In this document: piece by piece, positions 1 through 64,000 of the stretch
Layout of the letters: each line of letters begins with the position of its first letter
Position numbering within the stretch: the stretch's first letter is position 1
Assembly (NCBI GenBank): GCA_964548925.1
Contig: CAZJTM010000002.1
Coordinates: forward strand, 10,814 to 74,813
Direction: 5' to 3'
Length of the DNA stretch: 64,000 nucleotides
Source: an uncultured Verrucomicrobiota bacterium
GTDB lineage: Bacteria; Verrucomicrobiota; Verrucomicrobiia; Limisphaerales; MWDV01
Made by a program: the position numbers and the translations under genes
Notes under the pieces: generated by a model
Databases searched by the model: none
What the model saw: only the letters and a program-made list of their open reading frames with translations
Told to the model about the DNA's origin: nothing

Positions 1-728
1 GCCGTCGTGTAGCCCACGCCCGAGGCGTCAATGACGTATTGGATCGTCTCGCCCTGCTTCCAGCCCTTGAGGGTCTCGATGGGGCACAGCGTGGCCTCGA
101 CGACACCCTTGGCGAGCGCCTCGTAGGTTTCCGGCTGACTCATGGCCACCGGCGTGCCACCCAACGCCTCGACGATTTTCGCCGAAAGACCGGTGGCGCG
201 CACTTTCAGACCTTTGAGGTCGGCGAGGGAGCGGACCGGTTTCTTGCTGGCGAGGATGCCCGGCCCGTGGGCGTGGACGTAAAGCACCTTCACGTCGTTC
301 AACTCGGCGGGCTGATACTTCGCGATCATGGCATTGGCGGCGCGTGTGGCCGTCATGCCGTTCGGGTACCCCAGCGGCAGGTCGAGTCCTTCCATGAGCG
401 GGAACCGCCCGCGCGTGTAGGCGAAGCAACTCATGCCGATGTCGGAGATGCCTTTGACGACACCTTCGTAGCATTGGTCCGCCTTGGTGAGCGAACCGGC
501 AGGGTAGATCGTGATCTTCACGCGGCCACTGGTGCGCTTCTCGATCTCCGCCGCCCAATTGGTGGCGGCGATGCACTGAGCGTGCGTGGGTGGGAAGAAG
601 ATGCTGTAGGAGAGGTTGAAGGTCTCTGCGGGGGTTGGAGGTTTGCAGGCCGTCAATCCGCTGGCCAATACGGCGACGAGCGCCGCAGTGCCGGCGGTTG
701 CTGTCCATTGCTTCAAGTTCAGGTTCAT
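1..728 (-). CDS. dctP: TRAP transporter substrate-binding protein (DctP family), 3' end outside window
   Basis: Own translation from ATG at 728 (GGAG upstream): [49 protein letters not shown]...[22 protein letters not shown]...DLKGLKVR...[25 protein letters not shown]. These are DctP motifs. The frame is open to the window edge and is not in the ORF track. Confidence 0.88.
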
Positions 729-1086
729 TGAGTGCTCCTTCGGGGTTTTGGTTATTGTCTTACATCGCGCCGGCCCGTCGCTGAGAATGAAAAGCAAATC
801 GGGCTGCACGCCGCAGTTATAGGGCAAGCGCCGCCGGCGCCGCAACAACTCTCGCGCGAGAACCGGTTTGCCTGGGGGGCGGTGCCCTCAAGAATACCCT
901 GTCCATCCTGCGATTGCCTTCGCAGCGACGGGCAGGTCCATGAAACAGGGTGGCTGTGGAACTCCCTCGGATAAACACAACGAGACGCCGGTCGTTAAGG
1001 CGCGCGGGGAGGATCAGTTTCTGACCGGCTGGTCGCCGGGAGTGTTGGCCGCCATCCAAAGTGGGGCGACTGGCTCGGCCGCGGCT

Positions 1087-1440
1087 TTAGCCGTTCCGCT
1101 TGTGGATGATGACGCGATTGCCGTCCGGGTCGGCCACGACAGCCATTCTACATACCGGAGTGGCGAAGATTTCCTGCACAAACTTCACGTCGCGCGCTTT
1201 GAGTTGCCGCACGGTGGCGTCCAAGTCGTCCACCTCAAAGGCGATGTTGCCGCCGGGCGCGCCGGGGGTGTTGTCCGGCAACCAACTCGTGATCGCGAAC
1301 GCGACCCCGTGGACTTCGTACTCCACCCATTTGTCCTCCCAGTTGCTGTCGGGCTTGAGGTTCAAGATGTCCTCGTAAAACCGGCGGGCGCGCGGGACAT
1401 CGCTGACAGGATAGACGATGAAGGCGATTTCCTGGATCAT
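1087..1440 (-). CDS. VOC/glyoxalase/bleomycin-resistance family protein
   Basis: IAFIVYPVSDVPRARRFYEDILNL...NIAFEVDDLDATVRQLK...VVADPDGNRV. Start placed at MIQE (1440). Confidence 0.88.
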   Translation of the reverse strand: MIQEIAFIVYPVSDVPRARRFYEDILNLKPDSNWEDKWVEYEVHGVAFAITSWLPDNTPGAPGGNIAFEVDDLDATVRQLKARDVKFVQEIFATPVCRMAVVADPDGNRVIIHKRNG

Positions 1441-1442
1441 GG

Positions 1443-1796
1443 TTACCGATTGGCGGATTCCGCGAAGATGCGCGCCTCCTGCTCGGTGATGAGGCCGTCG
1501 TGGTTGGTGTCGCAACGGCGGACCGCTTGATTGAACGCGGCGCTCTCCCCTTCCACCACCCGCCGCTTGTGATCGAAGACGATGGGCAGAGAGACTTCCG
1601 TTTTGCTTTCGGTCCGTCCGCGGGTCGAGCTTGTCTTGCTCAGGGTTTCGTAAAAGATCCGGCCGGCGGTGTCGTTCTCAAACTGCACCGAGGCCCGCAC
1701 CTCTTCGCGATAGACGGTTTCGTCGGTGGAAATGCAGCCGGTGAACGCGAGGGCCAGGGCGGAGGCCAGCCCGGGGATCAGAACATTGGTTTTCAT
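1443..1796 (-). CDS. Small predicted lipoprotein with C-terminal EF-hand-like loop
   Basis: Signal peptide with lipobox-like LAFTG-C. C-terminal DTNHDGLITEQE. Confidence 0.7.
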   Translation of the reverse strand: MKTNVLIPGLASALALAFTGCISTDETVYREEVRASVQFENDTAGRIFYETLSKTSSTRGRTESKTEVSLPIVFDHKRRVVEGESAAFNQAVRRCDTNHDGLITEQEARIFAESANR

Positions 1797-1854
1797 GTTG
1801 GATGTGATCTCAAAATCAGTCAGCTCAAGCGGAGAGACGCCCACCATCGGCGAC

Positions 1855-2142
1855 TCATTCAACGATCTTGGGCACGACAAAAAGGCCGTTCGCCTGCGCG
1901 GGGGCGTTGCGCAGGGCTTCGGCGTGGGGCAGGGAGGGACGAATCTCGTCGGCCCGCGTCACGTTCACGCGGGGCATGGCGTGGGCGGTGGGCTCGACGT
2001 GGGTGACGTCCAACTCCTTGAGCTTTTCCACGTAGCCGAGAACCTGGCCGAGTTGCGCGCCGAATTGCTTCTCCTCTTCCGGCGTCAATTCGAGCCGCGC
2101 CAAGTGGGCGACGTATTTGACATCAATCTCGACGGCCGCCAT
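1855..2142 (-). CDS. gatC: Asp/Glu-tRNA amidotransferase subunit C
   Basis: VKYVAHLARLEL...VEPTAH...LRNAPAQANGLFVVPKIVE. Confidence 0.95.
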   Translation of the reverse strand: MAAVEIDVKYVAHLARLELTPEEEKQFGAQLGQVLGYVEKLKELDVTHVEPTAHAMPRVNVTRADEIRPSLPHAEALRNAPAQANGLFVVPKIVE

Positions 2143-2145
2143 GAG

Positions 2146-2445
2146 TCACTCCTCGTCGAACTTGCGCTTGATGAGGTTTTCGATTTCGGTGACGGCTTGG
2201 GGAGCGTCGTCGCCGTGAGCGTGGACGGTGAGTTTGCTGCCCGGCCCGGCGGCCAACATCATCAGGCCCATGATGCTCTTGCCGTTGATGGTCTCGCCGT
2301 CCTTTTCCACGAAGACGTCACAGGCAAAGCGGTTGGCGGTCTTCACGAACATCGCGGCGGGGCGGGCGTGAATGCCGAGCTTGTTGGTGATCAGGAAGTC
2401 CTTTTTCACCAGCGGGCTGTTGTCATCCGGTTTTCGAGCGCTCAT
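2146..2445 (-). CDS. ptsH: Phosphocarrier protein HPr
   Basis: GIHARPA (His15 motif) and GKSIMG (Ser46 motif). Confidence 0.93.
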   Translation of the reverse strand: MSARKPDDNSPLVKKDFLITNKLGIHARPAAMFVKTANRFACDVFVEKDGETINGKSIMGLMMLAAGPGSKLTVHAHGDDAPQAVTEIENLIKRKFDEE

Positions 2446-2494
2446 CAGACTGGGAAAACTAGTAAACCAAACGCTGCCGTTTGGCCAACGCAAT

Positions 2495-3442
2495 CTACAG
2501 CTTGGCCCCCGCCGCCATCTGCTCCAGCAGCCGGTCGTTCATTTCCTTGGCGGGATTGCGCCCGGTGGCCTTGAGTTTCGCGTGATAGGCCGCCACTTCA
2601 ACCAACCGCGCCAAGTCGCGGCCGGGACGGACGGGGATCGTGATATGCGGGATTTCGACCCCCAGAATCTTGACCGTTTCCTGCTCCATCCCCACGCGGT
2701 CCACGTCCGGCACGTCCTCCCATTGCTTCAGGCTGACGACCAAGTCCAGCCGTTTCTCCACCCGGACGCTGCGCACGCCAAACATCGCTGCGACGTTGAT
2801 GATGCCGATGCCCCGCACTTCCATGTAGCCCCGGGTGATTTCCGAACTCGTGCCCATGACATCCCGCCCGTCCACCAAAGTGACCTTCGTGACATCATCG
2901 GACACCAGGCTGTAGCCCCGTTCGATCAGCGCCAGGACACTTTCGCTCTTGCCGATGCCGCTGTCCCCGCGGATAAGCACCCCGACGCCAAGAATGTCCA
3001 CCATGCTGCCCATCTCCGTACCGTGCGGGGCGAACATCGTCTCCAAGGCCAGCGTGGCGCGGTTGATGAACTTCATCGTGATCAGCGGGCATTGGAAGAC
3101 CGGCACGTGGTCCGCCTCCGCCAAGTGGAGCAGCGCCTTGTCTGGCCGGAGTCCACGGCTGTACACCACACACGGAACGCGATACCTGAGAAACCCTTGG
3201 TACCGTTGCAGCCGCTGCGCCTCGTCAAGGGACTTCAAGTAGAAGGCCTCTGCGTTGCCGATGACCTGGATGCGCTTGTAGGCGAAGTAGCGCGTGAAGC
3301 CGGTCAACGCGAGCCCGGGGCGATTGATGGTGGGTTCGCGGATGACGCGCTTCAGGCCGCCCGCGCCGCCCATCAGCTTCAATTCCAGCGCCTCGGCTTT
3401 TTCCGTGTAGAACCGCTCGACGGTGACGGCATCCAGTTTCAT
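2495..3442 (-). CDS. hprK: HPr(Ser) kinase/phosphorylase
   Basis: INRPGLAL, GVLIRGDSGIGKSE Walker A, LVSDD, MEVRGIGII, PVRPGRDLA. Confidence 0.95.
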   Translation of the reverse strand: MKLDAVTVERFYTEKAEALELKLMGGAGGLKRVIREPTINRPGLALTGFTRYFAYKRIQVIGNAEAFYLKSLDEAQRLQRYQGFLRYRVPCVVYSRGLRPDKALLHLAEADHVPVFQCPLITMKFINRATLALETMFAPHGTEMGSMVDILGVGVLIRGDSGIGKSESVLALIERGYSLVSDDVTKVTLVDGRDVMGTSSEITRGYMEVRGIGIINVAAMFGVRSVRVEKRLDLVVSLKQWEDVPDVDRVGMEQETVKILGVEIPHITIPVRPGRDLARLVEVAAYHAKLKATGRNPAKEMNDRLLEQMAAGAKL

Positions 3443-3457
3443 GGGGAAGGGGGATGG

Positions 3458-3548
3458 GGATTAAGATTAAGATCGAGATTGGGATTAAGATCAGAATTCG
3501 CCAAGCAGACGGGCTCCGACCTCTTGCTCTTGATCTTCATCTTAATCC
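3458..3548. repeat. Inverted repeat with hexamer-periodic (GATTAA-like) arms
   Basis: ggattaagattaagatcgaga (3458-3478) versus reverse complement of 3521-3548 (ggattaagatgaagatcaaga...): 19/21 identical. Confidence 0.8.
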
Positions 3549-3557
3549 GCTCGCGAT

Positions 3558-4352
3558 TCACATGTTGAATTCCGGCCCGAGGTAAATCTCGCGGGCCTTC
3601 GGGTCCTCGACCATCTTCGCCGCTTCGCCCTCGTAAACCACCTCGCCCTTGTGGATCAGGTAGGCGCGGTCCACCAATTTGAGCGTCTCGCGCACGTTGT
3701 GGTCCGTGACAAGGATGCCCAAGCCGCGCTCCTTCAGGCGGCGGATGATCTTCTGCACTTCGTAAACGGCGATCGGGTCAATGCCGCTGAACGGCTCATC
3801 GAGCAGGAGCAGCTTGGGACTGGTGACCAGCGCCCGCGTGATTTCCAGCCGCCGCTTTTCGCCGCCGCTCAACTGATAGGCTTTGCTCTTGGCCAGCGGC
3901 GTCAGGTCGAGTTCCTCCAGCAGGTATTTCAACCGCACCCGCCGCTCGTCGCGTCCGATGGCGCACGTTTCGAGGATGGCGAGGATGTTTTCGGCAACGG
4001 TGAGTTTGCGGAAGACCGATGGCTCTTGCGTGAGGTAACCCATCCCCAACCGGGCCCGCTGGTGCATCGCGAGGCGGGTGACCTCCCGCCCAAGGAATCG
4101 CACCGCGCCGCCGTCCGAGCGCACCAGGCCGACCACCAAGTTGAAAGTCGTCGTCTTGCCGGCGCCGTTCGGGCCCAACAGGCCGACAATTTCGCCAGCG
4201 GCGACGTGAATCGAAACGCCGTTCACCACACGCCGCTGCCGGTATTCCTTCACCAGCTTCTCGGTGGCCAGCAACGGAGAGGCGACCGCTGTGGTGACCA
4301 CCGGACCGCCCTTGGCTTTCTCCGTCTCAGGATTCGGTTGCGTCTTGCTCAC
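3558..4352 (-). CDS. lptB: LPS export ABC transporter ATP-binding protein
   Basis: GPNGAGKTT, QEPSVFRKLTV, LSGGEKRRLEI, LLDEPFSGIDPI, TDHNVRETL. Confidence 0.95.
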   Translation of the reverse strand: MSKTQPNPETEKAKGGPVVTTAVASPLLATEKLVKEYRQRRVVNGVSIHVAAGEIVGLLGPNGAGKTTTFNLVVGLVRSDGGAVRFLGREVTRLAMHQRARLGMGYLTQEPSVFRKLTVAENILAILETCAIGRDERRVRLKYLLEELDLTPLAKSKAYQLSGGEKRRLEITRALVTSPKLLLLDEPFSGIDPIAVYEVQKIIRRLKERGLGILVTDHNVRETLKLVDRAYLIHKGEVVYEGEAAKMVEDPKAREIYLGPEFNM

Positions 4353-6310
4353 GGCGTGGGAGTGCGCTTCTTTCGCATGTTGGGTTTCCGGTCAAACGGC
4401 AGGACGGGGGAGTTCGTTTCGTTGCCGGGGGTCAACCATACCGCGCGGGCCTTGCCAAGCGCGCTGACTGTTCCGGTGGCGCGGTTCAACTTCACCACGG
4501 GCGCGGTAAACGAACTGCCGTCCGACCGCCGCACCAAAGGTTGGCCCAACAATTCGAGCACCTCGTCCGCCGCGGCATAGACGGCTTGGGCACACGTGGC
4601 CGTGGTCACTTGACCGTTCGTTTCGATGAGGCTCATCACGACATTTTGGTCGGCGGTGATGCCAACGACGTTGGTGCCGCCGGGGGAGAGCTTCACGGTC
4701 AGCGTGTCGCAGGTCAACCGCATCTGCGTGTCCTCCGCTCGCACGCGCCCGCGAAACGCCACGGCTTCGGGGCTCAGTTCGTACTCATTGCAGGTGATCA
4801 GCGTCGGTGGGCCATCTGCCGCCCCGGAATGGGCAATGGGTTTGGCGACGGCGGGTTCGTCAGGTCGGATGGCCAGCGCGTTCAACAAACTCCCAGCTTC
4901 CGCGCGCGGCAACGTGAGGCTCGCGTCGCCTCGGACGATAAAGTGGCTGCGCTGCAAATTCGCGAGCAACACCTCGCCGCGACCGGATCGGCCGCCGTCC
5001 CGCCAGGTGGGTTGGCCGGTGAGCTCCGCCACGCCGCTCGCGCCGTCGTAGCGTGCCTGCTCACCGGCAAGCCGACGCTCGCCCTGCTCGATGACGACAC
5101 GCTGCTCTGCCACAAGTTGCTGGACCTGATTGCTGCCGCCGAACATTGCGACCAGCGAGGAACAAGTGAGCCGGGCGCGCGTGACGTTGCCCGCCCGCTC
5201 GACTGCCTCCACGCCGCCGGTGAAGCTGGCGCGACTGGTTTGAATCTCATAACGCTCCGAGGTGATGGTCACGAACCGGTCCGTCGCGTCCGCCGTTTGC
5301 GCCACCGCCGCCTCTTGGGGAAGGAACCCCGTGCCGCTGATGGGTAGCTTGAGCTTTGCGCTGCCGTTCACCTGCAATGTCGTCGTGGTGCTGTTCAGCA
5401 ATAACTCATCGCCCCGGCCTTCGCGCGCCTGGGCCTGCCATTGAGCCTGGCCCGTGAGCTGAATCATGCCGTCGCCCGGCGAGAATACCGCCTGCTCGCC
5501 GGTGGCATGCAACTCGCCGTAATCAATTGCCACGCGTTGTTCCGCTACGAGCCGGTCCACCGCGCCCACGCCCGAGGTTGGCAGCCGGAATGTCAGTGCT
5601 TCACAGGCGAGACTCAGGTTCGTGGCCGTGACCCGCACGCTGCCACGATACACGGCCTGCGTTGTTTTACCGTCGTAGATGAATTGATCCGCTAGAATCC
5701 GCACGTCACCCAATGCCGGCGCCTCAGCTTGGGCCTCGCGGCTGCTCGTGGATTCAAGCCAGCCGCCACGGACGGTGGTGCGCACGCGATTGGAGATGAC
5801 GAGCAAGGCATTGGTCTGCCGCCAGAGAAAGCCTTCGCCCTCCAGCGCGAACCGGCCTTCCTGAAGCAGCATCTTGAGCGGGCGCGCGGAACTGGCTTCG
5901 CGCGTGGCATAGCTGAAGAGGCAATCTGGTGTTTCGATCAACATCTCACGCGCCCCGGCAGCCTGGAATTCCTCCAGCGTGACTTCCTCCACGAGCATGG
6001 TGCCGTTGGTTTGCGGGGTGGCTTGGGCGCCCTTGAGCAGCCAGCGGAGTTGGGTCTGGTGGGGAGGCTCGTAATAGACCGGCACGTTGAACTTGCTCAA
6101 CTTGACCCCTAGCGATGGCTGCTGGGCGGATGCTGGCACGACCAGCAACGCGAAGCCCAAGCTCAGACTGAGAACGCCTCTGAGTACGTGCCTTGGCCAT
6201 CGAGCTTGTCTTTCGTCCTCGACTTTCTTCCTCGGGCCCTGGCAAGGCTTCGGGGACGGGGACGAAGAACGAGGACGAGCGACCAGCGCTGGAGAGAAGC
6301 GGTTCATCAC
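4349..6310 (-). CDS. LptC-like plus three LptA/OstA-like domain protein
   Basis: Lies between kdsA and lptB. Three repeats of the I.(A/S/C)..Y....A.F.G.V...L.C..L.....V..L.A.Q.V pattern. GTGA overlap with the kdsA stop. Start uncertain. Confidence 0.75.
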
Positions 6311-7125
6311 TTCACGGTGTCGAACACCTTCAGCATCGCTTTCAACAAGGCCGGCATCTCGGCCAGCGGAATCATGTTTGGGCCATCGCTCATCGCCTTG
6401 TCTGGCAGCGGATGGGTTTCGATGAAGAGCCCATTCGCCCCCGCCGCCAGCGCCGCCTTTGCTAACACTGGCGCAAACTCACGTTGACCGCTGGAAGCCG
6501 TCCCGCCGCCGCCGGGCAACTGCACCGAATGCGTGGCATCAAAGATCACCGGGAAACCGAACCGCTTCATGATCGGGATGGAACGAAGGTCCGCGACGAG
6601 ATTGTTGTAGCCGAAGCTCGTGCCGCGTTCCGTGAGCAGCAGGTGCTTGCCGCCCGCCGCCTGGGCCTTCGCCACCACCTGTCCCATCTCCGCCGGCGAA
6701 AGAAACTGACCCTTCTTCAGGTTGACAATGTTGCCGGTGACGACCGCCGCCTCGATCAAGTCCGTCTGCCGGCACAGGAACGCCGGGATTTGGAGGATGT
6801 CCACGACATCCGCGGCGACGGAGGCTTGCGCTTCCGTGTGAACATCCGTCAGCACCGGCACGCCGAAACGCTCGCGGACCTTGGCCAGAATCTCCAGTCC
6901 CGCTTCCAGTCCCGGTCCGCGGAAAGACTTTCCGCTGGTGCGGTTCGCCTTGTCAAAGCTGGCCTTGAAGACGTAGGTGATGCCCAATCGGGCGCAAGTT
7001 CGCTTGAGCTGCGCGGCGACGTCGAGGCAGAGCTTTTCGTTTTCGATGACGCACGGCCCGGCGATGAGGAACAGCCGGCGCGTGTCGGTCAGGGATTTCC
7101 AGATGGTGGTGGTTGCGTCAAGCAC
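6307..7125 (-). CDS. kdsA: KDO-8-phosphate synthase
   Basis: [62 protein letters not shown]. Confidence 0.97.
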
Positions 7126-7214
7126 GCCGATGGTTTAGCAGGCGGGGGGCGGCGTGTAAATCCCGGGCTGAGCCGCGCCGGCCGGCTCGCGTTCTCCACG
7201 CGCAAGGAACTGGC

Positions 7215-7355
7215 TTACACATTGGCGGAACAGGGGCGCACGGGAGGATCATCGTGTACGACAGCAGTGGAACATGTGGTTCCCCGGCACCTGCGGTTGG
7301 CACGGGGAGAGGAGGCCACCTCGGAACCCTGATTTCATGGGCGGTGCTGTGCGGA
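7215..7355. ncRNA. Possible structured ncRNA downstream of tRNA-Ser (6S-like?)
   Basis: Nested pairings seen by eye: TCCCCG/CGGGGA hairpin, CAGGG/CCCTG, GAA/TTC. The segment GAGAGGAGGCCACCT..TTCA loosely recalls 6S RNA. No covariance search was run and the strand is unresolved. Confidence 0.25.
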
Positions 7356-7445
<90 letters not shown>

Positions 7446-7711
7446 ACTCGTCCAAAATGCAACAGCATGCAAGAACATGGCGACCCTCCGGATGCAGTTC
7501 GCACGCTGTAGTCCGTTGCTCGTCGCGCGCCAAAACAAGCAATCACCCCAGCGAGGTTGGTGCGGGCCTGCGTTGACAGGAGCCGCCCCGTGCGACTGGG
7601 CGCGTTGCATTTCCAGCGCGCGCCTATTCTGCGCGAATGATGGTGGCAGGCAAGCTCATTCGCCACTCCCCGATTGGCGCGGGTGCATCTCAGTTTCTGC
7701 AAAGGGGCGAC

Positions 7712-7860
7712 GGGCATCAATCGTCGCGCCGAATTCCGAAATTGCTGGATCGCGGGTTTCACAACCCACGGGCATTTGCCAGGGCAGAGTATCTTCGCAG
7801 TTTGGGCATTCCACCGACTGAAAAGCCGGCGATACCGCAGGTCGGGAAACCTGCGTTGCA
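7712..7860. repeat. Degenerate REP-like palindromic element
   Basis: Right arm ...gcgataccgcaggtcgggaaacctgcg resembles 18792-18834 (gcaggttgaaaacttgcgatacggcagattgggaatctgcg). The left arm is a degenerate complement. Confidence 0.5.
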
Positions 7861-8191
7861 ACCGCCTGGCGGTCCTGCATGAAACTGAGAGTTGTCCGGT
7901 TTGGCTAAAGAAGCGGCTTCACGGGACAAGGCCAAGCATCGGCAGCTTCTGGAGTCATTTCGTGAGGTGTGGTTGGGTCGCCCCGGGTTTATGCACGCAA
8001 GAGGCTCTTTCGGAACTTGGTTAGGAACGCCGCTTGAGGGCATGCGACCTAGAAGAACAGGGCTGTTTTTCACAGTCTGGAGGCCGGCTGCCCTCAGCCG
8101 GCGGGGGTTCTGTAAGTGCCTCGCAAGAATGGATGTTTTTGATCGGATAACAACTCGCCAGTTCTGTGCTTGCCGCAGTAGCCTCTGAGCC

Positions 8192-10429
8192 GTGATGCAA
8201 ACGGTTAACCGGAAAAGCAATGTCCGGCTGCTGAGCGTGTGGGTGCGGAACGTGAATCTGACGCCTGTCGGCCTCCGAGTTTTGAAGCGCTGGCTCATTC
8301 TGTTCGCGCTCGGCTGGCGCGCGTTATCCGCACCGGCAAGCGGAAGTTGGGACACCTTCTCCGACACTTGGGTTGCCACCGATGCGCTGGGCCGCAGATT
8401 GCCCAGCAACGTCGAGGTCGGCCCGCCGCGCGCGGACCGCACCGTGGGCATCTTCTATTTCCTCTGGCACGGAGCGCACATCCAAGGCGGGCCGTACGAT
8501 GTGACGAAAATCCTCGCGCAGGACCCGGAGGCGATGCGCAAACCGGACAGTCCGCTGTGGGGACCGCTTCATGCCCCGCATCATTGGGGTGAATCGCTTT
8601 TCGGCTACTACCTCACGGATGACGAAGGGGTCCTGCGCAAGCACGCCCAGATGCTCGCCGACGCAGGGGTGGACATGGTAATCTTCGATGTCACGAATCA
8701 GCTCACCTACCCGGAGTGGTATCGCGCCTTGCTCCGGGTCTGGGGTGAGATGCGTGCGCTGGGCAATCGCACGCCCCAAATAGCTTCCCTCACGCCGTTC
8801 TGGGAGCCCCGCAAAGTCGTGCGCGAATTGTGGCGCGATCTGTATGCGCCCGGGCTGTTGAACGAACTTTGGTTCCGTTGGGAAGGCAAACCGCTGATCC
8901 TGGCCGACCCGGACTTGATTGAGCGCGCCGAAGAATACACGCACCAAAGCGAACCAACTGAACTTCGCCCCGGCCACACCCTCGCCCAGCGGTTCAAGAG
9001 CGAGCAGGCGTTTCGTGGCGTCGGGGGCCGCTTCCCGACCTACCACGCGACGAATTCCGCAGTCACGCTGAAGCTCTTTCGGGCAAACGCTGCCGACCCT
9101 CCGATTGCGACCCGCCGCTTTGAGAACGTGGCGGACAACGCGTGGCTCACGCTGAACTTGGCGGCACTGCAACCGCCCGGGGACTACATTTTGGAAGCCT
9201 CCGATCCTACTGGCCGGATCGGGTGGTGGAGTCATACCGACGACGTTCAACCGCAAGGTCAGGCGCTGGCCGATGGCCAGCCGGTAGGTGGCGACCGGAC
9301 GTTGCGGCTGTTGTTGGGGGACGAGGAGTCCGCGCGCATCCGCGAGTTCTTCACCTTCCGTAAACCGCAGCCGGATTATTTCCAAGGTCCCACCCGGCCG
9401 GACATGTGGAGTTGGCTGGAGGTTCATCCGCAGCACATTTTCACAAACTCGGCGGGAGCGAAGGAACAGATGTCCGTGGGAGTGGCCCAGAACGCGGTGA
9501 ACGGCCGGCTTGGTTGCCTGAGCGAACCGGGCGCGCGGGGGAGGAGCTTTCACAACGGGGCCACGGACCCGCGACCAGATGCGGTGCTGCACGGGTTCAA
9601 CTTCGCGGAACAATGGGAGCGTGCCTTGAAGGAAGACCCGCGCTTCATCTTTGTCACCGGTTGGAACGAATGGATCGCCGGACGTTTCGCCGAGTTCAAC
9701 GGCGTCAAGCTGCCCGTGATGTTCGTAGATCAGTTTGACCAGGAACATAGCCGTGACATCGAGCCCATGACGGGCGGTCACGGAGACAACTACTACTACC
9801 AACTTGCCGGCTATGTTCGCCGCTACAAGGGCGTCCGCCCGCCACCGCCGGTGAAGACGCAGCCTATCCGCATTGACGGGAAGTTCGAGGATTGGCGTGC
9901 GGTCGAGCCGGAGTTTCGCGACACGCTCGGCGATTCCGTGCGGCGCCAGCATCGCGGCTGGGACGCAAAGATGATTTACACCAACCACACCGGGCGCAAC
10001 GATCTCGTGGCGGCGAAGGTCAGCTACGACAAACGGCGCGTCCATTTCCACGTCCGCACGCGCGGGGTCATCACGCCGCCGGCGGGCACAAACTGGATGC
10101 TGCTCTTCCTCGACCTTGATGCGAATGCCCAAACCGGCTGGCTGGGTTACGACTTCGTGTTGAATCGAGTCACGCCCGGCTCGGTGGAGCGCAACGTTGG
10201 CGGGAAGTTCCAATGGCAGCCGTGCGGTCAAGCCGCGTTCCGCATGAACGGCGCCGAGCTTGAGCTGTCACTGCCTTGGGCCGACATCGGCCTGAAAACG
10301 CCGCCGGAGCAATTTCACTTCAAGTGGGCGGACAATTGCATTGCCGCTGGCGATTGGACGGATTTCACGTTGAACGGCGACGCGGCGCCGAACGACAGGT
10401 TCAACTATCGCGCGTCGCTGCGTCCGTGA
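8192..10429 (+). CDS. Secreted putative glycoside hydrolase (GH99/GH71-like TIM barrel, inserted beta-domain, C-terminal CBM9-like region)
   Basis: Signal peptide, VGIFYFLWHG, HAQMLADAGVDMVIFD, FVTGWNEW, PIRIDGKFEDW. Start may be the TTG at 8282. Confidence 0.6.
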   Translation: MMQTVNRKSNVRLLSVWVRNVNLTPVGLRVLKRWLILFALGWRALSAPASGSWDTFSDTWVATDALGRRLPSNVEVGPPRADRTVGIFYFLWHGAHIQGGPYDVTKILAQDPEAMRKPDSPLWGPLHAPHHWGESLFGYYLTDDEGVLRKHAQMLADAGVDMVIFDVTNQLTYPEWYRALLRVWGEMRALGNRTPQIASLTPFWEPRKVVRELWRDLYAPGLLNELWFRWEGKPLILADPDLIERAEEYTHQSEPTELRPGHTLAQRFKSEQAFRGVGGRFPTYHATNSAVTLKLFRANAADPPIATRRFENVADNAWLTLNLAALQPPGDYILEASDPTGRIGWWSHTDDVQPQGQALADGQPVGGDRTLRLLLGDEESARIREFFTFRKPQPDYFQGPTRPDMWSWLEVHPQHIFTNSAGAKEQMSVGVAQNAVNGRLGCLSEPGARGRSFHNGATDPRPDAVLHGFNFAEQWERALKEDPRFIFVTGWNEWIAGRFAEFNGVKLPVMFVDQFDQEHSRDIEPMTGGHGDNYYYQLAGYVRRYKGVRPPPPVKTQPIRIDGKFEDWRAVEPEFRDTLGDSVRRQHRGWDAKMIYTNHTGRNDLVAAKVSYDKRRVHFHVRTRGVITPPAGTNWMLLFLDLDANAQTGWLGYDFVLNRVTPGSVERNVGGKFQWQPCGQAAFRMNGAELELSLPWADIGLKTPPEQFHFKWADNCIAAGDWTDFTLNGDAAPNDRFNYRASLRP

Positions 10430-10528
10430 AGCAGCGACTGACAGTGCCTGAGTGACGCAACCGCGTTTGGAACCGGCGGGTCGCCACCGCCGTCCTATCC
10501 GAGTCCAACGGCGTGCGGCCAACGAAAG

Positions 10529-11401
10529 TTAGTACTTTCGGGTCGTATGATCCCACAGCCACAGCACGTCCGGATTGTTGGCGTGGCTGACGGCCGGCGG
10601 ATCCGTCCGCCGAATCCCCGGCATGGTGCGCGGATCCTTCCACCGGTGAATTTCCGAATGCCCGTCGGCAAAGGCGATGCCGGCCGCCTTGTTATGAAAG
10701 CTGGCCGGCAGGTCCGGCATTTTGGCTTGCGAAGGATCGGGATAGCCCCGCATGTCCACGCAGAAGAAGCCGTCGTTGATGCTGTCGGGATGTTCATCCA
10801 GCAGAACCCAGGTGCTGCTGGGGCCGGGGACGAGCAGGTCGGACATTTTGAGATACTTCCTGAATTCCGGCCCGCCAAACCACGTCCACCCGCCCTCATT
10901 CATCCCCATCCAGGAGTTCATGGAGTTGCTGCGCGCCCGCTGAATCGCTTGGCCTCGAAAGGGACCGGAAGTCGGCGTAACCGTCACCGTATCCGCCGGA
11001 CACTTGAAAATGGCCGTGGACTTGGAGCAGTAAGGCCAGATGGCTCCTTGCTTGATTGTGTTGTCCACGTCCCAGTTCGCCGTGTTGCCATCGCTGTAGC
11101 TCAGAATGCCATGCGTCCAAGCATACTTGTACTTGGGGTTGGCGGGATTGTCCTCCACGTAAGCGAAAGGCAGGGTGTCGCGGTTGTCCTCCACGTACAT
11201 GCGCCAAGCGGTCATCAACTGTCGCGTGTTGTTCATGCAGGCGATCCCCTGTCCTTTGAGCTTGGCCTTGCCCAAGGCGGGCAGCAACAGACCCGCCAGA
11301 ATCGCGATGATAGCAATGACGACCAAGAGTTCGATCAGGGTGAACGCGCTCCCACCGGGCCGGGGGAGGCGAGGCAACCGCGTTGGGGCCACGGATTTCA
11401 T
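10529..11401 (-). CDS. Prepilin-type N-terminal cleavage/methylation protein with H-X9-DG C-terminal motif (DUF1559-like)
   Basis: [25 protein letters not shown] and [13 protein letters not shown]. Confidence 0.9.
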
Positions 11402-11646
11402 TTGTCAGCCGATCTCAGCGCTTCGAGGATCGCGAGAACCACCTAGGCGGCGTGAATCCAAACGCCACGGCGCGCGGTTCTCTGCGGACCTTCGGGTTTA
11501 GTTCTGCGAGAAATACTAGCCTCAAGTCCAGTTCCGTCCAGCTTTACCTTGGGGCGCGTTCGCGACCACCTCGCTAGCACGCGTGGGGCAGGTTGGCCGT
11601 CGTCCCGACATAGGCGCGGGGCCTCACCAACGCGGTCGCCCGCCGA

Positions 11647-11883
11647 TCAGTGGCCAATCAAGCCACGCGGCGGTCCGGTTCGGCGGGCGGTAAGCGGCCG
11701 GGCCGGGGGCGAACCGCCCGTGATCGTCCGGTTGCCCAGCGACGTGGCACAACGAGCGCACAGGTATTCGTGGAGTTCTCCGGCAGGCAGGACGAGCAGC
11801 AATCGCTCGCGCACCGGTTGGGCTCGCTGACACTTCGGACAATATAACTCGCTGGCGGTGAATTCTCCGAATTGGCGGGGCAT
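11647..11883 (-). CDS. Small zinc-ribbon hypothetical protein
   Basis: CPKC...CARC in a 78-aa ORF. Confidence 0.6.
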   Translation of the reverse strand: MPRQFGEFTASELYCPKCQRAQPVRERLLLVLPAGELHEYLCARCATSLGNRTITGGSPPARPLTARRTGPPRGLIGH

Positions 11884-11921
11884 GTGGGAAGCTCTCCGGA
11901 CCTGCGTCGCCCACGGAACGG

Positions 11922-12872
11922 TCAGCGGGTGCCCGCTGGCCGCAACTGGACTTCCTGAATTTCCATGAAGGAGACCGAGATCTCCTCAGTGGTCGCGCCC
12001 TTCATCACCTCCAGGTGCATGTCGTTGGCCGTGATCCGGCTAATCCGCGCGGCATGGAATTCCGACTTCGCGGTCTTGACGACCAGCACGGCTCCCTTGC
12101 TCTTTTCGCGCCGCACCACGCCGAAGAAATCGGAGAACCGGGTTTCAAAGAAGCGGCGGTTGAAAGCGAACTCGCCCCGCTTGAAAATGGTTGGAGCGGC
12201 CGGGGCCGCCTCCGCCGCTTCGGGGGTTTCGTGGGCGATTTTCAAAGCGCTCGCCAGTGTTGGCTCGACGGGGGGCGTCCCAGCCGGTTGGCCGGCGGCG
12301 TCCACCTCCGCACCCGCTTCGGGCTTGGGCATGCGGGTGGGCATGGAAACGAACACGATCTGTGGAATGACCGGCACCACGGCGGCAAGCCCACAGACCA
12401 GACCGAGCGGTTGCGCGCGAAAAATGGCCACCTCGTATGCGGCCCAGAGATTCGCCGCGTAGAGCGCCAGCAGAATCAGCCAGCCCACCGGCGAGGTGAA
12501 CAGCCCTCCGATCAACGCGGGGTTGGCCGGGCGATCAAGTTTCGATTCCACCTCTTTGACGACGACCGGCGGGCGGACAGGCTTCTTCTTCTGCAACTCG
12601 GCCTCGTCTTCCTCGACAAGGGGCTGGGCATAGCGGGCGTATTTGGAGTCCTTCGCCAACCGCTTGAGGTCTTCCTGTGAGAATTTTTCCCACGCCGTGC
12701 GCTCGGCGAACTTGCCGTCGCTCAGGCGCACGACCGCGCCCTTATCGTTGGCAGACACGATGGTGCCCTCCAACGAGGTTCCATCCGTCAGGTTGAACGA
12801 TTCCGCCCGTGCCAACGTCGCGGCCAAGCCGCTCCACACCAGCACTAATCCGAATGCAAGTAATCTGCGCAC
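11922..12872 (-). CDS. Membrane protein with N-terminal SHD1-like domain
   Basis: Signal peptide, FNLTDGTSLEGTIV...VVRLSDG...FSQEDL, then two hydrophobic segments. Confidence 0.65.
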   Translation of the reverse strand: MRRLLAFGLVLVWSGLAATLARAESFNLTDGTSLEGTIVSANDKGAVVRLSDGKFAERTAWEKFSQEDLKRLAKDSKYARYAQPLVEEDEAELQKKKPVRPPVVVKEVESKLDRPANPALIGGLFTSPVGWLILLALYAANLWAAYEVAIFRAQPLGLVCGLAAVVPVIPQIVFVSMPTRMPKPEAGAEVDAAGQPAGTPPVEPTLASALKIAHETPEAAEAAPAAPTIFKRGEFAFNRRFFETRFSDFFGVVRREKSKGAVLVVKTAKSEFHAARISRITANDMHLEVMKGATTEEISVSFMEIQEVQLRPAGTR

Positions 12873-12947
12873 GCTGGATCAAATAGCAAAGCTCGGCGGG
12901 CAAAGGAAGGAAATTTCGGTCCGTGCCACGCGCTTGCACGGGTGAAG

Positions 12948-13583
12948 TCAGTCGCGCTTCACCCCGTCGAATCCGGCGCAAATGAAATCCCGGATCAGGC
13001 GGATTTCCTCCTCGCCCGCGATGGTGTGCTCCTTTTGGAACTCATGCCACGCGATGTTCAGGCCCGCATGCTGGAGGTGGCGGATTTGGCGTTTGGTGAC
13101 GGCGAAAGGAAGAACGGCGTCGAGCGTGCCGTGGGTGGCCAACACACGTTGCTCCCGCGCGACGGGCGAAAGTTCTTGGACCAGTTTGTCCGGCTCGCAG
13201 ACCAGTCCGCTGATGGACATGATGCCTGCAAATCTGTGCGGGTAGCGCAGACCCACCTCGATGGCCATCAAGCCGCCCTGCGAGAAACCGCCGATGACGG
13301 TTTGTTCCGTGGGCCAACCCTTGGCGCGATGGCTGTCGAGCAACTCCATTACCAGCGCCCGGCTGCGGCGCACGCCGGGTTCGATGTCGCCGTAGATGTC
13401 GAACCACGAGAAACCGCCATAGTAATCATCCGGCGCGTTCACCAGCAGGTAATTGAGCCAGGGCAGTTGCAGCACCTGTGGCATCCAGAGGTAGCCCGCC
13501 AGGCTGTCGCCCAGACCGTGCATCATCAACAGCAGGCATTTCGAGTTCGGCTCGGCGGCCGGGATCAAGCGGTGTTCAAGCAT
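12948..13583 (-). CDS. Phospholipase/carboxylesterase (alpha/beta hydrolase)
   Basis: MHGLGDS, GGFSQGG nucleophile elbow, HGTLD, KEH. Confidence 0.9.
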   Translation of the reverse strand: MLEHRLIPAAEPNSKCLLLMMHGLGDSLAGYLWMPQVLQLPWLNYLLVNAPDDYYGGFSWFDIYGDIEPGVRRSRALVMELLDSHRAKGWPTEQTVIGGFSQGGLMAIEVGLRYPHRFAGIMSISGLVCEPDKLVQELSPVAREQRVLATHGTLDAVLPFAVTKRQIRHLQHAGLNIAWHEFQKEHTIAGEEEIRLIRDFICAGFDGVKRD

Positions 13584-13614
13584 GGCGCACAGTTTGGGAA
13601 TCGCGCGTCGCGTG

Positions 13615-14082
13615 TCAGTACGGAACTTTGTCCGTTTTGGCCGCCCACTCCGCAAACGCCACCAGCGCCTCGCGGCGGAGCAGTGGGGTTAGGGGCAGTC
13701 GCCGCCTGGAGATCGGTCGGGCAACCTCGCGATAAAGGAGCGCGTCGTCGAAGCCGATGCGCGCGGCGTCTTTGCGGGTGTTGCCGAAATAGACCCGCCG
13801 GAGTCGGGCCCAGTAAATCGCCGCGAGACACATGGGGCAGGGTTCGCAGCTTGAGTAAATCTCGCAGCCATCGAGAGAAAACGTCTTCAACCGCCGGCAC
13901 GCGTCGCGGATGGCCATTACCTCGGCGTGCGCGGTGGGGTCGTTGGTGGACGTGACGCAATTCCAGCCGCGCCCGACGATTCGCCCCCGCCTGACAACGA
14001 CGGCGCCAAATGGGCCGCCACGGTTCTGCCGCATTTTTTGGAGCGAGATGCGAATCGCCTCACGCATGAAATCCGACTTCAC
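13615..14082 (-). CDS. guaD: Nucleoside/guanine deaminase (CDA fold)
   Basis: GGPFGAVVV, NDPTAHAEV, SCEPCPMC, IGFDD. Confidence 0.85.
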   Translation of the reverse strand: MKSDFMREAIRISLQKMRQNRGGPFGAVVVRRGRIVGRGWNCVTSTNDPTAHAEVMAIRDACRRLKTFSLDGCEIYSSCEPCPMCLAAIYWARLRRVYFGNTRKDAARIGFDDALLYREVARPISRRRLPLTPLLRREALVAFAEWAAKTDKVPY

Positions 14083-14936
14083 GCGAACAGCGTGCCCGCG
14101 CTAACGCTTGCCGGCAACAGCTTTCCGCCTTCGTAAAACCTCACGAGTTTCCCCTGCGACCACTTGCGTAGCCGGTAGAGGGCCGCGAAGCCGAAATCCG
14201 GTGCCGCTCCGCCCTGTCCGCCGCAGACCTCCGCGCCGCGGCGGACGTTGTCCATCATCCATGCCGGCAGGGACAGGTGATACGGATTCCGCGCGACTTC
14301 GCCGAGGTGAAAGGTGGTTGCGGCAATCAAGTCCGCCAAATCCTTCGCGCTGACCTCAACCATGAGGTTCGGGTCATCCATGGCGCCCCAGAACTCCGTC
14401 TCAATGGTGAAGCACTCGAACTTCGCAGGCATCTGCTTCAGCGCATCGGTGACAAGGTAGTGCGTCCCAATGTGCGTGCCATTCCAATCGCGCTCGTGTG
14501 GAAACAGGATCACCCGCGGCTGATACTCATCGAGAATCTGAGCGATGACTTTGACCATGCCGGCCCAAAGTTGCGGCTCGTTCTGGCGCGTTTTAGGTGT
14601 GACTTTCTCCAAGCCGCAAGGCCCGGTGGTCCGCAAACCGTAGCCGAGAAAGCGGCAGGCATTCTGCAACTCGGCCAACCGCCCGGCCTGGCGTTCCTTC
14701 TTGCTGCCTTGCGTCACCGCCACATCAATAAGTTCCATCCCGGCCTCGCGCGCGATGCGCAAGGCCATCGCGCCGACGATGGTTTCATCGTCCGGGTGGG
14801 GCGCGAAAAAAAGGGCCCGGGGCGCGTTGGGCGGGAGTTGCGGCTTGGGCAATGGTGCCAAGCCGCCGAGCGGAATGGATTTGGCCTCGTTGACGACATG
14901 CTGACAGTCGGTGACAAACTTGAGATACGGATTCAT
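14079..14936 (-). CDS. PIG-L/LmbE family deacetylase
   Basis: APHPDDE, D.NGTH. Confidence 0.88.
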   Translation of the reverse strand: MNPYLKFVTDCQHVVNEAKSIPLGGLAPLPKPQLPPNAPRALFFAPHPDDETIVGAMALRIAREAGMELIDVAVTQGSKKERQAGRLAELQNACRFLGYGLRTTGPCGLEKVTPKTRQNEPQLWAGMVKVIAQILDEYQPRVILFPHERDWNGTHIGTHYLVTDALKQMPAKFECFTIETEFWGAMDDPNLMVEVSAKDLADLIAATTFHLGEVARNPYHLSLPAWMMDNVRRGAEVCGGQGGAAPDFGFAALYRLRKWSQGKLVRFYEGGKLLPASVSAGTLFA

Positions 14937-14945
14937 GGGTCCAAT

Positions 14946-16319
14946 TCAGTTCGGGATCTCTGGCAGGCTGGCAGCGGCAATCGCCTGGCCGTGGCGTTTC
15001 TGTTTCTCATCCGGCACGTGGATTTCGATCTGGCTGGCCATTTCCGGAAACTCGGATTTCAACACTTCACGCGCGCCGGCCACAATGAGGTCGCCGCCCT
15101 TGCCGCTGGTCACGCGGCCGAGCACGAGCACGTTTTGCAGGTCGTAGAAATCAGCGAAATGCGCGATCTGATAGCCGAGATAGACGCCGATGGTTTCGTA
15201 GATCTTGCGCGCCCGCTCATCCCCCCGCGCCATGAGGGATTGCACGAGTTTGAGTTTCTCCGGCAACGGCATGTCCTGCGGCGCCTTGATGCCTGCCGCC
15301 GGGAGCAGGCGTCCCACCGCTTGTTGCGAGAAATACTGCGCCCCCACGCCGTAATCGCCGGACCACTCGTCGCACGCGGCGCTGGGATTGTAGTCCACCG
15401 GCACGAAGGCCAACTCATTTATCCAGGAGGTGATATTGCCGTCGCGGTTTACCCAACCGCCCGCCGTGCTGGTGCCCAACGCGATTCCGAGAACACCGTT
15501 CCTCCCCAGCGCCATGGAGCCGGCCAGCGCCGTGACTTCGCCATCGTTCACCACCTCGAAGGGAATGTCCTTCCATGCTCGCTTGATTTCGAGGAACAGG
15601 TTTTTCACCCGTTTCTCGAACACGTCTTGCGGCACGCCGCGGAAGAGGGAGGCGACCTTGACGCGGTTGTTCACGTAGATCCCCGCCGCGCTCCCCCCGA
15701 TGGCATCCAAGCGCGGCATGTGCGCGGCGGCCTGCCTGAGCGAATCCATGATGCCGTCGAAGTGATACTGCGGATCGGGATGGAAATACGGATCCCACAC
15801 CGTTTCCTCGCTGAACACGACCTTGCCGTCCACCACGGCGGCGGCCTTGCGATCGCTGCCGCCCAGATCAAAGCCGATGCGGCAGCCTTCCAGATGGCGT
15901 CCCAACGGCTTGGCTTGCGCACGCTCCGGCGGAATGTCCTTTGTGCTCACCACCACGAGTTCGTGGTCAAACATTTTCTCGCCCACCATCTCCGAGTCGA
16001 ATTGGCCGGTGGCGTCATTCGTGTAATGAGCCGCCAGCCTGGTGGCCAGCGCCTTCGGCCCGTCGAAGTAGATTCGCCATCCGCCGCGCGACCAGAGCAG
16101 GAACTTGAGGATGCGCTCCAGGTAAGTGTAGTTCCCCGCCGCTTGCGGTGTCCCCTCGGCGAAGATCGCGGTGCTGAAGCGATAGACCGACCCATCCTGA
16201 CCCGAGGCGGCCACTTGTTCCCGATATGCGCGGTTGGCCAGCGCGGCGGGACGGAACTGCGCGTCCAAGACCGGCACCACTCGCGGGGACACCAAAACAA
16301 GCCCGTTATTCTGGTTCAT
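14946..16319 (-). CDS. ROK family sugar kinase
   Basis: GFDLGGSDRKAA, NDGEVTALAG, GIALGTS, ELAF. Confidence 0.88.
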   Translation of the reverse strand: MNQNNGLVLVSPRVVPVLDAQFRPAALANRAYREQVAASGQDGSVYRFSTAIFAEGTPQAAGNYTYLERILKFLLWSRGGWRIYFDGPKALATRLAAHYTNDATGQFDSEMVGEKMFDHELVVVSTKDIPPERAQAKPLGRHLEGCRIGFDLGGSDRKAAAVVDGKVVFSEETVWDPYFHPDPQYHFDGIMDSLRQAAAHMPRLDAIGGSAAGIYVNNRVKVASLFRGVPQDVFEKRVKNLFLEIKRAWKDIPFEVVNDGEVTALAGSMALGRNGVLGIALGTSTAGGWVNRDGNITSWINELAFVPVDYNPSAACDEWSGDYGVGAQYFSQQAVGRLLPAAGIKAPQDMPLPEKLKLVQSLMARGDERARKIYETIGVYLGYQIAHFADFYDLQNVLVLGRVTSGKGGDLIVAGAREVLKSEFPEMASQIEIHVPDEKQKRHGQAIAAASLPEIPN

Positions 16320-16556
16320 ATATGACAGGAAAGGTTGTAGGGAACGGCCCTAGCCCGCGCAAGTTCCCGGTGGACTGCCGACGTCGCCTGCGAACTAGCA
16401 AGGCCAACCAACCCCGCCGGCCAGTGGAGCATCGTCCCATGCCCACCGGGTTTCAAAGGCGCACGGCAAAGTAGATGCGCCGCGAGGTGGAAGCTCCTGT
16501 CAGAACCGGATCAGGGTGTGGCGCTGGACACGGGTCAACGCTCTCATCGCATGGAA

Positions 16557-17240
16557 TCAGGCGCGAGAACCGCCGGCCGATCGCCTGAGCCACTCGACTC
16601 CCGCCAGCACGAAACAGCACGCGATGGCAAGAGCGTGACCAATGGCCGGCTCCGGCACGGGCGTGATCTCCAAACTCCAGCTTTCCAACTGGCTCTGGCC
16701 GCCGGACGACAGGTCGGCCATGAACAGCGTCCAGTCTCCATTCGGGTCCAGGCGTTGGAAGGAACTGAGCGTGGCCGTTCGCGATGATGTGTCGGACACC
16801 AAATCAGGGTCCACCGCCCGGCCGTCTGGTTGCCAGGTGCCGGTGAGCGCGCCGCCCAAGGGCACGGTGTGGCTGCCCAGCAGGGTTAACCGGTAGTTGT
16901 GGACGTCGCCGTTGGCTGCGGCGTCAGCCAGGGTCACGGTGCTGATCCCACTGTCGCTATAGCCAAAGGTATTGTCGCCGGTTCGGCCCACGCGATTGAA
17001 CAGGACGGCGTAGCCGCTGTCATGCGTCAGCGTCACATACAGGTCGCCGTTGAAACCGCCGTCACCGACGCCCGAGAACGTCAGCGTGATGGTCACGGTT
17101 CCGATTTCCGTTACAGGCGTGCTCAGGTTGAGCGTATCGCTCACGCCGTTGAGATCCCCATCGGGGATGAGCACGGCTCCGCGGGCGGCCCAAGACAATG
17201 TTGCCGCCAGCAAAAGCCAATGGATCGTCGGATGTTTCAT
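16557..17240 (-). CDS. PEP-CTERM-type sorting protein with proprotein-convertase P-like domain
   Basis: Signal peptide, NGDLYVTLTH, G.WTLFMADLS.G, then VPEP + TM + RR C-terminus. Confidence 0.8.
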   Translation of the reverse strand: MKHPTIHWLLLAATLSWAARGAVLIPDGDLNGVSDTLNLSTPVTEIGTVTITLTFSGVGDGGFNGDLYVTLTHDSGYAVLFNRVGRTGDNTFGYSDSGISTVTLADAAANGDVHNYRLTLLGSHTVPLGGALTGTWQPDGRAVDPDLVSDTSSRTATLSSFQRLDPNGDWTLFMADLSSGGQSQLESWSLEITPVPEPAIGHALAIACCFVLAGVEWLRRSAGGSRA

Positions 17241-17252
17241 AGCGTCTCCGTT

Positions 17253-18031
17253 TCAGCGGGTCACCGTGCGGTAATAGCGCTGGGGCGGTGCAGGTTCGGT
17301 GGTGTCCTCGTATTCCAGCAGGCCGTTGGGACCGAGCACGCCCGGGGTGGGTAACGACTGCCATTCCGGGTCGCCCAAGTCAGCCTTCCACTGAATGATG
17401 TTGGTGCGCCCGGCAATGCCGGCGACGGTAATCAACTTGTGGCCGTTGGGCAGGGTGGCGATGGCGACGAGGTTGCGCGTTTGGCCGCCCGCGTCGCCTT
17501 CCATTTGGATCGTCACGGTGTTGGTCGCGCGATGGCCTTCGGCGTCGGTGAGGATATAGGCAAACGAGTCGGCGCCGTTGAAGTTGGCGGGCGGCACGTA
17601 GCAGACCCAGCCTGCGTCCAGCGTGACCGTGCCGCCGTGGGCGGTGGCGGCGTCGAGCGAAGTCAAAGTGAGCGCGTCGGCATCGGGGTCGCTGTCATTG
17701 GCCAGCAACGTGGCGAGGCGGACCTTGGCGGTGCGGTTGGTGGCGCGTTGGAAGGCGTCTGCGCCCGGCTGCGGAGGGAGGTTCAGGCCGGCGACGAAGC
17801 CGGCGTCCCAGCGATGGACTTCGTTGGTAGCCACGCCGGCGTCGGGCTGACCCAGCGTATCCACGAGAACGAAGCGTCCGTCACCGCTGGTGCTGGTGCC
17901 GCCGCCGGGGGCAACCGCGTCCCAGTCCAGCGTGTAGTCGGCCGCGGCGAGTGGGGCTGCGCAGAGGCACAAGGCGAGGGCGAAGGAAACAGCGAGCCAA
18001 CCCGCTGGCGAGTGGAAAGGGCTCGACGCAT
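17253..18031 (-). CDS. Secreted protein: GGGTS/QPDAG N-domain + cadherin-like Ig + C-terminal YYR domain; start uncertain (possible frameshift near 18002)
   Basis: DYTLDWDAVAPGGGTST..DTLGQPDAG, LLANDSDPDAD, YVPPANFNGADSFAYILTD, ends QRYYRTVTR. The nearest in-frame ATG upstream of the h-region is 18134. Confidence 0.7.
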
Positions 18032-18097
18032 GCCCCGTCTGCTCGACACCGCCGCCTGGGCCAACTCCGCCACAATGCCGGCGGTGCCACTGGGCAG

Positions 18098-18133
18098 TTG
18101 AAAAGAAGGTGCGGCTGCGGCACACTGCGCACA
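18098..18133 (+). promoter_or_regulatory. Putative sigma70-type promoter for leaderless vapBC transcript
   Basis: TTGAAA (18098-18103), 17 bp, CACACT (18121-18126), 6 bp, ATG (18133). An imperfect palindrome GTGCGGCTGCGGCAC overlaps the spacer. Confidence 0.45.
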
Positions 18134-18387
18134 TGGCAACCATGCGCATCGAACTTGAATCCGACGCTGTCCAAAGACTGGAGGCGGCCAAGTGGACTCC
18201 CGCGGAGTCGTTCTCGGAAGTCGTCCGGCGCGCGCAATACCCAGCCGCACCGCACACCGCCCGAGAGCTGCTCGAGGATTTCGCCGCGCGGGCCGGCCAC
18301 TCGCCGCTCAGCGAAGCGGCCCTCGACCGCTTGGCCGAGGTCCAGCAGCATCCGCGCGCCACACCCTCGCACTGGACTGAGCGCTGA
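18133..18387 (+). CDS. vapB: VapB-type antitoxin
   Basis: MATMRIELESDAVQRLEAAK...ESFSEVVRR. TGATG overlap with the PIN toxin. Confidence 0.8.
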   Translation: MATMRIELESDAVQRLEAAKWTPAESFSEVVRRAQYPAAPHTARELLEDFAARAGHSPLSEAALDRLAEVQQHPRATPSHWTER

Positions 18388-18773
18388 TGCTCTTCGACAC
18401 CACCTTCCTGATCGACTACGAGCGCGAGGTCAAGCGTAACCGGCCTGCGGCCGCCCACGCCTTCCTCGCGGCTCATCCGACGGCGCCTCTCGACATCAGC
18501 ATCATCAGCGCTGGTGAGTTCGCCGAGGGTTTCGAGGCCTCCCAACAACAGGACTGCTGGCGTTGTCTGCGCCTCTACACGGTGCTGCCCTTGGATCTGG
18601 ACATCGTCTGGCGAGCGGCCCAGGTGGCTCGGCAACTCCGTGTGACGGGCCAAACCGTGGGCGACAACGACCTCTGGATCGGCGCGACCGCCTTGCATCA
18701 CCAACTCGCCCTGGTCACGAACAATCCGCGGCATTTCCAAGGCATTCCCGGGCTGCAGTTGGTCACGTATTGA
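18387..18773 (+). CDS. vapC: VapC PIN-domain toxin
   Basis: FDTTFLID, ISAGEFAEG, DNDLWIGATA, LVTNNPRHF. Confidence 0.92.
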   Translation: MLFDTTFLIDYEREVKRNRPAAAHAFLAAHPTAPLDISIISAGEFAEGFEASQQQDCWRCLRLYTVLPLDLDIVWRAAQVARQLRVTGQTVGDNDLWIGATALHHQLALVTNNPRHFQGIPGLQLVTY

Positions 18774-18982
18774 TCGCGTCAGCGAGCGTCCGCAGGTTGA
18801 AAACTTGCGATACGGCAGATTGGGAATCTGCGCCAGGGCTTCGGGCGGGCGAGGCTCGCTCACGGCCGGTTGGCCGGTTCGCTGGTTCGCCGCTTCGCCG
18901 TCACGCGCTTCGGCTTTCGCGCTTCGGATGGGTTTCGGAGTTCGCATATCGGGTTTCGGGTTTCCGGCCTGGGGCGGGCTCC

Positions 18983-21900
18983 TTACCAGCAGTTCTGCCA
19001 ACTGGTCCCATCATACACGCGCAGCTTGTGCAGAGCACTGTCGTAGTAGAGGTCGCCCTCGCCCGGGCTGCTGGGGGCGGAACTGCGCGGCTGCAGGCGC
19101 ATCACATCGCTCACGTGCAGTGTGCGCGCCGGAGCCGGCGTCCCGATGCCGACGAGGTTGTTGTTGATGGTCACGGCGGCGCTGCCTGAGCTGTTTTGCA
19201 GCAGCAGCTTGCTGCCGGCGCCGGAGCGGATCACGAAGTCGCCGGCCGACGCATTCGCGCTGTATTGCCCGGAGGTGACGGCCGCGCTCAAATCCCCGCA
19301 GACGGTGCCGTTGGTGCTCAGTTGAATGGTCGGCGCGACCGCGCTGCCGTAGCCGTCCACACGCAACCCGTCCGCCGTGCTGGTGGCTCGCACGTCCAGA
19401 TGTTTTTGCGGTGTGATCGTGCCGATGCCGACAAAGCCGTTGCCCTTGATGGTCACCAACTCGTTGCTGCCACCGGCATTGTCGAAGAAAGAGAAGCGGT
19501 CGCTGGCCGCGTTGAGGTGCAAGAGGAATTGGCCGGACTGCACGCCCAAGCCATACGAAGAGGCACCACCGCCCCACAAGGCCAGCTTGGTGTTGGCCAG
19601 GGTGTTGCCCAGTCCAACGGGGGCGGAGAAGGTGTTGGTGCCGGTGAAGACCTGGTTCGCGTTGAGCAAAGCAACGTTGGCCGAGAGCCGGGCGTCGGCC
19701 AGCGTGCCGGTCAAGTCGGCGGCGTCGAGGTTGGTCAACCCGCCGCCGTTGCCGGTGAACGCGCCGACGAAGGTGTTCGCCGCGTTAGTCAACGTCACCA
19801 CGCCGGCAAAACGATTTGAGCCAGTGAAGACTTGGTTCGTGTTGAGCAGAGCAACATTGGTCAGGCCCGCGCCGTTGCCTACGAAGGCCGTGGCGGTGAC
19901 CGTGCCGTTGACGTCCAGGGCCGAACGCGGCGACGGGGTGCCGATGCCGACCTGATTGTTGGCGGTGATCGCCAGTGCCGCGCCGCTTCCGCCGCTTTGC
20001 AGCAACAGTTTGTTGCCGGGGCCGGAGCGTATTACGAAGTCGCCGGGCGACGCATCCGTGCTGTAATTCCCGGCGGCGACGGCCACTCCCAATTCCCCGC
20101 TCACGGTGCCATTGGTGCTGAGTTGGATGGCTGGCGGATATCCATCGCCCTCGACCCGCAAGCCGTCAGCCGTGCCGTGTGCCACGACCTCGAACCGTTT
20201 GTGTGGATTGTCCGTCCCGACGCCCACGTTGCCGGTGGAACGGTAGGCGTTGTCCCCCGACAGCGTCCAGACGCCAATGCCAGGATCCAGACTAGCGGTG
20301 GTAATGGAGCCTGCTTTCACGCCCTCGGCTAGAAGACCGGGGGCGTAGTGTTCCAGGTTGAACAGGTGCGCCGCCCCGGCATCGTACTTGCCTGTGTCGT
20401 CCCGATACGCTCCAATCACCGCCTGGTTGGTTCCGATCGCCACCAAGGAAATGCCGAAGTGGTCGCCGGCTTTCGGCGTGGGCTTGGTGAAGGTGGCAAG
20501 CAACGTGCCTTCCGTGCTGATGAGATACGCCGCCCCGGCATCGCTCGCACCCGCATCGGTCCCATGCGCCCCAATCAGCACCCGGTCGGTCCCCACCGCC
20601 GCGACGGCATAACCGAATTCGTCGCCGGCACCCGGTGTGGGATTGGTGAAGGTGAGCAACGTGCCATTCGTGCTGAACAGATACGCCGCCCCGGCGCCAC
20701 TGGGGCCCGCTGTGCCGTCCTGATGCGCCCCAATCACAACCAGTTCGGTCCCCACCGCGCTTACCGAAATGCCGAAGTTGTCGCTCGCAACCGGCGTGGG
20801 ATTGGTGAAGGTGGTGAGCAACGTGCCGCTGGTGCTGAACAGGTAGGCCGCCCCGGCATTGTCCGCGCCCGTGTCGTCGCGATAAGCTCCGATCAGCACC
20901 CGATCGGTCCCCACCGCCGCCACAGAATAGCCGAAGTTGTCGTCGGCGACCGGCGTGGGATTGGTGAACGTGGTGAGCAACGTGCCGTCCGTGCGGAGCA
21001 GGTACGCCGCCCCGGCATCGGTCGCGCCGGTGTCGTCGCGATACGCCCCAATCAGCACCTGGTCGGTGCCCACCGCCGCCACAGAATAGCCGAAGTAGTC
21101 GCTGGTTGCCGGGGTGGGATTGGTAATCGTCGTGGCGAGGAACCAATTGAGCGCTGTGGCCATCTTGCCCGCCGTCACCGCGCCGTCGGCCAGTTGATCC
21201 GATCCCACCGCTCCTGACGCAAGCATCGTACTGGTGATGCTGCCAGCGGCAAAGTTGTTGGTCGAGAGGGTGCCCGTGAGTTGAGAGGCCGGCAGCGTCC
21301 CGCTCAGACTGCCCGCCGTCGTCGCGGTGGCCGCTTGCATGGCATACGGCACCGCTTGGATCGGCCGCCGCGGACTCAGCGTGGAGTAAGCGCCCGTCTC
21401 CGCGCCGGGCCGCAGTTCGATCTCCAGCCAGCGGTCGTCGCCACTGAACACGCTGGCGCCAAAGTCCAGCACGACGTTGAACAGCCCGTTGGTCAGCGCC
21501 ACGTCGTCCGCCGTGACCGTCGAACCGACCTGGTTGCCGCCGCTGGCCGCGTCGTAAATCGTAAATCGTAGATCGCAAATGCCCGTGGCCGGCGTGCCGC
21601 TGTCGCGCAGGCGGCCCTGGTAGGTGAAGGCGGTGCTTTGGGCGACGGAGGAGAGCCGAGAGATGAGGGTTGCGAGGAGAAGCAGCACCAGGAGGGCGGG
21701 CCGCAAATCCGAAATCCGAAATCCGAAATCCCAAACAAATCCGAAGCCCGAAGTTCGAAAGGCCCGCGGCGTGTGCGCCGCATTCGGAGTCCCGGCTTCA
21801 ACCGGCGGGGCGTCCAGCGCACTCGACGCTTGAGTCCGGCCACACGGCCCGCTGGCTGAAGGCGGGACTCCAAGCCGAGCCGGCATCTCCCGCGAGGCGC

Positions 21901-21994
21901 TTCGGCCTTCGGTGTTCGGGCTGCGTTCGGATTTCGGATTTCGGATTTCGGATTGCCACTCGCTCCGGGTGGCCAGGGTAGGTTTTGTTTTCAT
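18983..21994 (-). CDS. Large secreted FG-GAP repeat / tail-fibre-like protein
   Basis: TAFTYQGRL N-domain, five FG-GAP repeats, repeated VGIGT..P motifs. ATGA overlap with the upstream regulator's stop. Confidence 0.8.
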   Translation of the reverse strand: MKTKPTLATRSEWQSEIRNPKSERSPNTEGRSASREMPARLGVPPSASGPCGRTQASSALDAPPVEAGTPNAAHTPRAFRTSGFGFVWDFGFRISDLRPALLVLLLLATLISRLSSVAQSTAFTYQGRLRDSGTPATGICDLRFTIYDAASGGNQVGSTVTADDVALTNGLFNVVLDFGASVFSGDDRWLEIELRPGAETGAYSTLSPRRPIQAVPYAMQAATATTAGSLSGTLPASQLTGTLSTNNFAAGSITSTMLASGAVGSDQLADGAVTAGKMATALNWFLATTITNPTPATSDYFGYSVAAVGTDQVLIGAYRDDTGATDAGAAYLLRTDGTLLTTFTNPTPVADDNFGYSVAAVGTDRVLIGAYRDDTGADNAGAAYLFSTSGTLLTTFTNPTPVASDNFGISVSAVGTELVVIGAHQDGTAGPSGAGAAYLFSTNGTLLTFTNPTPGAGDEFGYAVAAVGTDRVLIGAHGTDAGASDAGAAYLISTEGTLLATFTKPTPKAGDHFGISLVAIGTNQAVIGAYRDDTGKYDAGAAHLFNLEHYAPGLLAEGVKAGSITTASLDPGIGVWTLSGDNAYRSTGNVGVGTDNPHKRFEVVAHGTADGLRVEGDGYPPAIQLSTNGTVSGELGVAVAAGNYSTDASPGDFVIRSGPGNKLLLQSGGSGAALAITANNQVGIGTPSPRSALDVNGTVTATAFVGNGAGLTNVALLNTNQVFTGSNRFAGVVTLTNAANTFVGAFTGNGGGLTNLDAADLTGTLADARLSANVALLNANQVFTGTNTFSAPVGLGNTLANTKLALWGGGASSYGLGVQSGQFLLHLNAASDRFSFFDNAGGSNELVTIKGNGFVGIGTITPQKHLDVRATSTADGLRVDGYGSAVAPTIQLSTNGTVCGDLSAAVTSGQYSANASAGDFVIRSGAGSKLLLQNSSGSAAVTINNNLVGIGTPAPARTLHVSDVMRLQPRSSAPSSPGEGDLYYDSALHKLRVYDGTSWQNCW
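21705..21954. repeat. Nested palindromic element in frame: heptamer (AATCCGA)n arms around a GGAGTCCC-family palindrome
   Basis: aaatccgaaatccgaaatccgaaatc at 21705; ttcggatttcggatttcggatttcggatt ending 21954; inner ggagtcccggcttcaaccgg / ggctgaaggcgggactcc. Confidence 0.88.
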
Positions 21995-22344
21995 AGTTGT
22001 GAAGCCGCTTCCACGATCCGCGTCACGGTGGAGAGGTTTTCTTTGAGGACATAGCCGCAAGCGCCGGCTTCCTGTGCCGCCCGGCGCAAATCAGGCTCGT
22101 CGTATTGGGTGACGATGAGAATCCGTGCGTCGGGGAACCGGGCCTTGATCTGGCGCGTGGCGGCCAGTCCGCTGGTCGGCTTCATGCGCAAATCCATGAG
22201 GACCCAATCCGGCCGTTGCGCCGCATAGGCCGCGACGGCCGCGTCACCGTCGTCGGCTTCGCAGAAGTCGGTGGCCACCCCCGCGACTGTCTGCCGGAGC
22301 ATCTGCCGCATGCGGGCGTCGTCATCTGCGATCAGGACTTTCAT
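21991..22344 (-). CDS. Single-domain response regulator
   Basis: KVLIADDD, DWVLMDLRM, ACGYVLKE. Alternative start 22356. Confidence 0.9.
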   Translation of the reverse strand: MKVLIADDDARMRQMLRQTVAGVATDFCEADDGDAAVAAYAAQRPDWVLMDLRMKPTSGLAATRQIKARFPDARILIVTQYDEPDLRRAAQEAGACGYVLKENLSTVTRIVEAASQL

Positions 22345-22439
22345 TTTGGACCGCATCGTTGTCCCAGAAAACCGGGCGACCGGGAATTCGAGTGAATGCG
22401 CAGAACCGGCTACGTGGGAATACGCAGAGAAGTTTTCGA

Positions 22440-22572
22440 TTGGCGATTCCCGATTTGCGATTTGCCGAGCGTCTGCTGCGCTCGACCGGTCCTGACGGCG
22501 GACGCACCCGCACCGCCAAGCCGACGCAGGCACCGCTCACTGCGGCGCCAATCGCAAATGGGAAATCGCAAA
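22440..22572. repeat. Inverted repeat with heptamer (AATCGCA-type) arms
   Basis: ttggcgattcccgatttgcgatt versus reverse complement of 22550-22572 (tttgcgatttcccatttgcgatt). Confidence 0.8.
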
Positions 22573-22574
22573 GC

Positions 22575-23234
22575 CTACAACTGCCCTTTGTGATCGAAGG
22601 CGAAGCGGAGCAGGCTGTGGCTGCCGCTCAACTCCAGTTTGGTGGAGATGTTCTGGCGGTGCGTTTCCACGGTGCGAACGCTGCATTCCAGCAGCGCGGC
22701 GATCTCCTTGCTGGTGCGGTCTTGGCTGATGAGCTTGAGAATCTGCCGTTCCGTGGGGGTGAGCCGGTCCAAACCCGGTTTCTGCGCGCGCAACGAGGCC
22801 GCGGCGGCACCGCGCCGCACGAGCGCGCCGGACAATGCCGGGCTGATGAAACAGTGCCCCGCCGCCACTTGATGAATGGCTTGGAGCAACTCGGTGACCG
22901 CGCTCTCTTTCAGCAAATAGCCTTTCACGCCCAGGTCCAGAGCTTCGTTCAGCAGCGCCTCCTCCGGGTCCATCGTGAGGATGATCAGGGCCACCGGCAG
23001 GGGCTGCTCGCTGAGCGCGCGGGCCACCCGCAGACCGCTGCGCTTGGGCATGTGAATGTCCAACACCGCCACCGTCGGGCGGAGTGCCTGGATCAATCGC
23101 CACACTTCCTCGCCGTCACCCGCCTCGCCTGCCAGGCGCAACGCGGGGTCGCCGGCGATAATGTCGCACAACCCGCGCCGGAAGATCGGGTGGTCATCGG
23201 CGATTAGAACGGTGATGCGATCCGTGGTGTTCAT
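22575..23234 (-). CDS. NarL/LuxR family response regulator
   Basis: LIADDHPIFRRGL, LDIHMP, LTPTERQIL...TVETHRQNI. Confidence 0.93.
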   Translation of the reverse strand: MNTTDRITVLIADDHPIFRRGLCDIIAGDPALRLAGEAGDGEEVWRLIQALRPTVAVLDIHMPKRSGLRVARALSEQPLPVALIILTMDPEEALLNEALDLGVKGYLLKESAVTELLQAIHQVAAGHCFISPALSGALVRRGAAAASLRAQKPGLDRLTPTERQILKLISQDRTSKEIAALLECSVRTVETHRQNISTKLELSGSHSLLRFAFDHKGQL

Positions 23235-23312
23235 CGTGATCTACCAGTGCGATCATCTACCGAACGCGACCGGAAAAGCAACGCGCTTTGACGGAATGGC
23301 GCCCCGCCCCGG

Positions 23313-26300
23313 CTAAAGGCGGGACTCCGAACGACGGGGCTCCGAACGTGTTCCCGAACGCTGAAGCGGCACGTCCACGGTTAACTGTGTGCCCTGACCA
23401 GGCTGGGCGTGGAGGTGCAAGCGACCGCCCAGGATGCGCGCACGCTCCGCCATCTGACGCAGACCCAAGCCTCCTCGGTCGGGTGCGGCGGATTGAGCGG
23501 GATCAAAGCCGCGACCATTGTCCACAATCTCGAGCCGCAGCCGCGCGGGGGTTCGCGTGAGCGTCACCTTGGCCTCGGAAGCACCCGCGTGTTTGATGAT
23601 GTTGTTCAGGCTCTCCTGGATGATCCGGAACAAGTTGATCTCAAATTCCGCCGGCAAGAGGCCGTCCACGTCGTCCAGTTCGACGCTGACGCGCAATCCG
23701 CCGGATTGCCCGGCCTTCTCCAGCATGGCGGCCGTGGCTTTGGTAAACCCCAGTTCGTCGAGCAGAGATGGGCGAAGGTTGTGGCTGATGCGGCGCACCT
23801 GTTGCAGCGCCTGCTTGGCGGTAGCGGAAATGTCATTCAACCGCACGACCGTCGCCGGGGGATTCTCGCTCTGGCCCAGTCCAAACTGCGCCTGGTTCGC
23901 GATCACCAACAAGTCTTGCCCCAAGCCATCGTGCAGTTCGCCGGCAATCCGTTGACGCTCGCTCTCCTGCGACGCGATCAACTGGCGGGCGAATGCTTCC
24001 TGAGCAGCACGCGCGCGCCGGAGGCGGCGCTGGCGGCTCTCGTGCCAGCCGAGCGCGGCACCGCACATCCCGAACACGACCAGCGCGCGAAACCACCACG
24101 TCTTCCACCACGGCGGCAGGACTTGGAGGCGCAAGCTCGTGCCGAGGTCGTTCCACACCCCGTCGTTGTTGCAGGCGGTCACCCGAAACTCGTAGCGACC
24201 CGGAGGAACGGCGGTGTAGTGGGCAGCTCGCCGCGCCCCGGCTTGTACCCAATCCTCGTCGAAGGGCTCCAACCGGTAGCGGAAGCGAACCTTCTCCGGC
24301 GCGACCAAGCTCAGACCGGTGAACCGGAATTCGATCCGATGGGTGCGCGGAGGCACCAAGAGGATTTGCGATTCTCGATTTGCGATTTGGGATTGGTCCG
24401 CAGTCCGTAGCGCGTGGTCAGCAGCAAGCCCTTCGTCGCCGGTTGCCGCCCCGCCGGGCCTCGGGTTTCTGCCGTCCGACTTCTGGCTACTAACTACTGA
24501 CCACTGACCACTGACTACGGGCTGCTCATCCAACACCACCTCTTCAATCACAACGGGCGGCGGCAGCCGATTGAAGGGGAGTTGGTTGGGATTCACGACC
24601 GCGGCCCCGTTGACGGTGGCAAACCACAGCCTGCCATCCTGGGCCTTGCAGCACGCCGGCTGGCTCGCCCCGACACAATCGGCGGTGCTCAGCCCGTCCG
24701 ACGGACCGAACACTTGCCACGCCACCGACTTTCGCTTCCCATCGAGGTATTCGTTCAGCGCCAGGCGGCTGACACGGATAATGCCGCGGTTGGAGCCGAT
24801 CCAGAGATTGTCCCGGTCATCTTCGAGCAGGTTGCCAATGGTGTCGGTCGGCAGGCCGTCCTTGGCGCCCGCAGTGGTGAAGCGGCCCTGCCTGAAGCGG
24901 CACAACCCGCCGTAAACCGTCCCAATCCAGAGGGTCTCTTCCTTGTCCAGGTAAAGCGAGGTCAGGTGGTTGGCCGCCAAACCGTCCTGTTGCGTGAAAT
25001 GGGTGAACCGATCCTGGCGCAGGCAGTTCAACCCGCCGCCGTCCGTCCCCACATACAGCGTACCGGACCGATCTTCGGCCAAGGCCACGACGGTGTCGCA
25101 GGACAAACCCTCCTGCGTCGAATAGCGCTTGAAGCGGCCACCTTCGTGACGCAAGAGGCCGTTCGCGCACCCGAGCCAAAGGGCGCCGCGGTGATCTTCC
25201 AACAAAGCGTGCGCGGTCATCAGGACCGGGGGGTCGCCGGCGAGGGTGTGGGGCGTTACGGCCTCTGCGTTCCACTGGAGGGCGACGTTGCCATAGAGCC
25301 CGATCCAGATCGCGCCTTGGCGGTCGGCGAGCACGGAGTAAGTCAGGAGGTACTTTTGCAGCGCGGCCGGTTCGGTCACGCGCTCCAACTTCCCGTCCGC
25401 CCAGGTGTGCAATCCGCCGCCGTTCACTCCGAACCACATCCGCCCTTGGCGATCCTGGGTCAGGGACATGATGACCTTGGGCCCGCTCTCCGTGCCGTAC
25501 ATTTGGAAAACCTGCGGACGGATGCGATGAAGCCCGCCCTGGCCGGTGCCAACCCAGAGACTCCCCTCGCGGTCCCGGAACAGGCAGTTCACGTAATTGT
25601 CAACCAAACCGTTGCCGACGCGCACCTGCTGCCACGCACCCTGCGCATCCAGGTGAAAGAGCCCCTTCGACCACCGCCCGGCCCAGAGCGTGCCTTGGCC
25701 GTCTTCCAGCAAACAATGCAGCAAGTCCGCCTGCGGAAGCGGCACCACGCGGGGCGAGAGTTTCCCCTGTTGCAGACGGTAAAGACCGTTGGTTGTCCCC
25801 AACCAATAACCCCCGGCTTGACTGACCGCCGCCGTATAGACCGTGAGGCTGACCACGTTGCTGGCATTTCCTTCCGCGTTCAAAACCGGGAAATCCACAA
25901 CCAGCGGCTGGGCGATCTTGCCCCGGCGCGCAACCCACCCCACACCCTCGTTCTGGAACAGGAAACGCGGCGGATCATCCGCGCTGAATCGAGCATCCAG
26001 CGGCCGCACTTGATCGTTCTTAATCTGGTGCCAGCCGCCTTTCCGGTCCTGGAGCAGCAGGCAAGCACCGGGCGAGTTGGGGTCGCCGAATCCGCTGACA
26101 AAACTGGCCGCGCCTTCCTTTTGGATCACGGTGAATTGCCCAGCCGCCATGCGCACCAGCCGGCCGGCCTCAGTGATGATCCAGAGCGCACCCTGTTCAT
26201 CCACCTGCAACCGGGTAATTCCGCGATCTCCCAGCGCGGGGGTGTTGCCGACGTGGAAAACCGTGAAACGGACCCCGTCGAAACGCGCCAAGCCGTTGAA

Positions 26301-26525
26301 CGTGCCGACCCAGAGATAACCGTCCGGGGTCTGAGCGATGGAAGTGACCGAGATTTGCGGCAGGCCCTCCTCGACCTGCCAAACGTCAATCGTGAAGTTG
26401 CCGGTATTCTTCGCAACGCCCGTTCCCCAACTCATCCCTGTGCTCAGAAGCAACCCCAAGATTGGCCGGGTGAGCTGTGCGATCCGGCGAGAGCACCACC
26501 GCAACAGTAGGCCAGGCGACAACAT
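23313..26525 (-). CDS. Sensor histidine kinase with Reg_prop beta-propellers, Y_Y_Y, HisKA_3, HATPase
   Basis: Repeated EDxxGxLWxGT, YTAVPPGRYEFRVTACNNDGVW, RIAGELHDGLGQ, DNGRGF, GLGL. Confidence 0.92.
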   Translation of the reverse strand: MLSPGLLLRWCSRRIAQLTRPILGLLLSTGMSWGTGVAKNTGNFTIDVWQVEEGLPQISVTSIAQTPDGYLWVGTFNGLARFDGVRFTVFHVGNTPALGDRGITRLQVDEQGALWIITEAGRLVRMAAGQFTVIQKEGAASFVSGFGDPNSPGACLLLQDRKGGWHQIKNDQVRPLDARFSADDPPRFLFQNEGVGWVARRGKIAQPLVVDFPVLNAEGNASNVVSLTVYTAAVSQAGGYWLGTTNGLYRLQQGKLSPRVVPLPQADLLHCLLEDGQGTLWAGRWSKGLFHLDAQGAWQQVRVGNGLVDNYVNCLFRDREGSLWVGTGQGGLHRIRPQVFQMYGTESGPKVIMSLTQDRQGRMWFGVNGGGLHTWADGKLERVTEPAALQKYLLTYSVLADRQGAIWIGLYGNVALQWNAEAVTPHTLAGDPPVLMTAHALLEDHRGALWLGCANGLLRHEGGRFKRYSTQEGLSCDTVVALAEDRSGTLYVGTDGGGLNCLRQDRFTHFTQQDGLAANHLTSLYLDKEETLWIGTVYGGLCRFRQGRFTTAGAKDGLPTDTIGNLLEDDRDNLWIGSNRGIIRVSRLALNEYLDGKRKSVAWQVFGPSDGLSTADCVGASQPACCKAQDGRLWFATVNGAAVVNPNQLPFNRLPPPVVIEEVVLDEQPVVSGQWSVVSSQKSDGRNPRPGGAATGDEGLAADHALRTADQSQIANRESQILLVPPRTHRIEFRFTGLSLVAPEKVRFRYRLEPFDEDWVQAGARRAAHYTAVPPGRYEFRVTACNNDGVWNDLGTSLRLQVLPPWWKTWWFRALVVFGMCGAALGWHESRQRRLRRARAAQEAFARQLIASQESERQRIAGELHDGLGQDLLVIANQAQFGLGQSENPPATVVRLNDISATAKQALQQVRRISHNLRPSLLDELGFTKATAAMLEKAGQSGGLRVSVELDDVDGLLPAEFEINLFRIIQESLNNIIKHAGASEAKVTLTRTPARLRLEIVDNGRGFDPAQSAAPDRGGLGLRQMAERARILGGRLHLHAQPGQGTQLTVDVPLQRSGTRSEPRRSESRL

Positions 26526-26815
26526 GGCGGCAGCGTAGCCAGATGCGGGAAACCTGGCAACGCGCTTCCCGCAGGCTTCGGGCGTTCAGGCGCGGTTGAT
26601 TGTGTCGGGGGCATAGGAGTTGGGATCCCCGGCTTTGGCCGGCCCGGTGGTCTTCCAGCCAAAACCGGGATTCCAAACCGAGCTGCTGGAGCTCGCGACC
26701 CAAAATGAGAGTCGCTGGCGCGCGATTTGGGCTTGCTTCATCCGCGCCAAGCCGATTTCCTTCCCCGCAAGAAAACCGGTTCAGCGATTCAACTCTGCAC
26801 AGAATGAACAAACCT

Positions 26816-27958
26816 ATGGCCAAGACACCCCTTCGCATCGGCATGATCGGCTACGGCTTCATGGGCCGGGCCCACAGCAACGCTTACCGCAAGGTCGGCA
26901 ACTTCTTCGACCTCGAGCACGAGTGCGTCCTCCAGGCCGCCTGCGCGCGGAATGAGGCGAACATCAAGGCCTTCGCCGCCAGGTGGGGCTACGCGTCCAT
27001 CGAGACCGACTGGCGCAAGCTCATCGCCCGCGACGACATTGATCTCGTGGACATCTGCGTGCCGAACGATCTGCACGCCGAGATCGCCACCGCCGCCGCC
27101 AAGGCCGGCAAGATGATCCTCTGCGAAAAACCGCTCGCCATGAATGGCCCGCAAGGACGCAAGATGGTCGAGGTCGTCGAGAAGGCCAAAGTGCCGAACA
27201 TGGTCTGGTACAACTACCGTCGCGTTCCCGCCGTCACGCTTGCCAAGCAGCTCATTGACGAAGGCAAACTCGGAAAGATTTTCCACTACCGCGCGAAGTT
27301 CCTTCAGGATTGGACCATCAGCCCCGAACTGCCACAAGGCGGCGCCGGCCTCTGGCGGCTCGACGTGAAGGCCGCCGGCAGCGGCGTCACCGGCGACCTC
27401 CTCGCGCACTGCATTGACACGGCGCTCTGGCTGAACGGTCGCATCGAAAAGGTCAACGCCATGACTGAGACCTTCATCAAGGAGCGCAAGCACAACCTCA
27501 CCGGCAAGGTCGAGAAGGTGGGCATTGACGACGCGTGCGCGCTCCTGGCGCGGTTTGGCAACGGCTCGCTCGCCACGTTCGAGTCCACGCGCTACGCCCG
27601 CGGCCACAAGGCGCTCTACACCTTCGAGATCAACGGCGAGCACGCCAGCATCTTCTGGGATTTGCACGACCTGCATCGCCTCCAGTATTTCGATCACCGC
27701 GACCCGGGCAACGTGCGCGGCTGGCGGAGCATCCATGTGAGCGATGGCGACCAGCCCTACATGAAGAACTGGTGGGTACCGGGCTTGCAAATCGGTTACG
27801 AACACAGCTTCGTCCACCAGGTGGCGGACTTCATCAAAGGCATCGAGACTGGCAAACCCGCCGGGCCGACCTTCCGCGATGCGCTGGAAACCCAGTTCGT
27901 CTGCGACGCGGTGCTCAAGTCGGCCAAGACCCAGCGGTGGGAGAAGGTCGCGAAGTAG
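26816..27958 (+). CDS. Gfo/Idh/MocA oxidoreductase
   Basis: [23 protein letters not shown]. Alternative start 26804. Confidence 0.92.
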
Positions 27959-28192
27959 TCAATGGCAGCGGTCGGAAGACCGTTATCTCCTTTTGCAGGC
28001 GACATTGGGGACGTTCTGCCGGAAGTGGCGTTGAAGTGCCGCACTCGAAATGCTGGCGCGACGACTGGGCTTCACGTGTCCCGAATGGAGAAGCCAACCT
28101 GCAACGGGCGGTTTGCGGACGCTTTGGCAGGTTTGCATGGGGGGTGCGGCGCGAGTTGCAGAACTGCCGAAGTTGCACAATCCTTTCCCCCA

Positions 28193-28615
28193 ATGAATCT
28201 ATCCATGAAGACTATCGGCTCGTTGACACTGATCAGTTGGCTGGCCGCGGCGATTACCTTGGTGGCGGCGGCGGTGGACACCAGCAAGCTCCCACCCGCT
28301 TCCAACCAGAAGGGCTTGACTTACGCCAAAGACATCAAGCCCATCTTTGACAAGTCCTGTGTGCGCTGTCACGGCGCCGAAAAGCCCAAAGCCGGCTTGC
28401 GCCTGGATGGACTCGAAGGCGCGCTCAAGGGCACGCAACAGCACAAGGTCATCAAGACGGGCGACAGCGCGCAGAGCTCGCTGGTCCACAGCGTGGCCCG
28501 TGTGGGGGACGAGGATAATTGGATGCCGCCGGTCGGGAACCGGGCGGGCATCGGACCGTTGACGAAGGAACAGGTCGGGTTGATCCGGGCGTGGATTGAC
28601 CAAGGCGCGAAGTAG
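28193..28615 (+). CDS. Planctomycete-type cytochrome c
   Basis: Signal peptide, DIKPIFDKSCVRCHG (CxxCH), MPP, IRAWIDQGA. Confidence 0.85.
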   Translation: MNLSMKTIGSLTLISWLAAAITLVAAAVDTSKLPPASNQKGLTYAKDIKPIFDKSCVRCHGAEKPKAGLRLDGLEGALKGTQQHKVIKTGDSAQSSLVHSVARVGDEDNWMPPVGNRAGIGPLTKEQVGLIRAWIDQGAK

Positions 28616-28661
28616 CTTTGCACCCCCGCCCTTTGCAGCCCCGGCTCATGCTGTGACTGGC

Positions 28662-30572
28662 TTATTTCCCGGGCGGTGATTTCAACAACTCGGCGAGGTT
28701 GTAGTGCGTGTAGCGGGTGTGGCTGGCGACGTTCTGGCTGTCGGCGTTGGCCACCCAGAAATCCAGCGTGTCCGGCGCGAAGAGGACCGAGTGGATGTTC
28801 GAGTTCATCGCCACCGGACGGTCCATCAGTCGCCGCGCCTTCTCGTCGTCGAAGTTCCCGTAGCCTTCTTTCACCCGCGCGGCCAGTTTCTCATAGCGGT
28901 CGCCGGCGGAAAGCAGCACGGCGTCCTCGACCGGATGCGGCAGGAGTGGATGGGACGCTCCCGGCAGGACGACCTCGAACTTGTCCGGTGTGGCGGCGAT
29001 GCCCACGGCCGTGTGCGCCTTGCCGTCGGCGACCACGTAGTAATACTCGCATGTTCGTGGTCCCCGGCGCATGATCTCCACGGCTTCATCCAGCGTGGAC
29101 GCCTTCTCCATGACTTCACGGACCAACTGCGCCATCGGTTTGCCCTGCCACTTGCCTTCGCCACGTCCGCCCATTTCGCCGATGGAGATGTGTTTCTCAT
29201 TCATCGCGGTGACCGAGCCCACAAAACCCGCGTAGCTGACATTCGCCCAAGCATGGCCGTAATCCGGTTGATGAATGATCACCACGGCGTTGGGCTCCAA
29301 GCCAACGCCTTTCATGTAATCCAAAATGCGTCCGTGGTAGATGCGGCCGCCGGTAGTCGCCTTGCCGAACAGTGCGAAGCCACTGCAATGAAACAGTTCC
29401 GGGAAGATGTTCGCCAAACGCATCTCCTGCCGCTCCATGCCCGCGGCGTCGCCCATGGCGTCCATCTCCGCAAGGTAACGCGGGTCCATGAACGGTTGCA
29501 CCGCCGCCTGGGCCCGCTCGATTTCGCCGAAGAACCAGTTGCCCTTCTCGAACGAACTGCCGACGCCCACGCCGTAGAGAATGCGGTCCACCAGATTCCG
29601 CACGCCTTGGCGCATGAGGGTTCCGTGCTGCCGGCCCATTTCCTCGGGGGTGCCTTTCAGGAACAACACACGGGTGTCGTCAATGATCTCCAGACGGCCC
29701 TGTCCTTCCGTGGCGACGACCCTGCGCTCGCCGCGCGCCGGACCGAGCGTCGGCGTCTTCACGTTCAGCAGCGACAGCGCCGAGGGGATGAAGCGGGCCA
29801 GGTGCGACACGGCGACGGTTTCGATCTTCTCATCCGGCTTGGCCACGAGCTTCCACTTCTCCGCCGGGCATTCTTTGGCCAACAGCAGGTCCCGAAACTC
29901 CGCCACCACCCGCAGACCCTTGCCATCCTCGAAGCGGACCCGCGCCGGAAGTTGATCGCTATTCCGCAGCCACAGCCGCAACTCGCCCGCCGGCAGCTTG
30001 CCTGAATCCACGAGAGAGGGTCGCGCCTTCACGTGCAGCACCTGACACGGCGTTTCGGCGACGGTTTCCGGCGGAAGCTCTTCCACGTTCAAGGCCAGCA
30101 GGGCGGCGATCAGCGCCCAACGGGAAACGGGCAGTCGAAAAGGTGGGAGTTGAGTGTTGTCCAATTGGTTGGGCAAGGCCGAAAAACGTGGCACACCCGG
30201 TTTGCCGATCACGCCGAACTTCTTGGCCGGCGAATAAATCCATATCTCGCCGCGATCGCGGGCCACAGTCAGCGGCAACTTCTCAATGTCCGTCGCCAAG
30301 CGCAGGCGATCCGGCGCTTCGAAGGCGAAATGCACCGTGCGGCTGGCGATGCCCTTGGGTGCGCCTTGAGCTTCGGTCACAACTAACTGGCCAGACAGAG
30401 CCAGCGCCTGTCGCGGGTTCGCTGGCTCAACGACATCGGCCAACTTGAGCAGTGTGCGCCCCAAGGCGCGCTTGGGCGTGGGGAAGAGCGCGGCGGCAAT
30501 CAGGCACGCGATCACCGCCAGCACGCCGAGGGGGATCAAGATGCGGAGCAACCATTTTCTTGCAGGGGTCAT
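28662..30572 (-). CDS. C45-family Ntn hydrolase with N-terminal LolA/DUF2092-like domain
   Basis: LKGTPEEMGRQHG, FHCSGF nucleophile, HGRILDY, TAMNEKHI. N-terminal anchor. Confidence 0.78.
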   Translation of the reverse strand: MTPARKWLLRILIPLGVLAVIACLIAAALFPTPKRALGRTLLKLADVVEPANPRQALALSGQLVVTEAQGAPKGIASRTVHFAFEAPDRLRLATDIEKLPLTVARDRGEIWIYSPAKKFGVIGKPGVPRFSALPNQLDNTQLPPFRLPVSRWALIAALLALNVEELPPETVAETPCQVLHVKARPSLVDSGKLPAGELRLWLRNSDQLPARVRFEDGKGLRVVAEFRDLLLAKECPAEKWKLVAKPDEKIETVAVSHLARFIPSALSLLNVKTPTLGPARGERRVVATEGQGRLEIIDDTRVLFLKGTPEEMGRQHGTLMRQGVRNLVDRILYGVGVGSSFEKGNWFFGEIERAQAAVQPFMDPRYLAEMDAMGDAAGMERQEMRLANIFPELFHCSGFALFGKATTGGRIYHGRILDYMKGVGLEPNAVVIIHQPDYGHAWANVSYAGFVGSVTAMNEKHISIGEMGGRGEGKWQGKPMAQLVREVMEKASTLDEAVEIMRRGPRTCEYYYVVADGKAHTAVGIAATPDKFEVVLPGASHPLLPHPVEDAVLLSAGDRYEKLAARVKEGYGNFDDEKARRLMDRPVAMNSNIHSVLFAPDTLDFWVANADSQNVASHTRYTHYNLAELLKSPPGK

Positions 30573-31034
30573 AACAGTTTCATGCGGAAGCTGCGGGTCG
30601 CAGGGCAGGGGCGGTCACGCACGATCCGCTGGAGTGCGGCATGGGGCAACATGACGTTCCCGGGCGCGGACAAGGAGTTCGTGGCTTCATTCGGGTGCGA
30701 ACATATTCCTTACAGTGATGACGGTAAAGTCCCGTCGTCGCCGGCGCCGCCGTCGAGCGGATGACATGTTCCCACAATCTTGAATCATCTCCTCGCCCGC
30801 CCTTGAAGCGGGCTGATTCTCTGCGGCATCATTCTTGTCCAACCCACCGCGCCGATGCCGCCTTGAGGCGCGGCTGCAGGCAGGATTCCGTGATCCTCGC
30901 GCTGGCGATGAAAGGCAGGCAACGGCTTCTCCGCTGACCCTGAGAAAACCCGAAGGAACTGTGGCAAGGACAGGTCCGGTCGGTTAGACTTAAAGGCATG
31001 ATGACATGGGTTGCCCCGGAGAAGCGGGGTTTGC

Positions 31035-31312
31035 GGCGTCCTGGAGTAACCAGGGTGGGAACGATCGAATTACTGGCAGCGAGGGAATGGCTCGTGGCGC
31101 AAGGTGAACGCGTTGGCAGGCGAGCGCCTGCTTGCCAGGACGCCCTATCTTCAGTGGTAGCGAGGGTTCTCCCTTTCCCCGAGGGGAAAGGTTGGGGGAA
31201 GAGTTCTCCGAAGGCTTCTCCCCCTGAATCTTTGAACCGTAGCGGCGACTCGGTTGGGCGCCGCAAGCTCTTGGAGGAGGAAAAAGGCGGCGCTTTACCG
31301 AGACGCCGCTAC
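31035..31312. repeat. Three adjacent palindromic units upstream of the giant gene
   Basis: ggcgtcctgg/ccaggacgcc (31035/31144); cctttcccc/ggggaaagg (31172-31191); gtagcggcgactcgg/ccgagacgccgctac (31239/31312). Confidence 0.75.
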
Positions 31313-31369
31313 GCCAAGTTTCAGGGGCATAGCAAGGCTCCGTTCCATCCGAATTGGCGACTCTCCTGC

Positions 31370-34300
31370 GTGCGCCGGATTCTGGTTTGTCTCGGTCTCC
31401 TATCCGCTCTGGGCTTTGGCCAAGTCACGGCGCCCGCCCAGTCCATCTTGCGGGAGGTGTGGGAGGGCATCTCTGGCAATGCGGTCAGCGATCTCACCAG
31501 TTCGCCGGACTATCCCAATCGCCCGACCTCGACCAACTACGTGAGCGACTTCTTCGAGGCACCGACGGATGTCTTGGACAACTACGGCCAGCGCATGCAC
31601 GGCTACATCAAGCCGCCGGTCACGGGCAATTACACGTTTTGGATCGCCAGCGACGACGGCAGCGAGCTGTGGTTGAGCACGGATTCAAACCCGGCCAACC
31701 AGCGCCTTATCGCTTCGGTCGTGGGTTGGACCTCGCCCCGGGAGTGGACCAAGGAGGCCAACCAGCAATCCGCTCCAATCTCCCTGACTGCCGGTAACTA
31801 CTATTACATCGCCGCGCTCCAGAAGGAGGGTGGCGGCGGGGACAACCTCGCCGTGCGTTGGTTGCGGCCCGATGGGCTCGACGAAGGGCCCATTCCTGCG
31901 ACTCACCTGGTGCCGTATGGCGTCGCGCTCACCGCCCCGGTGATCACGGCGCACCCCACCAACACCACCGCGATCGAGGGGGAGTTCGCCACCTTCCGCG
32001 TCCAACTCAACAACCCCGTCATGGTGTATTACCGCTGGCAGCGCAATGAAGTGGACATCCCGGGCGGGACGGCCGCCGTGCTGGACTACGGGCCGATCAA
32101 GCTGGCCGACCAGAACGCCCGGTTTCGGGTGATCGCGACCAACTCCCTCGGCAGCGCCACAAGCAGCACCGCTTACCTCACGGTGCAGCCGGACACGGTC
32201 AAGCCCCGGCTCGACAGCGCTCGCAACGAGGGGCAAACGCGGGTCATGGTACGGTTCAGCGAGGCAGTTTCGGCCGCGAACGCCCTCCAGGCAGCCAACT
32301 ACAAGCTCGATCGCGGTCGCAGCGTGGTGGCGGCCGCCTACGGCAGCGATCAGCGAACCATTTTCCTGACCACCTCTACGTTGACCTACGGCGAAACCTA
32401 TACCCTGACGGTCAACGGCATATCCGATCAGGCGGCGTCGCCGAATTTCATCGAACCGGATTCCACGATTCAGTTCACGGCCTGGGAGTACGTGCCGCAG
32501 GACATCGGTTCGCCTACGAACTCCGGGAGCACCGTGGTTGTGACGAACGGGCTGGATGTCACAGGGAGCGGAACAACCCTCGGGGGGAGCAGCGACCAGT
32601 TTCACTTCGCGTGGGTCGAGCGGGCCGGCGACTTCGATTTCGAGACCCGCGTTGCCAGTGTCACGGTTTCCGATCCGTTCCTGCAGGCGGGGCTGATGGC
32701 GCGCTCCACACTGGATGCCAACGCCCCATTCGCCGGCGTCTTCACCTCGTCCGTTCAACTCGGTTGTTTCTTCGAATCGCGCGGCACGGCGGGGGCGACG
32801 TCCGTCACCACGGCACCGCGAGGCGGGTTCCCAGCAAACTATCCCTACACCTGGCTGCGGCTGCGCCGGAGCGGCAGCTTGTTCACGGGATTCGGCAGCT
32901 TCGATGACCAGGTCTGGACGCAGCTTGGGTCGGTGACGATTTCAGGACTGCCCAACACGCTCTATTTGGGCGTGGCGGTCTGCGCGGAAGACCCGACCAA
33001 AACCGCGACGGCGCAATTCCGCGATCTTGGTCCTACCCGCAACACAACGACCGGGACGCAGCGCTCGTCCAAGGAGCCAATCGGCCCGTCGAGTCGGGCC
33101 ACGGGCATGATCTTCAGCGAGATCATGTATCACCCGGCATCGCGGGCGGATGGCCGCAATCTGGAGTTCATCGAACTGCACAACGCGCGCTCCGTGTTTG
33201 AAGACCTGACCGGGTGGCGGCTCGCGGGCGACATCGAATTCACGTTTCCGCCTGGCTTCAAGCTGCAGGCCGGCGAGACGGTGGTGGTGGCCGCCGCGCC
33301 GAATGACGTGCGGACTGTGTATGGCATCACCAACGTGCTCGGCCCCTATTCTGGCAATCTGCCAAACGACGGCGGCCGGGTTCAGTTGCTCAACAACGGC
33401 GGGGCGATCCGGCTGGACGTTGAGTATTCGGATCAACCCCCCTGGCCGGCGGCGGCGGATGGCGCCGGGCACTCGCTGGTGCTGGCCCGGCCCAGCTATG
33501 GCGAGGGCGATGTGCGCGCCTGGGCGGCCAGCGAGCAGCGCGGCGGCTCGCCGGGGGAACTCGATCCCACCGTGCCCGCGCCCCAGACCAGTGTCGTCAT
33601 CAATGAGTTCTTGGCGCATACCGATGATCCCGTCTTCGATTTTGTGGAGCTATACAATCGCTCGAACACGCGCGTGGACCTTTCCGGTTGTGTGCTGACC
33701 GATGACCCAACCACAAACCGCTTCCGGATTCCGGACGGCACGTTTATTGAGGCCCGCGGCTTTCTGGCTTGGGATCAAAACCAGCTTGGGTTCGCTTTGG
33801 ATGCGGCGGGAGAGACGATTTTCCTGATCAGTGCCGACAACGCGCGTGTGCTGGATGCCATTCGCTTTGGCGGCCAGCAGAATGGCGTGTCCAGCGGGCG
33901 TTCGCCGGATGGGGCAGACACGATTCGCCGCCTGACCACCCCCACGCCTGGCGCCGCCAACGCCAAATGGCGGATCGAGGACATCGTCATCAACGAGTTG
34001 ATGTTCAACCCGATTACCCACGACGACAACGACGAATATGTGGAGTTGCACAATCGCAGCGACGCGGCGGTGGACCTGGGCGGTTGGCGGTTCGTGGAGG
34101 GGATTGACTTCACGATACCGGACGGGACCACGCTGTCCCCGGGCGGTTTTCTGGTCGTGGCGAAGAATGTGGCGCGGTTGCTGTCCAATTACACGAACCT
34201 CAACACTGCCAACACGGTGGGCAACTACGGCGGCGTCCTGCGGAACAGCGGCGAGCGGCTCGCCCTGGCCAAACCGGACTGGGTCGTGAGTACGAACAAT

Positions 34301-37300
34301 TCCGGGGTCGTCACCACGAACCGGATCTTCATCGTGGTGTCAGAAGTCACCTATTCCGATGGCGGTCGCTGGGGGCTCTACGCGGACGGTGGCGGGTCGA
34401 GCTTGGAGTTGATTGATCCGCGCGGCGATCTGCTCCGCCCGTCGGATTGGGCCGACAGCGACGAGACGGCCAAGGCGCCGTGGACCACCGTGGAATTCAC
34501 CGGCACGGTGGACAACGCCAACGGCACGGCCAACCGCCTCCGCATCGGGTCATTGGGCGGCGGCGAATGTCTGGTGGACGATGTGGAAGTGTTTCGCACG
34601 GGGTTCGCCAACGTGTTGACGAACGGGACCTTCGAGGCCGGCGCCGCAGGTTGGTTGTTCAGCGGCAACCACAGCACCTCCAGCGTTCAAAACACGGGCG
34701 CGGCCAGCGGCACCTATTGCCTCCGGTTGCGCGCTCAGGGGGACGGGGATACCGGGCCCAACTCCATCCGCACGACACTCAGTTCGACGATTCCAAACGG
34801 CGCTACCACGACCATTCGCGCCAAGGTCCGCTGGTTGGCCGGCTGGCCGCAGGTGTTGTTCCGGCTGCATGGCAACGGGCTGGAACTTGCGGCGAACATG
34901 ACCGTGCCGCGCAACCTCGGCACCCCCGGCTTGCCCAACAGCCGCCGCGTGGCCAATGCCGGCCCGGCCATCTACGACGTCAAGCATGAGCCTGCGGTGC
35001 CCGCCGCCAATGAGCAGGTCCGCGTCACCTGCCGCTTTTCGGACACGGATGGCCTCTCGTTGGTCCGCGTGCGGTATCGCGTGGACCCGAGTTCCACCCT
35101 GTCGAACATCACGATGCGGGACGATGGCACCCAAGGCGACGAAGTGGCTGGCGACGGTATCTATACGGCGCTGCTGGCCGGGCGCAGCGCGGGCAGTCTG
35201 GTGGCGTATCGCATCACGGCTACGGACAACGCCAGCCCGTCCGTGACCTCCACTTTTCCCGCGCTCGCCCCGGCCGAGGAGTGCCTGATTCGTTGGGGAG
35301 ACGAGGTGCCATTCGGCACCTTTGCGCACTATCATCTTTGGTTCACCCAAGCCACGGGCAACGCCCGGCAGAACGCATTGGACAACACCTACCGCGATTC
35401 CACGCTGGTCTATCGCAATCACCGCGTCATTTACAACACCGGCTTCCGCGACAAGGGCAGCCCCTATCACGGCGGCTCGGGCGACATCGCGGCGACGACA
35501 CCGAAGGACGATCCGCTGTTGGGCGCCAATGACCGCGTATTCGCTTCCACGGGCAATGGCGGCTCGGAGGCCACGGGCATCCGCAGCCAGCTCGCCGCGT
35601 GGTACGCGCAGCAACTGGGCATCCCGTATCTCCACGCCCATTACATGCGCCTCTACTTCAACGGCAGCCTGTTCCGCTCCGACATCATGGAGGACTTGGA
35701 GCAGCCAAACCACGACTTTGCGGAACGCTGGTTCCCCGTTGCCGAGGAAGGCGACCTCTACAAAGTTTCGGTCTGGTTCGAGTTCAACGACGACAACGTG
35801 GGCTTCCAAGCCACCGGGGCCACGATTCAGTCGTTCACGACCACCGGCGGCCAATACAAGCTCGCCCGTTACCGCTGGAATTGGCAGCGCCGCTCAAATG
35901 ACGGCGACGCCAACAACTTCGGCCAGTTCTTCGATCTCGTGTCGGCCGTGAACGACACGTCGGCAACCTACGTGGACCGCGTGCTGAATTTGAGCGACAT
36001 GGAGCAATGGATGCGGGTGTTCTGTTACGACTTCGCCATGGGCAATTGGGACGCGTGGACCTACAACGTGGGCCAGAACATGTTTCTCTATCGCCCGGCG
36101 GGCAAGCGATGGGTGCTGCTGCCGTGGGACATTGATTTCGTCTTCGGCCTCGGCGACGGCACCTCGGGAACGGTTCGGGGCGGCCAGGACAATACCATGA
36201 ACCGCGCCTACAACAACGCCGCCTTCCAGCGCATGAACTGGCGCGCCTACCAGGACACAGTGAACGGACCGTTCCTCCCTCAGAACTTCCAGCCGCAGAT
36301 TGACGCGCGGCGCTCGGTGCTGTTGAAAAACGGCGTTTCTGGTCTGACCGCGCCCACAGCCATCACCTCTTGGATCAACGCCCGGCGAAGCTACATCCAA
36401 GGCCAGATCAATACCGCCGATGCCCCGGTTTTCACGTTGATTACGAACAGTGGCAACGATTTCACCAACGCCACCCCCACCGTGCTGCTCACCGGCAGCG
36501 CCCCCTTCGCCATCGCCACCATTGAGGTCAACGGCGTGCCGTATCCGCTCACTTGGGCGTCCACGCGCCTGTTCCGTTTCAACCTGCCGCTGACGCAGGT
36601 GACCAATACCTTTGTGCTCGTCGGCAAAGACCGGCTTGGCAACCCCGTCCCCGGCGCGCAGACCAACATCACCATCACCTATTTCGGCGAGGTGCCGCGG
36701 GTGCAGGACCACGTCGTCATCAACGAGGTCCACTACAACCCGCCGCCTTCGGAGCCGAACAGCAGTTTCATCGAGCTGTTCAACCGCTCCGCCACCACGC
36801 CCTTTGACTTGAGCGGCTTCCGCCTGCAAGGGCTAAGCTACACCTTCCCATCCGGCGCGGTCATCGCCCCGGGCGCCTACTGGGTGCTGGTTTCCGACCG
36901 GGCGGGCTTTGACGCGAAATACGGTGGCGTGTCGGTCTTCGACGTGTTCCCCGGCGGTTTGGACAATGACGGCGAACGTTTGGCGCTGATCAAGCCCGGG
37001 GAAACGCCCGGCACGGACTTGGTGGTCAGCGACCTGCGCTACTGGCCGCGCCTGCCGTGGCCAACCAATGCCGCCGACCTCGGCCCCTCGCTGCAACTTA
37101 TTGACCCGGCCCAGGGCGCCTGGCGCGTGGGCAATTGGGCGACGACCGCGACCAACAACGCGAACCGCACCACGCCGGGCCGCAGCAACGCAGTCGCGCA
37201 AACCCTCGCGCCCTTCCCGCCGGTCTGGATCAACGAAGTCCAACCTTACAATCTCAGCGGCCCCGTGGACGGTGCCGGTGATCGTGATCCGTGGGTCGAG

Positions 37301-40300
37301 CTCTACAACGCCGGCACGAACGCCGTGGACCTGTCCGGGCTTTATCTCACCCACACTTACACGAACCTCACGCTCTGGGCGTTCCCCGCCGGCACCGTGC
37401 TGGACGCCGGCGCGTTCCTCGTGATCTGGACCGACGGGGAACCCGGCGAGACGCGGCCAGGCGAACTTCACACCAACTTCCGCCTGGACCCCACGTCCGG
37501 CGCCATTGCCCTGTGCCGCCTGCAAGGCTCGCCACTGACTCCAGCGGTCGTGGACTACCTGGAGTACGACCAGCTCTCCGCCGGGCGCAGTTTTGGTTCG
37601 TATCCAGACGGCGAACCGCGCCAGCGGCAGCCCTTCGTCCACGCCACACCGGGCGTGGCCAACGATCCCGAGATGCCGCCGGTCACGGTGCGCATCAACG
37701 AATTCATGGCCGGCAACACCCGCACCCTTGCCGACCCGGCCGACAACGACTACGACGACTGGTTCGAACTCTACAACTCGGACACGAATGAAGTGGACCT
37801 GTCTTCCTACACGCTTACGGACAATCTCGAAAACCCCACCAAGTACCGCGTGCCTGCGGGAACGCGCATCCCGGCGGGCGGGTTTCTGCTGGTTTGGGCG
37901 GATGAGGAAACCGGCCAGAACGCGCCCGGCCGCGACTTGCACGTGAACTTCAAGCTTTCGTTGGGTGGCGAGGCCCTAGGCCTCTTCGCGCCTGACGGCT
38001 CCGTGGTGGACGCCTTCGACTTTGGCCAGCAGACCAACGACGTCAGCATGGGCCGCTTCCCGGACGGCGCGGACCTGCCGCTGTATTTCCTGACCACCCC
38101 GTCGCCGCGAGCGCCCAACATCCTGGCCGGCGGGAACCGGCTGCCAGTCATCACGGCCATCCCCAATCAACTGATCGCCGAAGGCGCGTTGCTCACCTTC
38201 GTCGCCCAAGCTTCCGACCCCGACGCGGGCCAGACGGTGCGGTTCAGCCTCGATGCCGACGCGCCTCCCGCTGCGTGGATTCACGAAGTCACCGGGGAAT
38301 TCCGGTGGACTCCGGACGAAGCCGACGGTCCGGGCCGGTTCACATTTGGCGTGCGTGCCACGGACGATGGTTCGCCCCCGCGCTCGGCCGTGGCGCGGGT
38401 CACGGTTGACGTGACCGAAGTCAACCATCCGCCCACGCTCGATCCCATCCCGGATCAGTTCGTGGACCAAGGCGCGCAACTGGTGCTGCAACTGACCGCC
38501 ACTGATCCCGACCTGCCGCCCAACAACCTGCTATATACCCTCGATCCCGGCGCCCCTGAGGGCATGAGCGTTACGCCACAAGGGCGACTGACCTGGACGA
38601 CCGATGAAACTTTGGGTGGTGGCGAGTTCATGATCAGCGTCCGCGTTTCGGATCAGGGCACGCCGCCCTACTCGGACAGCCGCGCCTTCAAAGTGTCCGT
38701 CGTCGAAGTGCCCAGCCCACCGGTTCTGCCGATCATTCCACCGCAGTTCGTGAACGAGGGCGAACTGTTCCATTTCACTGTCAGCGCCTCTGATCCCGAC
38801 CAACCCCCCGGCCCGCTGCGCTTCAGCCTGGAGAGCGCCCCGGTCGCGGCGCGCATTGACCCGGACACCGGCGAAATCACCTGGCTTACGACCGAAACCG
38901 ACGGTCCGACCAACGCGATCTTTGTCGTCCGCGCCACGAAGCTGAATGCGCCGACGCTGAGCGCGGCCCGCACGTTCAGCGTGATTGTGCAGGAAATCAA
39001 CCAACCGCCCGTGATTTTGGCGCTCTCGCCGCAGCTTGTTCGGGAAGGCCAGACGCTGGCCGTGCGGGCCATCGCCCAGGACGCCGACCTGCCGTCGCAG
39101 GTTTTGGTGTTCGACTTTCCGTCCGACCCACCGGCGGGCATGACCATTGACCGCGAGACGGGCTGGATCGTGTGGCCGGTGCCGCCGGATCGGGGCGCGG
39201 GTGTGGAAGAGATCCTCGTGCGCGTGACCGACGATGGGCCGGGAGCGTTGAGTGCAACGCAGCTTCTCCAAGTCACCGTCCAACCCCAGCCGCACGTTGT
39301 TTTCAACGAAATCATGTATCGGCCTGCGGCGGTGGGGGCCGAGTTCATTGAATTGTGCAACAACTCCACCAACACCACTGAGTCGCTGAGTGGCTTGACC
39401 CTGACGGGCAGCAATCTCTCCTTCACGTTCCCGCAGGGCAGCCAACTGGCGCGGGGCTTGTTGGTTCTGGGGGCCCCCACCGGGGGGGCGTTTGAGCCCC
39501 CCCACGGCCTGGGCCTGCCCGTGGCCGGCGTGTGGACCGGGACGCTCGGCGTCGGAGCGGACTGGTTGCGCCTGACCCGCACGCGCTCCGATCAGTCCGT
39601 TGAGCTTCTCGATGAAGTCCGTTACGAAGCCGCCACGCCCTGGCCCGGCGCCGCCAACGGCGACGGCGCATCGCTGCAACTTCTTGATCCGGCACAGGAC
39701 AATCGCCGCGTCGCTAACTGGACGGCCGTTCCGCCGGAGATCCCCGGCCAGCCGCGCGGGCTGGTGGTGATGACCAACCTCTGGCGCTATCACCAGTTGG
39801 GCCAGGACCTGGGCACGGCTTGGCGTGAGCCGGCGTATGACGACGCCCTGTGGCCGCAGGGCCCCGCGTTGCTCTACGTCGAGGACGCGGCCTTGAGCTC
39901 TCCGAAGAACACGCCGCTGACCCTCGGCCCGATGACCTACTACTTCCGCACCAAGTTCACTTACACCGGTCCCACGCTGGGCGTGCGGCTCAACGCCCGG
40001 CTCATGGTGGACGACGCCGCCATCGTTTATCTTAACGGCAAGGAACTGCTTCGCCTGGGCTTCAATCCCGAAACGCAGGTCGTTTTCGGCACCCCGGCGG
40101 ACCGCCTCGTCGGAGACGCCGCCCTCGAAGGCCCGTTCTCCATCCAAGGCGAGTTCTTGCGCTACGGTGAGAACACACTCACCGTCGAGGTGCATCAGAA
40201 CAACTCCAGCAGCAGCGACGTCGTCTGGGGCATGGACCTGGCCGTCGAGTCTCTCGCCGCGCCCTTCACGCCCGGCAAGGCCAATTCGGTGGCCACGCCA

Positions 40301-40978
40301 TTGCCGGCGTTCCCGCCGCTGTGGCTCAATGAGGCGCTCACCCTGAATACGTCCGGCGTCTTCGACAACGCCGGCGAACGCGAACCGTGGATCGAGTTGC
40401 TCAACGCCGGCCCGCTGCCGGTCGCGCTGGATGGTTGGTATTTGACAGACTCGCTCACGGATCTTACGCGCTGGGCCTTCCCGGCTGGTTTCGCCTTGTG
40501 GGGTTCGGAGTGGTTCGTCCTTTGGGCCGACGGGCAGCCGCACCAAACGGTGGGCGACGACCTTCACGTGAACTTCCGGTTGGCCAACCAGCGCACGCTC
40601 GCGCTGGTCCGCGCGCAACCCGGCGGCCCGGCGGTGGTGGATTACCTCACCATCCCGACGCTGGCCAGCGACACGTCCCTGGGCGCGCTGGTGGATGGCC
40701 AAGCTTTCACCCGGCGCGTGTTGCCGTCTCCAACGCCCGGTGCGCCAAACGCCGCCGTTCCCATTCCGGAACTCAGACCCTTGGGTGATCTGACCGCCGG
40801 CCACATTGCGTTTGCATGGGCCACGGTTCCCGGCTTCCGCTACCGTGTGGAAGCTACCGGTGACCTCGTCGGACAGCCGTGGGAAACGGTGGGCGAACAG
40901 ATTGCCCCCGGTGAAGCGCTGGTCTTTAACGTTCCGGCGCGCGATCTTCGGCAGTTTTATCGCGTGGTCCTTCCTTAA
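31370..40978 (+). CDS. Giant surface protein: PA14, Ig, ~8 lamin-tail domains, CotH kinase, cadherin-like repeats, C-terminal FYR domain
   Basis: YTFWIASDDGSELWL (PA14), eight xxNE/SE LTD starts, GNWDAW..NMFLYR..PWDIDFVFG (CotH). GTG start before the signal peptide; the frame is open from 30998. Confidence 0.85.
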   Translation: MRRILVCLGLLSALGFGQVTAPAQSILREVWEGISGNAVSDLTSSPDYPNRPTSTNYVSDFFEAPTDVLDNYGQRMHGYIKPPVTGNYTFWIASDDGSELWLSTDSNPANQRLIASVVGWTSPREWTKEANQQSAPISLTAGNYYYIAALQKEGGGGDNLAVRWLRPDGLDEGPIPATHLVPYGVALTAPVITAHPTNTTAIEGEFATFRVQLNNPVMVYYRWQRNEVDIPGGTAAVLDYGPIKLADQNARFRVIATNSLGSATSSTAYLTVQPDTVKPRLDSARNEGQTRVMVRFSEAVSAANALQAANYKLDRGRSVVAAAYGSDQRTIFLTTSTLTYGETYTLTVNGISDQAASPNFIEPDSTIQFTAWEYVPQDIGSPTNSGSTVVVTNGLDVTGSGTTLGGSSDQFHFAWVERAGDFDFETRVASVTVSDPFLQAGLMARSTLDANAPFAGVFTSSVQLGCFFESRGTAGATSVTTAPRGGFPANYPYTWLRLRRSGSLFTGFGSFDDQVWTQLGSVTISGLPNTLYLGVAVCAEDPTKTATAQFRDLGPTRNTTTGTQRSSKEPIGPSSRATGMIFSEIMYHPASRADGRNLEFIELHNARSVFEDLTGWRLAGDIEFTFPPGFKLQAGETVVVAAAPNDVRTVYGITNVLGPYSGNLPNDGGRVQLLNNGGAIRLDVEYSDQPPWPAAADGAGHSLVLARPSYGEGDVRAWAASEQRGGSPGELDPTVPAPQTSVVINEFLAHTDDPVFDFVELYNRSNTRVDLSGCVLTDDPTTNRFRIPDGTFIEARGFLAWDQNQLGFALDAAGETIFLISADNARVLDAIRFGGQQNGVSSGRSPDGADTIRRLTTPTPGAANAKWRIEDIVINELMFNPITHDDNDEYVELHNRSDAAVDLGGWRFVEGIDFTIPDGTTLSPGGFLVVAKNVARLLSNYTNLNTANTVGNYGGVLRNSGERLALAKPDWVVSTNNSGVVTTNRIFIVVSEVTYSDGGRWGLYADGGGSSLELIDPRGDLLRPSDWADSDETAKAPWTTVEFTGTVDNANGTANRLRIGSLGGGECLVDDVEVFRTGFANVLTNGTFEAGAAGWLFSGNHSTSSVQNTGAASGTYCLRLRAQGDGDTGPNSIRTTLSSTIPNGATTTIRAKVRWLAGWPQVLFRLHGNGLELAANMTVPRNLGTPGLPNSRRVANAGPAIYDVKHEPAVPAANEQVRVTCRFSDTDGLSLVRVRYRVDPSSTLSNITMRDDGTQGDEVAGDGIYTALLAGRSAGSLVAYRITATDNASPSVTSTFPALAPAEECLIRWGDEVPFGTFAHYHLWFTQATGNARQNALDNTYRDSTLVYRNHRVIYNTGFRDKGSPYHGGSGDIAATTPKDDPLLGANDRVFASTGNGGSEATGIRSQLAAWYAQQLGIPYLHAHYMRLYFNGSLFRSDIMEDLEQPNHDFAERWFPVAEEGDLYKVSVWFEFNDDNVGFQATGATIQSFTTTGGQYKLARYRWNWQRRSNDGDANNFGQFFDLVSAVNDTSATYVDRVLNLSDMEQWMRVFCYDFAMGNWDAWTYNVGQNMFLYRPAGKRWVLLPWDIDFVFGLGDGTSGTVRGGQDNTMNRAYNNAAFQRMNWRAYQDTVNGPFLPQNFQPQIDARRSVLLKNGVSGLTAPTAITSWINARRSYIQGQINTADAPVFTLITNSGNDFTNATPTVLLTGSAPFAIATIEVNGVPYPLTWASTRLFRFNLPLTQVTNTFVLVGKDRLGNPVPGAQTNITITYFGEVPRVQDHVVINEVHYNPPPSEPNSSFIELFNRSATTPFDLSGFRLQGLSYTFPSGAVIAPGAYWVLVSDRAGFDAKYGGVSVFDVFPGGLDNDGERLALIKPGETPGTDLVVSDLRYWPRLPWPTNAADLGPSLQLIDPAQGAWRVGNWATTATNNANRTTPGRSNAVAQTLAPFPPVWINEVQPYNLSGPVDGAGDRDPWVELYNAGTNAVDLSGLYLTHTYTNLTLWAFPAGTVLDAGAFLVIWTDGEPGETRPGELHTNFRLDPTSGAIALCRLQGSPLTPAVVDYLEYDQLSAGRSFGSYPDGEPRQRQPFVHATPGVANDPEMPPVTVRINEFMAGNTRTLADPADNDYDDWFELYNSDTNEVDLSSYTLTDNLENPTKYRVPAGTRIPAGGFLLVWADEETGQNAPGRDLHVNFKLSLGGEALGLFAPDGSVVDAFDFGQQTNDVSMGRFPDGADLPLYFLTTPSPRAPNILAGGNRLPVITAIPNQLIAEGALLTFVAQASDPDAGQTVRFSLDADAPPAAWIHEVTGEFRWTPDEADGPGRFTFGVRATDDGSPPRSAVARVTVDVTEVNHPPTLDPIPDQFVDQGAQLVLQLTATDPDLPPNNLLYTLDPGAPEGMSVTPQGRLTWTTDETLGGGEFMISVRVSDQGTPPYSDSRAFKVSVVEVPSPPVLPIIPPQFVNEGELFHFTVSASDPDQPPGPLRFSLESAPVAARIDPDTGEITWLTTETDGPTNAIFVVRATKLNAPTLSAARTFSVIVQEINQPPVILALSPQLVREGQTLAVRAIAQDADLPSQVLVFDFPSDPPAGMTIDRETGWIVWPVPPDRGAGVEEILVRVTDDGPGALSATQLLQVTVQPQPHVVFNEIMYRPAAVGAEFIELCNNSTNTTESLSGLTLTGSNLSFTFPQGSQLARGLLVLGAPTGGAFEPPHGLGLPVAGVWTGTLGVGADWLRLTRTRSDQSVELLDEVRYEAATPWPGAANGDGASLQLLDPAQDNRRVANWTAVPPEIPGQPRGLVVMTNLWRYHQLGQDLGTAWREPAYDDALWPQGPALLYVEDAALSSPKNTPLTLGPMTYYFRTKFTYTGPTLGVRLNARLMVDDAAIVYLNGKELLRLGFNPETQVVFGTPADRLVGDAALEGPFSIQGEFLRYGENTLTVEVHQNNSSSSDVVWGMDLAVESLAAPFTPGKANSVATPLPAFPPLWLNEALTLNTSGVFDNAGEREPWIELLNAGPLPVALDGWYLTDSLTDLTRWAFPAGFALWGSEWFVLWADGQPHQTVGDDLHVNFRLANQRTLALVRAQPGGPAVVDYLTIPTLASDTSLGALVDGQAFTRRVLPSPTPGAPNAAVPIPELRPLGDLTAGHIAFAWATVPGFRYRVEATGDLVGQPWETVGEQIAPGEALVFNVPARDLRQFYRVVLP

Positions 40979-41029
40979 TCCACCCGTCGAACTTGAGTCC
41001 ATCGGTCAGGCCCGCTAGCTTGCGCGCCA

Positions 41030-42010
41030 ATGAACACAGGTTTGTCGGAGCAGGTGCAGGCCACGGCGGCATGGGTCAAGACCCTGCGCGAGGAAATCGC
41101 GGGCGTCATCGTGGGTCAGGAGCAACTGATTGATCGGTTGCTCGTCGGGTTGCTGGCGAACGGCCACGTCCTGCTGGAAGGCGTGCCCGGCCTGGCCAAA
41201 ACGCTTTCCGTGCGCGTGCTGGCGGCGGCGATTCAGGCCAGCTTTCACCGCATCCAGTTCACGCCCGACCTGTTGCCCGCCGACATCGTAGGCACGCTCA
41301 TTTACAGTCCGCAGGACGGCAAATATCACGCCACCAAAGGGCCGGTCTTCGCCAACTTCGTGCTGGCCGACGAAATCAACCGCGCGCCGGCCAAGGTGCA
41401 ATCGGCGTTGCTCGAAGCCATGCAGGAACGCCAGGTCACCCTCGGCGGCGAAACCCTGCCCTTGCCGTCGCCGTTCCTCGTGCTCGCCACGGAGAACCCC
41501 ATTGACCAGGAAGGCACGTATCCGCTCCCCGAGGCGCAGGTGGATCGCTTTATGTTCAAGGTGTTGCTGGACTATCCGGCGTTCGACGAAGAGCGGCGCA
41601 TCCTGGATCGCATGGCGTTCACCGCGCCGGAAATGCGCATCAAGCCGGTCATCGGGCTGGAGGAGATCTTCCGCACCCGCAAGCTGGTGGATCAGATTCA
41701 CGTGGACGACAAGGTGCGCGATTACATCGTCCACGTGGTCTTCGCCACCCGCAAGCCGGAGCAATACAAGCTCGACGTGAAACACTTCATCCAGTTCGGC
41801 GCGTCGCCGCGGGCCACGATCTACCTGACGTTGGCGGCCCGGGCCTGGGCGCTGTTGCAGGGCCGCGCCTACGTCACGCCGGAAGACGTGAAGAGCATCG
41901 GCCCGGACGTGCTCCGCCACCGCATCATCCTCACCTACGAAGCCGAGGCCCAGGCGGTGACGACGGACGCGATCATCCGCAAGGTGTTCAATGCGGTGCC
42001 AGTGCCATGA
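41030..42010 (+). CDS. moxR: MoxR-family AAA+ ATPase
   Basis: EGVPGLAKT, RIQFTPDLLPAD, LADEINRAPAKVQSALLEAMQE. Confidence 0.95.
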   Translation: MNTGLSEQVQATAAWVKTLREEIAGVIVGQEQLIDRLLVGLLANGHVLLEGVPGLAKTLSVRVLAAAIQASFHRIQFTPDLLPADIVGTLIYSPQDGKYHATKGPVFANFVLADEINRAPAKVQSALLEAMQERQVTLGGETLPLPSPFLVLATENPIDQEGTYPLPEAQVDRFMFKVLLDYPAFDEERRILDRMAFTAPEMRIKPVIGLEEIFRTRKLVDQIHVDDKVRDYIVHVVFATRKPEQYKLDVKHFIQFGASPRATIYLTLAARAWALLQGRAYVTPEDVKSIGPDVLRHRIILTYEAEAQAVTTDAIIRKVFNAVPVP

Positions 42011-42011
42011 T

Positions 42012-42570
42012 GCAAAACCCGAGATTCGAAATCCGAAATCCGAAACAAGCTCGAATTCCGAATATCGAAACCCCGCGCGCCAAGACCTAACCATGCCGCC
42101 CCTCTGGCCACTCCCCATGAACCTACCCAAGGATTCAAAGCGCCCAAGGATTCCTCGCCAATCCCTGAACGTTTTGAATCCCTGGAAACCCAAGCCCGGG
42201 TTCAAGGGTTCAAAGCGGGAACTTGCTGGGCGAAATCTATTCACGAACCTCCCCGTCTGGAGTCCCGGCTTAAGCCGGTTCGGCGTGCCGCGTGGCTCGG
42301 TTGCGGCAACGGCTGAAGCCGGGACTCCAAACGGCGGAAGCCGGCTCTGGAACGCACAAACCGGCAGGACAAATTCGTGTTGCATTTGCACCACGAAACT
42401 TTCCAGCTTGGACGTCGGGAGGTTCAGGGCGAGAGACGGGTTCCCGTGCATGCCGCCGACTCAGGGCGACTGCTGCTCATTTTCGGATTTCGACCGTCGG
42501 CAGCGTTTCGGGCTTTGGCTTTCGAGATTCGGATTTGTTTCGGATTTCGGATTTCGAGCTTCGGATTTGC
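42012..42570. repeat. Multi-level nested palindromic composite element
   Basis: Outer 23-bp perfect IR tcgaaatccgaaatccgaaacaa; middle ctccccatgaacct / aggttcagggcgagag; inner tggagtcccggcttaagccgg / cggctgaagccgggactcca. Confidence 0.88.
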
Positions 42571-42574
42571 CCAC

Positions 42575-43588
42575 ATGACTCTCTCCGAACTCCTCGAAAC
42601 CGTCCGCCGCGTCGAGGTGCGCACCAACCGCCTGGTCAACGACACCATGGTGGGCGCGTACCTCAGCCATTTCCGTGGGCGGGGCATGGACTTCGAGGAA
42701 CTCCGCGAATACATCCCCGGCGACGACGTGCGGGACATTGACTGGAACGTCACGAACCGGATGGGCCGCCCGTTTGTAAAGCGGTATCGCGAGGAACGCG
42801 AATTGGCCGTGGTGCTCGCCCTGGATGTCTCGGCCTCTTCGGCCTTCGGTTCGGCGGAGCGGACCAAGCGGGAATTCGCCACAGAGATCGCGGCGACGCT
42901 CGCGTTCTCCGCCACCCGCAGCAGCGACAAGGTGGCGTTGCTGTTGTTCTCCGATCAGGTGGAGCTTTATTTGCCACCGCGCAAAGGCCGCCGCCACATC
43001 TTGCGGCTTATTCGGGAGATGCTTTCGCTCCAGCCGCGGCGCGTGGGCACGGACATCCCGGCGGCGCTCACGTTCCTCAATCACGTCCTGCATCGGCGCG
43101 CGATCGTCTTTCTGCTGACGGATTTCCTGCACAGCTTCGGCACCCCACCGCCCGAGGGCCTTGACCCCGACAGCGTGCCGCCGCGCGTCCCGCCGGCAGA
43201 ACCAGTTTCTTCAGTCGAATACGGAACAGGCAGCGGGACGCATGGCAGCACGCTGTCGCACACGCGCGACGTCATCCAGGAAATCGGCCTGACAAATTCG
43301 CGGCACGACTTGGTGTGCGTCCACTTGCATGACCCGCGCGAAAGCGTGCTGCCGCCGGCGGGGTTGCTGACCATCGAAGACGCCGAAACGGGCGAGTTGC
43401 TAGAACTGGACTCGAACCGTGCCGGCGTGCGGCATCTGTTCGCGCGCACCAACGCCGACCGGCTCGCGGCGCTGGATCGCGCCCTGAGCCAGGCGGGTGT
43501 GGACACGTTGCGCTTGGGGACCACTGAGCCATTTGCCCATACGCTGCAACGGTTCTTTGAACTTCGACGGGGCAGGAGGCGCGGATGA
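42575..43588 (+). CDS. DUF58 family protein (with in-frame palindrome insert)
   Basis: GRGMDFEELREYIPGDDVRDIDWNVT, LDVSAS, RRAIVFLLTDF. Confidence 0.92.
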   Translation: MTLSELLETVRRVEVRTNRLVNDTMVGAYLSHFRGRGMDFEELREYIPGDDVRDIDWNVTNRMGRPFVKRYREERELAVVLALDVSASSAFGSAERTKREFATEIAATLAFSATRSSDKVALLLFSDQVELYLPPRKGRRHILRLIREMLSLQPRRVGTDIPAALTFLNHVLHRRAIVFLLTDFLHSFGTPPPEGLDPDSVPPRVPPAEPVSSVEYGTGSGTHGSTLSHTRDVIQEIGLTNSRHDLVCVHLHDPRESVLPPAGLLTIEDAETGELLELDSNRAGVRHLFARTNADRLAALDRALSQAGVDTLRLGTTEPFAHTLQRFFELRRGRRRG

Positions 43589-44349
43589 AGAGTGGGCCGC
43601 CCCTCGTAGGACAGGCTTCCAGCCTGTCTCCAACTTCAAGAAGCGCTTTCTGGGCGCGGCAGGTCAAGGGGTGGCGGGCGCGCGGATTCGCCAAACGTGA
43701 TCGGGATAAATTTGGAGACAGGCTGGAAGCCTGTCCTACGAGGGGCGGCGCGCCAAGCGCGAAATGCTTGGGCTGGGCGTTGCTGTTGGTCGCGCTCGGG
43801 GCGCACGCTCAACGGACCAACGACATCCCGCCATTGCGTCCGCCGCATCCCGAGTTGCCGCCCAGGTTTTGGGAGCAGCACGGCTCGTGGATTGTGCTGT
43901 TGACCTGCCTGCTGCTGGCCTTGGCTGCTTATGCCGTTTGGCGCTGGCGGCGACCCAAACCGCTGGTGATCGTGCCAATCGAGGTTCAGACGCGTCAGGA
44001 ATTGGAACGCCTCCGATCCGAACCCGAGAACGGCAGGACGCTGAGTCTGGTGTCACGTTGCGTGCGCCGATACGTGGCCGTCGCCTTTCGTTTGCCCGTC
44101 GGCGAATTCACGACCGCCGAGTTCTGCCGTGCCGTGGCCTGCCAGCCTGAGATCGGCCCCGAATTGACGGAGGCACTGTGCAACTTTTTGCGTCAATGCG
44201 ACGAACGCAAGTTCGCGCCGGCGCCGCCCGCGCCACCGCTGGGCGCAGTGGAACGCGCCGCAAAGTTGGTCGAACAAGGCGAGGCGAGGCGCGAAGCGAT
44301 GCGCCGGGCCGCTGTTGGTCCCAGCGACCGCTCGAATCAAAGCGCATGA
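43585..44349 (+). CDS. Bat-operon membrane protein (DUF4381-like)
   Basis: DIPPLRPP + TM + T..EF..A..CDERKFA. ATGA overlaps at both ends. Confidence 0.7.
   Translation: MKSGPPLVGQASSLSPTSRSAFWARQVKGWRARGFAKRDRDKFGDRLEACPTRGGAPSAKCLGWALLLVALGAHAQRTNDIPPLRPPHPELPPRFWEQHGSWIVLLTCLLLALAAYAVWRWRRPKPLVIVPIEVQTRQELERLRSEPENGRTLSLVSRCVRRYVAVAFRLPVGEFTTAEFCRAVACQPEIGPELTEALCNFLRQCDERKFAPAPPAPPLGAVERAAKLVEQGEARREAMRRAAVGPSDRSNQSA
43606..43739. repeat. REP-like palindrome, perfect 26-bp arms, in frame
   Basis: gtaggacaggcttccagcctgtctcc / ggagacaggctggaagcctgtcctac. Confidence 0.92.
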
Positions 44350-45386
44350 ACGGCCAGTTCGAGTTTCAACATCCCTGGGTGCTGGCGCTGTTGGCGCTGC
44401 TGCCGGTGTACGCCTTTCTGTGCGGGCGGGCGGGCAAGCACGCGGCGCTGCGCTTTCCCAGCGCCGACATCGCGCGGGCGGCCGGGGCCGCGGCGCGGGC
44501 GGCGGCGGGACGCTTGCTGCTATTTCTGCGCTTGCTCACCGTCGCGCTGGTCATCGGAACGCTCGCCGGTCCACGCTTCGCCAACAACCGCACCGAAACG
44601 CAGGCCAGCGGCGTGGACATTATGCTTGCGCTTGATTTGTCATGGTCCATGGCGGCGCTGGACATGAGTGGGCCGAACGAGCGCGTGTCGCGGTTCGACA
44701 TCGCCGCCGAGGTGCTGGAGGATTTCATCCGCAAACGGCCCAGCGATCGCATTGGCTTGATGGTTTTTTCCGCCGTTCCGTATCTGGCCAGCCCGCTCAC
44801 CTTGAACCATGATTGGCTCGTTGAGAACCTGCGCCGCCTGCACGTCGGGCTGATCCGCGAACTGGGCACGGCCATCGGCGACGCCACGGCGGCTTCCGCC
44901 AAACGCCTGAAAGCGGCCAAGGACAGCAAGAGCCGGATCATCATCCTGCTCACCGACGGCGACAACAACCAGGGAGAGATTGACCCGGTTCCCGCCGCGC
45001 AACTCGCCGCCGCGCTGGGCGCGAAGGTCTATACCATCGGCATCGGCGTGGAAGCCCCGTGCCAGTTGCCGAAGTTCGACCTGTCCAGCGGCAAGTTGAT
45101 CCTCGACGCCACCGGCAACGTCATCTACGGGCTGGTCCTGCAGCCGGCCAACTACGACGTCCTGAACCGCATCTCCGCGCTCTCGAACGCCAAGTCCTAT
45201 CGCGCCAAGAACCGCCGTGAGTTGCAGAACATCTACGACGAGATTGACCAGTTGGAGAAAACGGAGGTGACGCTGCGGCGCTACACCATTTACACACCGC
45301 TGTTTCAATGGCCGCTGCTGGCCGCGCTGGGCTTGCTCGTCCTCGAAACCGTGCTGGCTTCCACCCGCTACCGCCGCGCGCCATGA
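44346..45386 (+). CDS. batA: BatA-like VWA protein
   Basis: FQHPWVL, DIMLALDLSWSM, DRIGL, GTAIGD, ILLTDG. Confidence 0.88.
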   Translation: MNGQFEFQHPWVLALLALLPVYAFLCGRAGKHAALRFPSADIARAAGAAARAAAGRLLLFLRLLTVALVIGTLAGPRFANNRTETQASGVDIMLALDLSWSMAALDMSGPNERVSRFDIAAEVLEDFIRKRPSDRIGLMVFSAVPYLASPLTLNHDWLVENLRRLHVGLIRELGTAIGDATAASAKRLKAAKDSKSRIIILLTDGDNNQGEIDPVPAAQLAAALGAKVYTIGIGVEAPCQLPKFDLSSGKLILDATGNVIYGLVLQPANYDVLNRISALSNAKSYRAKNRRELQNIYDEIDQLEKTEVTLRRYTIYTPLFQWPLLAALGLLVLETVLASTRYRRAP

Positions 45387-46411
45387 CCGACCTGGCCCAC
45401 TTCCATTTCGCCGAACCGCGCTGGCTCTGGCTGGCCGCGCTTGGACCGCTCCTGCTCCTGGCGCTGCAACGCTACGCCGCTTGGGCGCGGCGGCGTCAAT
45501 TGGCGAGCCTTGCCTCGCCGCACTTTCTTGCTGAACTTACCTGCTCTCACAGTCCGCTGCGTCGCGCGCTCAAAGAGGGGTTGCTGCTGCTGGCGGTGGC
45601 GCTCATGGGCCTGGCCTTGGCCCGCCCGCAGTGGGGAGTGATGGAAATCGCGGACCAGCGCCTGGGGGAGGACGTCGTTTTCGCGGTGGATACCTCGCAG
45701 AGCATGCTGGCGGCGGACGTGTCGCCCAACCGGCTGGAGCGCGCCAAGCAGGCGGTGCTGGAGTTCGTGCGGCGCAACGGCAGCGGGCGCGTCGGGCTTG
45801 TCGCGTTCGCCGGCCAGGCGTTTCTGCAATGTCCGTTGACCTTCGACTACGGCGCGTTCGAGGACGCGCTGCGCGGCTTGGACGCAAGGACCATTCCGGT
45901 TCCGGGCACGGACGTTGGCCGTGCGCTGGACGAGGCGTTCCGCGCGATGGAGAAGACGGATCGTCGCAAGACGGTGGTGCTGGTCACGGATGGAGAGGAC
46001 CTTGAGAAGGCCGGCGTGCGCATCGCCGGGAAGCTGAAGGAACAGGGTATTGTGGTGTTCACCGTGGGCGTGGGCACGGCGGCGGGATCGGAAATCCGGG
46101 TTCTGAACGCGCAGAATCAACCCGAGTTGGTGCGGGACAGCCGGGGCGAGGTGGTGCGCAGCCGTCTGGATGAGGACACGCTGCGCGAGATCGCCAAGGT
46201 CACTGGAGGGCGCTATTTTCCCCTTGGCGAACTCGGCGAAGGGCTGGCGCAAGTGCGGTTGGCGTTGCTGGCCAGCGACGCGGAGGCCCACGGCGCGTCG
46301 GTGCGCAGACTGGGCGTGGATCGCTACCAACTGCCGGTCGCGGTTTTGCTGATCGCGCTGGTGGCGGAATCGCTGATCGGCACGCGGCGGCACGGCACGC
46401 GTGCGAAGTGA
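45383..46411 (+). CDS. batB: BatB-like VWA protein
   Basis: FAEPRWL, ARPQWG, AVDTSQSM, GTDVG, VLVTDGED. Confidence 0.85.
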   Translation: MTDLAHFHFAEPRWLWLAALGPLLLLALQRYAAWARRRQLASLASPHFLAELTCSHSPLRRALKEGLLLLAVALMGLALARPQWGVMEIADQRLGEDVVFAVDTSQSMLAADVSPNRLERAKQAVLEFVRRNGSGRVGLVAFAGQAFLQCPLTFDYGAFEDALRGLDARTIPVPGTDVGRALDEAFRAMEKTDRRKTVVLVTDGEDLEKAGVRIAGKLKEQGIVVFTVGVGTAAGSEIRVLNAQNQPELVRDSRGEVVRSRLDEDTLREIAKVTGGRYFPLGELGEGLAQVRLALLASDAEAHGASVRRLGVDRYQLPVAVLLIALVAESLIGTRRHGTRAK

Positions 46412-47610
46412 ACTTGATGCAAAGGTGTAACGAGCAAAGCCGACGGCGAAACGAGTGCCGGAACGTGGAGCGTATCCCGCTCCTGTTGCCGAAGTGCGCC
46501 ATTACCGCAGGACAGGCTTCCAGCCTTTCTCAAACTTCAAAGCGTTCGTTGGTGACAGGGCGGAACGCGGGGCAGTCGTGCGGGTTGGGGAGCGACGGTC
46601 GGGATCAAGATGGAGACAGGCTGGAAGCCTGTCCTACGGGTTGGTTGGCGCGCCGCGCCGCCTGTGCTTGGTGCGGCCTTGCGCTACTGCTGCTCGGGTT
46701 GGGGGGCGCCGACGCGCAGAGCAATTTGCCTCCTTCACCCCGAACGAACGTGCCCGCCGCCAAGCCCGAGCCTCCGCCACTGTCCGCACGGGATTTCTTC
46801 AACGCCGGAACTCGCCGGCTGGGTGACGGGAAGTTGAATGAAGCCGAGAGTCTCCTGCAAACCGCCCTGGCCAGGCAGGACGCCACGGTGCGAGCCGTCT
46901 CACTCTACAACCTCGGCCACGTGCGGTTCGCGCAGGGAGCGGAGGAGTTGAAGAAATCTCTCGCCGCCGGCCCCACGGCTCGTCGTGGAAGCGTGGCCAC
47001 AGCCCTGGCCGAGCAGACGGTCGCCCAGGCCACGGACGCGCTGGCATCGCGGGACGTGCAGCGAATGGTCGCCGCGTATCAGCAGGGCCGCGGCACCCGC
47101 AAGGAATTGCGGGAAGCGATCAAGGCCGTGCGGCGCGCCCTCGAATTGCATGGTGCCGCCCTGCGCCGCTGGCAGCGATCCCTCGGGGATTTCAAGAGCG
47201 CGCTCGAACTCCAACCAGCGGACACCGACGCACGGCACAACGCTGAAGTCGTGGAACGCTCGATCGCGAAGCTCGTGGACAGCATCCAGGAGTTGCAGCA
47301 GATGATGATGGGCATGGGGCAGGTCAAACGCGACCTAGACGAGCGCATGAAGCAGATGAAGGGACAGATTCCCGAGCCCATGATGCCGCCGGGCGCTCCC
47401 GGTGACGACGAGGAGGAAGAGAACGGTCGTTCGGATGAACCGAAAGAAGGAGAGAAGGAAGGTCCGCAACGCGAGGGCCAGGAAATGACCCTTTCGCGCG
47501 AGGAAGCAGGCTGGTTGCTTGAAGGCTTCCGGCTCGATGGCGAGCGCCGGTTGCCGATGGGGCAGGGCGACACCGCCGAGCCGAAGGATCGCAAAGGGAA
47601 AACGTGGTGA
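46408..47610 (+). CDS. BatC-like TPR protein
   Basis: FFNAG, LYNLG, ARHNAEVV, ends K.W. Follows batB. Confidence 0.72.
   Translation: MNLMQRCNEQSRRRNECRNVERIPLLLPKCAITAGQASSLSQTSKRSLVTGRNAGQSCGLGSDGRDQDGDRLEACPTGWLARRAACAWCGLALLLLGLGGADAQSNLPPSPRTNVPAAKPEPPPLSARDFFNAGTRRLGDGKLNEAESLLQTALARQDATVRAVSLYNLGHVRFAQGAEELKKSLAAGPTARRGSVATALAEQTVAQATDALASRDVQRMVAAYQQGRGTRKELREAIKAVRRALELHGAALRRWQRSLGDFKSALELQPADTDARHNAEVVERSIAKLVDSIQELQQMMMGMGQVKRDLDERMKQMKGQIPEPMMPPGAPGDDEEEENGRSDEPKEGEKEGPQREGQEMTLSREEAGWLLEGFRLDGERRLPMGQGDTAEPKDRKGKTW
46507..46637. repeat. Second copy of the 43606 palindrome, in frame
   Basis: gcaggacaggcttccagcctttctc / ggagacaggctggaagcctgtcctac. Confidence 0.9.
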
Positions 47611-49499
47611 GACCGTCACGAGTCATGCATGCCGCCACGAGCTTCCGGCGCTTCACCATCGCGACGCTGGGGATTGCAATCGCGGCGGCCCCTGCGGTCT
47701 TTGGCCAGCCCGCGGTCAGCCCGGTCCCGGATCCGCTGGCCCAACTCATGATCAGCCAGCCGTCCATTGAGGTGGTTTCCAACCCGGTGGCGACCGTCAG
47801 CTTCGATCCGCCGGTGGTGCGGCCCGGCCAACTCTCCACCTATCGGGTTTCGTTCAACGCGCTGGATGACTCCGTGAAGTGGCCCGAGCAGATCGCGTCG
47901 CCGCCCGGCCTGGCTCTGCGGCAATCCGCGCGCGGGCAGATTCTCCTCTACGCGGGCAATCGCCTCGTGCCGCAGACCACGATCAATCTTCACGCGCGCG
48001 CCACGAACGCCGGCTCGTATGTCGTCAACCCCTTCACGGTGGAAGTGTATGGACAACCGGTCACCGTGCCCGGCGCCCGGCTGGAGGTGGTGCCTGCCAA
48101 CTCCCCCGTTCCGCCACCGGGTCGCAGGCTCACCGCCGAGTTGCTGTCGAGCAACATCTTTGTCGGCCAGTCAGTGGGTGTTCGCGTGGTGATACCGCCG
48201 TCGCCGGCCCACGCGCCGCAACGGTTGGCGCAAGTCAAACTCACGGGCGACGGCTTCCTCGTGGACCACACCGTGGCCCGTCAATCCGTCACGGTCGCGC
48301 CGCAGGATGGACAGAACATGGTTGTTAGCGTCCACGAGACGCGGTTGACACCTCTCGTCGCGGGCGAACTCCGCTTCACCGCGCAGGGATTTGCCTCGGG
48401 TGGTTTCCCGAGCGGAACCGTTCTCGTTCCGGGGCAGGCCCTTCCCGGGGGGTTGCTTGGGCCGGAGGTGTTGCTGGACGCCGATCCGGTTACATTCACC
48501 GCGCAACCGCTGCCGCGCACGGGAGAATTGCCCGGGTTCACGGGCACCATCGGGAACTTCACTTGCGATCCGCCGCTGCTCTCGGCCACGCAGGCAGTGG
48601 TGGGGGAACCGCTCCGGCTTTCCATCACCATCCGTGGCGAAGGGAATCTCGCCCGGTTGGTGCCGCCGCCGGCTCCCGTTTCGCCGGAGTGGCGCGCGTC
48701 GTCGCCGGTCGCGAGCGTGGGCGTGCCTGGCGTGGGTTCGGTCGTGCAGATTTCCGGGCTTAGACGGGTGGTTCCTCCCGGCCCGGCGATCACGTTCAGT
48801 TATTCGCTGACTCCGCTGAAGGTTGGGCCCACCACCACGCCCGCCATTCCGTTCAGCTATTTTGATCCGGTGCGCGCGATTTACGTGGACCTCACCGTTC
48901 CGCCCGTGGCGATCGAGGTGAGGGCGGGGGCGTTGACCAACGCCGCGCGGCTTTGGGCCGAGGCAGGCATCACTGACGCGGATGCCAAACCGCCCCTCGT
49001 GCTCAGTGACTTGTCACCGTCGCCCGGACGGCGGGGCGCCGGCCTCTTGCCGCTGCAACTGCGGTCCTGGTTTGTCCTGGTTCAAATCCTCCCATTGATC
49101 GGATTTGCCGGAATCTGGATTTGTCACCGACGGCGGCAGTTTTTGGAACAACATCCGGACGTGGTCCGTCGCCGTCAGGCTCGCCGTGCGCTTCGCAGGG
49201 AACGGCGGAATCTGCAACAAGCGTTCAAGACGAACGATCCGGCGCGGTATGCCGACACGGCCATCCGCGCCCTGCGTGTCGCTTGCGCGCCGCACTTTCC
49301 GGCGGAACCTCGCGCCTTGGTGGGGCGGGACGTGCTGGAGTTGGTGGGAGAGTGCGCCGTGGCGAGCGAAGTGGTCCGGAGGTTCTTCGCTGTGGCGGAC
49401 GCAGCGCAGTTTTCGGCGGCGACAGCCGATGCGCGGGAGTTGATGGCGTTGCATGCCGGATTGGAGCAGGTGCTCGGTGAGCTGGAGGCGCGGTTATGA
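47604..49499 (+). CDS. batD: BatD-like protein
   Basis: VGEPLRLSITIRGEGNL, PAIPFSYFDP, C-terminal TM. Confidence 0.75.
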   Translation: MVRPSRVMHAATSFRRFTIATLGIAIAAAPAVFGQPAVSPVPDPLAQLMISQPSIEVVSNPVATVSFDPPVVRPGQLSTYRVSFNALDDSVKWPEQIASPPGLALRQSARGQILLYAGNRLVPQTTINLHARATNAGSYVVNPFTVEVYGQPVTVPGARLEVVPANSPVPPPGRRLTAELLSSNIFVGQSVGVRVVIPPSPAHAPQRLAQVKLTGDGFLVDHTVARQSVTVAPQDGQNMVVSVHETRLTPLVAGELRFTAQGFASGGFPSGTVLVPGQALPGGLLGPEVLLDADPVTFTAQPLPRTGELPGFTGTIGNFTCDPPLLSATQAVVGEPLRLSITIRGEGNLARLVPPPAPVSPEWRASSPVASVGVPGVGSVVQISGLRRVVPPGPAITFSYSLTPLKVGPTTTPAIPFSYFDPVRAIYVDLTVPPVAIEVRAGALTNAARLWAEAGITDADAKPPLVLSDLSPSPGRRGAGLLPLQLRSWFVLVQILPLIGFAGIWICHRRRQFLEQHPDVVRRRQARRALRRERRNLQQAFKTNDPARYADTAIRALRVACAPHFPAEPRALVGRDVLELVGECAVASEVVRRFFAVADAAQFSAATADARELMALHAGLEQVLGELEARL

Positions 49500-50224
49500 G
49501 GCTTGCCTCACTGATCCTTGTGCTGCTGTTTTGCGCGCCGCAGGGTGAAGCGGCTTCGGTTCACGACCCATTCGCCGCTGGCATGACGGCGTATCGTTCC
49601 GGGGATTACGCGGAGGCAGCGCGCCGCTTTCGCGAGGCCGTGCGGGCGCAACCCGCGACCGGCACGCTGGTCAACCTAGGCCTGGCGGAATGGCAGCAAG
49701 GCCGGGTAGGGGAGGCCATGATCGCGTGGGAGCAGGCGCGGTGGCTCGATCCCTTCGAGCCGCGCGCGCGGAACAACCTGCAGTTTGCGCGCACGCGCGC
49801 CCAGTTGGAGTCTCCCGAGCTGGCGTGGTATGAAATCGCCTCGACGTGGCTGCCGCCGCAGTGGTGGCCCTGGATTGTGGGCGGCAGTCTGTGGTTTGTG
49901 GTGGGCGTCTTGACGCTCCCGGCGGTTCTGGGATGGCGCAAGGCTCCGTGGCAGCAGGCACTCGCGGCGTTGGGCCTTGGGGTGTTGTTGTTGAGTTTGC
50001 CCGCGCACGTCGGGGTTCTGACTCGGGCGCAACTTGGATTCGTGCTGGAAAAGGACGTGACGTTGCGTTTGACCCCCACTGCGGAGGCTGAGGGCGTCAC
50101 CCAACTGACCGCCGGGGAACCGGCCCGACGATTGCGCACGCGCGGCAATTACATCTTCATCCGCACCAACCATGCCGCCGGCTGGGTGCAGCGGGAAGAG
50201 TTTGCGCTGGTCTGCGCGTGGTAA
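49496..50224 (+). CDS. batE: BatE-like TPR/SH3 protein
   Basis: AYRSGDY, NLG, ARNNL, TM segments, GWV terminal SH3-like region. Confidence 0.75.
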   Translation: MRLASLILVLLFCAPQGEAASVHDPFAAGMTAYRSGDYAEAARRFREAVRAQPATGTLVNLGLAEWQQGRVGEAMIAWEQARWLDPFEPRARNNLQFARTRAQLESPELAWYEIASTWLPPQWWPWIVGGSLWFVVGVLTLPAVLGWRKAPWQQALAALGLGVLLLSLPAHVGVLTRAQLGFVLEKDVTLRLTPTAEAEGVTQLTAGEPARRLRTRGNYIFIRTNHAAGWVQREEFALVCAW

Positions 50225-50289
50225 TGGAGAATTGACTCCACGCAGACTTTGCCGCTGAATCGTTGCGTCGTGCTCTAGGGATTTCATCT

Positions 50290-51339
50290 ATGCGACCCGA
50301 ACAATGGCAACTCTTCAAAGCCGCAGCCAAACGCCAGAACCGCGGCGGCCCGATTCCCGTTTCGCTCATCGTGGATTGCCCCTGGATTCCGCCATACTGC
50401 GGCGTGAGCCAGTGGGATTACTTCTTCGACGTCGAGACGTGGTTCCAGTCCAACGTCAAAGTTCAGCGTGATTTCCCGGAACTGATCTGGTTCCCTTCCT
50501 GGTGGTCGGAAATGGGCATGGGCGCCGAACCGTCCGCGCTCGGGCCGCGCCTGCGCTTCAACCGCAACCGCGTGCCGGATGTCGAGCCGCTGCCGTTTCC
50601 GATGGAGCGGCTGGACGAACTCACGCTCCCGGATGCTCGCACGGACGGTTTCATGGCGATGTGCCTGTATCGTTACGAGAAATTGAAGAGGCGCATCGCA
50701 CAGGAGGGTTTCATCGTCCCGGTCGTGGCGGCGCGCGGGCCGTTGACCATCGCGTCGTTCTTCCGCGGCGTAACGCAGCTCATGGAAGACATCGTGGACC
50801 AACCCGAGCGCACAAAGAAGCTGTTTGAACTGACCACGAACCTCGGTATCGCCTGGCTCAAGGCGCAGGCGGAGGCGCTGGGCGATTGCGTCGAGGGCAT
50901 CCTCGTGCTCGATGACCTCGCGGGTTTTATCGGTCGCAAGCATTACCAGGAGTTCGCCCACCCATACCTCAAGCGTTACTGCGATGCCTTCCCGCCGCAT
51001 TGGGTGAAGGTCTTTCACAACGATGCCAGCGTGGCGGCGTGCATTGACCTGATCCCGGACGCCGGCTTCGACGTGTTGAACTGGGGGGTGGAAACCAGCA
51101 TGAAGAAAGCCTGCGAGAAACTCGGCGGACGCATGACGCTCATGGGCAACGTGCCGCCACTTCACGTCGGGGTGCGCGGGACTTCGGACGACAACTACGC
51201 GGCGGCGATCAAGGCCATGGAAGAAGCCGGAGACCACCCGCTCATTCTGTCTTTTGCCGGGGTGACTACGACCGGGGTTGCGCCGGAGAACGTGCGGGCG
51301 ATTGCGCGGGCGGGGCGGGATTTCAACGCGAGAAGCTGA
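50290..51339 (+). CDS. Uroporphyrinogen-decarboxylase/MtaA-CmuA superfamily protein
   Basis: RGPLTIA, LVLDD, FHND, LMGNV. Confidence 0.78.
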   Translation: MRPEQWQLFKAAAKRQNRGGPIPVSLIVDCPWIPPYCGVSQWDYFFDVETWFQSNVKVQRDFPELIWFPSWWSEMGMGAEPSALGPRLRFNRNRVPDVEPLPFPMERLDELTLPDARTDGFMAMCLYRYEKLKRRIAQEGFIVPVVAARGPLTIASFFRGVTQLMEDIVDQPERTKKLFELTTNLGIAWLKAQAEALGDCVEGILVLDDLAGFIGRKHYQEFAHPYLKRYCDAFPPHWVKVFHNDASVAACIDLIPDAGFDVLNWGVETSMKKACEKLGGRMTLMGNVPPLHVGVRGTSDDNYAAAIKAMEEAGDHPLILSFAGVTTTGVAPENVRAIARAGRDFNARS

Positions 51340-51711
51340 GCCCATCGCCGGCGGAGGACTGCGTCCGCCCGGGCTGGTCGCCACGAGAAGCAGTAAAGGG
51401 TCAGGCGGAGGACGAGATCCTGCTCCTTCTTGCGTCGGGCGATGTTTGCGACCCGCGCTCAACCGGTGTGGACGCATGATGTTTCGCCCTAAGCCCGATG
51501 TTGATTTCCTTTCTGCTTGCTAGCGGGACGGCCTGTGGTCTAGCGTCGGGCCAGTGCGTTCCAACCAGCGGCCTCAAAACGTTTGGATAGCGACCCGAGC
51601 AACGTGGATTGGCGAGGAAGCCAGCCGGGCGTTCCGACGGCGGGCGAAGGTCTGCCTCGGTGCCGCGTGGGGAACTTGACCTCAACCCTGAAATCAATCG
51701 CATAGAAAGCC

Positions 51712-52884
51712 ATGGACACTACCCTGTATCTGCAACTGAGCGCGCTGATGTTTTTGGAATACGCCGTGTGGGGCGCCTGGATGCCCGTGCTGGCGCCGCG
51801 GTTGCTCGGTCCGCTGAAAATGACGGGCAAGCAAACCGGCTGGATCTACGGCACGCTGCCGCTGGCTAGCATGATCTCGCCGCTGATTGCCGGGCAACTG
51901 GCCGACAAGTATGTGGATACCCGCTGGATTCTTGCCGCCTGCCATGCGCTCGGGGTCATCCTGCTCTTCGTGGCGGCGCGGACCACCAAGTTCAAGCCAC
52001 TGTTCCTCGTCATGCTGGGGTACTCAATGCTCTACGCGGCCACCATCCCGCTGGTGAACTCGCTCATGTTCAGCCATCTCACGGACGCTGGTGCGCAATC
52101 GCCGAAGATTTTTATCTGGGCGCCCGTGGCTTGGGCGCTCGTGGGCTACGTGCTGACCGGCTGGCGCAATCTCCGCAAGGCCGAGGGTGACGGGAGTGAT
52201 TGTTTGAAGTTCGCGGCGCTCCTGTCGGTGCTCATGGCAGTGGTCTGCATCCTCCAGCCAGCCACTCCGCCAAAAGGCGGCGAAGGCGTGCCGATTTTCA
52301 AGGCGCTGTCCATGCTCTCGAACCCGCCGTTCGCGGTGTTCATCGTCGTGTCGCTGGTCGTGGCGGGGATGATGCAATTCTACTTCCTCGGCACGGGGCA
52401 GTTCCTGCAAGACCGGGGCATTTCCGGCAAGAACGTGCCGGGCATCATGGGGATTGCCCAGGCGGCCCAGGCGCTGGCCACGTTGTTCCTGCTGGGCCTG
52501 TTCTTCAGCAAGCTCGGGCCCAAATGGACGCTGACGCTTGGCGCGGCGTCGTGGATGTTGCTCTACGCGATCTACACCTTCCAAGCGCCGCGGCCGTTGG
52601 TCGTGGGAGGACAGGTCTTCCACGGTCTGGCCTACGTGTTCTTCATGATCGCGGGGCAGGTGTACGTGAATACGGTGGCGGCGCCGGAAATTGTCGGCTC
52701 GGCCCAGGCGTTGATCATCCTCGTCACCACGGGCATTGGCCTCTTCCTCGGCACGCAGGTGGCGGGCATTGTGATGGACAAGTCCAACGTGGCGGGCAAG
52801 TTCAACTGGAGCAAGGTGTTCATGGTGCCCATGCTGGCCACGCTGGCGGGGGTGCTGGCGCTGCTGCTGGCGTTCAGAGCTTGA
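51712..52884 (+). CDS. MFS transporter (nucleoside:H+ symporter family)
   Basis: LSALMFLEYAVWGAW, GQLADKY, ~12 TM. Confidence 0.88.
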   Translation: MDTTLYLQLSALMFLEYAVWGAWMPVLAPRLLGPLKMTGKQTGWIYGTLPLASMISPLIAGQLADKYVDTRWILAACHALGVILLFVAARTTKFKPLFLVMLGYSMLYAATIPLVNSLMFSHLTDAGAQSPKIFIWAPVAWALVGYVLTGWRNLRKAEGDGSDCLKFAALLSVLMAVVCILQPATPPKGGEGVPIFKALSMLSNPPFAVFIVVSLVVAGMMQFYFLGTGQFLQDRGISGKNVPGIMGIAQAAQALATLFLLGLFFSKLGPKWTLTLGAASWMLLYAIYTFQAPRPLVVGGQVFHGLAYVFFMIAGQVYVNTVAAPEIVGSAQALIILVTTGIGLFLGTQVAGIVMDKSNVAGKFNWSKVFMVPMLATLAGVLALLLAFRA

Positions 52885-53083
52885 TCGGGGCATGAATCGA
52901 ATCAACGTCCGAATCGTTGAGCCGTCTTGAAGCTGAATGCCGAACCAGCGGAGGGCGCCTGCGGGTGGAGGGCTCTCCGATCAGCTTCCAATCCCGACGC
53001 GACGCGCGCGGGGGCGGCTTTCAACCGCCGGGCTGGGCTTGGAATCCGTTCCCCGTCCTCTCTTCCCGTCTGACGCAGGAGCT

Positions 53084-54409
53084 ATGAACCCGACGATTCG
53101 ACGGCTGTTCGTCATGATGGTGCTCCAGAGTTTCATCTGGGGATGCTGGATGCCGCTGGTGTATGGTTACCTTCCGAGCCTTGGCTTTTCGACCCTCCAG
53201 CAATCCTGGGTGCTGAACGCGTTTCCCATTGCCGCCATCGTCGGCATGTTCTTCAGCAACCAGTTCGCCGACCGGAATTTCGCCGCGCAGAAATTCCTCG
53301 CGTTCAGTCACCTCGTCGGCGGACTTGCCATCTTCGGGTTGGCCTTCACGCGCGCCTTTTGGCCGTTCTTTGGCCTTATGCTGCTGCACTGCCTGCTCTA
53401 CGTTCCCACGATGTCCATCTGCAACTCCATCGCGTTTACGCACATGAGGGATGCGCAGAAGGAGTTTGGCATTGTACGCATGGGCGGAACGATCGGGTGG
53501 ATCCTTGCTGCGTGGCCCTTCACGTTCATCTTGGTGGATTGGGATAAAGTGCGGGCGGCCAGTCCCGACGGCTTCATCGCCTGGATGGGGACTGTGCTCG
53601 GCAGTGGGCTGAATGGACCGGAGCTCTTTGCGGCCACGCGCTGGACTTACATCGTGGCTGGAATCGCCTCGCTGGTGATGGCCGCTTACAGCCTAACCCT
53701 GCCGCACACGCCGCCCAAGAAGGCTACCGGCGCAGGCGAAGAGAAACTCGCCTGGCTGGAAGCCATGAAACTGCTCAAGCAGCCGTTCGTGCTGGTTCTC
53801 TGGATCATCACGCTGGTGGATGCCTTTGTGCTCTACTGCTACTTCAACTGGACCGGCGCCTTCCTCGGTACGCCTCCCGAAGCCGGCGGACCTGGCATCG
53901 CTGGAAACTGGATCATGCCCGTCATGACCATCGGCCAAGTCATGGAAATCCTCACCATGCTGGTGTTGGGCGTGACCCTCAAACGGCTCGGCTGGCGCAC
54001 CACCATGATCATCGGCATTCTCGGCCACACGGCACGTTTTCTCATCTACGCCTTCTTCCCGCAGCACAAGGAGATCATCATCCTGGTGCAGCTCGTCCAC
54101 GGCATCTGCTACGCGTTTTTCTTCGCCACGGTGTATATCTTCGTGGACGCTCATTTCCCGAAGGACACCCGCGCCAGCGCCCAGGGCCTGTTCAACATGA
54201 TGATCTTCGGATTTGGCTACATTGCCGCGAACTTCGCCTGCCCGTGGCTGAAGCAATCGGTCTTCACGCGGGGCGAAGTGACCGATTTCAAATCCCTGTT
54301 CCTCCTGCCCGCGGCGATTTCCCTGGTGACCGCGCTGGCGTTGGCGTTCTTGTTCCATCCGCCGAAGGCTGCGCAACCGGGACAAACCACGCCGCCACCC
54401 GCGCACTGA
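53084..54409 (+). CDS. MFS transporter (nucleoside:H+ symporter family)
   Basis: AGGAG RBS; LQSFIWGCW, QFADRNF, VRMGGTIGW, RASAQGL. Confidence 0.88.
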   Translation: MNPTIRRLFVMMVLQSFIWGCWMPLVYGYLPSLGFSTLQQSWVLNAFPIAAIVGMFFSNQFADRNFAAQKFLAFSHLVGGLAIFGLAFTRAFWPFFGLMLLHCLLYVPTMSICNSIAFTHMRDAQKEFGIVRMGGTIGWILAAWPFTFILVDWDKVRAASPDGFIAWMGTVLGSGLNGPELFAATRWTYIVAGIASLVMAAYSLTLPHTPPKKATGAGEEKLAWLEAMKLLKQPFVLVLWIITLVDAFVLYCYFNWTGAFLGTPPEAGGPGIAGNWIMPVMTIGQVMEILTMLVLGVTLKRLGWRTTMIIGILGHTARFLIYAFFPQHKEIIILVQLVHGICYAFFFATVYIFVDAHFPKDTRASAQGLFNMMIFGFGYIAANFACPWLKQSVFTRGEVTDFKSLFLLPAAISLVTALALAFLFHPPKAAQPGQTTPPPAH

Positions 54410-54517
54410 CCAAATGGCCAATCCGACGAAGCGCAGTTGGGCTGTGGAGCAATACCGGACGCAGACCGCGCTTGCTTCCGGCGTGTTGGGGAGAAACAAT
54501 TCCGCCCGGTTCAGGTC

Positions 54518-55360
54518 ATGAAAACCCGTAAAGCGCTTATCACTGCTGCTGGCCAAAGCCAGCGCACCTTGCCCCTGCAAACCCTCGTGGATCGCGACGG
54601 CGTGCCAAAGACCGCGCTGACAATCATCATCGAAGAGGCCCTCCAAGCCGGCATTGAGGAGGTCGGCGTGGTGATCGGCCCGAACGATGAGGACGCCTAC
54701 CGGGCCGCCACGGGGCCGCACTTGAAACGCGTCCGTTTCATTTCGCAGACCGCCCCGCTAGGTTACGGCCATGCGGTGGCATGTGGCCGGGAGTTCATTG
54801 GCAACGAAACGTTCCTGCTCCTCGTGGGCGATCATCTTTACGTCAGTGGCAACGCCAAGAACTGCGCGCAACAACTCGTCGCCGTGGCCGAGGCCGAATC
54901 CTGCGCCGTTTCCGCCGTGCAGGCGACCCATGAAAGCAAGCTGCCTTACTACGGCACGGTGGGCGGGCGGCGCGTGGTGGGCCGGCAGGGATTGTACGAG
55001 ATCGAGCGCGTTCTTGAAAAGCCGACCCCGACCGAGGCCGAGCAGCACTTGATCGTGCCGGGCCTGCGGGCGGGTCGCTACTTGTGCTTCTTCGGCATGC
55101 ATGTGCTGACGCCGGTGGTGATGGAGATGCTGGCGGAGGATGTTCGGCGTGTTGAAAAGGTGGGCGGCAACGTGCAACTGAGCCCGGCGCTAGCTCGTCT
55201 GGCCGAGCGCGAGCGTTACCTCGCCTGTGAACTGCACGGACGGCGTTACGACATCGGGGCGAACTATGGCCTCTTGACGGCCCAGCTTGCCTTGTCCTTG
55301 AGCGGCAAGGACCGCGACGAAGTGCTGACGCAATTGGTCGAGTTGCTGGCTCAACAATAG
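54518..55360 (+). CDS. GalU-like sugar-phosphate nucleotidyltransferase (atypical signature)
   Basis: [29 protein letters not shown]. Confidence 0.8.
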
Positions 55361-55367
55361 CGCTCCG

Positions 55368-58300
55368 ATGGCTGGCCAACTCTCGCAACTGATCACGGCC
55401 TCGGATCCGGCGATCCGCGACCAATCGCTCGACACCCTTTGTGCCAGCGCCTCAGCCGCCGCATTGCTGCAGGAATGCGAAGCGTTGGACCAGTTTCGCC
55501 GCGCCAGCGACAACCTGTACGAGCGAGTCCGGGCGCTGTTCTTCCTCTACGCCATCCACCGCTTTCATCTGCCGGCGAGGCTGAATGACGTCGCCGGCAC
55601 GCCGGGCCTGATCCCGTTTCACGGGTATGAACATTTGCTCAACCGGCGTTTCGAGGAAGCAATCGAGTGTTTTCTCGCCGCCCAGGCCCAACAAGGTCCC
55701 AGCGACGGCATCTCCAGTGCGCTGGCGGCGGCGTACCATCGCTTGGCGTTTCAGACCCTGGCCAATCAAGTCCGCCGCAGCGTGCGCACAGTGCGTGGCA
55801 ACCAGTGGATGTTCCGCATGGGCCACCCCGCTGACCAACCGCTGCGCCTCCGCCCGGAACTGCTGGAACGCGCAGCCGATGGTTCATATCCGATCTTGCG
55901 CGAGCGCACGCCCGTGCGCATGGACCTTACCCACTGCGGCTGGAGCGACATCTTTTTCCTCGGCATGGATTATCCCGAGGGCGCAAAGGTGCTCAACGTC
56001 TCGATTGACCTCGGCGTGCATGGGCGCGACGCCTCACCGCGCCCGCCCGTGGAGGCCTACCTGCGCGTCATCGAAGAACCGCTGCTGCGGCTGGTGAGCG
56101 TGGACCTCGGCTGCGCCGCGGACATCACAAACCTCGCCGAGGTGTTCGACTTCGCGAAGGACTATCTCGGCTTGCTCAAGGCGGCAGTCATTGCGTCGGG
56201 GATCGTGCCGCCGGGCATTGAAGGCTCGGGACAAAGCCTCGCGGATCTGCTCGCCCGAATCGTCGGGGGCGGACGCGGTTTGGAAATCGTCAGCCGTGTG
56301 AACGACATTCCGAAAGGCTCGCGGCTCGCAGTGTCCACGAATCTGCTCGCTGCGCTCATCAGCGCGTGCATGCGGGCGACCGGCCAAGCGCGTTCGCTCA
56401 CCGGCCAGCTTGAAGAGAACGAGCGACGGATTGTGCTCGCCCGGGCGTTGCTCGGCGAATGGCTCGGCGGCTCTGGCGGCGGTTGGCAGGATTCCGGCGG
56501 CGTGTGGCCGGGCATGAAGCTCATCGAGGGCGCGCTGGCGACGGAAGGTGATCCGGAATTCGGCGTGAGCCGGGGCCGGCTCATGCCCACTCACCGCATT
56601 TTCACCGAGAGCGATTGCTCCGCCGGCACGCGCGCGAAACTCCAGCAGAGTTTGGTGCTCGTTCACGGCGGCATGGCCCAGAATGTCGGCCCAATTCTGG
56701 AGATGGTCACCGAGAAATATCTGCTCCGCTGCGGCCCCGAGTGGCAGGCGCGGTTGAGCATGCTCGGCATTCTCGACGAGATTCTGTCGGCCCTGAAACG
56801 TGGCGACGTGCCGGCGATCGGTGCCGCAACCACGCGCAACTTCCGTCAGCCGATTCAGGCGATCATTCCCTGGGCCTCAAACCACTACACCGAGACGCTC
56901 ATCGCCAAAGCGCAAGCAGCGTTCGACCGCGATTTTTGGGGCTTCTGGATGCTCGGGGGCATGAGCGGCGGCGGCATGGGCTTCATCTTCGCCCCGGAGC
57001 GCAAGGCCGAGGCGCAGACGCGATTGCAGGAAATCATGTCGCGCACCAAGCAGGAGTTGCAGCACGCCCTGCCGTTCGCAATGGACCCCGTGGTCTATGA
57101 CTTTGCGATCAACGAACGCGGCACGTTCGCCGACTTGCTCTTAGGCGATGCCGCGCTGATGCCGGGCGGCTACTACGCACTCATCGCGCCGCCGCTGCTC
57201 AAACAGGATCGTAACACCCTGTCCCCGTTGCGCCGGACCGAGCTCGACAAATTCGGGGCCGCCTGTCGCACCCAGCCGGAGTTGCGTGGCATGGTCCAGA
57301 CCCTTTTTGACGCCATGTTGCCGCGCGGGCGGGCGGAGAGCTCGACCGGCAAATCCCTCGAAGCGTTGCTTGCGGAATATGGGTTCGACCGCGCGCAGCA
57401 CGAGCACATTCGCGCCGATCTCAAGGAGGGGCGCATCGGTCTGGCGCAAAACCGGCTGCCTCCCAGCGTGGTGATTGAGGACGTGAGGCCCGCTGATGTG
57501 ACGGTCGTGGCGAATCTGAAATCCGAGATTTCAGATTCCAAATCGCGTGGCTTGCAAGCCCTCCAGCGCGGCGAGGTCGCCGTGGTCACGTTGGCGGCGG
57601 GAGCGGGCTCGCGCTGGACGCAGGGCGCGGGTGTGGTGAAGGCGTTGCACCCCTTCTGCCGGCTGGCGGGCAAGCACCGGACGTTCATCGAGACGCATCT
57701 GGCCAAGAGCCGGCGCATCTCACGGGCCGTGGGCGCATGGCTGCCACACGTGTTCACGACCAGTTACCTTTCGCACGAGCCAACGCACGAGTTCCTATCT
57801 CGCCACAACGACTACGGCTATGAAGGCCCCGTGCGGCTCTCGCCCGGCAAGTTCATCGGCCTGCGCCTGGTGCCGACGGAGCGTGACCTCCGTTTCATGT
57901 GGGAGGAGATGCCGCAGCAAATCCTCGACGAGCAGGCGCAGAAGGTCCGCGAGAGTCTGCATGCCGCGCTCATCGGCTGGGCGCGCGCCGCCGGTGAAGC
58001 GAGCGATTACACGGACAACCTGCCGCTCCAATGCCTCCATCCGGTCGGCCACTGGTTCGAGCTTCCCAACCTGCTCCGTAACGGCGTGCTGGGCCGGTTG
58101 CTGGCCGAACGCCCGCAGTTGCGCTGGTTGATGCTGCACAACATTGACACGCTCGGTGCGGACGTTGACCCCGCGTTGCTCGGACAACACATCGGAAGCG
58201 GCGCGGGCCTCACCTTCGAGGTGATCACCAAGCGCATCGAGGATCGCGGCGGCGGTTTGGCGCGCGTCAACGGGCGCGTCCGGCTCGTCGAGGGATTGGC

Positions 58301-58724
58301 CATGCCGCGCGAGGAGGTCGAGTTCCGGCTGTCCTACTACAACTCGAACACCTGCTGGATGGATCTCGACAAAGTACTTGCGGTGTTCGGGCTAACGCGC
58401 AACGACATCCTGGCCACGAGCGACGGCGACGCGGGGGCCGACGCGAAGGTTACAGCCGCCATCCGTGCGCTGGCGGCAAAGATGCCGACGTACGTGACGA
58501 TCAAAGACGTGAAGAAGCGTTGGGGGCACGGCCAGGAAGACGTGTTCCCGGTCTGCCAGTTCGAGAAACTGTGGGTGGATATGAGCGCCCTGCCCGAGAT
58601 TGACACACGCTTTCTGGTCGTGCCGCGGTTGCGCGGGCAACAGCTTAAGGATCAGGCCCAGCTTGACGGCTGGTTGCGCGACGGCTCGGCGGCCTATGTG
58701 GAATCGTTGTGTGAATGGTCGTGA
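55368..58724 (+). CDS. GHMP-kinase / UDP-sugar pyrophosphorylase fusion
   Basis: [32 protein letters not shown] (GHMP); [30 protein letters not shown] (UDPGP family). Confidence 0.82.
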
Positions 58725-58819
58725 TGGGACAGGCGGTACAGTTTTTTCAAGCCCGGCCGCCCGTTTAGTGTGATGCGCCGGCTTTACGCTCGCCCCTTGT
58801 CTGCGTTACAGTGCCCCGC

Positions 58820-60232
58820 ATGAATACTCGATTGAGCCGCCGTTCCTTCCTGAAGCAAACCGCACTGACCGCCACTGTGGTTTCCGCCTCTCCGTTCCAC
58901 ATTCTCCGCGCCGCCAATGCCGGCGAGAAAGTCCGCGTCGTCCAGATTGGCTGTGGCGGGCGCGGGATGTCCCATCTCAGCGCCACGTTGAACGAGGAAC
59001 TGGTCGCCATTGTGGACGTGGACGAAAAACGTCACGCCGCCGTGCAGAAGTGGCTGGCCGACAAACAGCGGCCCGCGGACAAGGTGCAGGTGTTCACAGA
59101 TTACCGAAAGCTGTTCGACAAGCTTGCCAAGAGCTTCGACGCCGTGTTCATCGCCACGCCGAACCACCAGCACGCCCTGCCCGCGCTGATCGCCATGCAG
59201 TTGGGCAAGCACGTGTATTGCGAAAAACCGGTCTGCCAGAACATCGGCGAGGCCCGCGCCCTGCGCGCGATGGCCGCCAAATCCAAGGTCGCCACGCAGA
59301 TGGGCAACCAGGGCCATTGCGAAGAAGGCTACCGCCGCCTGTGCGAATACATCTGGGCTGGCGTGATTGGCAAAGTCACCGAGACGCACAGTTGGACGAA
59401 CCGTGCCAACGGCGGTGAAGGCCCGCGCCCGCCCGCCGAACCCGTGCCCGCCGGCCTGCATTGGGACGAGTGGATCGGCCCCGCGCCGTATCGCGATTTC
59501 CACAGCGACCTCCACCCGCATTCGTGGCACGGCTGGTTTGACTTCGGCAACGGTTCGATCGGCAACATGGGCTGCCACGTGCTTGACGGCGTCTTCTGGG
59601 CGCTCAAGGTCGAGCATCCCACAAGCGTCGAGGTCGAAACCATGCGCGGCGGCAGTAAGGAGCGCTATCCCATGGGCAGCCGCGTCCGCTGGGACGTGCC
59701 GGCGCGGGGCGACCTGCCGCCGCTCAGGGTCTATTGGTACGAGGGTCTGAATCCCACCGCCAAGGGCCGCCCCCAGGGCAACCTGCGCATGGCCCAGGGC
59801 GACGACCGCCATTTCCCGCAGCTCCTCCTCGATCTCCGCAAGCAATACCCCGACGAGGAACTCGACAGTGGCGACAGCGGCACGCTCTACGTGGGCGAGA
59901 AGGGCGTCATCTTTACGGGTACCTACGGCGACAAAATGCACATCGTCCCGTGGGCAAAGATGCGCGAAACACCCGAACCGCCCAAGACGCTGCCCCGCCC
60001 GAAGGGCATCTTTGTGGACTTCTTGGAGGCCGTCCGCGCCGGCAAGACCGAGACGGCCGTGAGTTTCGATTACGGCACGCGGCTGACGGAGTTCGCCATC
60101 CTCGGCAATCTCGCGATGCAGGCCGGCGCCGGCAAGAAGGTGATGTGGGACGGGCGGAAGATGAAGGTCACCAACCTGCCGGAGTTGAACGCCTGGGTCA
60201 GCCGCAAACCGCGCAAGGGCTGGAAGGCCTGA
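58820..60232 (+). CDS. Tat-exported Gfo/Idh/MocA oxidoreductase
   Basis: SRRSFLK, IGCGGRG, VYCEKP, GNMGCH. Confidence 0.92.
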   Translation: MNTRLSRRSFLKQTALTATVVSASPFHILRAANAGEKVRVVQIGCGGRGMSHLSATLNEELVAIVDVDEKRHAAVQKWLADKQRPADKVQVFTDYRKLFDKLAKSFDAVFIATPNHQHALPALIAMQLGKHVYCEKPVCQNIGEARALRAMAAKSKVATQMGNQGHCEEGYRRLCEYIWAGVIGKVTETHSWTNRANGGEGPRPPAEPVPAGLHWDEWIGPAPYRDFHSDLHPHSWHGWFDFGNGSIGNMGCHVLDGVFWALKVEHPTSVEVETMRGGSKERYPMGSRVRWDVPARGDLPPLRVYWYEGLNPTAKGRPQGNLRMAQGDDRHFPQLLLDLRKQYPDEELDSGDSGTLYVGEKGVIFTGTYGDKMHIVPWAKMRETPEPPKTLPRPKGIFVDFLEAVRAGKTETAVSFDYGTRLTEFAILGNLAMQAGAGKKVMWDGRKMKVTNLPELNAWVSRKPRKGWKA

Positions 60233-60276
60233 CCTTCAAGGCCGGGGACTACTGCCATAACCCGACGCTGGATGCC

Positions 60277-60549
60277 ATGCCACACCTAACGAAGAACGAG
60301 TGGAAAGGGCTCTGGGCAATCCTCTGGCGCGTGTTGGTCCTTGGTCCGATCGTCGGCTTATTTGGGTTGGCTTTGCTCGTCATGATCATCGCTGTGTTTT
60401 TGGGGCCGCCCGCCTACGCGGCATTTGCCTTTCTTTCGGGGGATTGGTTGCTGGGAATCGTCGCACTCGCAGGTTGGAGTGTTGTGCTGTGTTTTAGACG
60501 ACCGTTTCTGCGTTGGACGTTGGAAGGCATCGAACACGCAAGCATCTGA
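60277..60549 (+). CDS. Small hypothetical membrane protein
   Basis: 90-aa, mostly hydrophobic ORF (MPHLTKNEWKGLWAILW...). Confidence 0.5.
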   Translation: MPHLTKNEWKGLWAILWRVLVLGPIVGLFGLALLVMIIAVFLGPPAYAAFAFLSGDWLLGIVALAGWSVVLCFRRPFLRWTLEGIEHASI

Positions 60550-60558
60550 ATGCGAGGA

Positions 60559-61143
60559 TCAGCGTCTGCTGTCGCCGGCGCAACCAAGCGGCTTCGCACT
60601 CTCGGTTCCGAACGGCTCCAAGCGGACAAGCGTCTCACCCGTTTCGAGTTCCTCGAGGAGTTCAGAAAAAGTGTTTTTCTGACCAGACAGCACGAACTTC
60701 GGAGCAATCTCGCTGAGCGGTTGAAGGACGAACCGGCGCAAGTGGGCCCGCGGATGCGGCAAGGTCAGGCTGGGTGTGTTGCGTGTCTGGTTGCCAAAGG
60801 AGATTAAGTCCAAGTCCAAGGGGCGCGGCTCGTTGAGGATTTGCTTGGGCTGCCGGCCAAACTCCTTCTCCAGCGCCTGAAGCTTCGCGAGCAGGGACTC
60901 AGGCGTTTCTCCGGCGCGCGGCGCGAACCCCACGACCGCGTTTACAAATGGTGGCGAGCTAGGGGGGCAGTCCACCGGCGAGGTTTGCCAGAGGGAGGAT
61001 TTCAGCAGGGGCGCATCGGAAAACTGCTGCAAGCGGTCCATCGCATTGCGGATAATCCGCACCGGGTCGCCCAGATTCGACCCGAGAGCCACAAAAGCCA
61101 TTTGCCCGTCCTCGGACTTCGGACTTCGGACCTCGGACCTCAT
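60559..61143 (-). CDS. folK: 2-amino-4-hydroxy-6-hydroxymethyldihydropteridine diphosphokinase
   Basis: ALGSNLG, FVNAV, RPLDLDLI, LPHPR..LRRFVLQPL. ATGA overlap with dapB; alternative start 61101. Confidence 0.93.
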   Translation of the reverse strand: MRSEVRSPKSEDGQMAFVALGSNLGDPVRIIRNAMDRLQQFSDAPLLKSSLWQTSPVDCPPSSPPFVNAVVGFAPRAGETPESLLAKLQALEKEFGRQPKQILNEPRPLDLDLISFGNQTRNTPSLTLPHPRAHLRRFVLQPLSEIAPKFVLSGQKNTFSELLEELETGETLVRLEPFGTESAKPLGCAGDSRR

Positions 61144-61874
61144 CTCAGACCCAGCACATCCTGCATGTCGTAGAGCCCGGGCTGCTGCCTCACGACCCAG
61201 AGCGCCGCGCGGAATGCGCCGTTGGCGAAGGTTTCGCGGCTCGATGCCTTGTGCGTGAGTTCCACGCGCTCGCCTGGCGTCGCGAAGATGACGGTGTGAT
61301 CGCCGACCACGTCGCCGCCGCGAATGGCGTGAATGCCGATTTCTTCCGGCGTGCGCTCGCCCACCAGACCCTCGCGGCCGTGTCGTGCCACGCGCTTGAG
61401 TTGCTGCTGGCGCACGTCGGCAAGGATTTCCGCCAGCGACTTTGCCGTCCCGCTCGGGGCGTCCTTCTTGAGCCGATGGTGCATTTCGACAACTTCCAGA
61501 TCGTAGCCCGGGCCGAGAATCTCCGCCGCCTTGCGCGTCAGCCAAAAAAGAGTGTTGACGCCCGTCGAGAAGTTCGACGCCCAAACCATCGGAATTCGCG
61601 ATTTGAAATTGGCGATTTGAGATTGCTCCGCCGCGCCGTGCCCGGTCGTGCCGATGACCATCGCCTTTCCGTGCCCCGCGCAAAGCTCTGCAATGCCAGC
61701 GGTGGCACTGTGCGAACTGAAATCAATAACCACGTCGCAGCGGCCGACGATGGCCGCCAGGTCGTCGCCCTGGTCAATCTGGCCGACGACTTCGATTTCG
61801 CGATGGTTCGGGGTACAGGCCAGCAGCGCCTTGCCCATGCGGCCTTTCGATCCGGTGATGATGACTTTGGTCAT
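61140..61874 (-). CDS. dapB: 4-hydroxy-tetrahydrodipicolinate reductase
   Basis: GSKGRMG, IGTTG, EMHHRLKKDAPSGTA, THKASSR. Confidence 0.96.
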   Translation of the reverse strand: MTKVIITGSKGRMGKALLACTPNHREIEVVGQIDQGDDLAAIVGRCDVVIDFSSHSATAGIAELCAGHGKAMVIGTTGHGAAEQSQIANFKSRIPMVWASNFSTGVNTLFWLTRKAAEILGPGYDLEVVEMHHRLKKDAPSGTAKSLAEILADVRQQQLKRVARHGREGLVGERTPEEIGIHAIRGGDVVGDHTVIFATPGERVELTHKASSRETFANGAFRAALWVVRQQPGLYDMQDVLGLR

Positions 61875-61907
61875 GCCAGCTTCGTCCTCGTTCTTCGTTC
61901 TCGATCT

Positions 61908-62786
61908 CTAGCTTAGGATTCCGCACGCCTTCAGCGACTTCGCCAGCTTCTCGCGATTCGCCGCCGCCATCGGCACCAGCGGCAGGCGGTACTCCTCGGC
62001 GATCAGGCCCATCATGGCCAACGCGGCCTTGGCTGGAACGGGGTTCGTTTCAATGAACAGGTCCTTGAAGATGGGATAAAACTGCTCGTGGAGCTTCCGT
62101 GCGGCCGCCGTCTTGCCCGCGGCGAACGCTTTGACCATCTGTGCCACCTGGCGCGGAATAATGTTCGACGCCACGCTCACCACGCCCACCGCGCCGACAG
62201 CCATGAACGGCAGCGTGAGTGAGTCGTCGCCGCTCAGGATGGTGAACTTCGGTCCCAGTGCCGCCCGCAGTTGGCTCACCCGATCCGGGTTTCCGCCGGC
62301 TTCCTTGATCGAGACGATGTTCCTGCATTCCGCGGCGAGGCGCTTCACGGTGTCCACGCCAATCTCAATGCCGCAACGGCCTGGGATGCTATAGAGGATG
62401 ATCGGCAGCTTTGTCGCGCGGGCGACTTCGCGGAAATGCTGAAACACGCCTTCCTGCGTTGGCTTGTTGTAGTAGGGCGCGACCTGGAGCGAGGCATCCG
62501 CGCCGGCCTTTTCGGCCTCCTGCGTCAGGTAGATCGCTTCCTTGGTCGAGTTGCCGCCCGTGCCGGCGATGACCTTGATCTTGCCGGCGGCAAACTTCAC
62601 GGAGAGGGCGATCACGCGAATGTGTTCCTCGTAATCGAGCGTGGCGGATTCGCCCGTCGTGCCGACGGGCACAATGCCGTCCACGCCGCCCTTGATCTGC
62701 ATGCGGATTAGGCGTTGGAGTGCGACTTCGTCAATCTTGCCGTCTTTGAACGGCGTTACAATGGCTGTGTAGGTGCCGGTGAACAT
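61908..62786 (-). CDS. dapA: 4-hydroxy-tetrahydrodipicolinate synthase
   Basis: GTTGES, PYYNKP, YSIPGR, IKEA, LSGDD, TNPVP. Confidence 0.97.
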   Translation of the reverse strand: MFTGTYTAIVTPFKDGKIDEVALQRLIRMQIKGGVDGIVPVGTTGESATLDYEEHIRVIALSVKFAAGKIKVIAGTGGNSTKEAIYLTQEAEKAGADASLQVAPYYNKPTQEGVFQHFREVARATKLPIILYSIPGRCGIEIGVDTVKRLAAECRNIVSIKEAGGNPDRVSQLRAALGPKFTILSGDDSLTLPFMAVGAVGVVSVASNIIPRQVAQMVKAFAAGKTAAARKLHEQFYPIFKDLFIETNPVPAKAALAMMGLIAEEYRLPLVPMAAANREKLAKSLKACGILS

Positions 62787-62851
62787 GTGTTTCAGAATTG
62801 CAGTGCGGTATGTTGCCAGAAAACGCGCCGCTGGCGAGTCCGATTTCGAGG

Positions 62852-63667
62852 CTAGACTTCAATCCGTCCTTCAAAGACAAATTCCGCAGGACCGTTCAAA
62901 CGCACGTCGGCAAAACCCTCGTCGGCATCACGGAAACTGACCTTCAGGGTATCGCCGCCCTGGACGCGCACGCGCACCGGCGAACGAAAACCGTGCAATC
63001 GCGCCGAGATGAGCGCCGAAGCGGTGACGCCGGTGCCGCACGCCAGGGTTTCGCCTTCGACGCCCCGCTCGAAGGTGCGCACGCGAATCGAGTTCGCGCC
63101 AAGGACCTGCACGAAATTCACGTTGGTCCCGCGCGGGCCGAAGTGGGGGTGGCGGCGTATCTCCGGGCCCAATTGCGAAATCATGGCCTTGTCGGCATCC
63201 GGCACGTAAAGCACGGCATGCGGAACGCCGGTGTTCAGCGAGTGGATCAGGGTCGGGCCAACGGAGAGCGGGACCTGCTGGTTCAGGAGGAGGTCTTTCG
63301 GCGGCGTCAGGTTGACCGTCACGCGATCGTCCTGGAACTGCGCCGTAATGACGCCCGCTTCGGTTTCGAAGGTCAGGCGTTCCTTGTCACCGGTCAGGCG
63401 TTGCACGAAGCGGGCGAAGCAACGCGCCCCGTTGCCGCACATCTCGCCGGTGCTGCCGTCACTGTTGTAGAACTGCCACGCCCAATCCGCCTTGCCCGAG
63501 GCGCACGGGATCAGCGCGATCAAGCCGTCCGCCCCAACCCCGCGGTGACGGTCGCACAAGCGCGCAATCTGCGCCGGGGTCAACGCCGTCTTGCCCGCGC
63601 GATTGTCGAGCAGGATGAAATCGTTGCCCGCACCGTTCATCTTGGTGAATTCCAGCCGCATGGCCAA
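62852..63667 (-). CDS. dapF: Diaminopimelate epimerase
   Basis: KMNGAGNDF, EMCGNG, TGVPH, ERGVEGETLACGTG. Confidence 0.97.
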   Translation of the reverse strand: MAMRLEFTKMNGAGNDFILLDNRAGKTALTPAQIARLCDRHRGVGADGLIALIPCASGKADWAWQFYNSDGSTGEMCGNGARCFARFVQRLTGDKERLTFETEAGVITAQFQDDRVTVNLTPPKDLLLNQQVPLSVGPTLIHSLNTGVPHAVLYVPDADKAMISQLGPEIRRHPHFGPRGTNVNFVQVLGANSIRVRTFERGVEGETLACGTGVTASALISARLHGFRSPVRVRVQGGDTLKVSFRDADEGFADVRLNGPAEFVFEGRIEV

Positions 63668-63770
63668 ACGCTAGCCCGGCGCCCGGCCCGGCGAAAGCGC
63701 AAAGTCGGCCCGGCTCGGCCCGGGGGGTTAAGGCTTTACTCCGCGCGCTCCAAATCGCAGATTCTTCCAC

Positions 63771-64000
63771 ATGGCTGAAAGTCTCGCGGAAGCAAATTCA
63801 CCCGAAAGCCGGCTGATCGCAGCCGGTGAGGGGCGGTCTTTCTTTACGGGCCTCGGCGAAGCAATTCAACGGTCCCAAACGCATCTGTTAAGCTTGCGGA
63901 AGCCAGAGGGCTATTGGGTAGGGGAGTTGATGGTGGACTCCACGCTGGTGTCGGACATGGTAGCCTTCCATCACTGGGATGGGAGCGTGGACCCGGCGTG
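63771..64000 (+). CDS. shc: Squalene-hopene cyclase, 5' end (truncated by window)
   Basis: Own translation: MAESL...AIQRSQTHLLSLRKPEGYWVGELMVDSTLVSD. Matches the first QW-type repeat and WxGEL pattern of SHC. Confidence 0.75.
   Translation, partial: MAESLAEANSPESRLIAAGEGRSFFTGLGEAIQRSQTHLLSLRKPEGYWVGELMVDSTLVSDMVAFHHWDGSVDPA

Follow-up and report, generated by a model that had tools for sequence, protein, structure and literature searches.

Heptamer tracts carried in the coding DNA of a Limisphaerales bacterium (Verrucomicrobia subdivision 3) are old orthologous slots, common to the whole order, in which the repeat units evolve in concert, and their periodicity belongs to the DNA itself, independently of protein or codon usage. 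A sequence-only reading of the stretch analysed here (64 kb, hereafter the window) had placed such tracts in dapB, in a tail-fibre-like protein and in a protein with a UDPGP-type domain, and all three were found where it put them (Table 1). It had taken them for an overwriting of native codons; a recent overwriting in this genome is not in accordance with slots that are old and order-wide and with a window dapB copy that is decayed. We lean, with modest confidence, towards copying from unit to unit in a 7-nt register, filtered by selection against frameshift and length change, as the best explanation of the tracts.

Excess of seven-nucleotide periodicity

The window was compared with 160 loci of orthologues and six of homologues, together 1.6 Mb, and head-to-tail copies of 7-nt units were detected with TRF and with lag-7 scans. 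Matching the window against itself gave seven tracts at lag 7, none or one at each other lag and none in shuffled sequence, while the 1.6 Mb of relatives contained 112 tracts at lag 7 and 1-17 at each lag that is not a multiple of seven, period-7 tracts being about ten times commoner than those of any other period. As in heptanucleotide simple sequence repeats (SSRs), 7-nt units are thus in excess when compared either with other unit lengths or with shuffled sequence. The pattern RATTT-NN, repeated three times with at most one mismatch, occurs at 11 sites of the window (expectation 0.03), among them the tracts of dapB and of the tail-fibre gene and the arms of intergenic elements.

It is scarcely credible that the periodicity is due to chance, or is a by-product of seven-residue protein patterns and codon usage. 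A seven-residue skeleton is indeed present in both constrained slots (Ile at i and i+7 in DapB, IYD...IYD in the tail-fibre protein), but a codon-shuffle comparison of the kind proposed in the sequence-only reading gave 18 strict lag-7 tracts over 919 kb called as coding sequence against 0.15 in synonymous-codon shuffles, with none at lags 4, 5, 8, 10, 11 and 13. Residues of the DapB slot also differ by lineage while the DNA stays periodic (SRITHHASRI versus SQIANRKSQI), and the same unusual codons recur in six distant homologues of the tail-fibre protein (see below).

At least 40 kinds of canonical unit were found (AAATCGC, ATTTACG, GAATTCA, TCACGCA etc.), all arrays lacking G-runs, and a single genome can hold many of them. 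Perfect arrays have a sharp size of 32-34 nt, alike in helices, tails and hairpin arms, and array lengths drop steeply beyond 34 nt; a simple version of neighbour copying does not predict this sharp size.

Table 1. Heptamer arrays and associated features of the window
Feature	Position	Strand	Description
Array ATTTGCG ATCTACG ATTTACG ATTTACG AC	21552-21580	-	N-terminal-domain motif of FG-GAP_2 tail-fibre-like surface protein
Composite palindromic element	21705-21954		Left arm (AAATCCG)4 and decayed units, right arm (TTCGGAT)4
TTTGCGA-type array	22433-22465		Gap upstream of single-domain response regulator gene
Two arrays in sensor histidine kinase	24363-24515	-	GATTTGC x4.6 at 24363-24394, ACTGACC-type at 24487-24515
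Second composite element	42015-42569		Same design as 21705-21954; fills moxR-DUF58 gap
1118-aa protein with UDPGP-type domain	55368-58724	+	Holds third tract in inter-domain linker
Third tract: two forward and two inverted heptamers (AATCTGA AATCCGA / GATTTCA GATTCCA) and AATCGCG	57512-57547	+	Inter-domain linker
Array (GA)GGTCC GAGGTCC GAAGTCC GAAGTCC GAGGAC	61107-61141	-	Begins in dapB stop codon
dapB (4-hydroxy-tetrahydrodipicolinate reductase), 244 aa	61140-61874	-	PDB matches to E 5e-63, 80 orthologues
Decayed five-core heptamer array CAATCTC AAATCGC CAATTTC AAATCGC GAATTCC	61593-61625	-	dapB codons 84-94
dapA-dapB gap, 33 nt	61875-61907	-	Weak 7-nt periodicity GAGAACG AAGAACG AGGACGA

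The dapB slot

Positions 61593-61624 read aattcgcgatttgaaattggcgatttgagatt, and their minus strand encodes EQSQIANFKSRIP in dapB. The tract is translated as QSQIANFKSRI and makes up the helix that comes after the GTTG motif. The spacing from GTTG to N(F/Y)S is 22 residues in the window DapB and in all 80 orthologues, HMMER alignments with 4ywj and 5tem, the chains shown residue by residue, run gapless through the tract, and the spans matched with E. coli 1arz are equal, 207 residues each. It was previously claimed that the tract leaves DapB as long as in E. coli, and the alignment check suggested with that claim bears it out, since neither the 80 orthologues nor the solved DapB structures show a gap at the tract.

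Lag-7 matches amount to 16/26 in the window dapB tract and to 15/21 in the third tract, both being decayed arrays, so that their significance depends on orthology with purer ones. Such purer arrays exist: the dapB slot reaches at least 18 of 26 matches in 19 of 81 sequences (elsewhere in the gene in 0/81), and other lags never reach 20. Near-perfect arrays of differing units (AAATCGC, AAATCTC, TCACGCA, ATCAAAA) occupy the same 33 nt in scattered lineages, with identical slot edges. On a dapB tree built with the tract masked they are dispersed, the sisters L019 (AAATCGC x4.7) and L021 (AAATCTC) both bearing an array, L072 bearing one where its sister L057 has a decayed copy, and L061 being periodic in a clade that is aperiodic around it. 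Unit positions 2-4 (ATC) are invariant in the ten purest arrays (10/10) and belong to the codons of two conserved isoleucines seven residues apart, while positions 5-6 are GC, TC, AC, AA, GA, GG or CG, uniform inside each lineage. Identity between units is 0.79-1.0 within an array and 0.71 between lineages. As protein length is kept but the unit sequence is lineage-specific, it is probably a DNA repeat process, and not protein need, that writes these approximately ten amino acids.

The FolK slot and the dapA-dapB gap

The array that begins in the dapB stop codon keeps the reading frame from an ATGA-coupled start (61143-61141) to the conserved start of FolK (61101), and judging from this arrangement it is possibly an N-terminal extension of FolK. 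At fifteen loci exactly 50 nt lie between the dapB stop and the ALGSN motif; these loci carry the units GAATTCA, GAAGTCC, GAGTGCG and GAAGTCA as well as decayed copies, every unit opening with the GA of the dapB stop codon. The sisters L074 (GAAGTCA) and L080 (GAATGCG) differ at 3-4 of the seven positions in every unit, a large jump for a stepwise spread. The only 21-nt difference seen was between species: the slot of L062 is 21 nt (7 aa) shorter than in its clade-mates and keeps about 1.7 units. At the dapA-dapB junction, the relatives have hairpins built of array, loop and inverted array.

The L062 slot is what would be expected if the slots had arisen by in-frame expansion by three units (21 nt, seven codons) with a later equal deletion, or if cycles of 21-nt contraction and re-expansion homogenised the units. 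This we consider rather unlikely. It is true that 21 nt is the smallest in-frame product of 7-nt slippage, that 21 nt added to a seed of 12 nt make up the 33 nt observed, that a second slot in the gene with the third tract is about six residues longer where a TCACGCA array is present, and that array lengths fall steeply above 34 nt. However, slot length is constant in 81/81 DapB sequences and solved DapBs are gapless, regrowth from 1.7 units requires frameshifted intermediates (+7, +14) in an essential gene, and slot boundaries are the same despite different units between lineages. Contigs of four related strains, which can hide rare variants, have neither unit gains or losses nor array indels; single-base differences surround the arrays but spare the dapB tract, and neighbour copying was not seen at an intermediate stage or in progress among these contigs.

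The motif of the tail-fibre-like protein

The tract at 21552-21580, tcgtaaatcgtaaatcgtagatcgcaaat, encodes ICDLRFTIYD, a Tyr-to-Cys variant of the modal motif of the family, IYDLRFTIYD, which is the exact translation of (ATTTACG)n. DNA of the motif xYDLRF[T/A]IYD has 19-22 of 23 lag-7 matches in six homologues of at most 57% identity, with rare codons for Arg (CGA), Phe (TTT) and Ile (ATT) in genomes that average about 60% G+C, and it is aperiodic in three homologues with other motif variants. No residues are added in comparison with homologues, which agrees with the earlier statement that protein length is unchanged, but instead of overwriting native codons the tract encodes the consensus motif of its family. 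Phase variation was rejected, as there is no array at the split tail-fibre gene junction of L164 and strains are without unit-number changes.

The third tract and the composite elements

The third tract (57513-57547) encodes 11 residues and contains the sole hairpin of its type in the window, which is perfect, as had been read, over 12 bp rather than 11 (57512-57523 / 57527-57538, loop of 3 nt). Length neutrality had been assigned to this tract as well; the length of the gene is conserved among nearest relatives only, and orthologues differ by ordinary indels in the linker. Because the tract lies inside an indel-rich linker, length neutrality is weak there.

The core of the first composite element (21705-21954) is a hairpin GGAGTCCCGGCTTCA...GAAGGCGGGACTCC, and the element is in frame within the 5' part of the tail-fibre-like ORF. 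In the second, AAATCCG-type (42015-42075) and TTTCGGA-type (42505-42569) arms enclose a core hairpin at approximately 42260-42335. The two histidine-kinase arrays have the propeller repeats on one side and the Y_Y_Y domain on the other. The likeness between coding tracts and element arms, already pointed out from the letters, holds for the unit types that they have in common (GATTT/AAATC cores, ATTTACG, TCACGCA). An origin of the arrays as footprints of target-site duplication was dropped because the arms flanking the elements are inverted rather than direct.

A dedicated or ectopic template, that is, a module of about 33 nt laid by a reverse transcriptase, nuclease or recombinase, or gene conversion in which another array in that genome is the donor, would account for whole-array switches and for recurrent units. 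Sister lineages do differ by whole-unit switches, perfect arrays have the same 32-34 nt whether in helices, tails or hairpin arms, and TCACGCA, ATTTACG and AAATCCG recur at unrelated sites and in unrelated genomes. We nevertheless find a template improbable: no second copy of the dapB tract was found in the window at up to three mismatches, ten window proteins that were scanned include no reverse transcriptase or nuclease, one genome contains many different units, and minority variants are mostly common to adjacent units, which indicates local copying. Neither a cognate transposase nor a RAYT-like gene was present among the same ten proteins. TCACGCA is the unit of 12 of the 112 arrays, a recurrence suggestive of a donor or of some preference for sequence.

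Concerted evolution and copying between units

When units deviate from the consensus of their array, 32% of pairs share both position and base (expected 4.8%), and 23 of 36 such pairs are in adjacent units, although both tests are partly biased since array detection used the similarity of neighbouring units. Similarity by unit distance within arrays, biased by detection in the same way, was given little weight. Units that are more alike within than between lineages, together with variants common to units, are the pattern of concerted evolution (molecular drive). The slots are conserved and keep their length while their units turn over.

Copying between neighbours could proceed as follows. Arrays of about 33 nt would form an order-wide class of five 5-nt cores at 7-nt spacing (approximately 4.7 units) in fixed slots that lie in helices, strands, linkers and N-terminal tails as well as in intercistronic gaps. 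When a unit changes, the change would spread to others, mostly neighbours, in the 7-nt register through a transient one-unit mis-pairing of the strands while DNA is replicated or repaired, and synthesis or mismatch correction followed by realignment would leave a short conversion with zero net change in length. From the pattern we infer this misalignment and realignment, as well as some cause of the 7-nt register and an enzyme behind it. Selection would purge products that shift the frame or alter a constrained length or a needed residue, so that nucleotides pinned in one unit would be present in all; this would hold for ATC of the DapB isoleucines, for the GA belonging to the dapB stop codon in the FolK slot and, in the tail-fibre motif, for the skeleton Y-D-L-F-I-D. 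Free positions would drift jointly and set the remaining amino acids, and at sites free in length, such as loops and tails, arrays may gain or lose multiples of three units (21 nt). Of the templated replacement proposed earlier, length-neutral copying from a neighbouring unit fits best, and fresh overwriting by element arms does not stand.

Arrays may instead be kept for a function, as weakly structured AT-rich mRNA after coupled starts, as translation-coupling hairpins at stop-start junctions or as slippage-prone switches of surface genes. Their G+C content is 44% against about 60% over all loci, many of them start in a stop codon or coupled start or form hairpins of the order stop, array, loop, inverted array and ATG, the tail-fibre array is close to the 5' end of a surface-protein gene, and a translational role was proposed for TAACTGA repeats (MacGregor 2015, PMC4679880). 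Still, function as the reason for their maintenance is decidedly improbable, as the dapB slot is 250 nt into a housekeeping gene, arrays in gaps are not clearly biased by strand (A>T in 25 versus 13, G>C in 21 versus 16), unit number was not seen to vary among the four strains and unit sequence is unconserved, so that a sequence-specific binder does not fit. The lack of clear strand bias in gap arrays also led us to reject Rho binding or another strand-specific role in RNA.

A more far-reaching reading, which we regard as distinctly unlikely, is that a sequence-independent, length-measuring process in Limisphaerales, and probably in other phyla, writes or re-homogenises five-core modules (~33 nt) in the 7-nt register over existing DNA. 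It would be strong enough to create and hold motifs, IYDLRFTIYD being a fossilised (ATTTACG)n, and to prevail over weak preferences of the protein, the Tyr-to-Cys change of the window being an example.

Relation to known repeats

An excess of heptamer repeats with a preference for four units was described by Rehm et al. 2015 (PMC4692102), who cite a hypothesis of slippage by the polymerase footprint, and over-represented heptanucleotide SSRs are known as GGGAATC in Xanthomonas and GGGGAYT in Nostoc (PMC4692102, citing Mrazek et al. 2007). Our arrays resemble these SSRs in several ways: 7-nt units stand in tandem, the excess is specific to that period, about four units are strongly preferred, arrays are often placed at a stop codon or across it and close to starts, inverted pairs occur, and length and sequence turn over among related species. 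The SSRs of Rehm et al. (PMC4692102) are, however, G-rich with proposed G-quadruplexes, have one dominant unit per genome and show under-representation within coding DNA, whereas arrays here are AT-rich, have no G-tract in their units, occur as many unit kinds side by side, and lie in frame in conserved protein cores of unchanged length, one slot bearing different units by lineage. The variation of unit number that SSR slippage would give is absent among the contigs of the four strains.

TAACTGA direct repeats of Beggiatoaceae, cyanobacteria and Bacteroidetes (MacGregor 2015, PMC4679880) are likewise heptamers in two to six copies, mostly just upstream of starts or overlapping stops, occasionally translated, and of unexplained origin and spread. 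They have a single unit conserved across phyla and coding copies confined to protein ends (PMC4679880); here it is the slot and not the sequence that is conserved, arrays lie within the helix of an essential enzyme and a conserved domain motif, and among the at least 40 units only that of the kinase array (CTACTGA / CCACTGA) is similar. A third class, the short tandemly repeated repetitive (STRR) heptamers of heterocystous cyanobacteria, is cited in PMC4692102. Both units and taxon differ from ours. STRRs comprise several heptamer types per genome (CCCCAGT etc.) in short tandem arrays, which is a likeness to our arrays, but they are described as intergenic, with function unknown. We know of no report of orthologous coding slots or concerted unit turnover for them.

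Quasi-repeat templated mutagenesis in E. coli proceeds by transient misalignment ("dislocation") and by template switching at quasi-palindromes. It would be analogous in that several simultaneous base changes come from a nearby imperfect repeat, length is kept and the repeat is perfected; it is a laboratory mutational mechanism at single sites, and to our knowledge it has not been found to maintain thousands of arrays or to shape protein motifs. The composite elements of the window are similar to REP/REPIN and MITE-like elements in their inverted arms, their place in intercistronic gaps and their lineage variability at the same junction, but their arms are themselves tandem arrays, and coding tracts are without added length or target duplication, the dapB and tail-fibre tracts adding zero residues, unlike a mobile insertion. 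A diversity-generating retroelement would have a template and a reverse transcriptase, neither of which was found (dapB template in the window at up to three mismatches; reverse transcriptase domain in the ten scanned proteins). Literature searches brought up neither arrays of this kind in Verrucomicrobia nor in-frame coding slots.

These tracts indicate that a DNA repeat process is able to fix some ten residues in an essential enzyme and to give rise to a conserved domain motif, a concrete bacterial example of molecular drive on coding DNA. The 33-nt slot of dapB, with its many natural variants, is a tractable system for the unexplained 7-nt excess of bacteria, and its function can be assayed by complementation in E. 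coli. Since slot residues are not independent characters, estimates of dN/dS and covariation are misled by them, and arrays at ATGA junctions confuse the calling of start codons.

Heptamer periodicity in coding DNA

The analysis was based on the window, 80 genomic dapB loci, 80 metagenomic loci of the third gene (encoding a protein with a UDPGP-type domain) and six homologue loci. The three heptamer tracts proposed by the sequence-only reading, in dapB, in the tail-fibre-like gene of an FG-GAP_2 surface protein and in the third gene, were all present where it had placed them. When the window was matched with itself displaced by 7 nt, seven self-similar tracts were found, compared to 0-1 at other shifts and none in shuffles, while 1.6 Mb from relatives contained 112 tracts at shift 7 and 1-17 at shifts other than multiples of 7. 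The 919 kb of coding DNA (confidently called CDS with trimmed 5' ends) held 18 strict tracts, none at six other shifts and 0.15 in shuffles preserving each protein and its codon usage. Because these counts exceed both codon-preserving shuffles and other shifts, the tracts are genuine DNA features, commoner than in codon-shuffled sequence, as that reading had expected. Perfect arrays cluster at 32-34 nt, the size of five 5-nt cores and four 2-nt spacers. Coding tracts and hairpin arms have the units TCACGCA, ATTTACG and AAATCCG in common, which agrees with the proposed likeness of coding tracts to the arms of intergenic elements.

Heptamer arrays in the window and at the corresponding positions (slots) in loci of relatives (L numbers)
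Feature	Window position (nt)	Strand	Units	Encoded peptide or context
dapB tract	61593-61625	minus		EQSQIANFKSRIP of the 244-residue DapB
dapB array, L019			AAATCGC x4.7	KSQIANRKSQIP
dapB array, L021, L071, L072			AAATCTC	
dapB array, L001-L004 and, separately, L020/L023			TCACGCA	KSRITHHASRIP
dapB array, L009			ATCAAAA	
dapB array, L011			AATCGAA	
folK-slot array	61107-61141	minus		In frame between the overlapping start and the conserved FolK N-terminus
Tail-fibre-like tract	21552-21580			ICDLRFTIYD, in an FG-GAP_2-repeat protein of 1,000 residues
Third-gene tract	57512-57547			In a 1,118-residue protein with a UDPGP-type domain
Third-gene slot, L082			GATCTCA GATCGGA AATTTCA AATTTCA	
Third-gene slot, L085			AATCTCA AATCTGA	

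The dapB slot and its junctions

The spacing between the GTTG and N(F/Y)S motifs is 22 residues in 80 of 80 DapB orthologues (71-83% identity). HMMER aligned the window DapB to Pseudomonas and Vibrio DapB chains with no gap across the tract, and the spans matched with E. coli 1arz were equal in length. Judged from these alignments the dapB tract is length-neutral, as had been proposed. Within dapB the 7-nt periodicity is confined to 33 nt, gene positions 249-281, a stretch which is periodic in 19 of 81 sequences, the window's own tract being a partly decayed copy. When the tract was masked before tree building, pure arrays fell on scattered branches, with sisters carrying different units or a decayed array. 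The ten purest arrays have an invariant ATC for two isoleucines seven residues apart, and their last two unit positions differ among lineages while being uniform inside each. Synonymous sites are expected to be saturated between proteins about 75% identical, so perfect arrays cannot be relics; they are being renewed, and in concert. Several MAGs with clearly verrucomicrobial dapB loci bear the names Bifidobacterium, Akkermansia muciniphila, Limnocylindrales or Acidoferrum; these bins are probably contaminated or wrongly labelled.

folK is coupled translationally to dapB, with its start overlapping the stop of dapB as ATGA or GTGA (window 61101-61143, minus strand; L028, L030, L036, L040, L051, L061, L074 and L080). 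From the dapB stop to the ALGSN motif there are exactly 50 nt in fifteen loci spread over the tree, which include GAATTCA, GAAGTCC, GAGTGCG and GAAGTCA arrays as well as decayed copies, and in one relative the slot is shorter by exactly 21 nt (three units). Every folK-slot unit begins with the GA of the dapB stop codon. Since the array is in frame after the coupled start, FolK may carry an array-encoded N-terminal extension of 11-14 residues, its start being ambiguous. In other lineages the same junction holds two further hairpin repeat families, TCGTAGCAGCCGACGTGAGGAGGCTC...GAGCCTCCTCACGTCGGCTGCTACGA and a GACAGGCTTCCAGCCTGTC type (L011, L015, L020, L024, L033 at about 3736-3820; L014, L018, L042, L047, L048, L053). 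On the other side of the gene, the basal gap between dapA and dapB is 1-5 nt, and in many lineages it is occupied by a hairpin composed of the stop, a 4.7-unit array, a loop, an inverted array and ATG, with arm periods of 8-11 nt in some. The arms in L029 and L042 consist of 8-9-nt units (ACGCAAAG x4) and not heptamers, hence array-built arms are not strictly bound to period 7.

A family motif that equals an array translation

The tail-fibre-like tract lies in an N-terminal domain common to hundreds of proteins, in which IYDLRFTIYD is the commonest motif form (100 homologues) and is exactly the translation of perfect (ATTTACG)n. Six homologues with xYDLRF[T/A]IYD, at most 57% identical and from different samples, have 19-22 of 23 lag-7 matches and all use CGA for Arg, TTT for Phe and ATT for Ile in genomes averaging about 60% G+C. 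Other motif variants, in three homologues, are encoded by aperiodic DNA, and distant relatives retain only x-Y-D-L-x-F-x-[LIV]-x-D. The array thus fills those places in a seven-residue skeleton that are free to vary, and the consensus motif may have originated from it. The suggestion that native codons were overwritten does not apply to this gene: no native motif was replaced, the tract itself being the family motif.

The reading frame of this gene starts (window 21700-21993, minus strand) with MKTKPTLA, as in homologues, and some 92 in-frame codons of a palindromic element precede the signal-peptide hydrophobic core ALLVLLLLATLI; either the element lies inside the signal peptide or there is an internal GTG start. 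The C-terminal coiled-coil of the family (L161 3860-3897; proteins P0004, P0006 and P0054) contains more heptamer arrays, GAAGGCA and GAATTCA, translated to seven-residue repeats such as RSQKAEF and RIQKLEA.

Arrays that add length in the third gene

The third-gene tract contains the perfect hairpin that had been noticed, of 12 and not 11 bp, and the window has no other hairpin of this kind. It sits in an inter-domain linker that differs in length by up to 30 residues among orthologues; the slot and its length are common to the nearest relatives (L082, L085), while most orthologues have two residues less. Length neutrality is therefore weak in this gene, and the ordinary indels offered as the alternative were seen in its alignments, though not in those of dapB and the tail-fibre-like gene. 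A second slot is a loop near residue 75, where three relatives carry TCACGCA arrays. With the array this loop is about six residues longer than its shortest form, so in loops arrays do add length.

Possible mechanism of array renewal

Within arrays, units have minority variants in common far more often than expected from independent mutation (32% of deviation pairs compared to 4.8%), and mostly with neighboring units, a result with some detection bias. A nucleotide pinned by selection in one unit recurs in all. Taken with the length neutrality, these patterns point to copying from one unit to another in a 7-nt register, with no net change in length and with selection as a filter. The copying step would most likely be a transient misalignment that is then realigned, or short-patch conversion. 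Three features are left unexplained by unit copying or speak against it: the array size is sharply 33 nt, sister lineages can differ in the unit of the whole array, and a few units recur. Because of them two other explanations stay in play, namely expansion by three units with a compensating deletion, and the writing of arrays from a dedicated or ectopic template. A template copy of the dapB tract was not found within the window, and none of the ten window proteins scanned was a reverse transcriptase or nuclease. Four related strains showed no array changes; turnover is thus slow at the strain scale.

Relation to known heptamer repeats and other sites

An excess of heptamer repeats, with preference for four units and placement at stop codons, was reported in Xanthomonas and Nostoc, with polymerase-footprint slippage as the proposed cause (PMC4692102), and TAACTGA repeats were reported near start codons in Beggiatoaceae and cyanobacteria (PMC4679880). 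Those repeats, unlike the present ones, have one G-rich or fixed unit, are mostly intergenic and have coding copies at protein ends only (PMC4692102, PMC4679880). Our literature search found no report of conserved coding slots with unit turnover, of length-neutral arrays in an essential enzyme or of a family motif equal to an array translation.

The window holds further arrays. One in a kinase gene (24487-24515, CTACTAA CTACTGA CCACTGA CCACTGA) is similar to the TAACTGA and TACTGAC units described in Beggiatoaceae, cyanobacteria and candidate-phyla bacteria. At the junction of the tail-fibre-like gene end and a cadherin-like gene (18865-18964) there are an 8-nt array, GCCGGTTC x4.5, and a 7-nt array, GGGTTTC x5. 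Finally, a 195-codon open frame (41991-42578, plus strand) spans a whole composite palindromic element. Its first codon lies 18 nt ahead of the moxR stop and its end overlaps the DUF58 start as ATGA (ATG at 42575), so the frame joins two genes that usually lie side by side.
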